A stretch of DNA of 64,000 nt, from contig CAXXVS010000003.1 of NCBI GenBank assembly GCA_963674755.2, forward strand, positions 1,152,001 to 1,216,000, written 5' to 3'. The stretch is from Desulfobacterales bacterium. GTDB lineage: Bacteria; Desulfobacterota; Desulfobacteria; Desulfobacterales; UBA5852. The translations under genes and the position numbers were made by a program. The notes under the pieces were generated by a model that was not told the DNA's origin, did no database searches, and was given only the letters and a program-made list of their open reading frames with translations. Positions 1 through 64,000 of the stretch are shown in pieces. Position 1 is the stretch's first letter; the number at the start of each line of letters is the position of its first letter.

Positions 1-366
1 CTTATTTGATTCTGTCAGCATGTGGAACGTCAGCTCCAGGAGAAGCATGATGTCCATCTCTACAACCTGTTCCTGCACCCCGAAAATGAGGATCGCGAGG
101 TCAGCGCCTGGGGGTTGTCGCCCTCCGGCAGCCTGCTGGTTTGGATCGACTACGCCTTTGGCGATCCCGATTACATCCTGCAGCGTACCGCCGGGCGCTG
201 GTCGAACATGAAGGAGGCGCTGCCGCTGATCAAGGACAATGTCAAGGGCCGCGTCTATTTCAAAGTGTTCGGGAAAACGAAAGACAAGTGCGGGCATCCG
301 CAGGAGCACGGCGCGTTCGACGACTGCGACTTTCCCTTCTGGGAGCAGGCCTACTGGTGGCGGTAG
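1..366 (+). CDS. Hypothetical protein, 5' end uncertain (GTG at 22, or 5'-truncated with in-frame TGA at 7-9)
   Basis: 114-aa ORF with GC3-rich codon usage; the same frame upstream reads L-I-TGA-F-C. Confidence 0.6.
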
Positions 367-500
367 CCCGCATCGAAGCCTATGTCCGCGATGGACCGCC
401 CACTCCCGTCGCTATGGTTGAGAGGCAATAAGAAAACTGCATGGAGGCAGGTCTACACGCTTCAATTTTCATTATGGGAGGGGAGGGGATTGGGACAGAA

Positions 501-872
501 TCAGTCCCGGCCCAACCAAATGATCACCATCCCCACCAAAAATGCCATTAATGCGGAAGACATATCGCCGATCCAGGTAATGAGTTCGGCGATGCCCTTC
601 CATTCAATAGCCTGTGCCATTGCTTCGACGGAAACCCCGACTTTTGAAAGCAGGCCGGAAAGGGGCAACGCAAGCCAATGGCCATTTTTAAACCAAAGTC
701 CGATTTGAAAGAGAAAAATGCAGGCCGCCACCAATACGGCGAAGATACCGACAAAAATCAGAGAACATCCTGGCAGCCGATTACCTGATTTTCTTAACCG
801 CTCCAATGCCTCCCGGTTATAGCCGGCAAAGATTTGATCGAAGTCTTTGGGGTCGTCTGGTTCTTGATTCAT
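501..872 (-). CDS. Small hypothetical membrane protein
   Basis: ATG at 872 (MNQEPDD...); two hydrophobic segments; low-GC region. Confidence 0.5.
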   Translation of the reverse strand: MNQEPDDPKDFDQIFAGYNREALERLRKSGNRLPGCSLIFVGIFAVLVAACIFLFQIGLWFKNGHWLALPLSGLLSKVGVSVEAMAQAIEWKGIAELITWIGDMSSALMAFLVGMVIIWLGRD

Positions 873-1045
873 TTCACTGATCCCAAAAGCCGGAAATGAT
901 GAAGATTGGCTCTTCCCTAAATTTCCGCGCAATGCTGCTGTCCTTATACAACTAAAGCGGATAGAGGGGAAAGAGGGGATGTCCTGAAGCCGAAAGGACA
1001 AGTAGTGATTTCGCTGATATCCGGCCTTTAGAAATACGCCTGCAA

Positions 1046-1444
1046 GTGAACCGGTGGAGAACAGACTTGTTGGATATGTTTGCGGCATTGGGTAAGTGGT
1101 TTTGGCTTGTTTGCATCCTCGTAACGTTCCTCAATGGTGCCATTTTCTGGATTCGGGCCAAAAAGCGAATTCAGCAGAGCCCGACATTGGCGAACGGGTA
1201 CCGAACGATTATCAAGGGTTTCGTGACCTGGGGGAATCTGCCTTGGGTCGTCATGGGGGTTGGATGCACCATCGGGGGTGTCCCATCGGTATGGCATTAT
1301 TTCAATCCCCGAGACGGCAATGGTTATATCCCGGCCTTTTTTGCATCCGTCGTTCTCCTTTGGATTATAGGAAGCTATTGGATATTTTTTCGCGGTGGCG
1401 CGAAGGCCTTGGTCGATCACCCAGGAATATTCAAGACGCCCTAG
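1046..1444 (+). CDS. Hypothetical membrane protein (about 3 TM; start may be 1076)
   Basis: Hydrophobic, Trp-rich 132-aa ORF. Confidence 0.55.
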   Translation: MNRWRTDLLDMFAALGKWFWLVCILVTFLNGAIFWIRAKKRIQQSPTLANGYRTIIKGFVTWGNLPWVVMGVGCTIGGVPSVWHYFNPRDGNGYIPAFFASVVLLWIIGSYWIFFRGGAKALVDHPGIFKTP

Positions 1445-1928
1445 CGCATGCTGGAGGCAGGCGGAATACGATCGCTCCGATAGCCTCCGCCAAAATTCCC
1501 AGCGCTTACTTAAATTCCTCTTGAATTAGCACGGTGAAAGTTTTAAGGGATAGGCAACCGGCAAGCATGGGCAGGACGGCCCCGTCCTGCGAGGGGGATC
1601 AGAAATGAGTATCGGCGTTCGGCGACGCCTATGTACCGATAGCCCACCCGACGACGGGCGGGTGCACGACAACTTGGAATAAATCCGACCGCGCTAGTCC
1701 AGCGCGGTTTTTTATTTGATGTCCATCCATAAACGGCATCGTATGGTCCCTGGCGGCGAACCCGCTTGTTTTCATTCCTCGAAGCAGCGAGCTATGCCTC
1801 CGGCTGACACCCACCGTTGGGAATCGATCAGCCGGTAAGTCCTGCAAAGCGGGAAGACGCGCCCGGGCCTTGCCGGGAACCAAAATCTACCCTTTATGGA
1901 CGGACGCTATCGGGAAAGGAGAATCGCC

Positions 1929-3044
1929 ATGCGAACGACCGTTTGGATTCTTTGCTTCGTATTTCTGGCCATGTGTTTTACCACCACCGCCGGCGCGGCC
2001 GACACTTTCGACGAGCAGGCGCTCTACCAGGCGGCCAAGGCCGAAGGCGAGGTGAACATCTATTCCTATTCATCGCGCGTTTTCAAATTCGGCAAAACTT
2101 TCGAAGAAAAGTATCCCGGCATCAAGGTGAACGGTTTCGACATGGACTCTCCCGAGATCGTCACCAAGATCCTGGCGGAGCAGGCGGCCAAAAATTACGT
2201 GGCGGATGTCATCTTCCTGAAAGATCCGGCCACCGTCATCAATGAACTCTACAACCGAAAGCTGGTCTTCAATTACGTGCCGCCGGATTTGGAGGCGGTG
2301 ATCCCGGCGGAATACAAAGAACCGCTTCTGGTGCATCACGCCAGCGTGGACGCGCTGATCTACAACACTGCGAAAATGAGTGCGCCCCCCATAACCTCGC
2401 TGTGGGATCTGGCCAAACCCGAGTGGAAAGGACGCGTCATTTTCCCCGATCCCCAGAAGCTGTCCGAATTTGTCGAGGTTTTGGCGACCATCGTCCAGCA
2501 CGCCGATGACATGGCCGCCGAATACCAAAAGGTGTTCGGCAAAGCGATCAAACTGAGCCCGGGTGTCGAGAATGCCGGCTACGAGTGGATTCTGCGGCTG
2601 CTCAACAACGATGCCATCATCCAGGGCTCCACCAACGATGTGGCCAAGGCGGTGGGCCTTTCCAGCCAGGACAATCCCCCCGTGGGATTTACGGCTTACT
2701 CCCGTCTGCGGGACAAGGAAAAGGACCCCAATCTCAAATTCGACGTGATGGTGAACGTGGCCCCGGTGATGGGGATCAGCACGGACGTGGTGGTGGGCAT
2801 CGTCAACGCGGCCAAGCACCCCAATGCCGCCAAGCTTCTGATTCATTGGATGATGGGCAATGCCAAGGGCGGAGAAGGCTACAAACCGTATTACGTGCTG
2901 GGGAATTTCCCCGTCCGCACGGACGTGCCGCCCCCCAAGGGGTCCAAGAGCCTGTCGGACCTGAAGCTGTGGAAAGCCGATCCGAACTACATTTGGTACA
3001 ATGGGCAAAAAGTGCTCGACTTCTGGTTGGCGCACCTTCAATAG
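1929..3044 (+). CDS. ABC transporter substrate-binding protein (FbpA/AfuA-like)
   Basis: RBS aaaggaga, signal peptide, AAKAEGEVNIYS, DLAKPEWKG and HPNAAKLLIHW motifs. Confidence 0.9.
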   Translation: MRTTVWILCFVFLAMCFTTTAGAADTFDEQALYQAAKAEGEVNIYSYSSRVFKFGKTFEEKYPGIKVNGFDMDSPEIVTKILAEQAAKNYVADVIFLKDPATVINELYNRKLVFNYVPPDLEAVIPAEYKEPLLVHHASVDALIYNTAKMSAPPITSLWDLAKPEWKGRVIFPDPQKLSEFVEVLATIVQHADDMAAEYQKVFGKAIKLSPGVENAGYEWILRLLNNDAIIQGSTNDVAKAVGLSSQDNPPVGFTAYSRLRDKEKDPNLKFDVMVNVAPVMGISTDVVVGIVNAAKHPNAAKLLIHWMMGNAKGGEGYKPYYVLGNFPVRTDVPPPKGSKSLSDLKLWKADPNYIWYNGQKVLDFWLAHLQ

Positions 3045-3161
3045 GGCAATCGCAGGCAACGCAAGGCGGACGATGCCGGTTGCCGCAGGCGTCGGCGGAA
3101 GGCATGGATGCCGGCCTGTTCGGAATCGGGAATGGCATGCAAGCGGAGCTGCTCCGGGCCG

Positions 3162-4955
3162 ATGAAAACACGCAGGCTAATTTTAGGCTACAGCCGGTTT
3201 AAAAATTATATCCGCCGGCCTCATATCGTCATTGCGCTGGTTCTGCTGGTGATTCTGCTTTTCATCGTCCTCCTGCCGTTTGCCAAAATGGTGCAGGATT
3301 CCTTTGTCTGGCAGTTCGCCGATAGTCGCCTGTCGCGCGATGCCAATCCGGGAGGCTTTACCCTTTTCCACTGGAAGCGGGTCTTTGCCAGCGCGCTTAC
3401 TAAAAATACGCTGCTGCGCCCGCTCTATAACTCGCTTGCCATTTCGCTGAGCGTTTCCGCCGGTGCCATGGCCATCGGGGCCTTTTTAGCCTGGCTGGTG
3501 GCCCGCACCGATCTCCCCTTCAAAAAAACCATTACCACGGTGGCCGTGCTGCCGTACGTCATTCCGTCCTATATCCACGCGCTGGCCTGGCTCAATCTCT
3601 TCAAGAACGACCGCATCGGGGGGGCGGCAGGCGTTTTTCAGTATCTCACGGGGCTAAGCCCGCCGGACTGGCTCTCTTACGGGTATCTGCCCATCGTGAT
3701 AACGCTCTCTATCCATTATTTCCCCTTCACCTTTCTACTGGTGTCGGCGGCGCTGGCCAGCATCGATTCACGGTTGGAGGAATCCGGCGAGATTCTGGGC
3801 GCCTCACGGATCTATATCCTGCGGCGCATCACCTTCCCATTGGTGCTCCCGGCCCTGCTGTCCAGCTTCATATTGACCTTTTCACGCATCCTGGGCACCT
3901 TCGGGACACCTTACTTCCTTGGCACACCGGTGCGCTACTACACCCTGTCCACCCAGATTTACGCAAACATCATCAATCGCATCCCATCGGTGGGGTATAT
4001 CCTGGCCTTTGTGCTGATTGCGATTTCTTCGGTTATCATTTACTTCAACCAGCGTTTGATCGGCAAAGGCAAGAGCTACGTGACCATTGCCGGCAAGGGT
4101 TTCCAGATCACCCCGACGCCGCTGGGCCAATGGCGCTACCCTGCGCTGGGCATGGTCACCCTGCTATGCGTGATAGCGGTACTCATGCCGTTTGTGCTCA
4201 TTCTGTGGCAGACCTTTGCCCTTTATCCCAGCGATTATTCCCTGCGGCACCTGACGCTGCTGTTTTGGATCGGGGATGCCAATACGGCCTTTGCGGAAGG
4301 CGAGGCCGGCATCCTGCGCAATCCATTGATCATGGGGGCCGCATGGAACAGCATCAAGCTGGCCCTGACCGCATCGGTGCTTGCGGGATTGGTGGGCATT
4401 TTTATCGGCTACGCCGTCGTGAAGGGAAGACATACGCGGTTGTCCGCGGCCGTCGAACAAATGTCGTTTCTGCCCTATCTCGTCCCGGGCATCGCTTTCG
4501 GGGCCCTTTACCTGGCCCTGTTTTCCCACAACATCGGTCCCCTGCCGGCGATCTACGGCACGTTTTTCCTGGTGGCGCTGGTCTGCATCGCCAAAAACCT
4601 GCCGTTCACCGGCCGTGCCGGGATTACCTCCATGCTGCAAATCGGGAGCGAACTCGAAGAAGCCTCGGAAACCCTGGGCGCCCGGTGGACCATGCGCTTT
4701 CGCAAGATCATTTTGCCCCTGTCCATCCAGGGCGCGCTTTCAGGGTTTGTGCTCGTGTTCATCACGGTCATGCGGGAGCTTTCCCTGATCATTCTGCTGG
4801 TAACGCCGGAAACCCGTACCCTGACGACCATGACCTTTCGCTACCAGGAACAGGGCTACGCCCAGTTTTCCAGCGCCATCAGCGTCCTGATCATCGTCAT
4901 CGTGGTGGTGGGGGAATTGCTTTCCCGCAAGCTGGGCCGGAAGGGGTCGATATGA
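3162..4955 (+). CDS. ABC transporter permease, duplicated domain (FbpB/AfuB-like)
   Basis: Two EAA loops (LEESGEILGAS, LEEASETLGA); many TM segments. Confidence 0.92.
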   Translation: MKTRRLILGYSRFKNYIRRPHIVIALVLLVILLFIVLLPFAKMVQDSFVWQFADSRLSRDANPGGFTLFHWKRVFASALTKNTLLRPLYNSLAISLSVSAGAMAIGAFLAWLVARTDLPFKKTITTVAVLPYVIPSYIHALAWLNLFKNDRIGGAAGVFQYLTGLSPPDWLSYGYLPIVITLSIHYFPFTFLLVSAALASIDSRLEESGEILGASRIYILRRITFPLVLPALLSSFILTFSRILGTFGTPYFLGTPVRYYTLSTQIYANIINRIPSVGYILAFVLIAISSVIIYFNQRLIGKGKSYVTIAGKGFQITPTPLGQWRYPALGMVTLLCVIAVLMPFVLILWQTFALYPSDYSLRHLTLLFWIGDANTAFAEGEAGILRNPLIMGAAWNSIKLALTASVLAGLVGIFIGYAVVKGRHTRLSAAVEQMSFLPYLVPGIAFGALYLALFSHNIGPLPAIYGTFFLVALVCIAKNLPFTGRAGITSMLQIGSELEEASETLGARWTMRFRKIILPLSIQGALSGFVLVFITVMRELSLIILLVTPETRTLTTMTFRYQEQGYAQFSSAISVLIIVIVVVGELLSRKLGRKGSI

Positions 4956-5030
4956 TGGCGGGCCGCCCCTTCGGGAAACCTCGCGCAGGCGTCGGCGGAG
5001 ACGGCGCAATACTTGGAATGGAATACGGAT

Positions 5031-6143
5031 ATGGGAACGCCCCTCATCGAGGTTAAAAACTTAAGGAAAGTGTTCGGCAATGTGGTGGCGGTGGATGACG
5101 TCAGTTTTGCCATCCGGGAAAAGGAATTCCTCGCCCTGCTGGGGCCCTCCGGCTGCGGCAAGACCACGATCCTGCGCATGATTGCCGGCCTGGAGATGCC
5201 CACCAGTGGAGAAATCACCCTCAAAGGGCGGCCCGTTTTCTCCAGCCACCAAGGGGTCTTCGTGCCTGCCAGGGAAAGAGCGGTCGGCCTGGTCTTCCAG
5301 AGCTATGCCTTGTGGCCGCACATGACGGTCTTTGACAATATCGCCTTCGGGCTCAAGGTGCGCAATGAAAACGCCAAACGCATCGCGGAAAAAGTGGACG
5401 ATATCCTGGCCTACATGCAGCTTGAGGATATGCAGAAGCGCTATCCCCAGGAAATGAGCGGCGGCCAGCAGCAGCGGGTGGCCCTGGCCCGCATGCTGGT
5501 GAACAAGCCGGATATCCTCCTGATGGACGAACCCCTGTCCAACCTGGACGCCAAACTGCGCCTTGAGATGCGGGCCGAGATCAAGAATATTCATTCCCAG
5601 ACCGGCGCGACAACGGTTTATGTGACCCACGACCAGGTGGAGGGCCAGACCATGGCCAGCCAGATTGCCGTGATCAACCGCGGCCTCATCGAACAGATGG
5701 CATCCCCCAAAACCGTCTACAGTCGTCCGGCCAATCTCTTCGTGGCGGACTTCATCGGTTACCCCACCATCAACCTCATCGAGGGTCGGACCGGCCGCCA
5801 AGGGGAGGCCTGGGGTGTTTTCATCGAAGAGGGGCGGGGGTTTTTGGAGACCAGCTATAAAAATCTCCCCTCCGACATGAAGGTGGTGGCGGGCATAAGA
5901 CCGGAAAACATCCGCATTGCCGCGCAACCGCAGCTGAATGGCCTGGAGGGCGAGGTTCGCACCGTCCTTGCGGCCGGGCCCGAAACCGTGCTGCGCGTGC
6001 GGTGCGGCGGCCAAACCTTCAACCTCCTCGCTTCCCAGGAGATCAGCCTGTCGTCGGGAGCCAGGATCAACCTGGTCCTGCCGCCGGACAGCATTCTTGT
6101 TTTCGACCAGGAAACCGGACGATTGATAACCGATGCGGCATGA
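5031..6143 (+). CDS. ABC transporter ATP-binding protein (FbpC/PotA-like, C-terminal TOBE)
   Basis: Walker A GPSGCGKT, signature MSGGQQQR, Walker B LLMDEP. Confidence 0.95.
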   Translation: MGTPLIEVKNLRKVFGNVVAVDDVSFAIREKEFLALLGPSGCGKTTILRMIAGLEMPTSGEITLKGRPVFSSHQGVFVPARERAVGLVFQSYALWPHMTVFDNIAFGLKVRNENAKRIAEKVDDILAYMQLEDMQKRYPQEMSGGQQQRVALARMLVNKPDILLMDEPLSNLDAKLRLEMRAEIKNIHSQTGATTVYVTHDQVEGQTMASQIAVINRGLIEQMASPKTVYSRPANLFVADFIGYPTINLIEGRTGRQGEAWGVFIEEGRGFLETSYKNLPSDMKVVAGIRPENIRIAAQPQLNGLEGEVRTVLAAGPETVLRVRCGGQTFNLLASQEISLSSGARINLVLPPDSILVFDQETGRLITDAA

Positions 6144-7389
6144 CGACCTGAAACCGGACCGATTGAACACCTTTATCGCAGACGCCCATCGGGCTGCCGC
6201 ATGCTTTCGCGAGCATGTCGGCCGATCCCGGGCTTCGGCGACCGTCGTTCACCATAACGACGCCGACGGCATCGCGGCTGCGGCCGCCCTGGCCTACACC
6301 TTCCGCAAGCTCCATGTGGACGCCCGATTGCTCCCCATCGAGAAGGTGCATGGGCCGGTAGTGGAGGCCATCCATGCCGGGACGAAGGGGCCTATTTTAT
6401 ATGCCGATCTGGGAGGACAGTCCTGCCAGTTGATCGACCGGTATACCACCGACGGCCAGCAGGTGATCATTCTGGACCACCATCTGCCGGGCACGGATCT
6501 TGCCAGCCGTATCTTTCATCTGAACCCCGAACACCAGGGCATCAGCGGTGACAGCGAGGCCTCGGGAGCTGCGGTTTGCGCGTTTTTCGCGGCGGAACTG
6601 CTCAAGGAAACCGCCTCCGGGGCACAGGGGCCGGATGCGCTGCCGGCCCTGATGGGGGTGATCGGGGCGGTCGGAGACGGCCAGATGAGATCGGGAGCCT
6701 TGGCGGGGCTGAACCGCCTGCTGCTTGAAATCGCCCTCCAAAAAGGTGAAGTCGCTCTTGGTCCGAAGGGATATGCGGCGACATCCCGTTACGGAAACAA
6801 ATCCCTAAACGAGATCGTGGAGGTACTAAATCTCCTCGGATCCGTTGGATTTTATGCCGGGCATGCCCAGACCGGCGTCGACTACCTGCTTGGGATAGAA
6901 TCGCAGAAGGCGCTTCGCATTGCCAAAAAGCTTGGCGTGCTGAAGACATCCTATTTTGAAAAGGAAGCCGAGGTCATTGGTCGCAACGGCCTCTCGGCCT
7001 CCGCCCATCTGCAGTGGGTCGATCTGAAGGGGCGTTTCGTGCCCATGGGGGTCAAGGCCATCGGCCTTTTTCTGGAATGGCTGGCCGAACAGGAACCGGC
7101 CGCCCCGGACAAATATCTCATCGGGTTCCAGCACCTGCCTGCTGAAATGCCGGGGATCGGCGTCATCGAGGGCAATTTGACCAAAATATCCGCCCGGGTG
7201 CCCCGCCCCTTGCGGGAGCGGATTCTGGCAGGGCAGTTCCCGGATTTGATGACCCTCATCCCCCAGGCCACGGAGCGCGTGGGGGGCGTTGCGGACGGCT
7301 GCCACCGCTTTGCCGCGGCCTCTTTGATCGAACAGGGCCGGGAAAAAGCGTTTCGGCAGGCCCTGGAGGATATCTTGTCCCAAACGTGA
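6133..7389 (+). CDS. DHH-family phosphoesterase
   Basis: HHNDADG, ADLG, IILDHH, GAVGD motifs; DHHA1-like GGVADGCH; overlaps ATPase stop. Confidence 0.8.
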   Translation: MRHDDLKPDRLNTFIADAHRAAACFREHVGRSRASATVVHHNDADGIAAAAALAYTFRKLHVDARLLPIEKVHGPVVEAIHAGTKGPILYADLGGQSCQLIDRYTTDGQQVIILDHHLPGTDLASRIFHLNPEHQGISGDSEASGAAVCAFFAAELLKETASGAQGPDALPALMGVIGAVGDGQMRSGALAGLNRLLLEIALQKGEVALGPKGYAATSRYGNKSLNEIVEVLNLLGSVGFYAGHAQTGVDYLLGIESQKALRIAKKLGVLKTSYFEKEAEVIGRNGLSASAHLQWVDLKGRFVPMGVKAIGLFLEWLAEQEPAAPDKYLIGFQHLPAEMPGIGVIEGNLTKISARVPRPLRERILAGQFPDLMTLIPQATERVGGVADGCHRFAAASLIEQGREKAFRQALEDILSQT

Positions 7390-7543
7390 TAGACCGCCGC
7401 ACCTCACGTCAATTTCGGAACAGTAACATTCCAAAGGTGGGCCGATGTCCGGAAGCGGGCGCTATCCCCGAGGCTTATCGCTCAATTGATCGCCTATTGC
7501 ACGCTGGGTGTTGTCGGGGGGCAAGAGGTGGCCGGGGTGCGGT

Positions 7544-7837
7544 TTAGTGGATCTGGCAGCCTTCCGGTGTTTCACATTCCGGCCATAGGCGTTGGGGAAC
7601 GAAAGCCCGGATCTCGGCATGTCCGGTAGTGGTGAGAAACAGTCTCTGGTGCGCAGCTTCCTCCCGCAGAAAGCCCTTTTCCACCAGGGAATGAATGCTG
7701 GCGGTAATCTTGTCACCGGGGAGATCGGCATAGGTGCGGTAGATGACCCCGGTGTCCACCGGCCGGCAGGGGTCGCCTGCCACCAGCAGTTCGCACATCC
7801 GGTAGAGAATATTTTTGTCCAGATTCTGTAATTCCAT
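7544..7837 (-). CDS. Small hypothetical protein, possible winged helix
   Basis: ATG 7837 with RBS; LVEKGFL...LFLTTTG resembles a wHTH wing. Confidence 0.55.
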   Translation of the reverse strand: MELQNLDKNILYRMCELLVAGDPCRPVDTGVIYRTYADLPGDKITASIHSLVEKGFLREEAAHQRLFLTTTGHAEIRAFVPQRLWPECETPEGCQIH

Positions 7838-7917
7838 CGGTTGTTCCCCATCTTCATGCGGTTCAAAAGAAACCACCAGGGGATTGTCGTAAGGATCAAA
7901 CACCAGGTGGCAAGTTC

Positions 7918-8292
7918 TTATTGCCTGATCCAGGCCTGGGCGCGATCGGCTTCCCGGCGGTCGAAATACTTTACGTTAGCCGCTGTAAAGGGTTTGAGGA
8001 AGGCGGTCATGCCTTTTTCCCATCCGGCATCCCCCACCACGGCCAGCCGTTCGATGTCGCTGAAGTGCCGCGCCGCAAACTTGGTGTCCTCCCACAGGGC
8101 GCCGGCGGTCCAGCCCTTGAAATCGCGCAGTTCGACCAGCAGGCGGATCTTGGCCCCCCCCTTCATGAACCCCTCGAGTTCGGGGACGAACAGCTCGTAG
8201 TCTTCTTTTTCGAGCTTGCCTTTGAAGACGAGGGTCACGATATCCCCCACCGATGATGTCTCCACCTGGATTTCGTCAAAACCGAGGGTCAT
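7918..8292 (-). CDS. SpoIIAA-like (STAS/SEC14) protein
   Basis: F.GWT..ALWED.KF, RLAVVGD..W, VKYF motifs. Confidence 0.85.
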   Translation of the reverse strand: MTLGFDEIQVETSSVGDIVTLVFKGKLEKEDYELFVPELEGFMKGGAKIRLLVELRDFKGWTAGALWEDTKFAARHFSDIERLAVVGDAGWEKGMTAFLKPFTAANVKYFDRREADRAQAWIRQ

Positions 8293-8309
8293 GGGTATCC
8301 TTTTCTTTT

Positions 8310-8516
8310 CTATCGCGATTCCCCGATGTTGCAGCGATCGTTGAGATGCACACGGTAGAAATACCCCGCCAGTACCAGCATGGGGACGGCGGCCAATAAG
8401 CCGATCACCGGCAGGACGGTAATGCCGATGACACTAAAGCCGATACCGCCCAGCAGGAGGATTGTTGCAAGAAGCAGTTTGGAAAAGCGTTCCGGCATGC
8501 ATGCCTTGGATTGCAT
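8310..8516 (-). CDS. Small two-TM membrane protein
   Basis: RBS ggagg; hydrophobic hairpin; co-oriented with neighbours. Confidence 0.65.
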   Translation of the reverse strand: MQSKACMPERFSKLLLATILLLGGIGFSVIGITVLPVIGLLAAVPMLVLAGYFYRVHLNDRCNIGESR

Positions 8517-8655
8517 AATCAGCCTCCATTGAGTGGAAGGTCATACTGCTTGGGTTCATCTTAAGCGCCCCCAACGCAAAGAAGGGTGCGGACCGCCTCC
8601 GCGGTGGGCGCAACACCCCTCGTCGATGGCAAATTGCCGATGATCAGAACGGACC

Positions 8656-8814
8656 TTATTGGGGCAGGCGCCGGGCAAAGGCCTTGGCCTCGTCCGGGGC
8701 CAAGCGCCGCATGTTTTCTCCACAGCATACCAGGTCCCCCACGCCCCCTTCCAATACGAAGACGACATTGCCGCATGCCTCGCACCTGTAAATCTCGTTT
8801 GGGGCAGCCCCCAT
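8656..8814 (-). CDS. Stand-alone desulforedoxin (52 aa; not in ORF track)
   Basis: RBS gaggagg; [52 protein letters not shown] with CxxC...CC Fe(Cys)4 motif. Confidence 0.9.
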
Positions 8815-9252
8815 GGTCGTTCCTCCTCAAATCGGTCCGGTTCGCATCCCAACACCATCGACGAGCTTGAAGCGGGGTGCGACCTCACGTTCGTTTCCAT
8901 TTCCAAAGATAATGATTGATGGCGGAAGCACAATAAGGGAATCCATGTATCCCCGGCGACTCAGTTGCGTATGTGGGGGACCCTGGTGGAAGTTCCCGTG
9001 GACCCATCCCCTGCGCGATGGGTCGGAAGACGCGCTATCGTTGCCTATCAACGGCGGCGAGAATGGCGGCTCTCTGCGGATTGGCGCATTTAGCCTGGCC
9101 TATAAATAAGGCCGGCCGCCATTACGATCCCGGTAAAACGGCGCGTTTGGCCGCCCGTTATCACCCTTTAGCGTTTGAAAGTCATGCGCGTGGGATCGGA
9201 CGCATTTGCCGGCGGCGTCCGGCGTGCCTATGGTCCGCCTATGAATTCGAAT

Positions 9253-9522
9253 GGCCGATGACGCGGCGCCTCGTGCCGCCGTGCGGCGTTGTCAGGCTAA
9301 CTCGGGTGCTCACAATCTGAAGATTGCTGCGCGCCTCGTTTCACCTGACGCCTTGCCCGGCAGCACGATGCTTGCGCCATCAACCGATTGAAGCGGCCGG
9401 AGCGCGCGGAAACTCACTTCGCTCAGACCCGCCTGCGGCAAACCTTCGGCGGACAGGCAATCCGCACGCTTTAATCCGTCCGCCCCGCCGATGCTCGGCG
9501 CGGGACAAAGGGGAATTGAAAA
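9253..9522. repeat. Composite intergenic repeat copy 1 (125-bp ERIC-like module plus palindromic module)
   Basis: Closely similar to 18557-18852. Confidence 0.85.
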
Positions 9523-9587
9523 CCAAACCACAAAAACCACTTGGCGGCCTTCAAACCGCCCTAACCCCAGCAAGAGGGAGAATGACG

Positions 9588-10148
9588 ATGAAATCGATGC
9601 GAAGCATACGGATAAACGGTGGGCTCGTTTTATTGGCGGTTTTAGCTGCCCTGGCGGTCACGACTGCCGGTGCGGATGAGATGACGGACGGCAACAAGGT
9701 GGACCGCGCCGTGGCCGTGCTGCATCCCACCGAGGGCAACCGGGTCACCGGTACGGTGGTCTTTACCCAGGTCGGGGACAAGGTGCGGATTGAAGGTGCG
9801 GTCGAGAACCTGACCCCGGGCAAACACGGTTTCCATATTCACGAATGGGGCGATTGCAGTGCGCCGGACGGCTCATCCGCCGGGGGCCACTACAATCCGG
9901 ACAACAACCCGCACGCCGGTCCCGATCAGATGAAACGGCACATGGGCGATCTGGGCAATCTGGACGCCAATCCCATGGGCGAGGCGGACTATGAAAGGGA
10001 CGACGGGTATGTGGCCCTAAACGGACCGCATTCGATCATCGGACATGCGATCATCGTCCACGCCGGCCAGGACGACCTGACCTCCCAGCCCACGGGGAAT
10101 GCCGGCGGCCGGGTGGCCTGCGGCGTGATCGGGATTTCCCATGAATAA
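9588..10148 (+). CDS. sodC: Exported Cu/Zn superoxide dismutase
   Basis: Signal peptide; HGFHIH, GGHYNP, HMGDLGN, IVHAGQDD, GNAGGRVACGVI. Confidence 0.95.
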   Translation: MKSMRSIRINGGLVLLAVLAALAVTTAGADEMTDGNKVDRAVAVLHPTEGNRVTGTVVFTQVGDKVRIEGAVENLTPGKHGFHIHEWGDCSAPDGSSAGGHYNPDNNPHAGPDQMKRHMGDLGNLDANPMGEADYERDDGYVALNGPHSIIGHAIIVHAGQDDLTSQPTGNAGGRVACGVIGISHE

Positions 10149-10325
10149 AGGGCTTGCCAGGCGGTCAATTCGCCGCCGGACCGCCAGCGTGCCCCTGTTA
10201 GGCCGGCCCGATACCCCTTGCCGGAAGCGACCCGATGCGGCGCAAGCGGTTGAAGGCGGCCGGCTGCACAACCAGCGCAATCGTTTCCGGCAGCGTCACG
10301 GCGCGCTGCACGGCCGTGGACCGCC

Positions 10326-11324
10326 CTAGCTTGTCAGTCGCACGAGCGCCCGCACCATCTGGGAGGTATAGCCCCATTCGTTGTCGTACCAGCTCAGCAC
10401 TTTCACCAGATCGCCGTCCACGACGGTCGTCATGGTCAGGTCGACGATGGTGGCGCGGGGATCCCGGACCACGTCGGCGGAGACCAGCGGATCGTCGGTG
10501 GCGCCCAGGATACCGCGGTAGCGGTCGGATTGCGCGGCTTCGCGAAAGGCCGCGTTGACGGCGTCGACCGTGGTGGCGGCACGGGTCACGAAGACGATAT
10601 CGGCCAGCGAGCCGGACGGAACAGGGCCGCGCACGGCAATCCCGTCGAAGCGCCCTGCCAGGTCGGGCAGAATCCGGGTGGTGGCTCGGGCGGCCCCGGT
10701 GGAGGTGGGTACGAAGCTCACGGCCGCAGCCCGTCCCCGCCGCCATTTGTTGCGGGGACCGTCCACGAGAGCCTGGCTGGCGGTATAGGCGTGAATCGTG
10801 GTCAGGATGGCTTTGCGCACGCCGGCGTGCCGTTCCAGCACCTCGACCACGGGGGTGATGCAGTTGGTCGTGCAACTGGCGCAGGAGATCATGGTCGACC
10901 CGGCCGGCGGGGTATTGACGCCATAGACCACCATGGGGATGGTGTCGTCCTTGGCCGGTGCCGAAAGGACCACCCGCTTGGCGCCGGCATCCAGGTGGTG
11001 CTGCAGGCTTTTCGCGTCGCGGAAAACGCCGGTGCATTCCAGCACGGCATCGATCCCCAATTCCTTCCAGGGCAGTTGGGCAGGATTTTTCTCGTGGTAG
11101 ACCGGGATACGCTTTTCACCGAGGCGCAATTCCTGGGAACCGGCCTCGGCCGGCGGCAGGTGCCGACCGTGGACGGAATCATAGTTGATCAGATAGGCCA
11201 GGTTGTCGACGGCGATCAAGTCGTTGAGGGCGGCTATCTCGAGTTCGGGCGTGTCCAGAATGATCTTGAAGGCCGCCCGTCCGATGCGGCCCATGCCGTT
11301 GATGGCGATCTTGGGCTTAGGCAT
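10326..11324 (-). CDS. gap: Type I glyceraldehyde-3-phosphate dehydrogenase
   Basis: INGMGRIGR, ASCTTNC, WYDNEWGY. Confidence 0.95.
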   Translation of the reverse strand: MPKPKIAINGMGRIGRAAFKIILDTPELEIAALNDLIAVDNLAYLINYDSVHGRHLPPAEAGSQELRLGEKRIPVYHEKNPAQLPWKELGIDAVLECTGVFRDAKSLQHHLDAGAKRVVLSAPAKDDTIPMVVYGVNTPPAGSTMISCASCTTNCITPVVEVLERHAGVRKAILTTIHAYTASQALVDGPRNKWRRGRAAAVSFVPTSTGAARATTRILPDLAGRFDGIAVRGPVPSGSLADIVFVTRAATTVDAVNAAFREAAQSDRYRGILGATDDPLVSADVVRDPRATIVDLTMTTVVDGDLVKVLSWYDNEWGYTSQMVRALVRLTS

Positions 11325-11398
11325 ATGTCTTCCTCCCTTATGGTATGAGCGGCTGTTTCGCCGCAGGGCACCGCAACTTGTGCACCCGGCTCCGACTA

Positions 11399-11440
11399 TA
11401 GGGGCTTTGCATTAAGGGGGGAAATAGGGCTATGGCCCCA
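11399..11440. promoter_or_regulatory. Two 16-bp NarL-type operator-like sites upstream of gap
   Basis: TAGGG-gctttg-CATTA (11399) and TAGGG-ctatgg-CCCCA (11425). Confidence 0.5.
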
Positions 11441-11713
11441 TTGGACGATCGCGCCGGGCGTATTCCACCTCTTCCACAGCGCGTTCGTACACGGACGAAG
11501 TCTCTATGGTGTCTTGCGGATTCCGGGCGGCGGCCCCCTCCCGTCGACACGGATTGCAGACAGATCGGCCGGGCGCCATTGCCCTGTCTCCCGGAAAGAT
11601 GCACTGCTTTTTCGCGCGCGATAGATACGGCTTTGCAACCTTCCATATAGATTGCGGACCCTATTTTATCGCCCCATGATGTGCGGGAAAATGACATCAT
11701 CCGCCGTGATTCT

Positions 11714-11863
11714 GTCGGCCGTACCCTGAGCCGCGACACCATCAGGGCGGCGTCCCGGGCCGCGGTCCGGGACGCCCACCCACTGGAGAAAAACACCTAC
11801 AAACTACCCCTCTTCCGCGGGGTTATCGAAGAAGAACTGCACAAGCTGTTCCGCCGGTCGTGA
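11714..11863 (+). pseudogene. Remnant of a xanthine/CO dehydrogenase FAD-binding subunit C-terminus
   Basis: GRTLSRDTIRAASRAAVRDAHPLEKNTYKLPLFRGVIEEEL matches the A.PL..N.YK..L pattern; N-terminus absent. Confidence 0.55.
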
Positions 11864-11888
11864 GGCCGGAAAGCGGGGATGATAACCC

Positions 11889-12329
11889 TTGAAGGATCGA
11901 TCGATGACGCCACGGCCGAAATCTCTCTTTGGCAAGGGTGGCGCGTCCCGGAATCCCTCCGCGATGGTGCTCGTTTGCACCGTGGTGTTGGTGGTGGATA
12001 TGCTCCTGCTGAGCACCCTGCCGTCCCATAACCGCCCCACGGACGCCGGGCATGTCCAACCCGGAGACCGCCTCCGGGGTTGGGAGGCGACGGCGCCGGC
12101 CGCAGCGGTTCGGACGCCGCTCGATACGGCCATGGGGCTGTCCCCCGACCGCGAAACGTTAACCCTCTATTACGATATGGTCCGGTTTTGGGGCTTGAAC
12201 ATCGAAATCGGCAAGGTTGGCCAAGTCTCCTTTGCGGAGGATTTTCCGTTCACCGCCGCACCGGCCGGGTTGGTCCAAAACATAGCGGTATTTTCCCCCG
12301 AAAAGGACATGTCCGCCCTGAGCCCCTGA
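11889..12329 (+). CDS. Hypothetical protein (possibly degenerate)
   Basis: ORF with one N-terminal hydrophobic stretch; no recognised motif. Confidence 0.3.
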   Translation: MKDRSMTPRPKSLFGKGGASRNPSAMVLVCTVVLVVDMLLLSTLPSHNRPTDAGHVQPGDRLRGWEATAPAAAVRTPLDTAMGLSPDRETLTLYYDMVRFWGLNIEIGKVGQVSFAEDFPFTAAPAGLVQNIAVFSPEKDMSALSP

Positions 12330-12501
12330 CGATCCGCGGCCTTTTGCCCGCCTGAATGGATATTCAGCCTTTAGCGCATCGCAATAAGGTTTTGCCCCTA
12401 TATACGATCGACCGTGCCTGATTACCTTGAGAGGGAAGCGGGACCGTTCGGCGCGTCGTAGGATGGGCCCGTACCAGAGACCCCAGGAAGGAGGGTGAGT
12501 C

Positions 12502-13491
12502 ATGATCTTAGCAGGCGATATGGGCGGCACCAAAACCAACCTGGCCTTATTCGAAAGCGGCCGCGACCGGCCCAGGACGGTGGATATCAAGCGGTTTGCG
12601 ACAGCGGCCTACCCGGACCCGGGCGCCATGATCGAAGACTTCCTGGGGCAACATCCGGGCCAGACCGTCACCTCCGCCTGTCTGGCCGTGGCGGGACCGG
12701 TTGTGGACGGCCGGTCGCATTTGACCAATGTGTCCTGGGCGCTTTCCCAGGAGGATCTGGCCCGGCGCTTCGGCTGGCGGCGCTGCCTGCTGCGCAATGA
12801 CCTGGAGGCCACCATTCAGGCGATTCCGCTGCTCAAAAACTCGGAGACCGCTTCGCTGCACGATGCCCGGCCGGCCCCTCACAGCACCCTGGGCGTCCTG
12901 GCGCCCGGCACCGGCTTGGGCGCGGCCCTGGCCCTGAAGCGCAACGGCGACATCATTGCCCTGGCCTCCGAAGCCGGCCACGGCGATTTTACGCCCCTGG
13001 ACGAAGACGGCCTGTCCCTGTGGCGCTATCTGGCCGCCCGCGAAAAGCCCGTATGTCTCGAGCATATCCTCTCGGGCCCCGGGCTCCATCGCCTCTACGA
13101 ATGGCGCCGTGCGATGGGCGACGTCCATCCCGACCCCGCCACCGCCAAGGCCATCGAAGAGAGCCAAGACCCCTCCGCCCGCATATCGTCATTGGCGCTG
13201 CAGGGAGAAGACCCCGTGTGCGCCAAGGCCCTGACCTATTTCGTGCGCTATCTGGGGGCCGCCGCCGGCAACCTGGCCCTGACGGCCATGACGCGGGGCG
13301 GTATCTACCTGGCCGGCGGCATCGCACCCAAAATCCTGCCCAAACTCCAGGGCGATCTTTTCGAAGACGCCTTTTGCGACAAGGCCGCTTTCGGCGACCT
13401 GCTGAAGACGATCCCGGTCGAGGTGATCCTGACCGACAAAGCGCCGCTGCTGGGCGCGGCCTGGACGGCGCTGGCCGCTGAAAACGACTAA
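12502..13491 (+). CDS. glk: Glucokinase
   Basis: LAGDMGGTKT, APGTGLG, SEAGH, YLAGGIAP; strong RBS. Confidence 0.92.
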   Translation: MILAGDMGGTKTNLALFESGRDRPRTVDIKRFATAAYPDPGAMIEDFLGQHPGQTVTSACLAVAGPVVDGRSHLTNVSWALSQEDLARRFGWRRCLLRNDLEATIQAIPLLKNSETASLHDARPAPHSTLGVLAPGTGLGAALALKRNGDIIALASEAGHGDFTPLDEDGLSLWRYLAAREKPVCLEHILSGPGLHRLYEWRRAMGDVHPDPATAKAIEESQDPSARISSLALQGEDPVCAKALTYFVRYLGAAAGNLALTAMTRGGIYLAGGIAPKILPKLQGDLFEDAFCDKAAFGDLLKTIPVEVILTDKAPLLGAAWTALAAEND

Positions 13492-13605
13492 GCCCCCTAA
13501 CTCGTGCTCCGTGTAAAGATCCCGCGATCGAAGCATTGGCAAGTCCGCCAGGTCGGGGTGCGGCCCGGAGTCCGCAAGGGCTGCGCTTCCCGCGAGGAGA
13601 TGTCC

Positions 13606-13670
13606 ATGTTTGGCCGTAAATTCGACCTGTTCCGTTTACTGTTTTGAAGTCGGTAGCGATCCGGGTTACA
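13606..13670 (+). pseudogene. 5' remnant of a site-2 protease (M50)-like gene
   Basis: RBS gaggag, then MFGRKFDLFRLL/(frameshift)FEVGSDP, resembling the S2P N-terminus LFRL.GF.V.ID. Confidence 0.35.
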
Positions 13671-13795
13671 GGTCTTCGGGGGGGGCGATGCAGGATATCC
13701 TGTATGGGGAGGAGGCGTGAGGTGTGGTAGCCAAAAGACACTTTACCGCAATTGTGTATGGCGGCTGACATCCGGCCGCACGAAAGGAGGTCACC

Positions 13796-14236
13796 ATGGC
13801 CGTTTTGGAGAGGATCGACGACAAACGCTATGCACCGCGCCTTGAAACCATGGCCGCTTTGACTTACTTCCCGTTTTCTTCCCGCAAAGTCCCGTCGCGC
13901 ACCGCGCGTATTCTCAATTGCAGTCGAGGCGGTATCAGCTTCCTGGCAAACCACGCCCTTAAACCCGGACAAACCATCTGCCTGCAGACGCAAATCAGTC
14001 CGCAGGGCAGCGTTGCGGCGCAGCAGGCCGGCGCGTTGCTGAAATCGTTTGCCCTGGCCGAAGTGCGTTGGTGTGTGAAAGTGGTTGGCGGTCGGGAACG
14101 CTACCGCATCGGGGTGTGCTATCTCCAGTCGCGAGGCTCGGCCAAGGTATCGCCGCCGGGCCACTCCGTCGCCACAAGTGTTGGTGGGCCTTTTGTCGCG
14201 GCATCCCAACCGGCAACCGCTCTCAAACGGCCTTGA
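13796..14236 (+). CDS. PilZ-domain protein
   Basis: RxxxR (RYAPR) and NxSxxG (NCSRGG) motifs; RBS aggagg. Confidence 0.75.
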   Translation: MAVLERIDDKRYAPRLETMAALTYFPFSSRKVPSRTARILNCSRGGISFLANHALKPGQTICLQTQISPQGSVAAQQAGALLKSFALAEVRWCVKVVGGRERYRIGVCYLQSRGSAKVSPPGHSVATSVGGPFVAASQPATALKRP

Positions 14237-14374
14237 GCGGCCCCTATATGGGGATCACTCGTCGGCCCAGGCTCCCTGTCACGCGGTTGGCCGCGGGACG
14301 GACGCGGCCGCGCGCAACCGGACGGAAGGGAATTTTCCGGAGGTGGCTGGCGCGGCCGGAGATGGCGGTCGGAT

Positions 14375-14605
14375 TTATTCGATAATTTCGAGGGAGGTCC
14401 GCAGTTTGCGCGAACCGGAGGCCGCCTGGAGGATTGTTCGGAGGGCCTGGGCCGTACGGCCTTTGCGGCCGATCACTTTACCGATGTCCGTTTTGGCCAC
14501 ACGCACCTCCAGAACAGCGGATTGAGTTCCATTGACCTGCGTGACCGTGACCAATTCCGGGTCGTCGACCAGTTCCCGTACCATCGCTTCAATCAATTCT
14601 TTCAT
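14375..14605 (-). CDS. khpA: KH-domain RNA-binding protein (KhpA/YlqC family)
   Basis: MKELIE...LVD.P, DIGKVIGRKGRTA, LEIIE. Confidence 0.9.
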   Translation of the reverse strand: MKELIEAMVRELVDDPELVTVTQVNGTQSAVLEVRVAKTDIGKVIGRKGRTAQALRTILQAASGSRKLRTSLEIIE

Positions 14606-14858
14606 TTTCTGCATCTCCTCTGTCGCATTGTCATCGGGTCGCATGCCGTTCAACAGCGGTTGGAGGAAGGGCAAACACCGCTCCGCGTAAGCTGCCGATC
14701 CATCCTGGATTATGCTCTGTCAAATTTGCCCGATTTTTGCAGCGGAAACCATGGGGTAAAGACCATATTATCGGATTCGTTTTATGGTACGGCTGTCTTC
14801 TACTTGCCTGGGGTGGCCGGGGGGAAGGGCTCAATCCGGCAATCCGGATGAAGCCGGT

Positions 14859-14907
14859 CGGGATGCGGGGCGCGGGATACGGGTTACGGGATCCGGATAC
14901 GGGATAC
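14859..14907. repeat. Degenerate heptamer tandem repeat (CGGGATA)x7
   Basis: cgggatg cggggcg cgggata cgggtta cgggatc cggata cgggata. Confidence 0.75.
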
Positions 14908-15149
14908 CATTCGATGGGCGTGCGATGGGGTACCCTTTCCGGGGCGGCCGACATCATACAGGTTCCCTGGGCGTCAACCACCCCCTGGACCGTATTCATA
15001 GCGCCCCATGGCGTTCTTAGATTCTTACAGCAGACAAGTTAGGACGGTTGGGCGTCATCTTGCCGACCGCCCCACCGACCGTAAAGCGCTTCCAATGGCA
15101 CATCCAGTCGCAAAGGGTACCCCCTAAAATGGATCAGAGGCGAGAAGCC

Positions 15150-15614
15150 ATGCAGGTTCGCGATGTGATGACCCATGCGGTGGACTTCATCGCCGCCGGC
15201 AAGACCGTGCGGGAGGCGGCCCGCAAGATGCAGCGCCTGGGCATGACCGGCTTGACAGTGGTCGCGAACCGTGAGGCGATCGGGATGATTACCGATCGCG
15301 ATATCGTGCTGCGGGTGGTGGCCCCGGGTCTCGATCCCGGCGATACGGCTGTCGCTGCCGTTATGACCCCGGGCCTGGTGGTTTGCCGGGAAGAGGACAG
15401 CCTGGGCATTGCGGCCCGCATGATGGCGCGCAGCCATCTGTACCGGCTAGTGGTTATCAACCGCAGGGGCGAACTCTCGGGGATCGTTTCCATCGGGGCA
15501 CTCTGGCCGGGCAATGACATCGAAGGTATCGATCCGGTTTCTGCAGGCCACCCCGGTCTGAGCCCCTCTTACCAAAAGGCCATGTCCCTGTCCGGGCCGC
15601 CGAACGTGCATTGA
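15150..15614 (+). CDS. CBS-domain protein
   Basis: MQVRDVMT, GMITDRDI, VMTP, GIVSI. Confidence 0.85.
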   Translation: MQVRDVMTHAVDFIAAGKTVREAARKMQRLGMTGLTVVANREAIGMITDRDIVLRVVAPGLDPGDTAVAAVMTPGLVVCREEDSLGIAARMMARSHLYRLVVINRRGELSGIVSIGALWPGNDIEGIDPVSAGHPGLSPSYQKAMSLSGPPNVH

Positions 15615-15644
15615 CATCCATCATCAAACCGGCGAAAGAAGACT

Positions 15645-17261
15645 ATGGACGAAGCACCGGACTATATCCGGGCCATGCGGGATCCGGCCTTCTACCCGCA
15701 GCCGGTGGCGCAAGTCGCCGTGCGGGAGACACATATTTCGTGGGTCTTCCTGACAGGCTCCCTGGTCTACAAGGTCAAGAAACCTGTGGATCTGGGTTTT
15801 CTCGATTTTAGTGCCCCGGCCCGACGGGAACACTTCTGCCGGCAGGAAGTGGACCTCAACCGGCGCCTGGCCCGGGACGTCTATCTGGGGGTGGCGACGA
15901 TCATGCGCACGGCGGACGGTTATCGGCTGGACGGCCATGGTGCACCGGTGGACTATGCCGTGCGCATGCGGCAGCTGTCCTCCGGCGATACCCTCAAGCG
16001 GCGGCTGCCTGCAGGACGCTTGGACGCGGCGGCTGTGGAAGGGCTGGCCGGGACGCTGGTGGCGTTCTATGAGGCGGCGGCCACCGGGGGCGCGGTGAAT
16101 GACATGGGCGCACCGCAGGCCATTGCCCGCAATTGCGAGGAGAATTTCGCCCAGACGGCCGGCGTCGCCGGTCGGCGCTTCGATCGCCGCACCTGGGAGG
16201 TGGTGGCCGCGGCCACCCGGGGGTTCCTCGAAAATCATAGCGACCTGCTGCAACGCCGGGTTGTCGAGGGCCGCATCCGCGACGGCCATGGCGATTTGCG
16301 CACCGACCACGTCTACCTGACGGACGACGGCATTCGGATCGTGGACTGCATCGAATTCAACGAACGCTTCCGCTGGGCCGACGTGGCCTGCGATCTGGCC
16401 TTTCTGGCCATGGAAATGGACGAGGAGGGCTTCGCCTCCCAGGCCGCGGCCCTGATCGACGCGTTTGTCCGCCGTTCCGGCGACCTGTCCCTGTATGGCC
16501 TGCTGGACTTCTACAAGTGCTACCGCGCCATGGTGCGTCTCAAGGTCAACTGCCTGCGCCTCGCCCAGGCGGACGTGGGACAACCCGAACGGGAGACGGC
16601 CGAGGCCGCCATCGAACGTTTCCTGGTGTTGGCCTATCGTTATGCCGTACGCTTTTCGCGCCCTGTGCTGTGGGTGGTGTGGGGCATGGCGGCCGCCGGC
16701 AAGAGCACGCTGGCCCGCGCCCTGGCCGAGGTGCTGGACATCGGGGCCCTGCGGTCGGACGTGGTCCGCAAACAGCTTTTCCAAACCCGTGCGCGGGAAG
16801 ACACGCAGGCCGCTTTCGGGGAGGGGATCTATTCCCGCCAGGCCACGGCGCTGACCTACGGCAGGTTGCTGGGCCTGGCTCAAGCCGAGGTCGCCCAGGG
16901 CCGTTCGGTGGTGCTGGACGCCACCTTCAGCCGCCGCCGCCGGCGCCGGGAAGCCCTGCGGCTGGCCGGGGAGACCGGGGCGGCCATCGTTTTCGTGGAG
17001 TGTGCCTGTTCCGAGGAGACCCTCCGGCGGCGTCTGGCCGCACGGGCCGGCACCCGTTCGGTGTCTGACGCCCGGCGCGAACACTATAAGGCCCTCAAGG
17101 CCGCCTTCGAGCCGGGTGCCGAGCTGCCCGCGCGCTGCCGTATCCGGGTGGACACCGAACAGCCCGTGGCTGACGGGCTGCGGCGGATCTTCAGGCGGCT
17201 GCAGGTTCCTAACAACTGCCTGGAGGGGGAAAATCGGGTCATCGCCGATCGGGATAGGTGA
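15645..17261 (+). CDS. Aminoglycoside-phosphotransferase-like / P-loop kinase fusion (Rv2004c-like, COG2187+COG0645)
   Basis: ETHISWVFL, HGDL, DCIEFN, GMAAAGKST, VLDATF. Confidence 0.9.
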   Translation: MDEAPDYIRAMRDPAFYPQPVAQVAVRETHISWVFLTGSLVYKVKKPVDLGFLDFSAPARREHFCRQEVDLNRRLARDVYLGVATIMRTADGYRLDGHGAPVDYAVRMRQLSSGDTLKRRLPAGRLDAAAVEGLAGTLVAFYEAAATGGAVNDMGAPQAIARNCEENFAQTAGVAGRRFDRRTWEVVAAATRGFLENHSDLLQRRVVEGRIRDGHGDLRTDHVYLTDDGIRIVDCIEFNERFRWADVACDLAFLAMEMDEEGFASQAAALIDAFVRRSGDLSLYGLLDFYKCYRAMVRLKVNCLRLAQADVGQPERETAEAAIERFLVLAYRYAVRFSRPVLWVVWGMAAAGKSTLARALAEVLDIGALRSDVVRKQLFQTRAREDTQAAFGEGIYSRQATALTYGRLLGLAQAEVAQGRSVVLDATFSRRRRRREALRLAGETGAAIVFVECACSEETLRRRLAARAGTRSVSDARREHYKALKAAFEPGAELPARCRIRVDTEQPVADGLRRIFRRLQVPNNCLEGENRVIADRDR

Positions 17262-17576
17262 TGGGGCCGTTGCTGGATACTTGATGCTGGCTACTGGATG
17301 GTCGTCTTGTCGTTGCCGTCATCGAAACCGGATTAACATCTGTTACACCACGATACCCGAGTAGGGGGAATTCCCGAAAACCGTTATCCGGTACCCAGCC
17401 GCCATGCCGGCCCTCCGACCAATCCCCGAAGCGGTTTCCCCTCCCGCCCGTCTCCATCAGGTCGGATGCCAATATACAGGATCGCCGGTATTTACGCTTA
17501 ACCATCCGGGACCCATCCTAACAGGCAGCCTGCGGCGAGCAGCAGGCCCAACGATCGGAATTCGGGAGGAGATCCG

Positions 17577-18362
17577 ATGACTAAGAACAATATGGACAAA
17601 GTGATTTTTGCCGAACTGCGGGGTGAACTGACGGCACGGCGCGACGAACTGATCCGGCTGCGCCAATCCCTGAACCAGTCCTGGCAGAATTTGCACGAAC
17701 CGGAAACGGAGCTGGAGGAGAACGCCAGCAAAGAGACCCTCTCCCGTGAGCTCCAGCAGCGCAGCGAAAGCGTTCAGACCGAGATCCGCAATATCGACAG
17801 CGCCCTGACGCGCATGGCCGAAGGTGACTACGGCCGCTGCGAGGCCTGCCGCCGGCCCATCCGGGTCAAACGGCTGCAGGCGGTGCCCTGGGCGCACCAT
17901 TGTGTGAAATGCGCCGGCCTGCGTGAGGCGTTTGCGGCGGGTGAGGACGAGGATACCGCCGTCGAGGTGGGGCAGGGCGAGTTCACCGACGATGAACTGC
18001 GGGAAAGCATCCTGGACGAGCTTCAAAGCGACGGCCGGGTGGAAACCGAGGAACTGGTCATTACCTGCGAGGATGGTGTCGTCTACCTGGAGGGGATCCT
18101 GCCCAGCGAAGCCAAACATGAGGTGCTGATCGAGATCGTTGAAGACCTGCTGGATATCGAGAATGTGGTGGACAGCATCCGCATCGACCGCCAGCCCTGG
18201 GAACGCGTCGAACGGCGTCCGGATCGCGGGCGGTCCGATCCGCGGGCCGAAGTCCTGGCCGGGGAGGAAGAGGAGGCCGATGTCGATCCCTACACCTCCC
18301 TGGAGACCGGTGAGCCCATGACACCGCCGGACGAACTCATTCCCAGCAGCTCCCGCCGCTAA
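17577..18362 (+). CDS. DksA/TraR C4 zinc-finger protein fused to a BON domain
   Basis: YGRCEAC...RLQAVPWAHHCVKC, then DDELRESI...GVVYLEG...VVDSI. Confidence 0.8.
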   Translation: MTKNNMDKVIFAELRGELTARRDELIRLRQSLNQSWQNLHEPETELEENASKETLSRELQQRSESVQTEIRNIDSALTRMAEGDYGRCEACRRPIRVKRLQAVPWAHHCVKCAGLREAFAAGEDEDTAVEVGQGEFTDDELRESILDELQSDGRVETEELVITCEDGVVYLEGILPSEAKHEVLIEIVEDLLDIENVVDSIRIDRQPWERVERRPDRGRSDPRAEVLAGEEEEADVDPYTSLETGEPMTPPDELIPSSSRR

Positions 18363-18556
18363 CGCGCCCCCCCCCCTGGCGGTAGATTGCATCGATTGGG
18401 GCGGTTTTGGCGCGGCAGACCGCCAGGACCCCGGAGACCTCTGCCCCCAAAGGCCCTACCCATTTTATTTCCCGTGAAAGAAAACGGAAGCAATCACGCC
18501 TCGGCCTGACAGGCTTCAAACGCCCCTGTCCCGCGTATCCTACGCGTCGTCCAACC

Positions 18557-18852
18557 GGCCGATGACGCAGCGCCTCATGCCGTCATGCGGCGTTGTCAGG
18601 CTTGCTCAGGTGCTCACAATCTGGCGATTGCTGCGCGCCTCGCTTCGCCTGACGCCTTGCCTGACAGCACGATGCTTGCGGCATCGATCGATTGAAGCGG
18701 TTGGACGCGCCGAAATTCGCCCCGCCTGCGCCAAGGCTACGGCGGGACTCAGACCCGCCTGCGGCAAGCCTTCGGCGGACAGGCCGTCGCCGCGTCTTTT
18801 TCGCCCTCTGACGGGATGCTCGGCGCGGGACAAAGGGTAATCTGAAAATCAA
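18557..18852. repeat. Composite intergenic repeat copy 2
   Basis: Similar to 9253-9522 with one extra REP-like palindrome. Confidence 0.85.
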
Positions 18853-18870
18853 CGGCTAAAAAGCCGTTTC

Positions 18871-18891
18871 AAGCCCCCTTCGAGGGGGCTT
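18871..18891. terminator. Hairpin between convergent genes
   Basis: aagccccc-ttcga-gggggctt. Confidence 0.5.
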
Positions 18892-18921
18892 CCTGAGACT
18901 TGTCGCAATGCGGGCGGCGGC

Positions 18922-21687
18922 TCATTCGGCCGGCAGGCCGGGAATGACGGGCGGCGTCTGCGTAGGGGTATCGGAAGCGCCGCCGGTGGAGGGAGGGGTC
19001 GCCGGCGGGTGGCCGGCCGTTTCCGGCCCTGTCGCGGGAGGCGGCGTTTGGGGTGATTCGGAGCCCGGCATCGGGTGGGCGGTAGCTTTTTCCTCCTCCT
19101 GCTGCGTGACCCGTTGTTGCAGGGCGAGGTAGGCCTCATCGATCGATTTTTCCATCACCACCACCGATCCCTCGCTCATGATAATGCGCTGCAGCTCGGG
19201 GATTTTGACCCGCGAGGTGGCCCTGAGATAGACGGGCTGGATGAACAAAACGCTGTGCCCCACCGGCAGGATAATCATCTTCCCGCGCACGATCTGGGAG
19301 CCGGCCTGGTCCCAGAGGGTGAACTGCTCGGCGATGTCCGGATCCTGGTTGATGAGGGCGTTGATCTGGGCCGGTCCGAATACCAACTGGCCTTTGGGGA
19401 AGTTATAGATCACGCGTTTCCCGTAGCTTTCCGGATCGCATCCGGCGATGGTCATGGCGCGCAGGTTGTCGCGGTTTTTGGGGTACATGGGCAGCAGCAG
19501 CATGAAATCCATACGGCCGGGTTTGAACAGGTCCAAGGTGACGTAATAGGGCCGCAGGGGCAGGGTGTTGTTCTCCCCCAAGGCGGTCGGGAACGACCAG
19601 AGGTCCTCCTGCTGATAGTACACCCGGACGTTTTGCTGGTGGTACTTGGCATAGATCTGCATCTGGACGGTGAAAAAGTCTTTAGGATAGCGCAGGTGGG
19701 CGCGGAGTTCCCGGGAAAGGGCGTCCAGGGGCTTGAAAAGTCCGGGATAGATGCGGTTGTAGGTCTTGATGATGGGATCGTTCGGATCGTTGATGTAGAA
19801 ATCGACCGTGCCGTTGAAGGCGTCCACGATGATTTTGACGGAATTGCGGATATAGTTGAACCTCCGGTCGCCCAGGGTTTGGGGGGCGGCGGCCGGATAG
19901 TTCGGACTGGTGGTGTAGGCATCCACGATCCAGTAAATGCCCTGGGACGTCGTGGCCGCATAGGGAATGCTGTCCAATTGCAGGAAGGGCACCAGATAGC
20001 GGATGCGGTCGACGATGTTGCGCCGTATGAGCAGGCGGCTGTCCGGCGTAATTTTGGTGGAGAAGAAGACATATTTGTTCTTCAGGTAATAGGCGAACAG
20101 GAACTTGCGCAACAGCGACGAGATGGGCACGCCGCCCCGGCCGTCATAACGGGTCAGGACGTTGCTGTTGCCCTGGGGATAGTCCATCTCCCCGGAGCCG
20201 TTGGGCGCGATGCTGTACCGGTACTTTCCCAGGCCGTAGTAAATCCGCGGCTGTTTCGGGACCAGCCCGTAGGCGGATTTCGGTGGAATATCATACAGGT
20301 ACCAGGTCATGCCGCTGCCGCTGGTCTGGCTGGCCGGGGCCATGACGGCACCGAAGCCGTGGGTGTAAGTGAGATGCTCGTTGATCCAGTTGTGCGCCTG
20401 GCCGGGGAGGCGCGTGAACTCGAGTTCCCGCGGCGCCAGGTAGACCTGCTGCTCGTGGTCTTCAAGCGTGTAGCGCCCCACATTGACCTTGGGGAAATAG
20501 TAATAGGTGCGCAATTCCTGAAGCTGCTGGAAGACTTCCACGAGGGACTCGGCGTCCCAGACCGGAATGTTGCGCAGCACACGCTCCACCTGGGGGGTGG
20601 CCCCGCTTGAAGGAAACCGCTGGTAGGAGAAGTCCCGGATTTCCATGTCGGTGAGCTGATAGGCGTTCAGCGTGGCCTGGATGTGATCGGTGATATAGGG
20701 CCCCTCCTTTGAGATCTCATTGGGCAGGACCACCAGGGTCTGGACCAAGCGTGGCAGGGCTGGTGTGTAGCGCAGGGCCAGCGCCACGCCGAACAGGACG
20801 AACACGGCGATGCCGGATTTAGAGCGTTTGCCCCGCTGGACCATGACCAGCAGCATCACCCCGGCCAGGGCCAGGAGCACCATGCAGGCCCAGATCAGGG
20901 GCAGGACGATCCGCATCTCGACATATCCGGGGCCGTAGATCAGGGGCTGGTGGGAGGTCCCATACAGCAGGTCGTAGCGCTGCAGCATGAATTCCCAGAC
21001 CCCCAGACCGAAAAGGGCCAGCACGAGCAGACTCAAATGCCAACGGGCGCCGCGCCGGAAAGCGAACAGGGCGCGCCCCTGGACACGGTTTTTGGATATG
21101 TAGAGCAGCATGAGGCTGACGGTCAGCACCAGCAGCGCGATGAGCAGGCGGCGCTGGAGAAGCCGGTAGATGGGGAAGGAGAAGAGATAGAAGGAGACAT
21201 CCCGACCCAGAAAGGGGTCGGCCACCCCCATGTTGGGGCCGAAGATGTAGAAGAGGAACGCCTCCCAGCGGGTGAAGAGCGGCAGGGCGATGAGCACGCC
21301 CAAAACCAGGGAGAGCGGGCCGTAAAACCAGATGGTCCCGGTTTGGAAAGCGTGTCGCAGCCGGCGGCGCCGGGTGCGGTCCGTAGCCGGATCAGGCGAT
21401 TTGTCGGCGGGGGCGTCCGTCTTGAGAAAGCGTGCGGCCATCCAGAAGTTGAGAAAGAACACTAAGAAGAACACCAGCAGGACGGCGGCGAAAACCGCGT
21501 ACTGGTAGAGATGGCGCATCCAGAAATACAGACCGTAGCCCAGGTTGTCGAACCACAGGATATCGACGAAGAGGTCCGTCCACATGGTTACGGCGCCGAC
21601 GATCAGCAGCACCAGCAGGGCCGCTGCCCCAATGCCGATCAGCAGACGCAAGATCCATTTCCGTTTCGCGGGGTGTTCGTTTTTCAT
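18922..21687 (-). CDS. UPF0182 family membrane protein
   Basis: LWFDNLGY, WINEHLTYTHG, YWIVDAYT, NYIRNSVK, QPVYL, PELQRII. Confidence 0.92.
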   Translation of the reverse strand: MKNEHPAKRKWILRLLIGIGAAALLVLLIVGAVTMWTDLFVDILWFDNLGYGLYFWMRHLYQYAVFAAVLLVFFLVFFLNFWMAARFLKTDAPADKSPDPATDRTRRRRLRHAFQTGTIWFYGPLSLVLGVLIALPLFTRWEAFLFYIFGPNMGVADPFLGRDVSFYLFSFPIYRLLQRRLLIALLVLTVSLMLLYISKNRVQGRALFAFRRGARWHLSLLVLALFGLGVWEFMLQRYDLLYGTSHQPLIYGPGYVEMRIVLPLIWACMVLLALAGVMLLVMVQRGKRSKSGIAVFVLFGVALALRYTPALPRLVQTLVVLPNEISKEGPYITDHIQATLNAYQLTDMEIRDFSYQRFPSSGATPQVERVLRNIPVWDAESLVEVFQQLQELRTYYYFPKVNVGRYTLEDHEQQVYLAPRELEFTRLPGQAHNWINEHLTYTHGFGAVMAPASQTSGSGMTWYLYDIPPKSAYGLVPKQPRIYYGLGKYRYSIAPNGSGEMDYPQGNSNVLTRYDGRGGVPISSLLRKFLFAYYLKNKYVFFSTKITPDSRLLIRRNIVDRIRYLVPFLQLDSIPYAATTSQGIYWIVDAYTTSPNYPAAAPQTLGDRRFNYIRNSVKIIVDAFNGTVDFYINDPNDPIIKTYNRIYPGLFKPLDALSRELRAHLRYPKDFFTVQMQIYAKYHQQNVRVYYQQEDLWSFPTALGENNTLPLRPYYVTLDLFKPGRMDFMLLLPMYPKNRDNLRAMTIAGCDPESYGKRVIYNFPKGQLVFGPAQINALINQDPDIAEQFTLWDQAGSQIVRGKMIILPVGHSVLFIQPVYLRATSRVKIPELQRIIMSEGSVVVMEKSIDEAYLALQQRVTQQEEEKATAHPMPGSESPQTPPPATGPETAGHPPATPPSTGGASDTPTQTPPVIPGLPAE

Positions 21688-22013
21688 CAGAGGCTGCCAC
21701 TTTCTGCCGGACGGTTTTTACAAGGTTTTTCAAAACCCCATCAAACATGCGATGGCGGCGTTGCCGCCTTCTTCAGGCAGCGGCGCAGGCCGATCCCGGT
21801 CGTGTTGGCGCTTCGCGACCACCGCTCGGGGCGCCCCCCCCCAGGCGGGGCGATCCGTGAATGACGCCGCTTCGGGGGGAGCCACGCATTGGCCTTGTAT
21901 TATAGGTGCTATAGTCGTGAACACCAATCAGTGCAAGTATGTATTTCCTGCCGCCAGGCCGTACCGTCCGGGCCATGGCTGAAGATTTGCGGGGCCATCC
22001 GCCAACGGCGGGC

Positions 22014-25000
22014 TCAGTCCGCGGGAAAGGGGGCAATGGCCTTGAGCAGCTCGGCTGAAGAAGCGCTCTTGCTGAGAAAACTTTCGGCGCCGGCTTTGCG
22101 CATCAGGATGCCGATCTGGTCGTCCTCGTGCATCGACAACCCGATGATGCGGATCTCCGGCATCTCGGCCTTGATCCGGCGGGTGGCCTCGATGCCGTCC
22201 ATTTTGGGCATGGAAACATCCATGATGATCAGATCCGGCCGCAATTCACGGGCCAGATCGATGGCCTGCTGCCCGTCGGCGGCTTCCCCTACCACGGCGA
22301 TGCCCGCTTGGCCGGCCAACAAGCCGGTCAGTCCCTGGCGCATGACCTGATGGTCGTCCACCAGCAGCACACGCAGGCCCGTCTCCGTCCCGGTGGATGA
22401 CAGCGGCGGGCGGTCAGGGGCCTCCCGGGGGGCGGTCGCCGGGTCGGCGGTCGACGATGTCGGGCTGGTGTTCAGTTCATAAGGAATGATCAGCGTGATG
22501 AAGCTGCCCCGACCCGGATTGCTTTGGATCTTCAAGCTGCCGCCGATGGAGCGGGCCCGCTCCACCAGACTCAACAGACCGAACCCCTTGGGTTCGGTCG
22601 TGTTGATGACGCTTTGCGTATCGAACCCCCGGCCGTCGTCCCGCACGGTGGCGAACATGTGGTTCCGGCCGCCGCCCACGGTAACGCGGGCCTCTTTGGC
22701 CCGGGCGTGTTTGACGACGTTGAACAGGAGTTCCTGAATGGCGCGGAACACGAACACGTTTAGCGGGGGACTGCCCAGTTCGTTGGGCGTCTTGACGTCC
22801 AGATGGACGGTCAGGTCGAATTGTTCCTTCATCTGACCGCCCAGCCATGTCAGGGTGGGCACCAGACCGGCGTGGTTCAACATGGGGGGACTCAATTCGA
22901 CCGACAAGTTGCGGGCCTGGTCGATCGCTTCCTTCAGGAGCGCTTCCACGTTGGCGAGCCTGTCATCGGGGGGCAGGTCAGCCGCTGTATGCTGAAGTTG
23001 CATACGGGCGCTGGCCAGTAGTTGTTGCAGGTCGTCGTGCAGCAACTCGGCCACGCGGCGCCGCTCCCGTTCTTCGGCTTCGATGAGCTCCACGGAGAGG
23101 GCTTGCAGCTGGCGGGCGCGGTTTTCGGCCAGGGCCGTGCGCTCGGCGACCTGCTCCTCGAGGGACTCCTTGAGGGCCAGCAAGGCCTCTTCCATGCGCT
23201 TGCGTTCGGTGATGTCGCTGCCCACGGCCAGAATTCCGGTCACCTGGCCGTCGGCGTCCAAAATCGGCTTGTTGGTCCAGGTCATCCAGACCCGCCGGCC
23301 GTCCCGGCAGACGTTTTCGTTGACATAGTTCATGAAACGTTCGGGGTGGGCCACAATATCCGCTACCAGCCCGCTTACCTCCGGGCCGGATGTATCCTGC
23401 TCCGGCAACAGGATGCTGACATGTTTACCGATGATTTCGTCGGCCGAATAGCCGAAGAAACGCTGGGCGAATTCATTGAAAAAGGTCAGATGTCCGTTTT
23501 TCTTCCAGCGAATGATAGCGCTGTTGGCATTTTGTACGAGGTCCCGGTAGTTGGCTTCGCTGGCTTTCAGTTTTTCCTGGTCCTGGCGGTGTTCGGTTTC
23601 GTCCCGCAGCACCAAGCCGACACGCCCGTCGTTCAGGCTGTAGACGGAGAGCACGATGTCTTTGCCGAGCGTCTCGAAGCGGATCTCGAATTGCTCCGGT
23701 TTGCCGCCGTGATCGATGGCCTCGAAGCGTTGGAGCAGATCCTCGGTCACCAGTTCGTCAAGACCGGCCGATCCGGCCCGTAAGGGCAGGGCATGATCCT
23801 CGATGCCGATCAAGGACAGCATGGCCGGGTTGGCCTGCTGGATGATCAGGTCGGTGGGCTGGCCCTGGGGGCCATGCTCGATTCCGCAGGTCATCAGGGC
23901 CGCATTCATGTTGTTCACCAGCAGCCGGTAGCGTTCTTCGCTGGATTTGAACTCGGCCAAAAGCTCGTTGGCCTCCTCCGATTTGGCGCGCAGCTCGTCG
24001 TTGACCGTGTTGAGTTCCTCGTTGGAGGCCTGCAGCTCCTCATTGCTCGTTTCCAGCTCTTCGTTGGAGGCCTGCAACTCTTCGTTGGCCGACTGCAGTT
24101 CCTCGTTGAGGGACTGCAGCTCCTCGGAGCTGGTTTCCAGTTCCTCCACCGTATCCTGGAGATGTTCCCGCGTGACCTCGAGCTCCTGCTCCAGTTCGCG
24201 GATCCGTTCGTATTCGACATCCCCGAACGGTCCCTTGCTGTGAGCGGCGGGCTTGGGCACCTCCACGGGCGTAAACACGATCAGGCGATTCGCCGTGGCA
24301 CTGCCGATCTGAGCCGGGCCGACGCGGATCAGGACGCCGCTCGCGCCGTCGTTCAGGGCGATCCGGTTGCTGGTCAGGGTGCGCTTTTCTTTGCCGACCT
24401 TGTGCAGCATGGATTGCAGCACGTAGCGGATTTCCGGTCGGGCCACATCGAGCAGATTGAGGGACTCTCGGATGCTGCCCTGGGGAAAACGGCAATAGGT
24501 GCCCACATCGCCGCGGATGTAAAGGATGTTGGCATTTTCGTCCGCCAGCACGGTGCAGCCGCTCAGCAGGTCGAGCAGTGCGTCGAACAAAAAGGCTTCT
24601 TTCTGATCGCTGGTTTTCCGGCGTTTGCGGAGGTCGGCCCGGTGGTTGCTCAGCTGGGCCATATGGCGGTTTTGCATCAGCCGGGGGAAACGCGTGCTCT
24701 GGCTTTCCTTGCGCCGGTAGATTTTCCATTTGTTGTCCACCGTTTTGAAGAGATCCAGGCGTTTGTTGATGGACTCGGATTTGCCCAGAAAGAGGAGCCC
24801 GTTGGGGTTCAGGCTGAATTGGAACAGGGCGAGCAGTTTATCCTGCAGCTCCGAGTTGAGGTAGATCATCATATTGCGGCAGCTGATGAGGTCCAGGTGC
24901 AGAAAAGGGGTATCTTTGATCAGGTCCTGCTGGGCCAGGACGACCATGTCGCGGATCTTCTTTTTGATCTTGACGGTGTTGTCGTGATGGGAAAAGTATT

Positions 25001-26195
25001 TTTCGAAGCGCCGGCCTTCGGTTTCCATGACCGTGGCCAGGGGGTAGAAGCCCTTGCGCGCCAGCTGGATGGCCTCTTCGTCGAGGTCGGTGGCGAAGAT
25101 TTGGGGGCGGTATTTGTTCACGTCGTCCCCCAGGATTTCCGTCACCAGGATGGCGATGGTGAAGGCCTCCTCGCCCGTGGCGCACCCCGGCACCCAGGCC
25201 CGGAAAGCGTCCCCCGGGGTTTTGTTCGCCAGAAGCTCGCGAAGGTGCTCGGCCAGCGCTTCGAAGGCCTGGGCATCGCGGAAGAAGCTGGTGACGGATA
25301 TCAGGAGGTCTTTCTTCAGGACGGCGACTTCCTCGGGGTGTGACTGAATATAGGTCACGTAGTCGCGCAGATTGTCGAGTTTGTGGATCACCATGCGCCG
25401 GCTGATGCGCCGCTGGATGGTGGTGGGCTTGTAGTCGCCGAAGTCGACCCCGGTATGCTGGTGGAGCATCTCCAGAATGGTGCCGATCTCATCGGCGTGC
25501 ATGTCCGGCGCTTTGACAATCAAGTGGGGGTATTTGAGCGCATTTTCGATTTCCGGGCCGATGTCTTCAGGGGGCAGGACCAAGTCCACCAGGCCGGTGT
25601 TGACCGCCGCCTGGGGCATGCCGTCGAATTTGGCGGTGCCGGCGCTTTGGGCCATGGTAATGCCGTCGTTCGATTTGATGGCCCGAATGCCGTGCGCGCC
25701 GTCGGTACCGGTGCCCGAGAGAACGATTCCCACGGCGCGGGCCCCCATTTCCTCGGCCAGGGAAATGAAGAAATAGTCCACCGAGGGACGCGGTCCGATG
25801 GCGGCGGGGGTACTGAGATGCAGGCGCTGACCGGAGAGGGTCACGTCGCGGTTGGGCGGGGTGATATAGATCGTGTCCGGCCGGACCGGCATGCCGTCGC
25901 GGATGGTTTCCACGGCCATCTCGGTGTGTTTGGCGAGCAGGGAGGAGAGCAGACTGCGGTGTTTGGGCGCCAGATGCTGGACAATGATGTAGGCCATACC
26001 GGCTTTAGCGGGCAGCCCCGGCAGGACCCGTTGCAGGGCATCCAGTCCGCCGGCCGAGGCGCCGATGCCGACCACGATCAGGTCTTTTCCGGTGGTCATG
26101 TGCCGGGCCGCTTCATTTCCGGTTTTTTGGAGCGCGTCTTTCGTGGCGGGTGGGGGTTGCTGATCCGGGGCACTGGGTTTGTCAGTATCGTTCAT
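22014..26195 (-). CDS. CheB/CheR fusion with PAS, HisKA_3 kinase and receiver domains
   Basis: GASAGG, LSGTGTDG, WVPGCATGEEA, ISCRN, ELQSxNEE coil, ELLHDDLQQ, DDGRGF, LIIMDVSMP. Confidence 0.93.
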   Translation of the reverse strand: MNDTDKPSAPDQQPPPATKDALQKTGNEAARHMTTGKDLIVVGIGASAGGLDALQRVLPGLPAKAGMAYIIVQHLAPKHRSLLSSLLAKHTEMAVETIRDGMPVRPDTIYITPPNRDVTLSGQRLHLSTPAAIGPRPSVDYFFISLAEEMGARAVGIVLSGTGTDGAHGIRAIKSNDGITMAQSAGTAKFDGMPQAAVNTGLVDLVLPPEDIGPEIENALKYPHLIVKAPDMHADEIGTILEMLHQHTGVDFGDYKPTTIQRRISRRMVIHKLDNLRDYVTYIQSHPEEVAVLKKDLLISVTSFFRDAQAFEALAEHLRELLANKTPGDAFRAWVPGCATGEEAFTIAILVTEILGDDVNKYRPQIFATDLDEEAIQLARKGFYPLATVMETEGRRFEKYFSHHDNTVKIKKKIRDMVVLAQQDLIKDTPFLHLDLISCRNMMIYLNSELQDKLLALFQFSLNPNGLLFLGKSESINKRLDLFKTVDNKWKIYRRKESQSTRFPRLMQNRHMAQLSNHRADLRKRRKTSDQKEAFLFDALLDLLSGCTVLADENANILYIRGDVGTYCRFPQGSIRESLNLLDVARPEIRYVLQSMLHKVGKEKRTLTSNRIALNDGASGVLIRVGPAQIGSATANRLIVFTPVEVPKPAAHSKGPFGDVEYERIRELEQELEVTREHLQDTVEELETSSEELQSLNEELQSANEELQASNEELETSNEELQASNEELNTVNDELRAKSEEANELLAEFKSSEERYRLLVNNMNAALMTCGIEHGPQGQPTDLIIQQANPAMLSLIGIEDHALPLRAGSAGLDELVTEDLLQRFEAIDHGGKPEQFEIRFETLGKDIVLSVYSLNDGRVGLVLRDETEHRQDQEKLKASEANYRDLVQNANSAIIRWKKNGHLTFFNEFAQRFFGYSADEIIGKHVSILLPEQDTSGPEVSGLVADIVAHPERFMNYVNENVCRDGRRVWMTWTNKPILDADGQVTGILAVGSDITERKRMEEALLALKESLEEQVAERTALAENRARQLQALSVELIEAEERERRRVAELLHDDLQQLLASARMQLQHTAADLPPDDRLANVEALLKEAIDQARNLSVELSPPMLNHAGLVPTLTWLGGQMKEQFDLTVHLDVKTPNELGSPPLNVFVFRAIQELLFNVVKHARAKEARVTVGGGRNHMFATVRDDGRGFDTQSVINTTEPKGFGLLSLVERARSIGGSLKIQSNPGRGSFITLIIPYELNTSPTSSTADPATAPREAPDRPPLSSTGTETGLRVLLVDDHQVMRQGLTGLLAGQAGIAVVGEAADGQQAIDLARELRPDLIIMDVSMPKMDGIEATRRIKAEMPEIRIIGLSMHEDDQIGILMRKAGAESFLSKSASSAELLKAIAPFPAD

Positions 26196-26502
26196 CGGGT
26201 CCGCTCCAGGGCACCAGACAGACCGCCTGGGCGGCGGCAGTCCGGCGATTATCGGGGTTGCGAACGGTCAGGGCAAGAACCGCTCCCTATGTGGTCCGTC
26301 GTGCATATCTTCAACGTGAACGGGGATTATAAATTATCCTTGGCGAGGAATCAAATGATGTGGACGTGAGGCGTCGGTGAGCTGCCGGGTTTTGCCGTCA
26401 AATCGCGTCGGCCAGCCGTATAGGGGGTAACCAGACGAATCGATTCGCGCAACGCAGCCATTTTCCGCTTTGGCAGGCACGCCGCACAACGGGGTATCCG
26501 CC

Positions 26503-26688
26503 TTATCCGGTGATCCCATCCATAGTATCACAGGGAACACGCGTTGCCGGGTGGCGGCGGATAACCCGGCCGGCATCCTCCGTCACGGCGACAATCTCGA
26601 CGGGGCATTCGGGAAAGACCCGTTGCAGGCGTTCCAGGAGTCCGGCATCCACGCGGTCCGGATCGGTCAACAACACGATGCGCTTCAT
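26503..26688 (-). CDS. Small hypothetical protein
   Basis: 61-aa ORF directly downstream of the receiver gene. Confidence 0.5.
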   Translation of the reverse strand: MKRIVLLTDPDRVDAGLLERLQRVFPECPVEIVAVTEDAGRVIRRHPATRVPCDTMDGITG

Positions 26689-26703
26689 CTACGGCCTTCC
26701 GGG

Positions 26704-27183
26704 TTAAAGGGTGATGGTGATCGCTGCGGCCGCCGCCTCGGTCGTGATCAATGCGGCCACGGTCTTCAACAAGGTATCGAAGTCGAACGGCTTGGCGAGG
26801 ACGGCCTGGGCCGGACCGTGGCCGTTAACCATGTCCCGGACCGCCGCCTCGATTGCGCCGGTGATGAGCACCACCGGGGTTTCCGGCGACAGGGCCTTGA
26901 TGCGCGCCATGAGCGCCGCTCCGTCCATTACCGGCATCTGCAGGTCGGTGATGACCAGATCGTAGGAGGCCCGGCGGAACATCCGCCATGCCTGGCGGCC
27001 GTTTTCCGCCAGGGAGACCTCGTAGCCATGGCGCTGGAGATAAAGGGATATCAAGCGGCGCAGTTCGGGGTTGTCGTCCACCGCCAGCACCCGCCGGCGA
27101 TGGATAGCGTCGCAATGGTTGCTCGCCGGCGCCATCGCGGAAGTAACTGCACTGGGGGATTTACGGCGGCTGTGATGTTTCAT
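26704..27183 (-). CDS. Single-domain response regulator
   Basis: VLAVDD, DLVITDLQMP, LITG, KPF. Confidence 0.88.
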   Translation of the reverse strand: MKHHSRRKSPSAVTSAMAPASNHCDAIHRRRVLAVDDNPELRRLISLYLQRHGYEVSLAENGRQAWRMFRRASYDLVITDLQMPVMDGAALMARIKALSPETPVVLITGAIEAAVRDMVNGHGPAQAVLAKPFDFDTLLKTVAALITTEAAAAAITITL

Positions 27184-27488
27184 GGACGCATTCCTTGCGT
27201 GTTTCCGGGCCTGACGTCTTGGCAGTGGCCGGTGTCTTCGGAGGGGGGAGTGCCGCTGCGCGACCGGCCGTTTGCGCTTCTACGCTTCTATAAAATCTGT
27301 ATCGGACAATTCGGTCCGGGAGACAATGGGGGCGATACCTTATCGGATTTGGAAATGGCCTGTAGTCAGGTTAAGGGTGGATCGGAGAGGGCAAATTCGT
27401 TCGCCGGGACAGGCCGGTCCGCCATGTCCACCATCAAGGGGGGAGGGCGCGGCCGCCCGCAACGCTATCCGCCGGCAACGGGAAGGGG

Positions 27489-28793
27489 TCAGGAGGTGCC
27501 TATCACGCCCGTGCGCCGCCCTGCATAGGCGTCGAAGCCCAGCACGTCCTGTCCGTCATGGGGCAATATCAGGCAGACGGTGGTGCCCCCGCCCGGGCAC
27601 GAGTCGATGGTGAGGCGCCCGCCCGCCATGGCGGCCCGGTCGCGCATGCCCTGGAGACCGAAGCCGGTCAGGGCATCGCCGCCGTTGGTGGCATCCTGAA
27701 GGCGGAAGCCGCGTCCGTCGTCAGCGATGCACAGACGGATTTCCCGGGGTATCGAGATCAGGTGCACCTGGATATTTTCGGCCCCGCTGTGCTTGAGGGC
27801 GTTGTTGACGGCTTCTTGCAGCACCCGGTAGATGATGATCTTGGCCGGCTCGGGGATGTCGGTTTCGGCCGCTTGGATGTGGGTGCCGATGTGGATGCCG
27901 GCATACATTTCACCGCTGTTGCGGCAGTACCAATCGATGGTGGCCAGCAGCCCCAGGTCGTCCAGCGTGGAGGGCCGCAGACTGGCGGAGATCCGACGCA
28001 CCTCCTTGATGGTGTCGTTGAGGTGGGTCACCACTTTTTCAAAGGGAAAGATGGCCTTGGGGGGAGAATCGCCCATGTGAACGAGCCGGCCCTCGATGGC
28101 GTATTTGATGGCCGCCAGGCTGGCACCGATGCTGTCATGGAGCTCCTTGGAGATCTGTCGGCGCTCGTTCTCCTGGGTGTCGACAATTTTGAGAGTCAGG
28201 GCGCGTAAGGCCTGCTGGGATTCGCGCAGGGCTTTTTCGATATCTTTGCGTTCGTAGACTTCCGCCTGGAGGGCCTCCACCGTCAGGGCCAGCTCCCGGG
28301 TGCGCTTGGTGACCATGTCCTCCAAGGCATCGTGGGCCTGCTTCAGCTGGATCTGGGCCTGGCGGTGCGCCCGGCGGACGTCGTGCCGCCGCTTGACGTT
28401 CAACAGCTTGATGGGCAGGAGTTTGAGGTAGCCCTGGTTGGGATCTTTGATGATGTAGTCGTCCATGCCGGCCTGGAGGGCCTGTACGGCCAGAAGCTCC
28501 GAACCGGCGCCGGTCAACATGACCGCCGGTGGCAGATCGTTCTTTTGCCGCAAGACGCGGTAGGTATCCAGACCGTTCATACCCGGCAGGTTGTGGTCCA
28601 GCACCACGATGTCGAAGGCCTCACTGCCGGCCGCTATGGCGGCCGACATATCTTCACCGCGCCGGCAGATGGACAGCTCGAAGGGGATATTCATCTTGTC
28701 GATGGCCCGGCGAAAGGCCAACTGGTCGTGTTCGCTGTCTTCCACCAGCAGAATCCGCAGCGGGGTGGGCGGCGTTTGCGATTTCTGATTCAT
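27489..28793 (-). CDS. Receiver-HisKA_3 histidine kinase
   Basis: ILLVED, LDHNLP, ELHDSIG, QEAVNNALKH, DDGRGF. Confidence 0.92.
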   Translation of the reverse strand: MNQKSQTPPTPLRILLVEDSEHDQLAFRRAIDKMNIPFELSICRRGEDMSAAIAAGSEAFDIVVLDHNLPGMNGLDTYRVLRQKNDLPPAVMLTGAGSELLAVQALQAGMDDYIIKDPNQGYLKLLPIKLLNVKRRHDVRRAHRQAQIQLKQAHDALEDMVTKRTRELALTVEALQAEVYERKDIEKALRESQQALRALTLKIVDTQENERRQISKELHDSIGASLAAIKYAIEGRLVHMGDSPPKAIFPFEKVVTHLNDTIKEVRRISASLRPSTLDDLGLLATIDWYCRNSGEMYAGIHIGTHIQAAETDIPEPAKIIIYRVLQEAVNNALKHSGAENIQVHLISIPREIRLCIADDGRGFRLQDATNGGDALTGFGLQGMRDRAAMAGGRLTIDSCPGGGTTVCLILPHDGQDVLGFDAYAGRRTGVIGTS

Positions 28794-28992
28794 GCGAGCT
28801 TCTCCTGGTTGCTTAAGCGCCTGGGAGCCGTCGGTGAAGAGGGTGGCGGCCGGCGTTTTGACCTGCTCCGTTGCCGTGGTCGTGATCGCCGACGGAAGCG
28901 TCTTTTATAATAACGTCAACGGCCTTCGCTGGTTACAACGACCACTGCTTCGCTTGCGCCCTGCGCACAACGACAACGAAGCCGCCCGTTGG

Positions 28993-30642
28993 TCAGGGAC
29001 GGCCTATTTCCCTTGGCAGCATCACAAAGAAGGTCGTGCCGGTCTCCGGATCGGATTCCAGCCGAACGGATCCGCCGAGTCGGTAAGCGGCTTTGCGAAC
29101 GATGGCCAGTCCGATGCCGGTGCCTTCATACTCCCGCTGGGTGTGCAGGCGCTGGAAAATCCTGAAGATTTGCTCCCTGTATTGGGACGCAATACCGATG
29201 CCGTTGTCGCGTACGAAGAGCTCGATGCAGTCCTCCGGCGCCGGCTGCCAGCCGATGGCGATCTGTTTGGGCGTGCGGCGGTTGAACTTGATGGCGTTGG
29301 AGATCAGGTTCTGCAGAATCTGTTTGAGCAGCGTACGGTCGGCGTGAAACGAAGGCCACGCGGGGTCCACAGCGAAGTCGACATCGGGTGGCGCGCCCAG
29401 CAACGCCTGGATCTCATCGACAAGGCCCGGCACGTCGGCGGTTTCATGTTCCAGAACCAAAGCGCCAATGCGGGACAGGTCGAGCAGATCGCCGATCAAC
29501 TGTTCGCCCTGGAGGACCGCCTTTTGCATGCCCTCCAGATATTTTTTCTGGATCCCGGACAAGCTATCGGCCAGATCTTCGTAAAGGAAATCGGCGTAGT
29601 TGCGGATGGCCCGCAGGGGATCCTTCAGATCGTGGGAGACGGCGTAGGCGTATTGGGAGAGTTCTTCATTGATCCGCTCGGTTTCGGACAGTTGCCGAGC
29701 CATCTGAAGGTGGGCCAGGTGGACCCTCTCCTCGCTTTGCTTGCGGTGGGTGATGTCGAAGTTGATCCCGGCGATGTGCCGCGGCCGGCCTTCGGCGTCC
29801 CGGAAGATCAACCCCCGCGCCGCCAGCCAGCGGGTTTCCCCGTCGGCCCGCACCACCCGGAATTCATCCCGGACATCGTCGCCGTCCCTCGTCAGGTAGG
29901 TTCGGATGCTTTCGAGGAGGCCGGTGCGGTCCTCGGGGTGGATGAATTCGAAGAAGTAGTCTTCATTTTCCGGCCCCGCTCGGGGTTTGAGGCGCAGCAA
30001 TCGGTAGAGGCCCGCGTCCCACTTGGTCGTTCGATTGTCGAGATCGTAGATCCAGGTGCCCAGTTTGGCCGCCCGGGCGGCCATCTGGAGCTGGGAGTGC
30101 ACATGCTTCAGCTCGGCTTCCCGGCGGCGCAGAGGGGATATATCGAAAAAGGCAAGATGCCAATAGCGGAACTGCCCCTCCGCGTCGAAACGGGGCGCCA
30201 CTTGGATGTGGGTCTGGATCGATCGGTTGGACCGGCCCCGCAGGGCCAGTTCAAAGGAATGGGCCTGCCCTGTGGCGGCCACCCTGCGCATGGCGCGAAA
30301 AAAACGCCCCTGGTCCTTCTTTTCCACGAAAGGGGAAAACGCCTGCCCGATGGGCGGGACTTCAGGTTCGCCCAGGAGGCGCCGGGCGGCGGCATTGGCC
30401 CGTTGGATCAGGCTGTTGGCGTCCAGCGACACGAAAGCCACCGGCGTGGTTTCATAAAGATCGACATACGCATGCCGGGCCGACGCCAGATCGCGGCGGA
30501 GCCTGTGCAGCTTCTGGTCCTGGGAGGCCAGCGCGTTTTGGGCCTGTTCGAGTTCGCGGGCTAGGTGTCCAGGATCGCGGCGTTCTTCTGCGGTCAGGGC
30601 AATCCGCTCCCGGCGGTGTCGATATGATGGATCGTTAGCCAT
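28993..30642 (-). CDS. PAS-PAS histidine kinase
   Basis: SHDLKDPL, NLISNAIKF, DNGIGI, GTGIGL. Confidence 0.92.
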   Translation of the reverse strand: MANDPSYRHRRERIALTAEERRDPGHLARELEQAQNALASQDQKLHRLRRDLASARHAYVDLYETTPVAFVSLDANSLIQRANAAARRLLGEPEVPPIGQAFSPFVEKKDQGRFFRAMRRVAATGQAHSFELALRGRSNRSIQTHIQVAPRFDAEGQFRYWHLAFFDISPLRRREAELKHVHSQLQMAARAAKLGTWIYDLDNRTTKWDAGLYRLLRLKPRAGPENEDYFFEFIHPEDRTGLLESIRTYLTRDGDDVRDEFRVVRADGETRWLAARGLIFRDAEGRPRHIAGINFDITHRKQSEERVHLAHLQMARQLSETERINEELSQYAYAVSHDLKDPLRAIRNYADFLYEDLADSLSGIQKKYLEGMQKAVLQGEQLIGDLLDLSRIGALVLEHETADVPGLVDEIQALLGAPPDVDFAVDPAWPSFHADRTLLKQILQNLISNAIKFNRRTPKQIAIGWQPAPEDCIELFVRDNGIGIASQYREQIFRIFQRLHTQREYEGTGIGLAIVRKAAYRLGGSVRLESDPETGTTFFVMLPREIGRP

Positions 30643-30925
30643 AGTGTTGGATTGCGGTGAAAGCGTTTTCACCGCTCTGTAAGTTGTTAGGGACCAAGCA
30701 TTGCGACCATGATCGGAGGGCCTGCAGATTTTCTGATCAGACGCATCACGGCGGCGGTGGCAGGGGATCGTCCCTCTGATTCGGCGCTGTTTGCGGACGG
30801 AGATGGATTGCAGTGTACGCCACCCGGCCGCCGGAAGCAATAACTTGTAGGGGGTGATACAAGGAAAAGGCGGGAAACGGGAGGGCGGAACCCTTTGGCA
30901 GAGGGACCGGAAACGGCCGTCGATT

Positions 30926-31588
30926 TCAGCTTTTGCGCTCCACCAATCCCTTTTCGATGGCCAGGACGGTCAATTGGGCCACATTGTGCAGGTCGAGTTT
31001 GGCCATGATGTTGGAACGGTGCTTCTCGACGGTCTTGACGCTGATGCAGAGCATATCCGCAATTTCACTGTTGGTGTAGCCTTCGGCCAGCAGCTTCAGG
31101 ATTTCCTTTTCGCGCTGGGTGACGCTCTCCCAGGTGGTTTCCGATTGCTGCCGGGCGCGTTTGGTCAGAAACCCCTCCAGCACATGCCGGGCGATCAGCG
31201 GGCTGAGATAGATCTTGCCGGCCAGGACGCTGTCGATGGCCACCAGCAACTCCTCGCGGCTGTCGTTTTTGCTGCAATAGCCGTCCGCGCCGGCTTCGAA
31301 CGTTTCCAACACGTAGGTTTCGGATTGATGGATGGTCAGGACCAGGGTCTTGATGCCGGGCTGGTAAGTCTTGGCATCCAGCAGGACGGAAAGGCCGTTC
31401 ATGCGGGGCATGGAAAGGTCCAGGAGCATCAGGTCCGGTTTCAGGCGTTTGACCATGCGCAGGGCCTCAAGGCCGTCCACGGCTTCGCCCACGATGTCGA
31501 GCGCTTCCCGGTCGGCCAAGATGGCTTTAAGTCCCTCCCGCAGCATTTGATGGTCTTCAGCGATCAATACGCGTTTCCTGGCTGGCAT
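30926..31588 (-). CDS. NarL/LuxR-family DNA-binding response regulator
   Basis: IAEDH, LDLSMP, TQREKEIL...ISVKTVEKHRSNIMAKL. Confidence 0.95.
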   Translation of the reverse strand: MPARKRVLIAEDHQMLREGLKAILADREALDIVGEAVDGLEALRMVKRLKPDLMLLDLSMPRMNGLSVLLDAKTYQPGIKTLVLTIHQSETYVLETFEAGADGYCSKNDSREELLVAIDSVLAGKIYLSPLIARHVLEGFLTKRARQQSETTWESVTQREKEILKLLAEGYTNSEIADMLCISVKTVEKHRSNIMAKLDLHNVAQLTVLAIEKGLVERKS

Positions 31589-31677
31589 GGAGACTCTCCT
31601 TCGTGTGGGGGCGTGACCGCAACACAACGCATGGCATCCATCAATACCCCCCCTAACTGTCCGTCAATCTATACGGC

Positions 31678-31697
31678 AATACGGTCGAAGCCGTATT
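31678..31697. promoter_or_regulatory. Palindromic operator upstream of the NarL-like regulator
   Basis: AATACGG-tcgaag-CCGTATT, perfect 7-bp arms. Confidence 0.6.
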
Positions 31698-32097
31698 TTG
31701 GGCCGGGGGAGGATGTAGCGGGGGACGCCGTCAGTGGTGAAAAGTCCGATCAATCGCCAAACCGTCTATCGTGTTCATTGTAGTCGTCGTGGTCGTAATC
31801 GTGTTTTGAAATTCATTGAAACCATCGGGTACGATGACGACAACGACAAGGATGGCTTCTGTGGTTGCGGTTTCCAATTGGCGATGACAAACGACCAGGG
31901 ATGGGCATTATTGCCGGCGGAACTTATAGGGTGTGCTGACGCAGAAAGCGCACCGCCCGGAGTGGAGACTATCGTCGATGATGCGCTTCCTTCGTCAGCA
32001 CATCCGAGGGGTTGTCGTGAGGGCGCTTCGAGTTATGCAGCATGACCCATTGCGATTCAATGCTCGGTTAGGTTTTGCTAATGCCCGATAACCGCCG

Positions 32098-32275
32098 TTA
32101 CGGTTTATAATACCGCCTGGCTTCCGGCAGGTTCGCACGGATGCGCTGCATGCGGGTCTGGTAGGCGGGGTGGGTACTTAAAAATTCGGGCGGCTGACCG
32201 CCTTCGGACTGCGACGCCATGCGCTGCCGGAAATCCAGCGCGCGTGGGGACTAAAAGCAATCTGTTTCGCATCAT
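32098..32275 (-). pseudogene. Internally deleted M48 metallopeptidase remnant
   Basis: Start MMRNRLLLV joined out of frame to ALDFRQRMASQSEGGQPPEFLSTHPAYQTRMQRIRANLPEARRYYKP*. Confidence 0.75.
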
Positions 32276-32422
32276 GGTTGGTTCCTTGGTCTGTCGTTTG
32301 GGCCCCCAGTAAGCTAACGTGCTTTTACGTACGGGGCCGGCCGACAGCAGGCACAATGTCATCATCCCCAGGTCTGGCCGGGAAAACAGGCGCTATCACC
32401 CCGTCTTAAACAATGATCACTT

Positions 32423-33280
32423 TCAAGGATGCGATTCACGGATCGAGGCGTTGCGGTCCGGTCTGACCTGGGCGTGGTTGATGGCGGCCACGAAGGCCAC
32501 GCCGCCGACGATATTGCCCAGCAGAGTGGGGATCAGGAAGCGCAGCAGAAAATCCGCGATGGAAGCAGCCCCGGCCAGGAGGGTGTAGAAGGCGTTGACC
32601 GAACCGGCGATGATGTGCGAGAACCCGCCCAACCCCACCACATAAGTGATGATAATGATGATGGCCACCCGCCCGGTTTCGGCGAAGGGCAGCAGCCAGA
32701 CCATCATCGCGATCAGCCACCCGGCAAAAAGCCCGCTGATCAACGTGGCGAAAAAGCCCGAGGCATGGACCTTCATGCCGATGGTGGTCAGTTCGGCGCC
32801 CAGGCTCCCGTCGAAGTACACCAGCGCATGCAGCAGCAGGGCGAATACGAGTGCCCCGCCCAGGTTGGCGCAGAACACCGTGGTCCACAGGCGGAGGACA
32901 TGCTTCAGGGTCCGTCGGTTTTTGCGGTGCAGCAGTTGCAGGATCGGCGTGAGGGTGTTTTCGGTGAAGAGCTGCTGGCGGCCCAGGACGACCATGATGA
33001 AGCCGATGCAGTAACCTAATTTCGACACCAGGGGTGCCCAGGCGGCCTGGGGGAGATGCTGCGCCAGCAGGGCCTCCATCAGAAAGGAAAAGCCCATGGA
33101 GAGGCCGGCGGCCAGGCCCGACCAGACCAGGGCCGCCGTGTTGCGGGCGAGCTCTTCTTCGCCCTCCTGACGGATGGCTTCGTAGACCACGGCGGCCTTG
33201 GGCGCCGAACGCCGCCGGGCATCCTTCTGTTCGTGCTTGTCGAGCCAGTCCAGGCCTTTGTTGTTCTTCTCTTCGGTCAT
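32423..33280 (-). CDS. Formate/nitrite transporter family protein (YfdC-like)
   Basis: EGEEEL.R, SGLAAGLSMGFS, QLFTENTL, HIIAGS, GNIVGG. Confidence 0.9.
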   Translation of the reverse strand: MTEEKNNKGLDWLDKHEQKDARRRSAPKAAVVYEAIRQEGEEELARNTAALVWSGLAAGLSMGFSFLMEALLAQHLPQAAWAPLVSKLGYCIGFIMVVLGRQQLFTENTLTPILQLLHRKNRRTLKHVLRLWTTVFCANLGGALVFALLLHALVYFDGSLGAELTTIGMKVHASGFFATLISGLFAGWLIAMMVWLLPFAETGRVAIIIIITYVVGLGGFSHIIAGSVNAFYTLLAGAASIADFLLRFLIPTLLGNIVGGVAFVAAINHAQVRPDRNASIRESHP

Positions 33281-33382
33281 GGCAAAAGGGTTTCCATTTT
33301 GGTCCTTGGCCACTGGCCATTGACTGAAGTTAATGATCACTGACCAACGACAGGTGTTCCCACTGACCCATGACGGCTTTTC

Positions 33383-33925
33383 CTACCCCCCGACCGCAGC
33401 CGATGTCGGCACGCCGACCACAGCGAAGATCAGGGCCATGATGAGCAGTTGGACCAGCCAGCCGATCAGGCAGACCACGACGGCCCGCAGGGTACTGTTA
33501 TAATCGAGGGCCTGGCGCACCGCGATGATCGTGGCCAGCAGCATCCAGATGCCGGCCGCCAGAAAGACGACGTTCATGAGGCCCGGCACGATGCCGATGA
33601 TGCGGGCGATGCCCGGAGCGCTGGCAAAGCCGATGGTGCGCAGCAGTTCGCCGTAGTCGGCCTTGGTCTGGGGTTCGGGCAATAGCCGCGTGCCGATGAA
33701 ATAGATGATGGCGGCCCAGGCCGCCCAGCCCAGCAGGGCCGAGAGGGTTCCCATCAGCAGCCCGCCCGCGCCGATGCGCTGCATGCTGCCGATGCCCGCC
33801 GCCAGGCTGGACAGGATGACGACCCCCATGGCCTGGCCCATGGCGCTGCGGTCGGCCTCCACTTCCTCGTAGAGGGCGGGATTCAGTCGGACCGCGCGTA
33901 CGATGCGGTTGAAGAAGATATTCAT
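33383..33925 (-). CDS. YIP1-family membrane protein
   Basis: YEEVEAD, LRTIGFASAPG, IAVRQALD. Confidence 0.8.
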   Translation of the reverse strand: MNIFFNRIVRAVRLNPALYEEVEADRSAMGQAMGVVILSSLAAGIGSMQRIGAGGLLMGTLSALLGWAAWAAIIYFIGTRLLPEPQTKADYGELLRTIGFASAPGIARIIGIVPGLMNVVFLAAGIWMLLATIIAVRQALDYNSTLRAVVVCLIGWLVQLLIMALIFAVVGVPTSAAVGG

Positions 33926-33938
33926 GGGCCCTCCTCTC

Positions 33939-34157
33939 TCAATGGGTATGGTCGTGGGGGGTGTCATCCCCGGGTTGGTGCGGATTCTGATGGGGATGCG
34001 GGTGGTCGTGGACCGTGTCCCCGTGACGATGTTCATGGCTGTGGATGATGATCTGGCCGGTGGCATTGCACTTGGTGCAGTTGCCGGCGGCGATTTTGCC
34101 GGTTCCCCGGCATTCGATGCATTCTTCCACGCGATGGGTGATCTTTGCGGTTGTCAT
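33939..34157 (-). CDS. Small protein with DnaJ-type Zn-finger motifs and a His-rich tail
   Basis: RBS gaggagg; CIECRGTG, CTKCNATG, HSHEHRH...HDHPHPH...HDHTH. Confidence 0.8.
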   Translation of the reverse strand: MTTAKITHRVEECIECRGTGKIAAGNCTKCNATGQIIIHSHEHRHGDTVHDHPHPHQNPHQPGDDTPHDHTH

Positions 34158-34354
34158 CGCGGCCTCCTCGATGTCGAATCGTTGTCTCGTTTCCAAATGT
34201 TTTTTCGATCGCCGGGTTGCGGCCGGGCGCGTAATGCTAAAAGTTAATCTCAGGAAAGGCCCTTGGCCATAGGCTATGGCCTCTATTCCCTGCCGGCGAA
34301 GACTCTATTTGGCCTGCCGGGCCGATGATCCGTTCCACGAAGGGATGGCATAAA

Positions 34355-35257
34355 ATGAATATCTTCATAACGGGTGGCACAGGGTTTGTGGGTCGGCGTC
34401 TGTCGAAGGCTCTCCTGGAAGCCGGTCATCATGTGACGGCGGTTGGCCGCACCCCGGACCCGCAAGGCATCGATCATCCCGCCTTCCGCTACATCGCGGC
34501 GGACACGACCCTGGCCGGCGGCTGGCAGGCGGAAGTGTCCGACCACGAGGCGGTGGTCAATCTGGCCGGCAAATCCATCTTCACCCCCTGGACCAACAAG
34601 GCCAAAAAGGAGATTTACGACAGCCGCATTCTCACCACCCGCAACCTGGTGGTCGCCCTGCCGGAAGGCCGGGAGACGATCCTGTGCAGTACCTCCGCCG
34701 TGGGCTACTACGGTGACCGGGGTGAGGACATCCTGACCGAAGACCAGCCGTCGGGCGACAACTTTTTGGCCGAAGTGGGGCGGGATTGGGAGGCCGAAGC
34801 CCTGGCGGCCGGGAAGAAAGGGGCCCGGGTGGTGCTGCCGCGCTTCGGCATCGTGCTCGACCGTGACGGGGGCGCCATGGCGAAAATGATCCCGGCCTTC
34901 CGCATGTTCGTGGGGGGGCCTTTGGGCAGCGGCCGGCAGTGGTTTCCCTGGATCCATTTGAACGACCTGGTGGCGGCCCTGCGTTTCCTGATCGAGACGC
35001 CAGGGTTGCACGGACCTTTCAACTGCACCGCGCCGGCGCCGGTGCGCAATGCGGAGCTGGCCAAGACCCTGGGCCGCAAGCTGCATCGCCCGGCCTGCAT
35101 GCCGGCTCCGGCTTTCCTGATCAAACTCGTGCTGGGGGAATTCGGCGAGGTGCTGCTCGACAGTCAGCGGGCGGTGCCCGAAAAGCTCACCGCGGCCGGC
35201 TTTACCTTTCAATATCCCGACCTCGACACCGCACTATGGGAAATCGTCGACCGTTAA
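34355..35257 (+). CDS. TIGR01777/YfcH-family NAD-dependent epimerase-like protein
   Basis: ITGGTGFVG, VVNLAG, SAVGYYG, GSGRQWFPWIH. Confidence 0.92.
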   Translation: MNIFITGGTGFVGRRLSKALLEAGHHVTAVGRTPDPQGIDHPAFRYIAADTTLAGGWQAEVSDHEAVVNLAGKSIFTPWTNKAKKEIYDSRILTTRNLVVALPEGRETILCSTSAVGYYGDRGEDILTEDQPSGDNFLAEVGRDWEAEALAAGKKGARVVLPRFGIVLDRDGGAMAKMIPAFRMFVGGPLGSGRQWFPWIHLNDLVAALRFLIETPGLHGPFNCTAPAPVRNAELAKTLGRKLHRPACMPAPAFLIKLVLGEFGEVLLDSQRAVPEKLTAAGFTFQYPDLDTALWEIVDR

Positions 35258-35705
35258 AGGACGTATGCGCTTCCAGGCGGCGGAGTGGCGGTTATCCCTG
35301 AGCAATCAACCATCAAATGGGGATATCCGTACGCGCAGGTTAAGGGGCGACGATCCCTACAAATACGGGCTGGACCCCATGGCCCCTTCCGGTGGCTCGC
35401 GGTAAGAAATCATTCTAATCGGTCGACGGATGCATGCGCCGGTGAACGCGGCGATTCTTTTAAGATCTTATTTCCCCTTTCCAACAGAGAAGACCGTTTT
35501 GACACGGTCCCATCACGACTCCGCCTTGACACACGGTTTTTGCCGGCTGTTCCGGCTTAATGGTCTGTGGCGCTGAAGAACGGCGGCCGGCGAGACGCGC
35601 TGATACCGTTCGCGTATGGAACATGGCGGGGCGTTCGCTATCCAACCCCATCAACCGCTCCGGGAGGTGTGCCGCCTCTGGCGTTGCGGGAGGAAAGGAC
35701 GGCCT

Positions 35706-36467
35706 ATGAATGCGATTTACGAGGTGCTCGCCCGTATCGGTTATACCCATCCCCTGCACCCGCCCATGACCACCCTCCCGCTGGGGATGGTGGTCGGGGC
35801 GCTCATCTTCTCCCTGATCGCGCTTCTCCCGCGCTTCGGGAAATTCTCGGTCACGGCGCGCCATTGCTTCACCCTGGGCTTTATCGCGGTTTTCCCCACC
35901 GTCCTGCTGGGCTACATGGACTGGCAGCATTACTACGGCGGCCACCTGATCTTCCCCATCATGATGAAGATGATCCTGGCCGGCCTCCTGACGGCGCTCA
36001 TGGCGCTGGCCGTCTTCGTGTTGTATCGCAAGCTGCCGCGTCAGGACATGCGCATTTTTGCCGTTCAGGGGCTGAGTTTTGTCGCTGCCGTGGGGATCGG
36101 CTATTTCGGCGGGGATCTGGTCTTCGACGGTCAGGGCCCGGCCCAGGCGGCCGAAACGTCATCCCCGGCCGCTGCCACCGCATCCCACCTGACTTTTGCC
36201 GACGTCGCGCCGATCTTCAATCGCTCCTGCACGACCTGTCATTCCGGCAAAGATGCGCCCATGAAGCTGCACCTGGACACCTATGACGCGGTCATGGCCG
36301 GCAGCAAGTACGGTCCGGTCATCGTTCCGGGCAAGCCCGACGAGAGCGAACTGGTCAAACGTATCCGGGGCGAATCCACGCCGCGCATGCCCTATCACAA
36401 GCCGCCCCTGCCGCCGGATGAGATCCAGCGCATCGCGGACTGGGTCAAGCAGGGCGCCAAGAAGTAA
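35706..36467 (+). CDS. DUF2231-like membrane domain fused to a monoheme c-type cytochrome
   Basis: HPLHPP plus 4 TM; CTTCH, GKPDESEL..RI, RMP, WVKQGA. Confidence 0.8.
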   Translation: MNAIYEVLARIGYTHPLHPPMTTLPLGMVVGALIFSLIALLPRFGKFSVTARHCFTLGFIAVFPTVLLGYMDWQHYYGGHLIFPIMMKMILAGLLTALMALAVFVLYRKLPRQDMRIFAVQGLSFVAAVGIGYFGGDLVFDGQGPAQAAETSSPAAATASHLTFADVAPIFNRSCTTCHSGKDAPMKLHLDTYDAVMAGSKYGPVIVPGKPDESELVKRIRGESTPRMPYHKPPLPPDEIQRIADWVKQGAKK

Positions 36468-36653
36468 TTGCCGCGGGCGCTTGTTGTCATCGAAGGGTTT
36501 TCCTAAACCCTGAAAAGACGCTTGCGACGCCCACGAGAAGGCCACCCCCCGGCCGTCATTCTCCGACTCGGCCGGAGCGGATGCCCGCCGCCGGTGATGT
36601 GCTTCCTTCGTCAGCGCATCCTATGGTCTACCGTTTATGGAGGGGCCCTGAGG

Positions 36654-36814
36654 TCAGGGGAGCGCGCGCACCACCCCGCCGTCCACCCGCTTTCCGTGCG
36701 CCCATTCATAATGACCCGGGTTCCCTCGGCGGGCATCCCCAGGGCGATGGCATAGCCGATGCCGGCCGTGGCGCCGGTAACCAGAGCGGTTTTGCCCGCA
36801 AGTTCCAAATCCAT
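36654..36814 (-). pseudogene. Internally deleted SDR oxidoreductase
   Basis: MDLELAGKTALVTGATAGIG...NGRTE joined (1-nt shift) to RVDGGVVRALP*. Confidence 0.8.
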
Positions 36815-36856
36815 GACTAGCTTTCCCTTATTTCTGCGCCGCCAGATGCCGCTCCG

Positions 36857-37819
36857 TCAGGCGGAGACGTCCGGTGCGCTGGCTTGATTCAACCTGTCGA
36901 GCGCTTCCGCTTCCAGCGCCACCGTGGTCGCTTCAATCAGGGTCCGGAGCTGCTCCAGGCTGGTGGCGCTGGCAATGGGGGCGGTGACCGCGGGCTGGGC
37001 CAGCAGCCAGGCCAGGGCGATGGCGGCCGGCGGGAGGCCCTGCTCCCGGGCCACCCCGTCCAGGGCGGCCAGGATGCGCTGGCCCCGTGCGTCCAGGTAT
37101 TTCTCGACCATGGCTGCCCGCGGCCGGCCGGCCAGATCCTCCGCCGAGCGGTACTTGCCGGTCAGGAAGCCGCTGGCCAGGGAGAAATAGGGAATTACCC
37201 CCAATTCCTGCTTGCGGCACAACGGTTCCAGTTCGGCTTCGAAATCGGCGCGGTCATAGAGATTGTAGAGGGGTTGCAGGCTCTGGTAGCGCGGCAGTCC
37301 CAGGCGGACGCTTGCAGCCCGGGCCTGGGCGAGTTGTTTGGCGTCGTGATTGGACGCGCCCAGGCAGCGCACCTTGCCTTCATGGATCAGCCGGTCGAAG
37401 GTCTCCAGGGTTTCCTCGACGGGCGTATCCGGGTCGAAGATATGGGATTGGTACACATCGATGGTGTCGGTCCGGAGACGCCGCAGGGAATCCTCGACCG
37501 CCTGCCGGATATAGGCCGCCGACAATCCTTTGCGCCCGGGTCCCATTTCCATCCCGACTTTGGTGGCGATGACGACCCGCGCGCGTTTGCCGCTGCGTTG
37601 CAGCCACTTGCCGATGATCGTCTCCGATTCGCCGCCCCGGTTGCCCGGTGCCCAGTGGGAGTAGACATCCGCCGTATCGATCAGGTTGAAGCCGGCCTCC
37701 ACAAAAGCGTCCAGGAGCCGGAAAGACATGGATTCGTCCACGGTCCAACCGAAGACGTTGCCGCCGAAAGCCAGAGGGGCGACTGCGATCCCGGAACGTC
37801 CCAGTTGGCGTGTTTGCAT
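36857..37819 (-). CDS. Aldo/keto reductase
   Basis: IDTADVY, IATK, SLRRLRTDTID, GASN, YFSLASGFLTGKY. Confidence 0.93.
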   Translation of the reverse strand: MQTRQLGRSGIAVAPLAFGGNVFGWTVDESMSFRLLDAFVEAGFNLIDTADVYSHWAPGNRGGESETIIGKWLQRSGKRARVVIATKVGMEMGPGRKGLSAAYIRQAVEDSLRRLRTDTIDVYQSHIFDPDTPVEETLETFDRLIHEGKVRCLGASNHDAKQLAQARAASVRLGLPRYQSLQPLYNLYDRADFEAELEPLCRKQELGVIPYFSLASGFLTGKYRSAEDLAGRPRAAMVEKYLDARGQRILAALDGVAREQGLPPAAIALAWLLAQPAVTAPIASATSLEQLRTLIEATTVALEAEALDRLNQASAPDVSA

Positions 37820-38175
37820 GGTGTCACCTCGCTTTGCTGCGGTAAAAAACGCATTCCTGCACGCCGGTCCCCTTCGATGAGGGCTTGCCGTCCCCATCGG
37901 TGCGGGCCGTGCGGTTTAAAGCCTAACCACCACCGGTGTCCAAGGCAATAGGACGCATCCTGTAGTCGCCACCTGCCGGGTCCTGGAGCGCCCCTAAAAT
38001 TTAAACGGTAGGTTTGCCGCCCTTTGGAGGGAAGGGGCGCCCCTGAAAGCCGCTATAGCGCCCGTCGTCGGTTTGTTGAACACCAATGGGTTACAGACCA
38101 GGCGTGAAATCCCGCACTGTGCGGCGGGATCCGAAACTAAAATCGACCATCTCCGGATGGGGACGACCTAAGGCC

Positions 38176-38538
38176 CTATCCGCTGATTTGGCGCTCGCGC
38201 CTTTCCATAGTGGTCTTGCACTCGATACAATGGCGGGCCACGGGACGGGCCTTGAGCCGCGCGACGCCGATAAATTCACCACAGGACTGGCAGACGCCGT
38301 AGCAGCCCTCCTCGATATCCTGCAAAGACTGGCGGATCTTGCGAATGAGCAAGTTTTCCCGGTTACGGATTCGCAGGGAGAAATTGCGGCTGCTTTCTTC
38401 CACGGCCTGGTCCATGGGGTCGGGCCGGCGCGTATTGAGGTCCTGCATGTCCGATACGGTGCGTCCGGCTTGCAGCAAAAGGTCGTTGAGCCATTCGTTG
38501 AGCTGCTTTTGGAACTGCTGGGTGTTTTTGGCGTTCAT
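38176..38538 (-). CDS. dksA: RNA polymerase-binding protein DksA
   Basis: DPMDQA (DxxDxA), CQSC...RLKARP...CIEC. Confidence 0.88.
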   Translation of the reverse strand: MNAKNTQQFQKQLNEWLNDLLLQAGRTVSDMQDLNTRRPDPMDQAVEESSRNFSLRIRNRENLLIRKIRQSLQDIEEGCYGVCQSCGEFIGVARLKARPVARHCIECKTTMERRERQISG

Positions 38539-38713
38539 GGGCAGGATCCTTTGTTCGAGGAAGAGGTTGGCAGGGGGATAAGAAGCACTACCACGCCAAA
38601 ACGACAATACCGGCGGGACCCCATTCAGGCCGGCCCGCAACGGTAGGTCGGCGGAGCGCAAACCGCCTTCCGACGCCAGGGAGCGGGGTGGACGTCTTGC
38701 CCGCGTCGTCAAT

Positions 38714-38757
38714 ACCGTCATGGAAGGAACCGCCATGGAAGGACCGCCATGAAAGGA
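38714..38757. repeat. Three tandem 14-15-bp repeats
   Basis: accgtcatggaagga / accgccatggaagg / accgccatgaaagg. Confidence 0.75.
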
Positions 38758-38769
38758 TAGGACTCGCTC

Positions 38770-39198
38770 TCAGCCCTTCAGGGACGCTTCCAGCTCGATC
38801 CGGGTGCCGGCCAGGGCTTTGGATACCGGGCAGCCCTTCTTGGCGGCTTCAGCCTGCTCCCGAAAGGCCGTCGCGTCCATTCCAGGCACATCGGCGGTGG
38901 TCTTGAGCCGAATGCCGGTGATCGCGAAGCCGCCCTCAACAGGTCCAAGGGTCACCTCGGCGCTTGTTTCGATCGTGCGGGGCGGATGCCCGGCCTGTTC
39001 GAGCAACATGGATAGCGCCATCGAAAAGCAGCCGGCATGGGCTGCGCCGATCAATTCCTCCGGATTTGTTCCGGGGCGGCCCTCGAAGCGGGTGGCGAAA
39101 GAATAAGCGCCGTCGAAAGCGCCGCTGCCGAGCTTCATGGTGCCCTTACCTTTTTTCAGCGTTCCTTCCCATCGGGCGTTCGCTTTGCTTGTGGGCAT
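38770..39198 (-). CDS. osmC: OsmC peroxiredoxin
   Basis: TNPEELIGAAHAGCFSMAL, CPVSKAL. Confidence 0.95.
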   Translation of the reverse strand: MPTSKANARWEGTLKKGKGTMKLGSGAFDGAYSFATRFEGRPGTNPEELIGAAHAGCFSMALSMLLEQAGHPPRTIETSAEVTLGPVEGGFAITGIRLKTTADVPGMDATAFREQAEAAKKGCPVSKALAGTRIELEASLKG

Positions 39199-39646
39199 GG
39201 ATCGATCCTCCTCCGGTGTGGTTTTGGGACGTCAGGTGTCGCTCCGGCATTCCTGTCCTTCATCGTGTAGCAGGCGGGTTCCCCCACGGCTATGGGGTGT
39301 GATGCGTATCTCGTTCTTCTCGGCAGGGTATCCGGCACGATGCGTCCGAAAAATCATACGGTACACCAGTCCCGGGAAATCCGGTGAACGGACCGCCCCC
39401 GTCACCCTGCGCAAGAACTTCCCAGGGTCGATCAAATACCGTGCGCCGCTTCCTGGAATACATCCGATAGCCTATTGGGCTGCGACACGGGACCCTCGTA
39501 GAATAACAACTCATAAAGGAGCCTTGCGGATCCATGCGACCCTGTCACGGAAAGACATCGAAGATTCGCTGAAAGACGCCGGTCCGGCCAAATCGAAGCC
39601 GCCGGCAAAACCCTCATGCCCCAACAACGCTAAGAAGGAGGTTAGG

Positions 39647-40042
39647 ATGACAACCATTGGCGACATTTATCAAACCGCGGACTGGAAATCGGAGAAGCAT
39701 GTGCCCGTGATCGAATGCCCGGACCGTGTGAAAGCGGACGAGGTTTTCGACGTCAAGGTATCCCTCGGCAAGGAAGTGGCCCACCCCAATACCACCGAGC
39801 ATCACATCCGCTGGATTCAGCTCTACTTCAAACCCGAGGGGGGCAAATTCGCCTATCAGGTGGGCAATTTCGAGTTTACGGCCCACGGCGAATCCACCGA
39901 AGGGGCCAACCAGGGCCCGGTGTACACCAACCACACTGCCACGGCCAGCATGAAGATCAACAAGCCGGGGACCCTGCTGGCCACCGCGTTTTGCAACATT
40001 CACGGCCTGTGGGAAAACGCCAAGGCGGTTTCCATCGGGTAA
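39647..40042 (+). CDS. Class II superoxide reductase (neelaredoxin type, 1Fe-SOR)
   Basis: EKHVP, HPNTTEHHI, CNIHG; no N-terminal desulforedoxin domain; RBS aggagg. Confidence 0.93.
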   Translation: MTTIGDIYQTADWKSEKHVPVIECPDRVKADEVFDVKVSLGKEVAHPNTTEHHIRWIQLYFKPEGGKFAYQVGNFEFTAHGESTEGANQGPVYTNHTATASMKINKPGTLLATAFCNIHGLWENAKAVSIG

Positions 40043-40172
40043 AAGATGGTCGAGCCCCGGGATTCCCTGGGGCGCAGGCCTATGGTCTGCCGGGGCGACC
40101 AATCGGATACAGGGTCGACGGCGGCCGTCGCTGCCGACCGCCAACGCAGAATCATTGATAAAAGGAGACGAT

Positions 40173-40502
40173 ATGCGGATGACATATCGTGCCATCGGAA
40201 CCGCCTTGGTGCTTTTGGGTCTGTCCGGGGCGCTATGGGCGGTGCATGCCCAGGATGATAAGATCTACACCCAACAGGGCGTGCTTGAGGACGTGAATGA
40301 TCAAGCCTATACCATCAAGGTGCAGGTACCGCTGGACGATGGTCAGCAGATGACGGTTGCCGGGCCGCTGGTGGAAGGCGCCGTCATACGCATCGAAGGC
40401 CACACGGGTGGGCTGCCCGACCTCATGGTGGGGGAGAACGTCACCGTCACATGGAAAACGACCCCCGAGGGCGTTGCCATTCTGTCCGTACAGCAGCGTT
40501 GA
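40173..40502 (+). CDS. Small exported hypothetical protein
   Basis: RBS aaggag; signal peptide ending VHA; beta-rich. Confidence 0.65.
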   Translation: MRMTYRAIGTALVLLGLSGALWAVHAQDDKIYTQQGVLEDVNDQAYTIKVQVPLDDGQQMTVAGPLVEGAVIRIEGHTGGLPDLMVGENVTVTWKTTPEGVAILSVQQR

Positions 40503-41220
40503 CCGTTCCCTTGCATTGATTTCTCGTCCGGAAAGGCGGCGGTTCCCGCCGTGGGTGTCAAAAATGGGTCCGACAGCGGGTGCAAAGCGGCGGATGCGGG
40601 ATGGGCGCGCCGCAGGACCTGCAGCGGGTCGGGGAGACCGTCCGATTCGGCGGCACGGAAGACGCATGCAGTTCGATTCCGTCCAGGACGCGGATCAGGG
40701 GCAGGTGGAAGCGGCGCTGGTGAATGAAGCCGAGAAGGGTTGACCGGAAGTCGCGGTCGATGACCGGGTTGACATTGCCCGACGGCTCCGCCAGCGCAGT
40801 AGCGTGCGGCGCCGGAATTTGATCGCCGGTCGACGTGTGGGTCGCAAGAGGTTTCATGGGCCTGTCCTTTCGATGGCATTGCGTGCCGCTGGAATGAACG
40901 CTCTTGGTTCTTTGTAGACCATTCCGCAGATCGGACCCATCCGCAACAGACCCCATCCAGGCGGTTATTCACCCCTAGACCTCACCTCCGAAAGCCTTTA
41001 GCCTGGCGATCCCGTTGCTGCTTCCGGATACATCTCCGCTTCTATTTGGATGAAACGCTATGGTGTCTTATTATTATAGTAAAGGCGGATACGGGCCATC
41101 CGTTGGCGGTGTCGGCCCGGCCGGCGTGAATAGATTCCAATCGCGCCTTCTATAGGCGGCAGCTGCGCGGGGCTTCGCGAACGCCCGCCGGCCCTGTGGA
41201 AGGCAGGAAGGAGGCATCCC

Positions 41221-41673
41221 ATGCTGCCTGTCCGAAAAATTCTGGTGTCCACCGATTTCAGTGAACCGGCCAAAGAAGGCTTCCGGAAAGCCTGCCAGAT
41301 CGCCGATCATTTCGGCGCGGAGCTGCTGGTGATCCATGTCAATTCCAACGTCCCCATCGTACCGGCCGGAAACGGTGCGATACCGTTCAATGTGGCGGGC
41401 TACCAGGAAGAGATCCGGCAAATCTCCAAGCGCAACCTGGAAACCTTTATCGTTGCGCAGCAGACCGCCCCAGTGCCCATTACGCCCCTTGTCCGGGAAG
41501 GGGAGATAGCCCACGAAATCGTCCGGGCGGCGGAAGAAAACCAGGCCGACCTCATCGTCATCGCCACCCACGGTTACTCCGGATGGAAGAAGTTCCTCCT
41601 GGGGTCGGTAACGGAAAGGGTGATCCGCATCGCCACGATGCCGGTGCTGACCATTTGCGCGCCGGAGGATTAG
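41221..41673 (+). CDS. Universal stress protein
   Basis: ILVSTDFS, DLIVIATHG, LLGSVTERVI. Confidence 0.93.
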   Translation: MLPVRKILVSTDFSEPAKEGFRKACQIADHFGAELLVIHVNSNVPIVPAGNGAIPFNVAGYQEEIRQISKRNLETFIVAQQTAPVPITPLVREGEIAHEIVRAAEENQADLIVIATHGYSGWKKFLLGSVTERVIRIATMPVLTICAPED

Positions 41674-41843
41674 GGACCTTGGGGGGCCTTCATCCTTCGT
41701 AATCGATCTTTTACGTGTACAATTTCGTCGATACGTCTATCGGGTACGCTGATATCCCTGGCCAGTCGAATCGGGCGCGCCGACATGCCCTTATTCTCGG
41801 GCTTGGTCCGAGAATAAAGATGCCATTTCCGGATGGCCACGTC

Positions 41844-42290
41844 TTAACCTTTCTGGATCAGGTAGAGGCTGACCAGCAACCCCGCACTCCCGAGCAATCG
41901 GGAAAGGCCTATGGGATGCCGGGCAAGGCCGAACAGGCCGAAGTGGTCCAGGATTACCGACAGGATGAGTTGACCCACGATCGTGGCGACCACCGTGCTG
42001 GCGATGCCGATATGGGGGGTCAGCACCAGCAGGGTGGTGACGAATATGACGCCGTAGATGCCGCCCGTATAGTAGATCGGCGGAATGGCTCTGAGTTGGG
42101 CCAAGGAGGGCAGGGCCGGGTGCAGCGCCAGCAGGACGACGATGAGCAGGAGCACCGCGCCGAAAAACGAGATGAAGGTGGCCTGCAGCGGATGGTTGAG
42201 GCCTTCGCTCAAGCGGGCATTGATTGATCCCTGGATCGGCACCAGCCCGCCGGCGCATAACGCCACCACAAGCAGCAGCAGATTTTTCAT
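41844..42290 (-). CDS. DMT-family transporter (YdcZ-like)
   Basis: PIQGSINARL, GGIYG, GQLILSVILDHFG. Confidence 0.88.
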   Translation of the reverse strand: MKNLLLLVVALCAGGLVPIQGSINARLSEGLNHPLQATFISFFGAVLLLIVVLLALHPALPSLAQLRAIPPIYYTGGIYGVIFVTTLLVLTPHIGIASTVVATIVGQLILSVILDHFGLFGLARHPIGLSRLLGSAGLLVSLYLIQKG

Positions 42291-42483
42291 ATTTCCCCTT
42301 TCGGATATTTATCCTATCAGCAATATCGAGATCTTCCTACTCTAGTCACTTTTCCTGATCAGGAAATGGCAACCTTTCGAAAAAATATGAATGAGCTGCA
42401 ATGGCGATTGCAAAAATAGATCTGGCGAGGCCGGATTCTCGACCGTTGTTTTATAGAAAGGAAACGAACAATTTTGCGTAAAT

Positions 42484-42511
42484 GTTTAATGCGTATCGAT
42501 ACGCATTAAAC
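42484..42511. other. Perfect 28-bp palindrome over the darB stop codon
   Basis: GTTTAATGCGTATCGATACGCATTAAAC is its own reverse complement. Confidence 0.8.
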
Positions 42512-43651
42512 CACCGTCAGATGCATGAAGCAGTGCGAAAACCGCCCGCTTTCCGGGATGAAGCACAGCAGGCGCTGGCCCGGTTCCAAGTCCCCGGATT
42601 TGAAAAGCGCCTCCATGATGAGGTAGATCGAGGCGGCGCCCACGTTGCCGGTGGTGTAGAGGTTGGTGAACCACTTCTCGTAGGGGATTTCGAAGCCGGC
42701 TTCCTGCATGCCGGCGTAGAACTTGTCCCGGAAGAAATGGGAGGAGTAGTGGGGCAGGTACCAGTCGATATCGGCGGGCTTGAGATTGTGTTTTGCGGCG
42801 GCCCGGCGCAGGGCGCGGGTCATGGTGGGGACGATCTCGCGGCCCAGCAGGCGCGCGTCCTGGCGCACGGCCAGAAAATTGCAGCAAGCCGCTTCCTTGG
42901 CCGAGGAGGCGGCCCGCCAACCGCTGACCGTGCGGTCTTCGTTCTTCCAGCCGCCGGCGTACATGCAGGTCTCCAGCTCGCCGGCAAAGCTGACATTCTC
43001 GATCCAGTCCACCCGCAGGGAAATACCCTCCGGATTTTTCTCCCCGGAGATAAAGGCCGCCCCGGCCCCGTCGGAAAGCATCCAGCGCAGGAAGTCGGCG
43101 TCGAAGGCCAGGATGGGTTTCTTGGCCAGATCCGCTTCGGGGTCGTCGGCAATCACCGAGAAGAAATCGGCCCGCAGATAGGATGAGGACAATTCCGATC
43201 CGGTGGCAACGGCGTTGGATGAGAAGCCCGCCGCCACGTTCATGCAGGCATGCTTCAAGGCCGTCATCCCGGCGATGCAGATGCCGGCCGTGGTCACGGC
43301 GTCGCAGGCCGGCAGGCAGAGCTCTCCCATAACCATCAGGGCGTGGCCGGGCAGGAGCACGTCCGGGCTGGTGGTGCCGCAGCACAGGCAGGCGATGTCT
43401 TCCAGGTTGAAATTCGCGTAGGGTTTGAGGCGCCGCACAGCCTCGGCCGTGAGCTGGGCGTTGCTGTGGGTGAATTCACCGGTTTCCGGATCCAGGGCGT
43501 AATAGCGCTGCTTGATCTTGTTGTTGCGCAGCATGATGGCCTTGGACCTGGACGGAATGGCCTTGATCCGGCCGAGCACGTCTTCGATGCGCTCGTTCGT
43601 GACCGGTTCGTTGGGCAGAAAGGAGGCGAGATCGGTAATATAGGCGTCCAT
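42506..43651 (-). CDS. darB: DarB/StlD-family beta-ketoacyl synthase III
   Basis: Cys (AGIC), His (LPHYSS), Asn (GNVGAAS) triad; DFLRWMLSDGAGA; PESGRFS. Confidence 0.85.
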   Translation of the reverse strand: MDAYITDLASFLPNEPVTNERIEDVLGRIKAIPSRSKAIMLRNNKIKQRYYALDPETGEFTHSNAQLTAEAVRRLKPYANFNLEDIACLCCGTTSPDVLLPGHALMVMGELCLPACDAVTTAGICIAGMTALKHACMNVAAGFSSNAVATGSELSSSYLRADFFSVIADDPEADLAKKPILAFDADFLRWMLSDGAGAAFISGEKNPEGISLRVDWIENVSFAGELETCMYAGGWKNEDRTVSGWRAASSAKEAACCNFLAVRQDARLLGREIVPTMTRALRRAAAKHNLKPADIDWYLPHYSSHFFRDKFYAGMQEAGFEIPYEKWFTNLYTTGNVGAASIYLIMEALFKSGDLEPGQRLLCFIPESGRFSHCFMHLTVV

Positions 43652-43663
43652 TGATACCTCAAA

Positions 43664-44593
43664 TCAGGATTCGTAGCGATTGCTGCGGTAATAGGCCACG
43701 GCCTTCTCGATAGAGGCCTTCCTGAGCCACAGGGTGACCTTGGCGGCCAGGGTGGCCAGCGGCGCCAGCACCACGATGGCCGCCAAAAGATAAAAGAAAA
43801 AGGCCAGCACCCGGCGCTGACGGGTCGGCGCTCCCGGGCCGCCCTTTTGGCGGATGAAGCGGGCCCAGATGCGAAAGACGCGCCGGATGCGGTGTTCGAA
43901 AATAATGTAGGCCGGCTCCACCGCCACCGCTCCCACGGCGTTCAGCACCTCTTGGTCAAGCCTGGTGATATCTTCCTGCAAAGCCTTGCGCAGGATGATG
44001 CCGAAGCGCGATGCCCGGCGGATGTCCTCCGCGTCCACCCCCGGTTTGGGGAGAAGCCCCAACAGACGGTCCTTGCGGCCGGTGAGCATCCAATAGGCAA
44101 TGGTGGCCACCCCGGTCAGGTTGCCGGCCCGGTCTCCCAGCACGATATTGCCCACCAGGCGCGCGTCCAGCTCCTGGAGACGCTGTTTGACCTGTTCCTG
44201 GGCCAGGAGCCACATATTGCGGCAGCCGATCACGGTTACCACCGGAGTGCCCGGAAAAAGCCGCGCCGCCGCGGGGGATCGCAGAAAGGCCTGCACCGGC
44301 AGGGAAGGCGACAGGTACCACACCGTGTAAGCCAGCACGATCAGGTCGAAGCGGGCTTCGGGATCGAGTTCGAGGGGCGCCAGTTCGCAGGGCACGCCTT
44401 CCACCGACTCCGGGAACACGTCGCAGAAACGCTGGGTCGTCCAGGGGAAAGGATAGGCCGGCTGGGGTTTGAGCGCCAGGGGGGTGATCGCGATCTTGGG
44501 AGCCTCGGCCAGGGGGCCCAGGAGGGAATCGACAATGTCCGTCAACTGGCCGGTCTGGGAATAGTGGACTACGAGAACCTTTGTCATCGTCAC
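43664..44593 (-). CDS. darA: Dialkylresorcinol condensing enzyme DarA
   Basis: YSQTGQL, YPFPW, VWYLSPSLP, VIGCRNMW; directly upstream of darB. Confidence 0.85.
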   Translation of the reverse strand: MTMTKVLVVHYSQTGQLTDIVDSLLGPLAEAPKIAITPLALKPQPAYPFPWTTQRFCDVFPESVEGVPCELAPLELDPEARFDLIVLAYTVWYLSPSLPVQAFLRSPAAARLFPGTPVVTVIGCRNMWLLAQEQVKQRLQELDARLVGNIVLGDRAGNLTGVATIAYWMLTGRKDRLLGLLPKPGVDAEDIRRASRFGIILRKALQEDITRLDQEVLNAVGAVAVEPAYIIFEHRIRRVFRIWARFIRQKGGPGAPTRQRRVLAFFFYLLAAIVVLAPLATLAAKVTLWLRKASIEKAVAYYRSNRYES

Positions 44594-44645
44594 TCAGCCA
44601 GGCGCTTTCCCGGCCCCGTAAAACGTCTATTGAACGAAACGCTTG

Positions 44646-44719
44646 GCGCCACGAAGATTACGAAGAAATGCCGGGAGGTTGACCCGCTATGCTCCGTTTT
44701 CTTCGTGCCCTCCATGGCG
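44646..44719. repeat. Imperfect inverted repeat (ccacgaaga...cttcgtg type)
   Basis: gccacgaagattacgaagaa ... ttcttcgtgccctccatggc. Confidence 0.5.
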
Positions 44720-44812
44720 AACGCTGGTGCTGGTGTTTCCAAGCAACTGAAGCGTTCACTTAAACAAAAAAGCAAGCTAATTTGACCATTTTCCGGCCAA
44801 AAGTCAACCGGG

Positions 44813-45862
44813 TCAATTGGCGGTATGGCTGTTCTTCCAGCACAGGGGATCCGATGCCAGATAATCACCGGTCATCTGGAAGGCCGCCCCCCGGCAGCCG
44901 TAACATTCCGCCGCCCGCTCGCACTCCCGGCAGGGTCCCTTGATGGTCTCGCGGTGGCGCTTCAGGTTCCGGATGACCTCGCTCGTGCGCAGGATGTCAG
45001 CCAGGGGCGTTTCGCGGATATTGCCCACGGCTAGGGTCACCCCCACGCAGGGCAGCACATCGCCCCGGGCCGTGACCAGACAGGAGAAGCGGTGGCGCAG
45101 GCATTTGTTGCCTACCAGGGGCGGCTGGGGCTCCCAGACAAGGCCGTAGCGTTCCCGGTCCAGTCGGGCAATTGCGTAGAAGAGCCGCTCCAGTTCCTCG
45201 GGAGGGACGTTAAGCTCGGGATGATTCGCGGCGTTGGCCTGGGGGGTGATGATTTCGAAATAGGGGGCGATGCCCCGGTCGCGCAACCACTGCCACATGG
45301 TGAGGATGTCGCCCCGATTTTCCCGGCAGATGACGGTGCTCACGGCCAGGAAGCGATCCTCGGACGGATAGCCGGCCTGCCGCAGACGGTTCAGGGATTC
45401 CCGAATCTGCCGATAGCTGCCCTTGACGCCGGTCAGCCGATCCTGGGTGGCTTCGTCGAAGGAGTTCATCTTCAGGACGACCCGCACCGATCGCCCGGCC
45501 AGGGCATCGGCCAGGGCCGGGGTGATCCCCGAGCCGTTGGTGAACATTTCCACGGCCATCCCCTGACCGCGGATAAAGTCGATCATCGCGATGAGATGGG
45601 GGTAGATGCTGGGCTCCCCGCCCAGGATGATGATCTTGCGGGCCCCCAGGGCGTGCGCCTGCCGGATCACGTCGTTTATCTCGCTGCGGCTGAGCTCCTG
45701 GGACACGTCCGGGTTCCGGGGCACGTAGCAGTATGGGCAGCGATAGTTGCAGCGCAGACTGAACTCGATCTCCATGGACAGCAGCCCGCCGCGTGCGGCC
45801 GTCTCCTCGATATCCGCTAGGGGAAACTCAAAATCCGAGGTTTGGATAAAACAGCTGGCCAT
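44813..45862 (-). CDS. Radical SAM protein with SPASM domain
   Basis: CNYRCPYC, GGEP, C...G.V.PC...CRECERAAECYGC...DPLC. Confidence 0.92.
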   Translation of the reverse strand: MASCFIQTSDFEFPLADIEETAARGGLLSMEIEFSLRCNYRCPYCYVPRNPDVSQELSRSEINDVIRQAHALGARKIIILGGEPSIYPHLIAMIDFIRGQGMAVEMFTNGSGITPALADALAGRSVRVVLKMNSFDEATQDRLTGVKGSYRQIRESLNRLRQAGYPSEDRFLAVSTVICRENRGDILTMWQWLRDRGIAPYFEIITPQANAANHPELNVPPEELERLFYAIARLDRERYGLVWEPQPPLVGNKCLRHRFSCLVTARGDVLPCVGVTLAVGNIRETPLADILRTSEVIRNLKRHRETIKGPCRECERAAECYGCRGAAFQMTGDYLASDPLCWKNSHTAN

Positions 45863-45995
45863 AAAGCAAGTCTTTCCATCCTATGAAAAAAGTCCCCACA
45901 GGGACCTCGATCCATCCGAGCCGGTATTTCGGCCCTGTGTCCATAACATGCCCGTCAACGTGTTGTCCATGGACCATTCCGGCACGGCAGTGCCG

Positions 45996-47012
45996 CTAAG
46001 GCGATTCAAACAATTGGGCCAGCTCGGCGGCCATCTCCGGATGGGTGCTTTTCAGCAAATCGTAATGCGCCCGGGCCTGATCGGGTCGCCCCAGGTGCTT
46101 CAAGAGCACCGCCAGGTTGAAGTGGGGGGCCGGCATGGTGGGATCGGCCTGCAGGGCCATTCCCCAGGCATCGAGGGCCAGGTCATATCGCTTGAGACGG
46201 TCATAGCAGTTGCCCAGGTTGTACCAGGCCTCCCCATCGTCGGCGTCGATGCGCACCGCGGCCTGAAACGCCAGCATGGCATCGTGATAGAGGGCCTGCT
46301 CCCCATAGATGACGCCCATATTGTAATAGGCCCGGCCGTAACCGGGATCGATCCGCAGGGCGGACTGGAAGGCCTGCAGGGCGTCATCCTTCTGTTCAAG
46401 GCGCCACAGGCACAGGCCAAGATTGTAGTAGACCTTCTCGTCTGCACCGTAGAGTTTCAGTCCCAGCCGATAGGCCCGGGCGGCTGCTTCATACTTCCCT
46501 TCCATGGCAAGCTGGTTGCCGAGCGCGATCCAGTCTTCTTCCTGGGCAACCGCCTCGGGGTCGGCCGTTTCCGTCTCCGGTGCCATCAGACGGACCAGCT
46601 CCGGATAGCCCCCGACGCGTGCCAGGTGGAGGGGGGTGCGCCCCAAATTGTCCGCCAGGGTGGCATCGGCGCCGTTTTCCACCAGCAGGGCCGTCATCTC
46701 CGCATAGCCCTTGAAGGCCGCCAGGTGCAGGGGCGTACGCCCGTCCCGGTCCCGGGCGTTTGCGTCCAGCCCGGCGGCGATCAGCAGACGGCCCGCCGCC
46801 ACGGCGTTGCTGTTGGCGGCCACATGCAGCAGGGTTTCACCCTTGAAGCCTTTCTTATGGGGATCGGCCCCGCGGTCCATCATCTGCTGCAGCTGGGCCG
46901 CATCATCGGTCCGCACCGCATCCTGGATGTAAGGCCCGCAGGCGTTTAGAAGAAGGAGCAACCAGAGAAAGGTCCCCCCAATAGCCAGACGCAAACGAAT
47001 TTCTTGTTGCAT
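45996..47012 (-). CDS. Ankyrin-repeat/TPR protein, probable lipoprotein
   Basis: LNAC lipobox-like, GRTPLHLA repeats, YYNLG/YNMG TPR repeats. Confidence 0.85.
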   Translation of the reverse strand: MQQEIRLRLAIGGTFLWLLLLLNACGPYIQDAVRTDDAAQLQQMMDRGADPHKKGFKGETLLHVAANSNAVAAGRLLIAAGLDANARDRDGRTPLHLAAFKGYAEMTALLVENGADATLADNLGRTPLHLARVGGYPELVRLMAPETETADPEAVAQEEDWIALGNQLAMEGKYEAAARAYRLGLKLYGADEKVYYNLGLCLWRLEQKDDALQAFQSALRIDPGYGRAYYNMGVIYGEQALYHDAMLAFQAAVRIDADDGEAWYNLGNCYDRLKRYDLALDAWGMALQADPTMPAPHFNLAVLLKHLGRPDQARAHYDLLKSTHPEMAAELAQLFESP

Positions 47013-47126
47013 CACTTTACAAGCATTAGCGCATAATCGTACAAAAGTAAGCCGCAACCCCATGACCCTTCAGATAAGCTCATTACGCCCATCCTCTCTT
47101 CTGGTAGCGTACAAGTTTGTTTCCAG

Positions 47127-47246
47127 AAAAGAGGCGTTTTTGCTCTGACCAAGGCCGCACAAGGGTTTTGCGGTGAGGCGTACGCCGGTACGCCGCAGCC
47201 GAAAAACCCGCTGCGACCGGCCGGTCAGGGGAAAAAAGACCATTTT
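47127..47246. repeat. ERIC-like palindromic intergenic element
   Basis: caagg...gaggcgtac-gccg-gtacgccgca core with imperfect terminal inverted repeats. Confidence 0.55.
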
Positions 47247-47256
47247 GGTTCGGGTA

Positions 47257-48912
47257 CTAGCGGCAGGCAACGCTGTCCTTGATCCGCTTCACATGCCCCC
47301 TGCCCAACCCTTTGACCTCGCAGCCCAGCTCGAAATAGCACCGGATCTTGGCATCGTCCAGCAGATTGAAGCAGTCGATGACCGCCACCGGCCGCCCTGT
47401 CATTTCCACCACAGCCTCGGGTGCCAGGTCGCGATAAGCTTGGTGGCCCACCGCCAGCACGAAGGCGTCGACGCCCGCCAGGGCCGTTTCCAGCCGGTCG
47501 CAGACCACCAGATCTTTCAGCCCCTCCTGGTTGCGGAAAAAGCGACCCATGGAATGCCCGGGGGCCGGGTAGCTCTCCTGCTTTTCCAGCTCCCACCAGC
47601 GCTTCACATAGGGATCGTGGACCACCACGTCGGCCCCCATTTCCGCCAGTTTGCGCACGATCAATTCGGAGCCGCTGTAGCGTGTGTCGCCCACGTCCTG
47701 GCGGTAGGACGCCCCCAGAAGCGCAATCCGCGAGGCCGCCACGATTTTGCCCATGTTGCGCAGGGCGTCGCGTACCAGCTGCACGGCATGCAGGGCCCGG
47801 GTATCGTTGATGTCGATGGCCAGGGGGGTGATTTTGAAAATGTCGTCCTCGAAGCCCATCAGGGTGTTGTAGGCCCAGACGCCCAGGCCGCCGTCCTTGG
47901 GCAGGCAATAGCCGCCGATGCCGGGTCCCGGAAAAATGATGTTGGAGTGGGTGGGACGCACCTTGATGGCGTCCACCACCTTGGTCAAATCCACGCCGTT
48001 GCGCTCGGAGAAAAGGCTCCACTCGTCCAGAAAGGCCAGCAGGGTGGCCCGGTAGGCGTTTTCCACGATCTTGCAGGTTTCGCTTTCGATGGGACGGTCC
48101 AGCACGGTCAGGGGAAATTTCTCAACGTTGAGCACCCGGGAGAGAAAGCGGACGACCTTTTCCCGGGCCGTGGCATCGATGCCGCTGCAGACCCGCCAGA
48201 ACTCCTTGATGGAGGCCACATAGTCCCGCCCGGGCATGACCCGCTCGAAGCTGTGGGCCAGGCAGGGTTCGGCTGTTTGCATCCCCCGGGCTTCAAAGGC
48301 CTTTTTCATGATGGGATAGGCCACGTACTCGGTGGTCCCCGGGGGCACCGTAGTCTCGATCAGGACCAGGCATTCCGGGGTGATCTTGTCGCCGATGACC
48401 TTCAGGCTCTCCTCCAGGGCCTTGATATCGGCATGCCCCTGGCGCACATTGCCTAGCGTCTCCTTGAAATAATCGCACTGCACGTCCACCACCACCACGT
48501 CCGCCAGGCGGAGGGCGTCGTAGGTATAGGTGGCCACAAGGGTCTTCTTGGTCTTGACGCAGCGTGCGATCAGGGGGGCCACTTCAGGGTCTTCGGCTTC
48601 CACCGGTGCCTTTCCCTGGTTGAGACAGGGGATCTTCCAGAAAGAGCGCACCGAAGGCCGCTGCATCCCGATGACGAAGTAGGGCGAATCGCCCGTGGCC
48701 TTATCCTCGGCATCGGCCACCACGCCGGCCATGACAGCCCCCACGAAACCCACCCCCATGACCACCACGATCTGCCGGCCGGCGGCCCGCTGTTTGTCGA
48801 CGAGGGTTTGCAGTCGTTCGAATTCCCGGTCATAATCTTCCTCTGCCGGGAGGGGGAAGGTTTCGCCGCTGGGGGACATGGACGTCAATTGATCCGGTGT
48901 GTTCACTGTCAT
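47257..48912 (-). CDS. UDP-glucose/GDP-mannose dehydrogenase family protein
   Basis: GVGFVG, ETTVPPGTT, KIVENAYR, GPGIGGYCLPKD. Confidence 0.9.
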   Translation of the reverse strand: MTVNTPDQLTSMSPSGETFPLPAEEDYDREFERLQTLVDKQRAAGRQIVVVMGVGFVGAVMAGVVADAEDKATGDSPYFVIGMQRPSVRSFWKIPCLNQGKAPVEAEDPEVAPLIARCVKTKKTLVATYTYDALRLADVVVVDVQCDYFKETLGNVRQGHADIKALEESLKVIGDKITPECLVLIETTVPPGTTEYVAYPIMKKAFEARGMQTAEPCLAHSFERVMPGRDYVASIKEFWRVCSGIDATAREKVVRFLSRVLNVEKFPLTVLDRPIESETCKIVENAYRATLLAFLDEWSLFSERNGVDLTKVVDAIKVRPTHSNIIFPGPGIGGYCLPKDGGLGVWAYNTLMGFEDDIFKITPLAIDINDTRALHAVQLVRDALRNMGKIVAASRIALLGASYRQDVGDTRYSGSELIVRKLAEMGADVVVHDPYVKRWWELEKQESYPAPGHSMGRFFRNQEGLKDLVVCDRLETALAGVDAFVLAVGHQAYRDLAPEAVVEMTGRPVAVIDCFNLLDDAKIRCYFELGCEVKGLGRGHVKRIKDSVACR

Positions 48913-48954
48913 GGTGGCGGTCCTCTTTCGGTAAGGGGTAGTCGTTGGGCGTGT

Positions 48955-48987
48955 GTCGTCATTCTCCGGCTTGACCGGAGAATCCAG
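48955..48987. repeat. CGTC-type REP palindrome
   Basis: cgtc-attctccgg-cttga-ccggagaat-ccag. Confidence 0.7.
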
Positions 48988-49051
48988 TATCGAGAATCCC
49001 ATATCCGGTCATGCCAATGGGCGTTAACCGGGCTCCACCTCGACAACTCCA

Positions 49052-50176
49052 CTACCTTAAAGTTTCGAGGTAGTCTCGATAGGTAGCCTCGATGCCTGCC
49101 CGTAAGGATATGGCCGGACGCCAGCCGAGCCGCTTGAGGCGCGAGACGTCGAGCCGTTTCCGGGGGGTGCCGTCGGGCCGGGATGCATCCCAGGCGATAT
49201 CGCCGCCATAACCCACCACTTGGCGCACCAGGTCGGCCAGTTCCCGGATGGTCTGGTCCTCACCTGTGCCCACATTGAGCAGATAGGTTTCCGGCCGCAG
49301 ATTTGGCGTCTCCTCCTCCGATCCTCCGGACGAGGGCGCGCAGACCCGAGCCAGGGCCTGTTCCGGCCGGGCCATGATAAAAAGGCAGGCCGCCGCCAGG
49401 TCGTCCACATGCAGGAATTCGCGGTAGGGCGTTCCGGTGCCCCACAGCACCAGTTGCGGTTTAGGCCCTTCCCGGGCTGCAGCTACGCCGTCGGCCACCG
49501 CCGAAGGAATTCCCAGGTGTGCCCGCAGATCATCGGGCAGGGGGCCGTGACAGTGTTCGTCCCGGGCAATGGCCGCCCAGTCTTGCTGCACCGCCAGTTT
49601 GGCCAGGTGGCACTTGCGGATGAGGGCCGGCAGGACGTGGGAGGTTTCCAGATCATAGTTGTCGTTGGGACCGTATAGATTGGTGGGCATCACGGCCCGG
49701 AAGTGGGTCCCGTACTGGCGGTTGTAGGATTCACACAGCTTGATACCGGCGATCTTGGCAATGGCGTAGGGTTCGTTGGTGGGCTCCAGCCAGCCTCCCA
49801 GGAGAGCCTCCTCCCGCATGGGCTGGGACGCCATTTTGGGATAGATGCAGGAACTCCCCAGAAAAAGAAGTTCCCTTACGCCGGACTGGTGGGCGGCGTG
49901 GATCACATTGGTTTGGATCATCAGGTTCTGGTAGATGAATTCCGCGGGGAAGGCGTTGTTGGCCTGGATGCCGCCCACCCGGGCGGCGGCCAGAAAAACG
50001 CAATCCACAGGAGTTTCCGCGAAAAATTGGCCCACGGCCTGCTGGTCGGTCAGATCCAGGGCGGCATGGGAACGGGTAATGACGTTGTGAAACCCTTCCC
50101 GCGCCAGGCCGCGCTGCAGGGCGGCCCCCACCATGCCGCCGTGCCCCGCCAGAAAAATGCGCGTATCAGTGTTCAT
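49052..50176 (-). CDS. fcl: GDP-L-fucose synthase
   Basis: AGHGGMVG, GSSCIYP, YAIAK, MPTNLYGP, SHVLPAL. Confidence 0.93.
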   Translation of the reverse strand: MNTDTRIFLAGHGGMVGAALQRGLAREGFHNVITRSHAALDLTDQQAVGQFFAETPVDCVFLAAARVGGIQANNAFPAEFIYQNLMIQTNVIHAAHQSGVRELLFLGSSCIYPKMASQPMREEALLGGWLEPTNEPYAIAKIAGIKLCESYNRQYGTHFRAVMPTNLYGPNDNYDLETSHVLPALIRKCHLAKLAVQQDWAAIARDEHCHGPLPDDLRAHLGIPSAVADGVAAAREGPKPQLVLWGTGTPYREFLHVDDLAAACLFIMARPEQALARVCAPSSGGSEEETPNLRPETYLLNVGTGEDQTIRELADLVRQVVGYGGDIAWDASRPDGTPRKRLDVSRLKRLGWRPAISLRAGIEATYRDYLETLR

Positions 50177-50200
50177 ACTAGATTGCCTTCTTACAATTTC

Positions 50201-50343
50201 GAATTGGTTTCAAAGCGTCAGATCACGTTCGAGGGCAAGGCGCAGCCTGATGAAAAAGCGCAGCATATATAGCATATGTGAGCATTTTGAAGAAGGCGGC
50301 AACGCCGCCATTCGGACGTTAGATGATGCTTTGAGACCAATTC
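50201..50343. repeat. ERIC-like element with 20-bp terminal inverted repeats
   Basis: gaattggtttcaaagcgtca...gcaaggcg...gcagcatat-atagc-atatgtgagc...caacgccgc...tgatgctttgagaccaattc. Confidence 0.75.
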
Positions 50344-50346
50344 TGG

Positions 50347-51462
50347 TTATTCGGTGTGCCGGGCCACCGGAAACCCGGCAATGTCACACAACCGGTCCCG
50401 ATCGGCGCCCTTCAGGTCTTCCTGCACCATGGCGCCCACCAACGCCTCAAAAGAGACCCGAGGCGCCCAGCCCAACACCTCCCGCGCTTTGCTGGCATCC
50501 CCCTGGAGATATTCCACTTCGGTGGGCCGGAAATAGGTGGGGTCGATGCGCACCACCGTATCACCCGGACGCAAGGCGCTGCCCTTGCCGCCGTCGACGG
50601 CGTCCACGATACCCATTTCCTCGATGCCCTCACCTTCCCAGCGCAGACCGACGCCCACCTCGGCAAAGGCCGCGGCCACGAGTTCCCGCACCGAATGGAC
50701 CTGCCCGGTGGCGATCACAAAATCATCGGGCTGGTCCTGCTGCAGGATGCGCCACATGGCATCGACATAGTCCCGGGCATGTCCCCAGTCCCGGTGGGCT
50801 TCCAGGTTGCCGAGGTAGACGCAGCGCTGGAGCCCCATATGCATGCGTGCCACGGCCCGGGTCACCTTGCGGGTAACAAAGGTTTCGCCCCGGATGGGGG
50901 ATTCGTGGTTGAAGAGGATGCCGTTGCAGGCATACATCCCGTAGGCTTCCCGGTAGTTGACGGTGATCCAGTAGGCATACACCTTGGCGGCCCCGTAAGG
51001 GCTGCGGGGATAAAAGGGCGTCGCCTCGGTCTGGGGGGTCTCCCGCACCTTGCCGTACATCTCGCTGGTGGAGGCCTGGTAGAAGCGTACGGTCTGCTCC
51101 AGACCCAGGATGCGGATCGCTTCCAGAATGCGCAAGGTTCCCAGGGCATCGGAATTAGCCGTATACTCAGGGGTTTCAAAGGAGACTTTGACGTGGCTCT
51201 GGGCCGCCAGATTGTAAATTTCGTCCGGTCGGGTCTCCTGGATGATGCGAATCAGGTTGGTGGCGTCCGTGAGATCCCCGTAATGCATGAAAAACCGGAC
51301 GTCCTGATCGTGGGGGTCCTTGTAGAGATGATCCACGCGCCCGGTATTGAAACTGGAGGAACGCCGTTTGATGCCGTGCACTTCGTAACCCTTGGTCAAC
51401 AGCAATTCCGCCAGATAGGCCCCGTCCTGGCCGGTAATGCCGGTAATCAACGCTTTTTTCAT
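50347..51462 (-). CDS. gmd: GDP-mannose 4,6-dehydratase
   Basis: [31 protein letters not shown]. Confidence 0.96.
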
Positions 51463-51553
51463 TGGTTTGTCCAACCTTTTCAAAAGATTTAAGTGGCTTA
51501 TGGGAAGAAGATTTTCCGGAAACCGCCGAGACCCCTCGCTATCGGAGAAAATG

Positions 51554-52975
51554 TCAGCGGCCGTAGTCGTCTTCGAAGCGGGTAATGTCGTCCTCCCCCA
51601 GATAGCTGCCGGTGCGGACCTCGATAATCTCCAGGGGAATTTTCCCCGGATTGGAGAGGCGGTGCGGCATGCCGGTGGGGATGTAGGTGGATGAATCCTC
51701 CCGCAGGAGAAATTCCTCCTCGCCTCGCTCCACCAAGGCGGTTCCCTTGGCTACGATCCAGTGTTCGGCCCGGTGGTGATGCTGCTGCCGGCTGATGCGG
51801 GCCTTGGGCTTTACAACCAGGCGTTTCACCTGAAACCGCTCGGAGGCGATAATACTGTCCACCGTGCCCCAGGGGCGGTAGACCTTGCGATGGCGCTCGA
51901 CTTCCCCGCGTTTCTGTTCCGTCAAGCGGGTCACCAGATGCTTCACGTCCTGGGCCCGCTCGCGGGGGCACACAAAAACGGCATCCGCCGTTTCGACGAT
52001 GATATGGCGGTCCACCCCGACGGCCGCCACCAGACGGTGGCCGGCGTGGATGACCGATTCGGTCACATCATGGAGCAGGGTGTCGCCCCGGGCGACATTG
52101 CCGTCCCCGTCCTTGCGGCCGGCTTCCCACAAGGCCTCCCAGGATCCCAGATCGCTCCATCCGGCATCCAGGGGCAGCATGGCCCCCAGGGTGGTCTTTT
52201 CCATCACCGCATAGTCGATGGAATTGGCCGGGCAGTTCCGGAAGGCTGCCTCATCCAGACGGAAAAAATCCAGATCATCGCGGCCGGCCGCCAGGGCCGC
52301 TTCACAGGCGGCCACCATTTCCGGCACCAGGCGCTTCATTTCCGCCAGCAGGGTGGATGCGCGGAATAGGAACATGCCGCTGTTCCAAAAATAGGTACCG
52401 GAGGCCAGATAGCCTTTCGCCGTGTCCCGATCCGGCTTTTCCACAAAGCGCTCGATGGCATAGGCCGGCGCTTCGGCGAAGGAGGATGGCAGAACGGCCC
52501 CGCGCTTGATGTAGCCGTACCCTGTTTCCGGCCGCGTGGGCAGGATGCCGAAAGTGACCAGACGTCCCTCTTCTGCCAGGGCCTGTCCCGCCGCCACCAT
52601 GCGGCGAAAGCGCTCCGGGCGTCCGATATAGTGGTCGGCCGGCAGGATCAAGAGGGCGGGATCGTCCCCCCCGCAGGAGGCCCTCAGGGCGGCCACGGCC
52701 ACGGCCGGAGCGGTGTTCCGTCCTACCGGTTCCAGGATGATGGCCGCCGGCGGCACGTCGATTTCGCGCAGCTGTTCGGCAATCATAAAGCGATGGTGCT
52801 CGTTGCAGATGACCACGGGCCGGGCCAGATCGTCCAATCCGTCCAGACGGCTGAGGGTCTCCTGGATCATGGATTGCGTTCCGACAAAAGGGAGCACCTG
52901 CTTGGGATGAAGCTGCCGCGAGAGCGGCCACAAGCGGGTTCCGGCGCCCCCCGCCAGGATAACCGGTACGATCAT
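51554..52975 (-). CDS. manC: Mannose-1-phosphate guanylyltransferase / mannose-6-phosphate isomerase
   Basis: [40 protein letters not shown] cupin. Confidence 0.95.
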
Positions 52976-53447
52976 CCGTCTATCTCCTTGGATTCAGGGA
53001 TGATGCCCGCAGCGAGCTTAGCATGCTGCGAAATGATGCAGTTTAAAAATAAATCCCTGAAAAGGCAACCGGGTTTCGCCTTGGCTGTCAACCCGGCTTC
53101 CGGAAACACTTGCCTATTTCAGGGACTGGCGGAGGAATTGTGGAATTGCATGCCGAACACCGGGATGAGGGCGGGGAGACTTGCCGTCCAAAGGTTCGGC
53201 CAGGGGTGACGGCCCACACCGCATCACTTCGCTTGGTCGGCCGGAGGAGATCCGGTATCTTGGATGGGGCATTGCTGAAAAAAAGGGGATAACGAGCGGG
53301 CAAGGCACAGGTTTGGGATTCCGGTGGCACACATGGAGTGCCCGCTCGTTATCGGATGCCTTCACACGGTGAAGACAAGTGGGGTCGGCCGGCCCGGTGG
53401 CCGGCATTTCCTGAAGCCTTGGCAGGGCATGCGCCCCCGGCACTGCT

Positions 53448-54788
53448 TCAGGAGAAAAAGATCGACGGCAGCCAGGTCACCAGCCCCGGGAAGATCGCAA
53501 TAACCAACAACCCGATCAATTGCAGGAGCACGAACGGCAGGATACCCCGGTAAATGTGCATCATGGTGTAGTCCTCGGGCGCCACCCCTTTGAAGTAGAA
53601 CAGGGCATAACCAAAGGGCGGCGTCAGGAACGAGGTCTGCAAGTTGACGCACATCAGCAGGGAAAACCACAACGGGTTGAAATCCAGCTCCATGGCAATG
53701 GGCATGAATATGGGCACCGTCACCAGGAGGATGGCCGCCCAATCGATGAACATCCCCATCAGAAAAACGATCAGCATCATGATGAGCAGGGCCACCCAGC
53801 GGTTCAACCCGCTGCCCACCAGCACGTCGGCCACCACGTCGCCGCCCCCCATGCTCAGGAAGACCGTGCTGAAAAACTTGCCCCCGATAAACAGCATCAT
53901 GACCATGGCGGTGGTCTTGAGGGTCGCAAAACAGGAGGATTTGATAACCTCCCAGGTGAATTTGCGGTTGAAAACCGCCAGGATGGCCGCCCCGGCCGCT
54001 CCCATGCCGGCCGCTTCGGTGGGGGTGGCCACGCCCGCCAGAATGGTCCCCATGACGGCCAGGATCAATGCCAGGGGGGGAATCAGGGACTTGAGCGTCA
54101 TGATCCATTTCTGGGCAGCGCTCCAGCGGGCCGCTTCCTCCCGCGAAATGGGGGGGCCGATTTCCGGCCGGAGCTGGCAGCGGACCAGGATATAGAAGAA
54201 ATAGAGTCCCGCCAGCAGCAGGCCCGGGAAGATGGCCCCGGCAAAGAGGTTGCCCACCGAGGTCTCCTTCATGCCCGTCAGGCCACCGTAGACCACCATC
54301 ATGATGCTGGGGGGGATCAGGATGCCCAGGGTACCGGCCGCGCAGATGATCCCGCTGGTGATCTCCTTCTGGTAGCCCTTCTTGAGGAGGGCCGGCGTGG
54401 CCAGCAGACCCATGGCCACCACTGAGGCGCCGATGATGCCGGTGGTGGCCGCAAAAACGGTGCACACCACCACCACGGCCAGTCCCAGCCCGCCTTTCAA
54501 ACTACCCAACACCACATAGAGGGCCTCGAAAAGCTGATCCGCCACCTTGGAGCGATCCAGCAACTGGGCCATGAGGATAAACAAAGGGATCGCCACCAGG
54601 ACGTAATTGTTCATCAGGCCCCAGGTGTTGTTGGCAAACATGTCGAACAGGGCCTGCACATTGAAGCCGTTGTCGATCAGCCCGAAAAGGGCAGCCACGG
54701 CCGCCAGGGTATAGGCGAGCGGGTGGCCGAGGCAGATGGCGAAGATCAGTGTGGCGAACATGGCCACAGTCAGGAATTCTGGACTCAT
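53448..54788 (-). CDS. dctM: TRAP transporter large permease
   Basis: GTLGILIPPS, ATPTEAA, FLTPPFG. Confidence 0.93.
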   Translation of the reverse strand: MSPEFLTVAMFATLIFAICLGHPLAYTLAAVAALFGLIDNGFNVQALFDMFANNTWGLMNNYVLVAIPLFILMAQLLDRSKVADQLFEALYVVLGSLKGGLGLAVVVVCTVFAATTGIIGASVVAMGLLATPALLKKGYQKEITSGIICAAGTLGILIPPSIMMVVYGGLTGMKETSVGNLFAGAIFPGLLLAGLYFFYILVRCQLRPEIGPPISREEAARWSAAQKWIMTLKSLIPPLALILAVMGTILAGVATPTEAAGMGAAGAAILAVFNRKFTWEVIKSSCFATLKTTAMVMMLFIGGKFFSTVFLSMGGGDVVADVLVGSGLNRWVALLIMMLIVFLMGMFIDWAAILLVTVPIFMPIAMELDFNPLWFSLLMCVNLQTSFLTPPFGYALFYFKGVAPEDYTMMHIYRGILPFVLLQLIGLLVIAIFPGLVTWLPSIFFS

Positions 54789-54817
54789 TGTCGGTTACCT
54801 CTTGATTTCCCGCTCGG

Positions 54818-55318
54818 TCAGCGCGCGCTGCGCAGCGTCTGAAAGTCGTGGATCAGGTTGGCGATACCCTGCATCAGCAGGAAGAACAGCGTCAGGGCCA
54901 TGATGAACTTGAAGGGATAGATGGGCGGCGCCCAGCTGGTGGGATTCAGCTCCCGGCCGATAATCGACAAGTAGGCGAATTTGAAAGACCAGATGGTCAG
55001 GCAGGTCATCACCGGCAGAAACAGCACCAGAGTGCAAAAAATTCCCAGGATGGCCTGGGTGCGCGTCGAAGCCCGGGCGGTGAAGATGTCGACCTTCACA
55101 TGGCCGCCGGTGACATCGCAATAGGCCAGCCCGAACATGTAGTGTATTCCGTAAAGAAAGGTCGTGGCCTCGAAGCCCCAGGTGGTGGGGGCGTTGAACA
55201 CGTAGCGCATGACCACTTCATAGACCACCACCAGCAGCAGGGGCAGCACCAGAAGGGAGCTGACCTCCCCCTGCTTGATGTTGAACGTATCGATTGCGTT
55301 GGCAATTTTTTCCAGCAT
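54818..55318 (-). CDS. dctQ: TRAP transporter small permease
   Basis: YEVVMRYVFNAPT.W, HVKVD; 4 TM. Confidence 0.9.
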   Translation of the reverse strand: MLEKIANAIDTFNIKQGEVSSLLVLPLLLVVVYEVVMRYVFNAPTTWGFEATTFLYGIHYMFGLAYCDVTGGHVKVDIFTARASTRTQAILGIFCTLVLFLPVMTCLTIWSFKFAYLSIIGRELNPTSWAPPIYPFKFIMALTLFFLLMQGIANLIHDFQTLRSAR

Positions 55319-55367
55319 GCCTTGGTTCCTTTCAAACGGCATCTTATTCGGGCCCCGGCCAATGGAC

Positions 55368-55402
55368 CGGCGGTCCGCCTCCATCGGAGGCGCGGACCGC
55401 CG
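55368..55402. terminator. GC-rich stem-loop between dctP and dctQ
   Basis: cggcggtccgc...gcggaccgccg. Confidence 0.55.
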
Positions 55403-55437
55403 ATCCGCTGCTGCAAGGCGTCAGACCGCCACCGGCC

Positions 55438-56592
55438 TTATTCGGTGGTCCGGCCGCCGATGTAGGTTTCATAGGGCCAGGGGGTAACGCCGGAACGGGC
55501 ATCGCGCCAGTCGGCGAATTCCTCGACGAAGGCTTCCTGGGAATCGAGCACTTTTTTGACATCGGGGAACTTCGCTTTGAGCCCGTCCAGGTAGGCTTTG
55601 GTGGTCTTGCGGAAACTGATCCGGGTCTCCGGATCCATGGTCACGAATTCGATCTTCTCCTTGAACTTCTTGATGGCCTTGGCATTCAGGCCGTTGATCC
55701 AGTTATAGGACCACAACTGGGTTTCCTTGGCGCAGATCTTGACGATCCATTTGAGATCCTCGGGCAGTTTGTCCCAGGCTTCCTGGTTCATGATGATATC
55801 GCATTGGAAGGCCGGCTGGTGGACGCCCGGCTCAATCGCGTATTTGGTGATTTCATCGAACCCCATCGGATAGTTGATGGCCGGGGTCGAATATTCCGCG
55901 GCATCGATGACACCGCGCTCCAGGGCCAGATAGACCTCGCCGCCGGGCAGCGGGCTGACCGAAGCGCCCAGATTGTTCATGATGTCCATGTACCAACCCG
56001 GCGTACGGATCCGCATGCCTTTGAAATCGCCCATCTTGGTGGCCCGTTTGTTCGAAAACAGGCCCATTTCCTGACCGGTCTGGCCCGCCGGCAAGGCATA
56101 CAGGTTAAAGGGCTTGTAGAGTTCCTGAAGCAGTTCGAGCCCTCCCTTTTCATAGAGCCAGATGTTGTAGCCTTCGGCATCCAATCCGAAAGGCACCGAG
56201 GCAAAGGCTACGAAGGCTTCATTTTTCCCTTTCCAGTAGAGGGGCGAGGAGTGGGCGATCTGAGCCGATCCCTGGGAGACCGCGTCAAAGGTTTGATTGG
56301 CCGGAACGAGCTCGCCAGCGGAAAAGGGTTTGATGTCCAGCCGGCCGGCGGAGGCCAGACGCACGCTGTCCGCGAAATGCACGGCGATATCGTAAAACAG
56401 CAACCCCTTGGACCAGGGCATGACCATTTTCCAGCGGATGTTCTCATCCGAGGTCTTGAACTTCACGCGTTTGGCAACGTCGTGGCGTTCGTCGGTGCCG
56501 AACTTGCCACGTTTTTCAGCGGCATTGGCCAATGTCGCGATAAACGTCAAAACGAGCAATGAAGCGATGACAAGGCAAAACGTTCGTTTCAT
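55438..56592 (-). CDS. dctP: TRAP substrate-binding protein (TakP/FcbT1-like)
   Basis: Signal peptide; FKGMRIR, GGEVYLALERGVIDAAE. Confidence 0.92.
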   Translation of the reverse strand: MKRTFCLVIASLLVLTFIATLANAAEKRGKFGTDERHDVAKRVKFKTSDENIRWKMVMPWSKGLLFYDIAVHFADSVRLASAGRLDIKPFSAGELVPANQTFDAVSQGSAQIAHSSPLYWKGKNEAFVAFASVPFGLDAEGYNIWLYEKGGLELLQELYKPFNLYALPAGQTGQEMGLFSNKRATKMGDFKGMRIRTPGWYMDIMNNLGASVSPLPGGEVYLALERGVIDAAEYSTPAINYPMGFDEITKYAIEPGVHQPAFQCDIIMNQEAWDKLPEDLKWIVKICAKETQLWSYNWINGLNAKAIKKFKEKIEFVTMDPETRISFRKTTKAYLDGLKAKFPDVKKVLDSQEAFVEEFADWRDARSGVTPWPYETYIGGRTTE

Positions 56593-56644
56593 GATTCTCC
56601 CTCACTTGTTGGGGTTTGTGTTGGACAGCCGTCCAAACCCCTTA

Positions 56645-56660
56645 ATCAACAAGCGTGCCA
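56645..56660 (-). promoter_or_regulatory. Sigma-54 promoter for dctPQM
   Basis: TGGCACGCTTGTTGAT (GG-N10-GA variant) on the minus strand. Confidence 0.7.
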
Positions 56661-56748
56661 CGCGCCGTTATCGATAAATAATGAAACATATTCAACTGGT
56701 TGTGACGTATTAGGCACCCTCTGCCCACAACGGGGGAACGGACCTCTG

Positions 56749-56968
56749 ATCCGAAAAATCAGACATCCGGGATGCGTGGCATCCCAGCCCGGAGCCGGCC
56801 CATTCGGACGTAACCCGCCAAGGCCGCCATTGGAGGGAATGGCTGTGAAAAACGTAGCCAAACAACTGGAAAGCCTGTGGGAAGGAAGACGATCGTGCGT
56901 CTTTTCGGACGGTTAAGAACGAAAGTCTGAAAAATCAGACTGCGGAGGCTGATTCCGAATTTTCAGAC
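56749..56968. promoter_or_regulatory. Three enhancer-like sites ending TCAGAC
   Basis: atccgaaaaatcagac (56749), agtctgaaaaatcagact (56924), ttccgaattttcagac (56953). Confidence 0.7.
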
Positions 56969-56999
56969 AAGGCCGTTGAAAAGGGATGAAAACAGCCGA

Positions 57000-58445
57000 T
57001 CAGAAAGGAATGCCGTGCTTTTTCAGCATGGCGTAAAAGTGGGAGCGGGACAGGCCCGAATGGCGCACCATGTCCTGGATGTCACTTCCGCTGCGGCGCA
57101 CTATGGTCTCCAGATAAAGTCTTTCCATCTGCCGCTTGAAATCCTTGAGCGGCGGGAGATCGTGGCCTGCGAGCTGCCGGCCGGCGGCATCCTCCAGCGG
57201 GGACGCTCCCCCCCGATCCCCGGCAGCCGTTCGGGCGGAAGGGGCTCCGGATGACGCCCCCACTTTCGTACGGGTCACCTGGATGCGCAGTTCCTTGGGG
57301 AGGTGCAGGGGGAAAAGCATCTGGTTGGCGCCCGCCGCGACCACGGCCTGCTCCAGGGTATGGAAGAGCTCGCGTACGTTCCCGGGCCAGCGGTAGCCCT
57401 CCAGGGTTTTGAGAAACTCGGCGTCAAACCCTTTGGGGCTGGCGTTGATCTTGGCGGCCAGACGATCGAGATAGGCCAGCGTCAACGGCCGCAGGTCCTC
57501 CCGGCGCGCTCTGAGGGGCGGCAGATGCAGGGTGATGGTTTTCAGTCGGTAGAAGAGGTCCTCCCGGAACTGTCCGGAACTCACCATGCGGGGCAAGTCC
57601 CGGTGGGTCGCCGCGATCAGGCGAAAATCGCAGGGGACTTCCTGGCTGGCCCCGACCGGCCGGACCCTTTTCTCCTGCAGGACCCGCAGAAACGCTTTCT
57701 GGGAGTTGAGGGGCAGTTCGCCGATTTCGTCCAGGAAAAGCGTGCCCTGATGGGCCTGGCGGATCAGGCCCGGCCGGTCCCGGTCCGCCCCGGTGAAAGC
57801 GCCCTTGCGATGGCCGAACAGCAGGCTCTCCAAAAGGTTTTCGGAAAGGGAGGCGCAGTCCACCACCACGAAGTCCCGGGCGGCCCGGGGGCTGTTGTGG
57901 TGGATGGTGCGGGCGAAAAGCTCTTTGCCGGTACCGGTCTCGCCCGTGATCAACACCGTGAAATCCGTGCGCGAGGCCTGAGCGATCTTCTCGAAGCAGG
58001 CTTTGATTTCAGGGCTGTGGCCGATGATATCCCGCGTATTGAGCACCTCCAGGTCATGGCGCGAGGTTTTTTCAGACCGGTAGGCCAGCGCCCGCTGGAG
58101 GCTCAGCTTGGTGTTTTTCACCGGCGAAGGTTTGACCAGGTAATCCCAGACGCCGCCCTGGATGGCCAACTCGGCGCCGTCCGGATCGCCCTTGCCGGTC
58201 AATATAATAACCTCCGGACGGGAGGGAGCTTCCTTGATTTCCGGCAAGGCGTCGATGCCGTTGCCGTCCGGCAGCCGGACATCGAGGAAAACCACATCGA
58301 AGGCCTCGTCCTGCAGCCACCGCAGCCCTTCGCCCAGGGTCTCGGCGTAGCGGCCGTCGAAGCCCATGCGCTGGACCATGCTCAGCATGGTTTCGCACAC
58401 CTGGCGGTCGTCATCGACAATGAGGATATGGGGCGTGTCCACCAT
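57000..58445 (-). CDS. Sigma-54-dependent response regulator (NtrC family)
   Basis: Receiver domain, GETGTGKE, GAFTGA, WPGNVREL, HTH. Confidence 0.95.
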   Translation of the reverse strand: MVDTPHILIVDDDRQVCETMLSMVQRMGFDGRYAETLGEGLRWLQDEAFDVVFLDVRLPDGNGIDALPEIKEAPSRPEVIILTGKGDPDGAELAIQGGVWDYLVKPSPVKNTKLSLQRALAYRSEKTSRHDLEVLNTRDIIGHSPEIKACFEKIAQASRTDFTVLITGETGTGKELFARTIHHNSPRAARDFVVVDCASLSENLLESLLFGHRKGAFTGADRDRPGLIRQAHQGTLFLDEIGELPLNSQKAFLRVLQEKRVRPVGASQEVPCDFRLIAATHRDLPRMVSSGQFREDLFYRLKTITLHLPPLRARREDLRPLTLAYLDRLAAKINASPKGFDAEFLKTLEGYRWPGNVRELFHTLEQAVVAAGANQMLFPLHLPKELRIQVTRTKVGASSGAPSARTAAGDRGGASPLEDAAGRQLAGHDLPPLKDFKRQMERLYLETIVRRSGSDIQDMVRHSGLSRSHFYAMLKKHGIPF

Positions 58446-58451
58446 GGGCGC

Positions 58452-61400
58452 TTATTCCAGAACTTCCCGAATCGCCTCGGACAGGATGGCCTTATTATAG
58501 GGTTTGATGACCACTTTGCGGATGGAATCGATCCGTGCTGCCATATCCACCGGGGCCTTGCGGCCGGTGACCATCAGGATCGGCGTCTCGGGATGCTTGA
58601 CCTTGACGGCTTCTGCAAGTTCGATGCCGTTGACTTCGGGCATGTCGAAGTCCGTGATCACCAAATGAAACGGTTCCCGGGCCTCATCGATGGCCGCCTT
58701 GGCGGCCTGGCCCCCATTGCGGGCTACCACCTCATAACCGAGGTTGCCGAGCACCCGCGGAATGAGCTCCAGCTGATCCGGGTCGTCTTCCACAAAGAGA
58801 ATGCGGCCTTTGCCCCGGTGAACAGCGGTCCGGGTTTCGGCGACGTCACTTGCCGTTCCGCTGCCGGCCGGCAGGAAAATATCGAAGGTGGTCTCCACAC
58901 CGGGCTGGCTGCCGACCCGGGCCGCGCCGTTGTGCCCTTTGATGATGCCGTGGGCCACGGCCAGACCGAGGCCGGTGCCTTCGCCCTTGCCCTTGGTGGT
59001 AAAAAAGGGATCAAAGATCTTGTCCTGGATATCAGCCGGAATGCCCGGACCGTTGTCGGAAATCGCGAGATTGAGATAGGCCCCGGCCTGGATGCCCAGC
59101 AGTTCCGCCTCGCCGGCATTGAGCAAGACCTGGCGAAGCCGGATGCGAATGTGTCCCCCGTGGCCCTTCAAGGCCTGGTAGGAGTTGGTGCAGAGGTTCA
59201 TCACGATCTGATGGATCTGGGTGGGGTCGGCCATGCAGGGGCTCAGATCCGGCGCGATCTGCAAATCCACTTCGATATTGCGGGGCAGCGAGGTGCTGAT
59301 CAGCTGCACCGCCTCCTGCACCACGCCGGCGATATCCGTCCGGCGGATCCCCTCCTGGTCCGCCCGGCTGAAAGTCAGGATCTGTTGCACCAGCTGACTG
59401 CCCCGTTCGGCCGCCTTGAGACTGCGCCGCAGGTCGCGGCCCGCCTGGCTCTCGGGGGCCACATCCTCCAGGGCCAATTCGGTGGAGTTGTAGATCGAGG
59501 TCAGGATGTTGTTGAAATCGTGTGCGATGCCGCCGGCCAGGGTGCCGATGGCCTCCATCTTGGTGGATTCGAGCATGCGGCGTTCCATGATGATGTTTTG
59601 GGTAATGTCCTCCGCGCTGGACAGCACTCCCACCACCGCGCCCTGATCGTCAAGCAGGGGCAGCCGGTTGACGAGCATCCAGCGCTTTTCCCCTCTGTGG
59701 TTGTGCACCGGCCAGCGCATGCGATAGGAGGGACGGTTGGCCTCCGCCACCTTGCGGTCTGTCTCCATGCTCTTGAGGCCCTCGGTCTTCTCCGGGAAGA
59801 GGTCGCTGTCCTGCCGGCCGATAATGGCATCCACGTCCGCAATGCCGAAAAAGTCCCCGAAGCTCTTGTTGGCCCCCAGATAGCGCAGCTTGCGGTCTTT
59901 CCAATGCACGAGCTGGGGGATGTTGTCCAGCACCAGTTTGAGCATCTGTCGGGAGGCACGCAGGTTCTTCTCCGCGGTTTTACGCTGGGTGATGTCTTCG
60001 ATGAAGCCTTCATAGTAGCCGATCCGGCCGTCTTCCCCCTGCACCGCACGCAAATGTTGGGTCACGATGATGCGCCGCCCGTCCCGGGTGCGGCATTCGC
60101 GCTCGAATTGGACCGGCGTCGGGAGGTCTTGGGCGTCGGCCGCCGCTTCCAGCGGCCGGATGCAGAGGGCTTCCGGCATCTCGGCCCCGGCGGCCGTCAG
60201 GGCCTCCCGGCTGTCGAACCCCAGCATCTGGGCCAAAGCCGGATTGGCGTCCAGGATGCGCCCGTCGGCCGACGATCGGAAAATGCCCAGGGCTGAATTT
60301 TCAAAAATGCTGCGATATTTTTCTTCGGCCTGAATCAGCTCGCGCTCCGCTTTTTTACGCGCCGTGATGTCGTAGATCACGCCCACCAGGCCGGAGATTT
60401 CGCCCTTGGCATTGCGGTAGCCGGCCTTGTGCAAAATCACGTCCCGCGGGGCCGTGTCGGCGCCCGGCAGTTGGACTTCATAGATGCGCACCCCGTCCCG
60501 GGCCATCAACTCGTCATCCACCCGATCCATCAGTCGGGCCGGGCCGTGGGCATCGAAGCTCTTGATATCGCAACCGATGATATCGCCGCGCGCCAGGTCG
60601 TACCATTTCTCGAAAGCCTCGTTGCACTCGGTCACCACGCCGTCACGGTCTTTAAAATAGATGGGGATGGGGATGGTGTTGACCAGGAGCTTGACAAAGG
60701 CCAGCTGTTCCTTGATGCGCTGTTCGATGGCGCGCCGCTCGGAGATGTTGAACATGAGCACCACCAGGGTCGCGGTGATCACCGTCATGGCGATGGCCAG
60801 CGCCCAGAAGAGCTGGGGGTTGATCTGAAACAGGTAGGAGGTGTGATTGATCAGGGCGCTTTCCGGCGGCAGGTCAGACGTGGATATATGAAACCGCTTC
60901 AATTGGTTGTTGTCGAAAATGATGGGTTCGTCCTGGGGGGTCTGGATCGGGATTCCGTCGATGGGCTCCCCCCGGAGTACCCGCACCAGCAGATCGCCCG
61001 CCGCCGCGCCGTGGGCATAACCGCTCAGCACTTTGCCGCCCACGATGCCCGAGCCCAGCATGAATTCCCAGTTGCTGTAGATGGGGGCGCTGGTGATCTG
61101 GCTAAGCTTGGCCACGATATCGTTGGCGGAATAGCGCTCCCCCTCGAAATCCATGTAAAAGGGGATGAAATAAAAAATGACATCGTCGGCCGCGTTCCGG
61201 GCCCGCTCCAGGAGCGGCTGGAGCTGGTCGGAGATCACGAATTCGATTTCCGGCCGGTCGTGAAAATCGGCGATGGCGGCCTTGATCTGGTTGCTGATGG
61301 CCGTGGCGGTGGTGGAGCGGTTGCCCATCACCACGATCTTGCGGCGGCCGGGATGAAACCGCAGGGCCATGCGCAGATTGGTCTTGACGTCGAAATCCTC

Positions 61401-61868
61401 GGTGACGCCGGTGATGTTGGCCTGATCCCGGATCATGGACGGATTGAAATCGTTGATTCCGCAGAACACCAGCGGTACGCCGGGGAAAAGCTCCTCGCGG
61501 AACTTCAGAATGAAATCGAAGGCATTGTTGTCCGACACAATGACGGCATCGAAATTAATGCCCTGATATTTATGGGCATAAATGCCGTAGAGATACCGCT
61601 CGACGTTGGCGTCGTAACGCTGTTTGGTATCCATGTATTCGATATGCAGGGCCACATTGAGCCCCGAGTGTTCGATGGCGCTCTGGATGCCTTCCATCAG
61701 GCTGTCCGACCAGGTGTAGCCGTTGTGGTAGGAATTGAGATAGAGTACATTCAGGCGATCGTGTCCGTCGGCCTGGACCCTATCGGCCGCACTGAGCAGC
61801 AAAATCCCGCAAACCGCCGTCCACCCAAGCATCGCGGCCGTCTTCCGCTTTTTCATAGCAAAACTCAT
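58452..61868 (-). CDS. Hybrid sensor kinase (periplasmic sensor, PAS domains, HisKA, HATPase, receiver)
   Basis: AGGIAHDFNN, NLCTN, PFFTTK, GTGLGL, C-terminal receiver. Confidence 0.94.
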   Translation of the reverse strand: MSFAMKKRKTAAMLGWTAVCGILLLSAADRVQADGHDRLNVLYLNSYHNGYTWSDSLMEGIQSAIEHSGLNVALHIEYMDTKQRYDANVERYLYGIYAHKYQGINFDAVIVSDNNAFDFILKFREELFPGVPLVFCGINDFNPSMIRDQANITGVTEDFDVKTNLRMALRFHPGRRKIVVMGNRSTTATAISNQIKAAIADFHDRPEIEFVISDQLQPLLERARNAADDVIFYFIPFYMDFEGERYSANDIVAKLSQITSAPIYSNWEFMLGSGIVGGKVLSGYAHGAAAGDLLVRVLRGEPIDGIPIQTPQDEPIIFDNNQLKRFHISTSDLPPESALINHTSYLFQINPQLFWALAIAMTVITATLVVLMFNISERRAIEQRIKEQLAFVKLLVNTIPIPIYFKDRDGVVTECNEAFEKWYDLARGDIIGCDIKSFDAHGPARLMDRVDDELMARDGVRIYEVQLPGADTAPRDVILHKAGYRNAKGEISGLVGVIYDITARKKAERELIQAEEKYRSIFENSALGIFRSSADGRILDANPALAQMLGFDSREALTAAGAEMPEALCIRPLEAAADAQDLPTPVQFERECRTRDGRRIIVTQHLRAVQGEDGRIGYYEGFIEDITQRKTAEKNLRASRQMLKLVLDNIPQLVHWKDRKLRYLGANKSFGDFFGIADVDAIIGRQDSDLFPEKTEGLKSMETDRKVAEANRPSYRMRWPVHNHRGEKRWMLVNRLPLLDDQGAVVGVLSSAEDITQNIIMERRMLESTKMEAIGTLAGGIAHDFNNILTSIYNSTELALEDVAPESQAGRDLRRSLKAAERGSQLVQQILTFSRADQEGIRRTDIAGVVQEAVQLISTSLPRNIEVDLQIAPDLSPCMADPTQIHQIVMNLCTNSYQALKGHGGHIRIRLRQVLLNAGEAELLGIQAGAYLNLAISDNGPGIPADIQDKIFDPFFTTKGKGEGTGLGLAVAHGIIKGHNGAARVGSQPGVETTFDIFLPAGSGTASDVAETRTAVHRGKGRILFVEDDPDQLELIPRVLGNLGYEVVARNGGQAAKAAIDEAREPFHLVITDFDMPEVNGIELAEAVKVKHPETPILMVTGRKAPVDMAARIDSIRKVVIKPYNKAILSEAIREVLE

Positions 61869-62091
61869 GTCAATTCAAACCCTTTCCAGCCCATCTCTTC
61901 CGGACCATCCCCCTGCATCCGGCATCCAGTACCCGGCCCCATGTCCCCGCCGATAGGCAACGGCAACAAGAAAACATGATGCCACGCCATTGCTGAGGCT
62001 TTGGACAACAAACCAATCCATTTCCATCTGCAAAATATACGCCATGGGATGCCGGCCGATCGCCCCTGATAGGCCGGGAATAAACGGCCTG

Positions 62092-63483
62092 TCAAACGTC
62101 GTGCGCGTCGATGACCTTATTGAGATCGATTCCGTACTTGCGCATGCGGTTCCACACCGTGACCCGGTTGATTCCCAGGAGCTCCGCCGCCCGGGTCTGA
62201 TTACCGCCGGTTCGGCGCAGGGCCTCGATCAGCGCCTGCCGCTCCCTGGCATCGCCCACGGGTGCCTTGCGGGCAGCGGACGCCCGCGGTACCTCGGACA
62301 GGGCGGGCGGCAGGTGGTCGACGCCGATCTGGCCGCTGTCGGCAATCACGAAGGCGTATTCCAGGGCACTTTTCAACTCCCGGATATTGCCCGGCCAGTC
62401 GTGGGCCATGACGGCCTGCAGCGCCCCGGGGGTGAGTCCCTTGATGGCCTTGCCGGTGCGCACCTGCAGCCGCTGGACGAAACTGTTGACCAGTAGCGGA
62501 ATGTCCTCCCGGCGCTCCCGCAGCGGCGGAATGCGAATGGGAATGACATTGATGCGGAAATAGAGATCTTCGCGAAACTGCTGCTGTTCGATCAGGGCCA
62601 GCAGATTCCGATGGGTGGCCGATATGATGCGCACATCCACATCGACGGAACGGTGGTCGCCCACCCGCTCGATCTGTTTGTTTTCCAGCACCCGCAGGAG
62701 CTTGACCTGGACCGAAAGGGGAATATCCCCGATTTCGTCCAGAAAGATGGAGCCCCCGTCGGCCGCTTCGAAGCGTCCTTTGCGGTGGCGGTAGGCCCCG
62801 GTGAAAGCGCCTTTGATGTGGCCGAAAAGCTCGCTTTCCAGCAGGGCGGCGTTGAGGGCGGCACAATTGAGCTGCACATAGGGTCCGGTCTTGCGGTGGC
62901 TCCGTTCGTGGATGGCCCGGGCCACCAGCTCCTTGCCGGTGCCGCTTTCCCCGAAGATGATGACCGGCGCACTGCTCAGGGCCGCCTTCTCCACCACCTG
63001 GAAGACCTTGCGGATGGCCGGAGACGTTCCGATGATGCCATGATAATCGCTAAAGTCGTTCAGCTGGCGGGAGAGCAGCTCCACCTGCTGGTCCAGCCGG
63101 TCGATTTCGCTGAGATCGGTAATCGTCTCCACCGCCCCCAGCACGTTGCCTTCGTCATCCCGCAGGACCGAGGCATTCTTGAGGGCCGGCAGGCAGGTGC
63201 CGTCCTTGCGGACGATGCCGCAACGGCAGCGGCGCATATCGGGATGATGGGGCTCGAAGAGTTTGCACCACTGCCCCAACGGATTGTTCAAAGCCTGTTC
63301 GCAGGCATCGCACCCTAGAAAGGTGCAGACCCGGCCGATGGCTTCCTCGGCGCTGTAGCCGGTCAGCCGCTCGAAGGATTTGTTGACCATCAGGATGGTT
63401 CCCTCGGCGCTGATCAGCATCAGACCGTCGTTCATGGTGTTGATGATCCGTTTCCAGTGCCGGCTGATGTCCCCGGTTTCCAT
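62092..63483 (-). CDS. PAS-domain sigma-54 enhancer-binding protein
   Basis: Cys-rich [17 protein letters not shown], Fis-type HTH. Confidence 0.94.
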
Positions 63484-63534
63484 TTTCCTCCTCGCGATGC
63501 GGAAGCCTCAAATTGTAAAATCAAATCCTGCAAT

Positions 63535-63554
63535 TGTTTAATCACGTTTAAACA
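63535..63554. promoter_or_regulatory. Palindromic upstream activator site
   Basis: TGTTTA-atcacgtt-TAAACA in AT-rich divergent intergenic region. Confidence 0.55.
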
Positions 63555-63659
63555 CCTGTTTAAATAGCATGACCGGCCAACCCTGACAACCGCTGGTCTT
63601 AAACCGTATTATTACAATTATTTTAATCAGTTGTATTGATTCCCAATTTTAAGGGGACA

Positions 63660-63676
63660 CCGGTATGCTTATTGCT
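63660..63676 (+). promoter_or_regulatory. Sigma-54 promoter
   Basis: ccGGtatgcttattGCt (GG-N10-GC). Confidence 0.7.
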
Positions 63677-63702
63677 CTACCCGTTAACAGGGATAAACAA
63701 CC

Positions 63703-63951
63703 ATGGACGTCAATCTGCCGGATATCGCCGGACCGATCGGTATGCTGAAATGCCTGGCCGCACTCAGGAAGCTGCCGGCCGGTGACGCGGTGGCCTTTAC
63801 CGTGCGGGATGCGGATACGTATCACACCCTGGTAAAAATCTTCAGCCAGGATGCGCGCTGCCGCATGACCACGGAAGAAACCGCGCAAGGCCACTATATG
63901 GTTGTCCGTAAACTTAAGGAAGGAAAGATGACGACGGGAGGTACGCTATGA
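63703..63951 (+). CDS. TusA/SirA-like small protein
   Basis: P...LK...L..L..GD.....V.D pattern; CPxP cysteine absent. Confidence 0.55.
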   Translation: MDVNLPDIAGPIGMLKCLAALRKLPAGDAVAFTVRDADTYHTLVKIFSQDARCRMTTEETAQGHYMVVRKLKEGKMTTGGTL

Positions 63952-64000
63952 ATCTGAGCCGAAGAGGTTTTTTCAAAGTCGTGGGCGCCACCGGAACCGG
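63948..64000 (+). CDS. Tat-exported protein, N-terminus only (truncated by window end)
   Basis: RBS ggagg; MNLSRRGFFKVVGATGT twin-arginine motif; ATGA overlap with upstream gene. Confidence 0.75.
   Translation, partial: MNLSRRGFFKVVGATGT

Follow-up and report, generated by a model that had tools for sequence, protein, structure and literature searches.

A palindrome, AATA[C/G]GG-N6-CC[C/G]TATT, is found at a constant distance 5′ of the -10 element of stress genes, both in the DNA analyzed here and across Desulfobacterota, and is probably the site at which one clade of NarL-type response regulators would activate a general stress regulon. The window, i.e. the whole stretch of 64,000 nucleotides of a Desulfobacterales genome (G000) that was analyzed, contains one such regulator, RR1, within a cluster of stress genes (Table 1). 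Sequence comparison establishes the motif, its enrichment and conservation, its link to the regulator clade and its spacing to a TAnnnT hexamer. In anoxic sediments, sulfate reducers and syntrophs of the orders concerned are the dominant organisms and withstand oxygen, drying and starvation, yet no stress regulator of these bacteria turned up in a limited literature search. The analysis names a protein clade, defines the motif precisely, predicts the position of the start site and lists targets, so that the proposal can be tested by measuring binding and by a single expression experiment. Also, the motif together with its -10 spacing can be used for reading stress regulons from uncultured genomes.

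The original prediction comprised 16 sites with a 16-bp motif, TA(C/G/A)GG-N6-CC(G/C)TA. All 16 strings are present at their coordinates, and the motif is real but too short: A occupies position -9 in 24 of the 32 half-sites of the window, and the consensus from relatives is (a)AATA[C/G]GG-N6-CC[C/G]TATT(t), a palindrome of 20-22 bp. The central two bases are A/T in 87% and 82% of sites, though these columns were zeroed during picking. For scoring, we used a matrix of 83 sites from relatives, which had been picked with the window matrix; it is thus seeded from the window and not fully independent. With this matrix, eight listed sites are strong (8934, 11425, 12385, 13689, 17475, 31680, 34270 and 35364; 11.9-21.6 bits), two are weak (37949, 5.3 bits; 39293, 6.4 bits) and six score as background (11399, 17362, 35316, 35344, 38009 and 41090; 3.8 to -9.4 bits), with 11399 overlapping the hexamer predicted as the -10 element of gap. 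Six sites were absent from the original list (11648, 14752, 21928, 27327, 38608 and 39459). At a threshold of at least 11 bits, the cluster holds 12 strong intergenic sites versus 0.38 expected, so the motif is enriched over background; genes were called with simple gene finders, and starts and intergenic limits are approximate.

The enrichment holds in non-circular tests. Training on the right-hand nine sites gave 4 matches in the left part versus 0.09 expected, and training on the left-hand seven gave 3 matches in the right part versus 0.20 expected (threshold 12 bits in both cases). A blind search of the cluster promoters with 4096 words and 13 spacers ranked ATAGGG-N6 first (8 versus 0.36). 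A stronger best word was found in 4 of 193 genome tiles, and therefore the cluster alone is suggestive, not decisive. These tiles and the six background-level sites could be taken to mean that by-eye picking in GC-rich DNA produced the motif by chance. This is extremely improbable in view of the conservation of single sites, and for the strong sites a chance origin is refuted by the footprint around regulator loci, the blind recovery in 79 other loci and the fixed -10 spacing described below.

At 45 of 88 oriented sites, a -10 hexamer (TAnnnT) begins 30-32 bases away from the centre of the palindrome, compared to 8 on the opposite side; exactly at +31 it is found at 32 of the 88 toward the gene versus 4 away. 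This palindrome-to-(-10) spacing is reported here as new. It places the site centre at about -43.5, assuming that the hexamer starts at -12. In the window, the sites at 13689, 17475, 27327, 31680, 35364 and 38608 lack a full TAnnnT, and in some promoters a second, weaker site is present 22 bp farther upstream.

Table 1. Palindrome sites and selected genes in the window (scores from the relatives' matrix; genes given by their coordinates).
Feature	Position	Strand	Remarks
Site 5′ of desulforedoxin-like 8656-8814	8931..8952	-	12.9 bits; TATCTT at +30
Cu/Zn superoxide dismutase (SodC)	9588..10148	+	
Site 5′ of gap 10326-11324	11422..11443	-	20.2 bits; -10 TATAGT at 11395-11400; kept in G004, G008
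Site	11645..11666	.	15.8 bits; not originally listed; near-identical copy in G004; no clear target
Site 5′ of glucokinase 12502-13491	12382..12403	+	20.8 bits; TACCTT at +30; kept in G004
Site 5′ of 13796-14236	13686..13707	+	12.3 bits; kept in G004
Site 5′ of KhpA-type KH protein 14387-14614	14749..14770	-	10.9 bits; not originally listed
Site 5′ of DksA/TraR zinc finger-BON 17577-18362	17472..17493	+	18.2 bits; kept in G004, G008
Site 5′ of UPF0182 gene 18922-21687	21925..21946	-	7.7 bits; TATAAT at +31; not originally listed; kept in G004
CheB-CheR-PAS-HisKA_3-HATPase-REC hybrid kinase	22014..26195	-	
Single-domain receiver (REC) protein	26704..27183	-	candidate phosphate sink or relay
Site 5′ of single-domain receiver	27324..27345	-	14.4 bits; not originally listed; kept in G004
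REC-HisKA_3-HATPase kinase	27489..28793	-	no sensor domain
PAS-PAS-HisKA histidine kinase	28993..30840	-	start uncertain
RR1, NarL/FixJ-family response regulator (P0001)	30926..31588	-	220 aa; predicted motif binder; recognition helix KTVEKHRSNIM
RR1 promoter site	31677..31698	-	perfect arms, 21.6 bits; -10 degenerate (TAGGGG), intact in G004, G008
Site	34267..34288	-	11.9 bits; TAACTT at +31 on minus strand
Site 5′ of DUF2231-cytochrome c 35706-36467	35361..35382	+	17.3 bits
Weak site 5′ of aldo-keto reductase 36857-37819	37946..37967	-	5.3 bits; TAGGCT at +31
Site 5′ of dksA 38176-38538	38605..38626	-	12.9 bits; not originally listed; 20.2 bits in G008
Weak site 5′ of osmC 38770-39198	39290..39311	-	6.4 bits
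Site 5′ of superoxide reductase 39647-40042	39456..39477	+	11.5 bits; TAGAAT at +32; not originally listed; kept in G001, G010
Universal stress protein (USP)	41221..41673	+	

In relatives, the desulforedoxin-like promoter site scores at least 10 bits in G004, G006 and G008 and 7.3 bits in G001; downstream of this gene, a 68-aa protein and then a SpoIIAA-like protein (7918-8292) are encoded. The osmC site reaches 19-25 bits in G001, G006 and G010, with none near the gene in G008, where a counterpart of the glucokinase site was not found either. The sodC gene has no site in the window and an upstream site in G008 and L025, while the DUF2231-cytochrome c gene has no close homologue for a conservation test. 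Opposite the KH protein gene, the site at 14749 is flanked by divergent genes for a CBS protein (15150-15614) and an AAA_33 kinase (15645-17261). The site at 34267 points toward zinc-finger/Yip1/FNT genes (32423-34157), away from TIGR01777, and the product of 13796-14236 is PilZ-like by eye, with no Pfam match. The site assigned earlier to the USP gene, 41090, was dropped for its background score, leaving this gene without a supported site. Contigs of three runs covering 26000-42500 represent a strain that is about 98-99% similar along most of this stretch and shed no light on the mechanism.

Around 80 regulator homologues from related genomes, which are not statistically independent of each other, spacer 6 gave 84 intergenic versus 12 coding matches, distributed over 50 loci. 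Controls in the same loci yielded 1-23 matches for seven other spacers and 2-14 for 30 column shuffles, and in a blind search of 79 loci the top seven words were all registers of the palindrome. The data support that the stress genes of the cluster carry one common palindrome, which accompanies a clade of NarL-type regulators and HisKA_3 kinases. No site at a threshold of at least 12 bits was found in 30 of the 80 loci, among them four of the five Thiodiazotropha loci in which the helix is identical; the locus of the cultured Desulfatitalea alkaliphila M08but (L063) has one site. Within 10 kb, six sites surround RR1 and two surround RR2, its paralogue elsewhere in the genome (G000:C3:1379166); the genome's remaining five NarL-type regulators, which have different helices and branch outside the RR1/RR2 clade, have none. 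An 89-kb version of the cluster in G004 contains 17 intergenic and no coding matches. In G005, which has no regulator match at E<=1e-60, the cluster was not found between the flanking genes, and the 25 kb at the matching flanking genes contain no motif match.

Counts of a loose pattern at spacers 6 and 7 were 103 and 63 in 23 regulator-positive genomes and 92 and 105 in 37 regulator-free genomes; G000 itself gave six at each spacing. Whole-genome pattern counting is weak, with background about equal to signal. Loose matches in regulator-free genomes, as well as the finding that in 28 loci none of the sites beside the regulator gene points toward this gene, would fit an unrelated, widespread transcription factor that binds the palindrome and has the NarL-type gene merely among its targets. 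We consider this very unlikely, since the regulator-free genomes show no excess over the control spacing, no genes other than those of the regulator and its kinase are shared by most of the 80 loci, and a one-hybrid screen with SsrB, whose helix is similar, selected mCCyTA, which resembles the right arm of the motif (PMC2837388).

RR1 contains PF00072 (receiver) and PF00196 (LuxR/GerE helix-turn-helix) above cut-off, and its phosphorylation pocket is intact, with E11, D12, D57 and K107 invariant and T85 nearly invariant among 15 sequences. In RR1, Ser replaces Lys174 of E. coli NarL, a position that is Lys in 64 of 78 relatives, and Asp replaces Arg178; therefore, the polymerase contact of RR1 may differ. 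The proposed control of the cluster by the local regulator agrees with the motif travelling with its clade, but is incomplete, as RR2 (62.5% identical to RR1) could bind equally. Six genus relatives have RR2-type and two have RR1-type genes, an osmC/sor/usp/desulforedoxin cluster with sites adjoins RR2 in G001, G006 and G010, and RR1 lacks Lys174 and has a degenerate -10 of its own in the window. These observations would suit binding by the distant paralogue RR2 only, with RR1 as a regulated target or modulator. That reading is distinctly unlikely, since the helices are nearly identical (KTVEKHRANIM in RR2) and RR1 is intact and 85-91% conserved and has a perfect site, together with a correct -10 in G004 and G008. 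Autoregulation, also predicted originally, fits the RR1 subclade, but not the regulators elsewhere: a site near the regulator gene is present in 28 of 77 other loci, and the -10 faces the regulator in none and points away in 12. General autoregulation outside the RR1 subclade was therefore rejected; the site there faces the divergent gene, usually for a small receiver protein. A consensus promoter scan detected no -35/-10 pair facing RR1.

HisKA_3 kinases are found next to the regulator twice in the window and 59 times in 53 of 100 loci (L001-L100), with lengths from 142 to 1568 aa; input domains of the window kinases are only PAS, REC, CheB and CheR. The REC-HisKA_3-HATPase kinase is likely the direct phosphoryl donor to RR1. 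In the mechanism that we propose, HisKA_3 kinases with varied inputs would phosphorylate the regulator, whose dimer would cover the -35 region, centred at about -43.5, and recruit RNA polymerase in the manner of NarL at yeaR, while the A/T-rich central two bases may serve the C-terminal domain of the alpha subunit. RR1 and RR2 would both read the motif, and an induced single-domain receiver would likely dampen or relay the signal. The regulon is predicted to serve oxidant removal, the care of proteins and DNA, and the storage of sugar.

Judged by their predicted products, the motif's targets look like a general stress regulon. Alternatively, the regulon could answer specifically to oxygen or redox change and not to many stresses, as a DosR/NreC analogue for anaerobes, which we regard as unlikely, albeit worth serious consideration. 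Superoxide reductase, desulforedoxin-like protein, SodC, OsmC, USP, CBS protein and AAA_33 kinase among the targets would fit such a role, and the short superoxide reductase occurs in 7 of 61 genomes, all among the 24 regulator carriers, with a site at only three of seven superoxide reductase genes. A strong site also precedes one cydA copy in G000, and the staphylococcal NreC box appears to resemble the inner 16 bp of the motif. The sensor kinase of the DosR regulon is a GAF-domain haem sensor and NreB-type kinases have an Fe-S PAS domain with four cysteines, but the domain scan found no GAF domain in the window's kinases, and none of the 59 HisKA_3 proteins from 53 loci has an NreB-like CxxC...CxxC pattern before the kinase core. 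Furthermore, the G004 cluster adds trehalose phosphatase, glycogen enzymes, GlgE, DJ-1/PfpI, PCMT and BON proteins. A site also lies 5′ of a phosphoketolase gene in G000; as conserved targets, cydA and phosphoketolase were rejected, as no site was found 5′ of 29 cydA and 4 phosphoketolase homologues, which are about 39-69% identical and may not be orthologues. Returning to a general stress function, the clade might even act as master switch for the general stress response of Desulfobacterales and their syntrophic relatives, which lack RpoS and SigB, a proposal to which we give slightly less than an even chance. Survival, oxygen defence and sugar storage would then be controlled via one NarL-type activator at -43.5, many sensor kinases, an induced single-domain receiver as brake and, in some genomes, an own second RpoH-like sigma factor.

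USP, CBS and AAA_33-kinase genes are linked to the DosR regulon, and all three protein types are present in the cluster, the USP gene without a supported site and the Rv2004c identity only putative. The DosR/DevR regulon also shares a NarL-family regulator, a 20-bp palindrome and clustered targets with the system described here. Its box TTSGGGACTWWAGTCCCSAA (consensus from PMC2275270) differs from 16 window sites at 10-18 of 20 positions and from the best match anywhere in the cluster at 6, and the recognition helix is KTVKNYVS in DevR/DosR versus KTVEKHRS in RR1. On box, helix and kinase domains, membership of the cluster, which had been called "DosR-like", in the DosR regulon was therefore rejected. 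In addition, the G-runs of the window motif are 2 bp closer together, and the window targets concern oxidant removal and sugar storage. Neither an integrase among the scanned ORFs nor a border tRNA was found that would point to a mobile island; the GC content of the cluster is 61.8% versus 58.5% for the contig.

Relative to the NarL box, window sites have 4-9 mismatches of 12. The window motif has longer A/T flanks, the helix reads EKHRS instead of KVHVK, nitrate genes are missing here, and cytoplasmic kinases replace NarX/NarQ; nor is RR1 an orthologue of E. coli NarL (NCBIfam PRK10651, 145.1 bits, cut-off 250). RR1 and its motif resemble NarL and its site in family and fold, judged by sequence, in having T and A at positions -8 and -7, and in a palindromic dimer site centred at about -43.5, the position from which E. 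coli NarL activates the yeaR promoter (PMC10853779). The closest DNA-binding domains among solved structures are those of SsrB/EsrB (KTVETHR), with an 18-bp palindrome in the same register (PMC2837388, PMC6592360). However, these control secretion systems in enterobacteria and not stress genes in Desulfobacterota, and RR1 scores 182.6 with NCBIfam PRK15369, below the cut-off of 242. Staphylococcal NreBC likewise combines a NarL-type regulator with a GC-rich palindrome (reviews PMC8139620 and PMC5694512), whereas targets of nitrate respiration are not found here. For D. vulgaris DVU3305, a Lon-type partner is described that was not seen here, and for DVU2577 and DVU2675 the main text of the same paper gives no motif (PMC3333781).

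RpoS and SigB were above cut-off in none of five genomes. The RpoS, SigB and PhyR-EcfG regulons, as generally known, resemble the present one in OsmC, DJ-1/PfpI, BON, PRC barrel, aldo-keto reductase and trehalose/glycogen enzymes, and in the use of several kinases together with a single-domain receiver. They differ from it in that RpoS/SigB-type regulons depend on an alternative sigma factor, and here a NarL-type activator at a fixed site is predicted instead.

All 16 motif strings of the original prediction, TA(C/G/A)GG-N6-CC(G/C)TA, were present at their positions, and the palindrome they describe is almost certainly real and conserved. Because a matrix derived from these same sites would be circular, training was split by halves: the nine right-hand sites recovered four left-hand matches versus 0.09 expected, and the seven left-hand sites three right-hand matches versus 0.20 expected. 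A blind search for spaced palindromes in the promoters of the stress-gene cluster (the island) ranked ATAGGG-N6 first (8 versus 0.36); among 193 equal genome tiles, four had a best word stronger than that of the island. A second matrix, rebuilt from 83 sites found with the window matrix in related genomes, gave 12 intergenic island matches of at least 11 bits (score against the palindrome matrix) versus 0.38 expected. In the rest of the genome there were 63 intergenic matches, against 23 predicted from the coding-DNA rate. Eight of the 16 sites were supported strongly and two weakly by this matrix, six were rejected, and further ones were added (see table). The core palindrome stood, but its true length is greater than 16 bp: of the 32 half-sites of the 16 strings, 24 carry A at -9, and the consensus from relatives' loci is (a)AATA[C/G]GG-N6-CC[C/G]TATT(t).

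Conservation was analyzed near homologues of RR1, the NarL-type response regulator of the window, in 80 loci from Desulfobacterales, Syntrophobacterales, Syntrophales, Desulfarculales, Desulfobulbaceae and a few gammaproteobacteria. The window matrix gave 84 intergenic versus 12 coding matches spread over 50 loci, counts which overstate independence because the compared genomes are kin; seven other spacer lengths gave 1-23 matches and 30 column shuffles 2-14. When 79 of the 80 loci were searched blindly without window data, the top seven words were registers of the same palindrome.

For promoter geometry, 88 sites scoring at least 13 and each oriented to an unambiguous gene within 200 bp were taken from loci L001-L100 minus three duplicates. 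A TAnnnT hexamer started 31 bases from the palindrome centre on the gene side in 32 of them and on the opposite side in 4; when 30-32 bases were allowed, the counts were 45 and 8. With the hexamer placed at -12, the palindrome centre lies at -43.5. At the two central positions, which did not count toward selection, 84 sites showed A/T frequencies of 87% and 82%, and a weaker second site was located 22 bp upstream in seven cases (mean score -17 versus about -29 at other offsets). Position 11399, originally listed as a site, falls in the predicted -10 region of the gap promoter.

Features and their coordinates (unprefixed, window; C, contig of the window's genome G000; L, locus around an RR1 homologue). 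Hexamer, full TAnnnT; relatives, recurrence in relatives before the same gene at 10 bits or more; added, by the rebuilt matrix
Feature	Coordinates	Hexamer	Relatives	Remark
Window	C3:1152001-1216000
Stress-gene cluster	~7400 to 41700
RR1	30926..31588 (-)
Site	8934	yes	yes
Site	11425	yes	yes
Site	11648			added
Site	12385	yes	yes
Site	13689	no	yes
Site	14752		yes	added
Site	17475	no	yes
Site	21928	yes	yes	added
Site	27327	no	yes	added
Site	31680	no	yes
Site	34270	yes	no	oriented toward minus-strand genes
Site	35364	no		no homologue for comparison
Site	37949	yes		no homologue for comparison
Site	38608	no	yes	added
Site	39293		yes
Site	39459	yes	yes	added
Site	41090		no	rejected by the rebuilt matrix
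Match in aldo-keto reductase coding region	37185-37206			17.3 bits; ~380 bp upstream of SDR fragment
SDR fragment	36635-36814			59-aa N-terminal part of short-chain dehydrogenase; longer SDR at matching place in G008 (L172)
Dispersed non-coding repeat	9290-9540			between 8934 site and sodC, in stretch not alignable to G004
Dispersed non-coding repeat	18460-18930			the two copies: 39 and 40 genome matches of at least 100 bases; also frequent in four genus relatives
ARAGORN tRNA-Gly call	58943-59037			inside kinase gene; probably spurious
RR2	C3:1379166
Second, smaller cluster of same kind	C3:1379166-1386586 (L104, L105)			around RR2; convergent HisKA_3 kinase, downstream PLD-VTT and PRC-barrel genes
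Strong sites, RR2 cluster	C3:1381429, 1381576
Strong site outside island, upstream of cydA	C1:1129152
Same, phosphoketolase	C1:1283210
Same, aldo-keto reductase	C2:2530988
Same, RND adaptor	C2:1642080
Same, hcp	C1:655929
Same, aceE	C3:2372631
TCATGA-N3 palindrome tile	C1:791200-825600			20 versus 0.33 expected; probably repeat array
Second CheB-CheR gene	L002:3779-5917; L003:1184-3322			directly behind RR1 in G004 and G008; absent from window
Second RpoH-like gene within cluster	G001 C3:4713592-4714383; G010 C18:24843-25634
Extra RpoH-like/RpoD-like sigma factor within cluster	also L027, L035, L049, L056			in four loci directly behind site

The 6.7-Mb genome of the window encodes seven NarL-type regulators. 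RR1, whose closest named homologues belong to Desulfobacteraceae and Desulfobacterales records, shares the helix KTVEKHR.NIM with its paralogue RR2 (62.5% identity); the other five have different helices and branch outside the RR1/RR2 clade. Within 10 kb, six strong intergenic sites were counted for RR1, two for RR2 and zero for each of the other five. The clade is present in 24 of 61 related genomes. At the same locus, G004's version of the cluster extends over 89 kb and has 17 intergenic matches and none in coding DNA. In G005, which has no regulator match, a 25-kb stretch next to the flanking genes was free of sites. For a loose pattern, spacers 6 and 7 gave 103 and 63 matches in 23 genomes with the regulator, 92 and 105 in 37 others, and six each in the window's genome. 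Members of this regulator clade are likely to bind the palindrome and to act as activators. Stress genes adjoin RR2 in three relatives (G001, G006, G010), and thus either paralogue may act on the sites in the window's genome.

A site was found at most 350 bp from the regulator gene in 28 of 77 loci (control spacers, 2-7), and the divergent gene opposite the regulator is often a single receiver. The proposed autoregulation fits the RR1 subclade, in which the site faces its own gene (the -10 hexamer is good in G004 and G008 but degenerate in the window), but not other loci, as the 28 sites had a -10 toward the regulator in no case and away from it in 12.

The cluster surrounds a signalling core of a CheB-CheR-PAS-HisKA_3 hybrid kinase, a single receiver, a REC-HisKA_3 kinase, a PAS-PAS-HisKA kinase and RR1. 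Its genes encode SpoIIAA-like and desulforedoxin-like proteins, SodC, Gap, glucokinase, KH, CBS, AAA_33 kinase, DksA-BON, UPF0182, FNT, Yip1, cytochrome c, aldo-keto reductase, DksA, OsmC, superoxide reductase and USP. The 73 genes behind relatives' sites include those for SodC, superoxide reductase, Gap, BON, PRC barrel, KH, a GlgC-like enzyme and PEP synthase, besides receivers, kinases and four sigma factors (two RpoH-like, two RpoD-like); extras of the G004 cluster are trehalose phosphatase, glycogen enzymes, GlgE, DJ-1/PfpI and PCMT. Genes of these kinds are general-stress genes. RpoS and SigB did not exceed the cut-off in any of five genomes examined. Upstream of 29 cydA and 4 phosphoketolase homologues, the corresponding sites of the window's genome had no counterpart, and 3 of 7 superoxide reductase genes carried an upstream site, which argues against a wide fixed regulon. 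As predicted role, general stress is a better reading than an oxygen-specific function.

The palindrome may resemble the NreC box. An NreB-type cysteine pattern occurred in none of the 59 HisKA_3 kinases (142 to 1568 aa) from 53 loci. Membership in the DosR regulon was rejected, and with it the label "DosR-like", since box (DosR consensus from PMC2275270), recognition helix and sensor (no GAF domain in the window's kinases) all differ. The closest solved DNA-binding domains to that of RR1 are those of EsrB, LiaR/VraR-type regulators and SsrB. According to excerpts of the respective papers, mCCyTA is the sequence that SsrB picks out and its site is an 18-bp palindrome (PMC2837388), and an EsrB motif is given in PMC6592360; the main text of a D. 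vulgaris mapping study (PMC3333781) holds no motif for DVU2577 or DVU2675. In the literature covered, mostly outside subscription journals, no description of this regulator/palindrome system was found. Its gene content is like that of general stress regulons, and its promoter geometry is like that of NarL at yeaR of E. coli, where, according to an excerpt of PMC10853779, a NarL dimer at -43.5 activates and the C-terminal domain of the alpha subunit contacts the minor groove between the NarL monomers.

Follow-up and report, generated by a model that had tools for sequence, protein, structure and literature searches.

The window analysed here, a 64,000-nt stretch of a Desulfobacterales genome, carries between positions 41844 and 52975 a block of nine intact ORFs, all on the minus strand, with 12-219 bp between the longest ORFs. 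ORF and Pfam/NCBIfam checks bear out the gene set, coordinates, order and strand given in an earlier note made from the DNA letters, and all nine ORFs have congener counterparts at 60-97% identity. Read on the minus strand, the block starts with manC, encoding a mannose-1-P guanylyltransferase/PMI (51554..52975; TIGR01479, 671 bits against a cut-off of 373), followed by the GDP-mannose 4,6-dehydratase gene gmd (50347..51483, likely ATG start 51462; TIGR01472, 601 against 415), the GDP-L-fucose synthase gene fcl (49052..50176; NF047922, 463 bits, just below the cut-off of 500) and ugd, for a UDP-glucose/GDP-mannose-family dehydrogenase (47257..49002, likely start 48879; TIGR03026, 193 against 190). 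Next come an intergenic repeat (47124..47245), with 14 further copies in the genome by blastn, and a gene for a protein with Pfam ankyrin and TPR domains (45996..47063, ATG start 47012). The remaining genes encode a Kuste3343-type radical SAM/SPASM enzyme (44813..45862), DarA (43664..44593), DarB (42506..43651) and a YdcZ-type DMT transporter (41844..42290; PF04657). The 3' end of darB (42508..42662) is duplicated on contig C1 (719,916-720,070) at 90% nucleotide identity. A sigma-70-like site precedes darA (44788..44816, minus strand), but the five such sites in the region are not above chance (3.1 ± 1.8 in shuffles); terminator predictions (18, against 10.6 ± 3.8 expected) were excluded from the evidence.

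DarB falls in the StlD/DarB ketosynthase clade (PRK06816, 530 bits, cut-off 450), scoring 447 against the narrower profile NF053539, below its cut-off of 550. It aligns end to end with the StlD structure 5gk0 (E = 3e-120), and its catalytic residues C125, H301 and N336, aligned with those of StlD, are intact. DarB enzymes join a beta-ketoacyl and an alpha,beta-unsaturated acyl thioester to a carboxy-cyclohexanedione, which DarA then aromatises. The darA gene lies 12 bp upstream of darB, and its product had no match in Pfam, NCBIfam or PDB sequence searches. Its full-length homologues (42-57% identity) sit directly upstream of darB, and of the nine homologue clusters looked up, three are labelled 'hypothetical' and six bear the name 'dialkylresorcinol condensing enzyme' or DarA. 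The AlphaFold model (pLDDT 90.5) structurally matches WrbA and flavodoxin; from homologue names, position and this predicted fold, DarA is predicted to be a flavodoxin-fold aromatase. The PRK06816 score, the catalytic residues and the DarA homologue names agree with the darAB identity proposed earlier.

The radical SAM/SPASM enzyme, recognised by its Radical_SAM and SPASM domains, is kin to Kuste3343 of Kuenenia. It is 43% identical over 343 aa, at full length, to the Kuenenia-cluster protein P0375, which matches kuste3343 (E = 9e-112), and it is the best match in this genome for Kuenenia P0455 (42% against 25%). The radical motif CxxxCxxC lies at C38/42/45 and eight SPASM cysteines at 254, 261, 272, 311, 314, 320, 323 and 341, each cysteine being kept in 34-36 of the 36 core alignment rows; eight SPASM cysteines could fully ligate two auxiliary clusters. 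In a FastTree phylogeny the window type and the Kuste3343 type form sister clades (support 92, unstarred), which, given the method and the long outgroup branches, we read as support for kinship only. Relatives often have the enzyme as a fusion with a hotdog dehydratase: among the best 120 homologues, 18 are at least 480 aa long, and all 18 have a precomputed ApeP-like dehydratase assignment (PF22817). The nearest solved structure is PqqE (E = 3e-16). A role as a RiPP or cofactor SPASM maturase (PqqE, AhbD, NirJ, MftC), and with it a haem or PQQ role, was rejected on the best equivalog score of 123 bits against a cut-off of 500 and on the lipid-gene neighbours. The substrate is likely an acyl-ACP rather than the resorcinol, and the type of reaction discussed below is suggested by motifs and context. 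No paper assigning Kuste3343 a function was found in the freely readable literature.

In two congeners the block is the left arm (W) of one 63-68 kb cluster, with arms W, B and C in collinear order (G005, C3:237,267-300,537; G011, C8:188,358-256,095). In the present genome the cluster is split into three pieces, with arms B and C away from the window and their gene order kept. The congener arms match these pieces mostly at 60-92% amino acid identity, the lowest core pair being at 49%. Misassembly was rejected as an explanation for the split, because contigs span the Usp-DMT junction in all four runs, which come from four studies; one of the runs may be the source sample. A search for a repeat common to both breakpoints found none. 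An insertion of about 22 kb, which encodes a reverse transcriptase, precedes arm B; the darB 3' duplicate stands about 22 kb before that arm, and a HipA pair lies inside arm C.

Arm B encodes DarG (NF053536, 130 bits, cut-off 70), DarH/BtrH (NF053550, 472, cut-off 300), an ACP and an ABC pair (C1:742,464-749,065), which are contiguous with darB in G005, G010 and G011. The earlier note had listed no ACP and no glycosyltransferase; this is correct within the window but not genome-wide, as both lie on contig C1 (742,464-756,534) and are contiguous with the block in congeners. In this genus the DarJ/DarK-type ketosynthase pair, present in most other dar loci of the order, is absent between ACP and ABC genes. 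Arm C encodes a 'lipid biosynthesis B12/rSAM' protein (TIGR04072, 416 bits, cut-off 360), the profile exceeding its cut-off in four of five congeners. By Pfam, arms B and C hold KS/CLF, KR, DH, AMP ligase, glycosyltransferase, acyltransferase, LolA and exporter genes, and the best ketosynthase profiles, PRK09116 and PRK09185, both stay under cut-off. Their anchor and export set consists of GT2, a lipid-A-type acyltransferase, PlsC, MMPL and LolA, and these outlying arms also contain B12 radical SAM genes. In total the supercluster has six radical SAM genes, three of them B12-type, together with a fatty-acid-kinase (Dak2/DegV) fusion and a phytoene-desaturase-like enzyme. Since no ammonia-lyase was found among the scanned genes of the three arms, an aryl-polyene head is unsupported; of the two ammonia-lyases in the genome, one is HutH and the other belongs to a separate KS/ligase locus.

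Four congeners have the same gene order, manC-gmd-fcl-(ugd)-Ank-rSAM-darA-darB, and a fifth agrees across a contig break; ugd is missing between fcl and the ankyrin gene in one congener (G004, locus L002). Outside the genus, sugar, Ank-TPR and DMT genes occur near darB in none of 38 loci and sugar genes near the radical SAM gene in none of 22, which, beyond the genus, is the outcome that the earlier note had named as counting against the sugar genes. In three sister-genus genomes (G001, G003 and G016) manC-gmd-fcl-ugd forms a separate block. The gmd gene is present in 34 of 38 genomes tested and, outside the genus, lies far from darB. GT2 adjoins dar genes in G149, G085 and G283, in stretches that contain no sugar genes. 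In the present genome manC is the only copy (a single tblastn match) and is likely a housekeeping neighbour, gmd is the only close copy (paralogues at most 27%), and manC-gmd-fcl are the only GDP-fucose genes. The Ank-TPR gene is restricted to the genus (4 of 301 genomes of the order, all of the same genus, with 7 candidates scored per genome); its product is likely a lipoprotein, as indicated by a lipobox-like motif ending at Cys24 that is similar in two congeners. The DMT gene, listed earlier as part of the locus, is confined to this genome and its closest relative: among the four closest loci only that of G012 (L001) has it, between darB and the 3' duplicate. It is a passenger of an insertion after darB, outside the cluster. 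The GDP-fucose operon and the transporter are probably mere neighbours of the lipid genes.

The radical SAM gene is not a specific partner of darAB: 17 of the 24 genomes that carry it have no darB, and 41 of the 50 with darB do not have it. Among the 294 genomes sampled outside the genus, 44 carry darB and 20 the radical SAM gene; both are present in 3, and chance predicts 3.0, so neither gene needs the other. Of 22 radical SAM loci outside the genus, 21 have acyl-lipid genes as neighbours, 18 with homologues of this genome's lipid genes and 3 further ones with a PaaK-like ligase plus an acyltransferase or LolA. For darB, 12 of 38 loci outside the genus contain non-dar lipid-cluster genes, against none of 8 control loci; the other 26, many on short contigs, have none nearby. 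The radical SAM gene adjoins darB in four more lineages (G296, G674 and the metagenome loci L224 and L242).

We favour, at roughly even chances, the reading that the block in the window is the left arm of a split Desulfobacterales cluster that makes a flexirubin/arcuflavin-like resorcinol ester envelope lipid, anaerobically and with a radical-modified chain. The arm-C ketosynthases/CLF, FabG, dehydratases and AMP ligase would build an ACP-bound chain, which the window radical SAM/SPASM enzyme would most likely oxidise without oxygen, by hydrogen abstraction and electron transfer in the manner of a desaturase. The B12 radical SAM enzymes may methylate or cyclise the chain, DarH and DarG would attach it to the resorcinol, and export of the lipid would fall to ABC, MMPL and LolA, with the GDP-fucose operon and the DMT gene taking no part. 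A bolder version, in which anammox-type orphan radical SAM enzymes (Kuste3342/3343) desaturate, methylate or ring-close the chain of a resorcinol lipid that is possibly fucose-capped, seems unlikely to us. The anaerobic host of the earlier note agrees with the Desulfobacterales kin, and its view of the product as uncharacterised holds: no paper on a DAR product in Desulfobacterota was found in the freely readable literature. The radical enzyme does belong to the same larger cluster as darAB, but the locus is not self-contained, being one third of that cluster.

A possible but less probable explanation is that two independent lipid pathways are neighbours, with darAB, DarG/H, ACP and ABC yielding a DAR or a plain fatty-acyl ester, and the radical SAM enzyme serving only a Kuste3335-52-type pathway with a separate product, an unsaturated or methylated glycolipid carried by an APE-type anchor. 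The chance-level co-occurrence, the anammox bacteria and many Desulfobacterales that carry the radical SAM gene without darB, and an anchor/export set in arms B/C resembling E. coli ApeD/J/L/M as described in PMC8253772 all fit this explanation. It accords less well with the adjacency of dar and lipid genes in those 12 loci, which span many families, or with a radical SAM gene that abuts darB in several lineages. Moreover, DarH is of the acyltransferase type and requires a donor chain, and known dar modules of the same architecture feed hybrids, according to the sections of PMC3949708 concerned.

The compact pathway of the earlier note, in which the radical SAM enzyme tailors a DAR/CHD and GDP-fucose is attached by the arm-B GT2 to give a bartoloside-like glycoside, appears improbable. 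The gene order conserved among congeners, co-orientation with gaps under 250 bp, the GT2 of arm B and the glycosylated DARs known from cyanobacteria (PMC6836626, in part) speak for it. Against it stand the sugar genes' absence from darB and radical SAM loci beyond the genus, their separate block in the sister genus and sole-copy status here, the distant gmd, the GT2-dar stretches free of sugar genes, the loss of ugd in G004 and the usual occurrence of the radical SAM gene without darB. Even more doubtful is decay of the cluster in this strain, whereby split and insertions would have uncoupled the arms and left remnants or genes for a free DAR only. The three-way split, the duplicated darB end, the reverse-transcriptase insertion and the HipA pair would suit such decay, yet the nine ORFs are intact and close to their congener counterparts, arms B and C retain gene order, and split dar/polyene loci are functional in Azoarcus and Chitinophaga.

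The dar module was known already; what is of use is its partner, a radical-SAM-rich lipid cluster that anammox bacteria also have. Should the chain end up on a resorcinol, the product ought to be readily detected by mass spectrometry. If the bolder version is true, the resorcinol ester would be the first isolable product reporting anammox-type radical SAM activity, in a cultivable sulfate reducer. The cultured Desulfatitalea alkaliphila carries both darAB and a radical SAM homologue at 63%, which offers a way into an enzymology question of long standing that is inaccessible by genetics in anammox bacteria.

Stand-alone darABC systems (Pseudomonas HPR, Photorhabdus StlCD, Eikenella EcDarAB, cyanobacterial brt) share the DarA-DarB pair and the conserved DarB catalytic residues. 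With two to three core genes they make DARs that are free or glycosylated, whereas darAB here goes together with an acyltransferase/export module and a large lipid cluster. With regard to a bartoloside-type cluster, arm B has a GT2, but the sugar genes are linked to darAB within the genus only. The dar module of Azoarcus sp. BH72 (azo0283-0293, arcuflavin) shares darA, darB, DarG, a BtrH-like DarH, the ABC pair and the ACP, as its description in PMC3949708 indicates, and the flexirubin clusters of Chitinophaga pinensis and Flavobacterium johnsoniae have the same set in the corresponding accounts (PMC3949708, PMC3992019). Their partner loci, like those here, supply KS/CLF, dehydratases, AMP ligase, glycosyltransferase, acyltransferase, LolA and exporter, and may be split: the Azoarcus polyene loci are physically unlinked and still feed arcuflavin (PMC3949708, in part). 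Unlike these systems, the host here is an anaerobe-type Desulfobacterales, and the cluster has no ammonia-lyase among its genes and no DarJ/K in arm B; it does have six radical SAM genes, the Dak2/DegV fusion and the phytoene-desaturase-like enzyme. In the E. coli APE system, PMC8253772 describes 4-HBA as drawn from primary metabolism.

The other likeness is to Kuenenia kuste3335-3352 and to DP1836-1860 of Desulfotalea psychrophila, clusters that were at one time suggested to make polyunsaturated/ladderane lipids in the relevant parts of PMC2649909 and PMC4790861. Shared are the Kuste3343-type radical SAM/SPASM enzyme (43%), a TIGR04072 B12 radical SAM protein above cut-off, a phytoene-desaturase-like gene, several FabF paralogues and ACPs, FabG, dehydratases, glycosyltransferase, an MMPL-type membrane protein and an acyl ligase. 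In contrast to those clusters, the lipid genes here are joined to darAB, and the queries used for a polysaccharide deacetylase had no match in this genome. Expression of kuste operons in E. coli gave no new lipids, with the Kuste3342/3343 proteins undetected, in the available portion of PMC4790861. Ladderane production is not claimed for the supercluster, as the current consensus ties ladderanes to kuste3603-3608 (bioRxiv 10.64898/2026.05.19.726425, in part). DP1855 of D. psychrophila is the Kuste3343 homologue (PMC2649909), and the range DP1836-1860, which includes it, is tabulated as polyene-associated in Table S7 of PMC3949708. For Desulfurivibrio alkaliphilus AHT2, of whose clusters no product or enzyme study was found in the freely readable literature, the same table lists a polyene cluster (DaAHT2_1113-1137) and a DAR cluster (DaAHT2_1139-1144) with consecutive locus tags; likened by that table row only, this deltaproteobacterial polyene cluster beside a dar cluster is a direct precedent, in print since 2014.

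The nine minus-strand reading frames reported in the earlier note were all found, intact and in the order given there. Family scans confirmed ManC, Gmd, the NDP-sugar dehydrogenase (Ugd), the ankyrin+TPR protein (Ank-TPR), the radical SAM/SPASM protein (rSAM), the StlD/DarB ketosynthase and the YdcZ-type DMT transporter, with Fcl scoring slightly below its cut-off. DarB aligns end to end with the solved StlD (E = 3e-120) and retains C125, H301 and N336. DarA has no model in the family libraries scanned; its homologues bear the source name DarA, darB is present in 79 of the 80 genome loci fetched with DarA, and its AlphaFold model (pLDDT 90.5) matches WrbA and flavodoxins. The GC content of the locus is unremarkable against the window, and the nearest named relatives are Desulfobacteraceae/Desulfobacterales MAGs. 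The genes are real, and their earlier interpretation is right in part.

The window locus is one arm (W) of a larger cluster. By querying this genome (contigs C1 to C3) with the neighbours of darB and rSAM from other genomes, we detected two additional blocks. Arm B (C1:742,464-756,534) encodes an ACP, Dak2/DegV, a thioesterase, DarG, DarH, an ABC pair, GT2, MMPL, a lipid-A-type acyltransferase, a second ACP, a ketosynthase (KS) and PlsC. Arm C (C3:1,446,100-1,475,886) carries three B12 radical SAM genes, two other radical SAM genes, LolA, FabG, two ACPs, a KS-CLF fusion, two KS, three dehydratases, an AMP ligase and a phytoene-desaturase-like gene. DarG, DarH and TIGR04072 passed their NCBIfam cut-offs. 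In the congeners G005 and G011, arms W, B and C form a single collinear cluster of 63-68 kb with spacers of 0.15-9 kb, and in the congener G010 arm W is joined to arm B. A tandem radical SAM pair in arm C (C3:1,454,777-1,456,955; L172:9778-11956) adjoins an ACP gene, gave no NCBIfam match at E ≤ 1e-10, is 69-91% conserved in congeners and also occurs in G241, G245 and G276. Arm C is interrupted by a HipA kinase and HTH partner (C3:1,462,965-1,464,541; L173:3966-5542), a pair not seen at the corresponding place in G005.

The split is genuine in this genome, because contigs from four of four runs span the Usp-DMT junction. The 3' end of darB (window 42508-42662) has a 155-bp copy at C1:719,916-720,070, about 22 kb ahead of arm B. 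In the congener G012 that copy follows darB at a distance of 6 kb, the DMT gene and unrelated genes lying in between, from which we infer that DMT was brought in by an insertion; in this G012 locus, darB-end sequence lies at L001:18251-18405 and 20681-20743, a third fragment among them. Displaced copies match the darB end of the congener G004 at 94-95% versus 88-90% for their own genes, which suggests a hotspot of integration or recombination. Some 16 kb of mainly unannotated ORFs (C1:720,300-736,200; L161), with a reverse transcriptase at C1:732,798, lie between the duplicated darB end and arm B; pieces of this stretch reappear after darB in G005 and G012. Intergenic multi-copy repeats occur inside the sugar block (window 47124-47245, 14 other copies; 50202-50342, two other copies), and similar repeats come after darB in congeners. 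The TRAP transporter adjoining manC (window 53448-56592) has a 59-85% paralogue directly ahead of arm C (C3:1,439,817-1,443,030), which may be left over from the rearrangement by which the arms were parted. Just past the break, two genes (window 39614-40042 and 41221-41673), one for a superoxide reductase-like protein with a desulfoferrodoxin domain and one for a universal stress protein, are unrelated to the cluster.

The proposed conservation of the sugar genes beside darAB fails beyond the genus. The order manC-gmd-fcl-(ugd)-Ank-rSAM-darA-darB is conserved in G004, G005, G011 and G012, and G010 agrees with the sugar-to-darB order across a contig break; outside the genus, sugar and Ank-TPR genes were found at 0/38 darB loci and 0/22 rSAM loci. 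The manC-gmd-fcl-ugd genes form a separate block in G001, G003 and G016. The GDP-fucose genes of the window are the sole such set in this genome, and a part for them as sugar donors through the GT2 of arm B, though possible, lacks support. Ank-TPR, which bears a lipobox-like motif, was found in 4/301 genomes, all of this genus.

Nor is rSAM specific to darAB. Among 301 order-level genomes, with six rSAM candidates scored per genome, darB occurs in 48, rSAM in 24 and both in 7; when 50 darB genomes, these 48 together with G010 and G012, were rescored in full, rSAM was present in nine, six of them in this genus. Outside the genus the overlap is 3/294, against 3.0 expected. Acyl-lipid genes were recognized at 18 of 22 rSAM loci by homology to the arms of this genome and at three more by Pfam neighbours, the remaining locus being at a contig end, adjoining nuo genes. 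Long forms with an ApeP-like dehydratase domain make up 18 of the best 120 rSAM homologues, and 30 long distant representatives contained ApeP in seven, FabA in one and LolA in one.

Over 343 residues the window rSAM shares 43% identity with P0375, a protein whose 90% cluster contains K. stuttgartiensis proteins and whose N-terminus agrees, compared by eye, with the Kuenenia radical SAM kuste3343 (PMC4790861 Table S2). When the Kuenenia protein was searched against this genome, the window rSAM came top at 42%, the next at 25%. In a FastTree tree the window and Kuenenia groups come out as sister clades (support 92, unstarred); they share 11/11 cluster-type cysteines. The family reaches Lentisphaeria, with dehydratase-fused lengths, and Nitrospirota (P0299, P0329, P0357, P0397). 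Eight SPASM cysteines would be enough to fully bind two auxiliary clusters. As in anaerobic sulfatase maturase, this pattern suits the transfer of electrons during a two-electron oxidation, and so points to a probable role in O2-independent oxidation of an ACP-bound chain.

The window belongs to the darA type. In the set of 50 darB genomes, darA occurs in 25 and a 431-aa B12 radical SAM gene in 24 (L150:7452-8747 in G188, and 23 others); one genome, whose darB is truncated by the end of a contig, has neither, and the two genes are mutually exclusive in all 50. The B12 gene is also noted for loci L212-L277 and L278-L299. In 22/24 it stands immediately upstream of darB; in one genome it is divided between contigs, and in one it is broken and sits elsewhere. 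Among 28 other darB genomes sampled from the phylum, a full darA is adjacent in 14 and the B12 gene in 13, the last being cut by a contig end; partial DarA-like matches occur elsewhere in 4/13 of the B12-type genomes (E 1e-16 to 1e-20). Of 67 metagenome loci fetched, 25 were set aside as too short or partial; in 42/42 informative loci the B12 gene lies beside darB, and darA in none. On a quick darB tree the darA/B12 label requires five changes, at least two of them imposed by starred branches. The B12 protein, whose best match is HpnR (165 against a cut-off of 650), is a candidate oxygen-independent aromatase or ring methylase. A separate small cluster (C2:1,713,078-1,719,709; L204:9079-15710) holds an aromatic amino-acid ammonia-lyase, under all cut-offs, an acyl-CoA ligase, two FabF-like genes and a TRAP transporter, and is a possible aryl starter source. 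PAL-like ammonia-lyase genes beside an ABC pair in several darA-less darB loci (L181:13192-14919, L184, L151) hint at aryl-polyene partners there.

We put at roughly even chances a product in which arm C would assemble and then radically modify a chain, DarH/DarG would esterify it to the dialkylresorcinol (DAR), and ABC/MMPL/LolA would carry it out. The analogy is with Azoarcus and Chitinophaga, which esterify DAR to a polyene from separate loci (PMC3949708, PMC3992019). The main rival, two independent pathways in a shared neighbourhood, draws on the chance-level co-occurrence of darB and rSAM and seems to us possible though somewhat unlikely. A compact, fucosylated, rSAM-tailored DAR, along the lines of the earlier note, is improbable, its sugar genes keeping company with darAB in this genus only among the loci compared, and decay of the cluster in this strain, where the window frames are intact and the arms split, is more improbable still.

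The proposed resorcinol ester lipid with a radical-modified chain can be set beside published systems. Neighbouring polyene and DAR clusters in Desulfurivibrio alkaliphilus are already known, and D. psychrophila DP1836-1860 are polyene-associated (PMC3949708 Table S7). Rattray et al. tied DP1853/DP1855 to kuste3342/3343, and D. psychrophila yielded polyunsaturated hydrocarbons, not ladderanes (PMC2649909). Heterologous tests gave no product (PMC4790861), and ladderanes are now assigned by consensus to another cluster (bioRxiv 10.64898/2026.05.19.726425; PMC13459092). Desulfobacterota 'ladderane-like' clusters of unknown function are noted in PMC9902471, and PMC8253772 describes the genes for anchoring and exporting aryl polyenes. 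Our literature search, covering few subscription papers, found no DAR product in this phylum and no Kuste3343 function. At L155:1917-8399 (G056), a 2,160-aa ORF that includes a ketosynthase, and whose size is that of a type I PKS/Pfa-like protein, directly precedes darA-darB, so that the dar pair has another partner there. The cluster studied here joins an extended dar module to a radical lipid cluster of the Kuste3335-52 type and is split in this genome.
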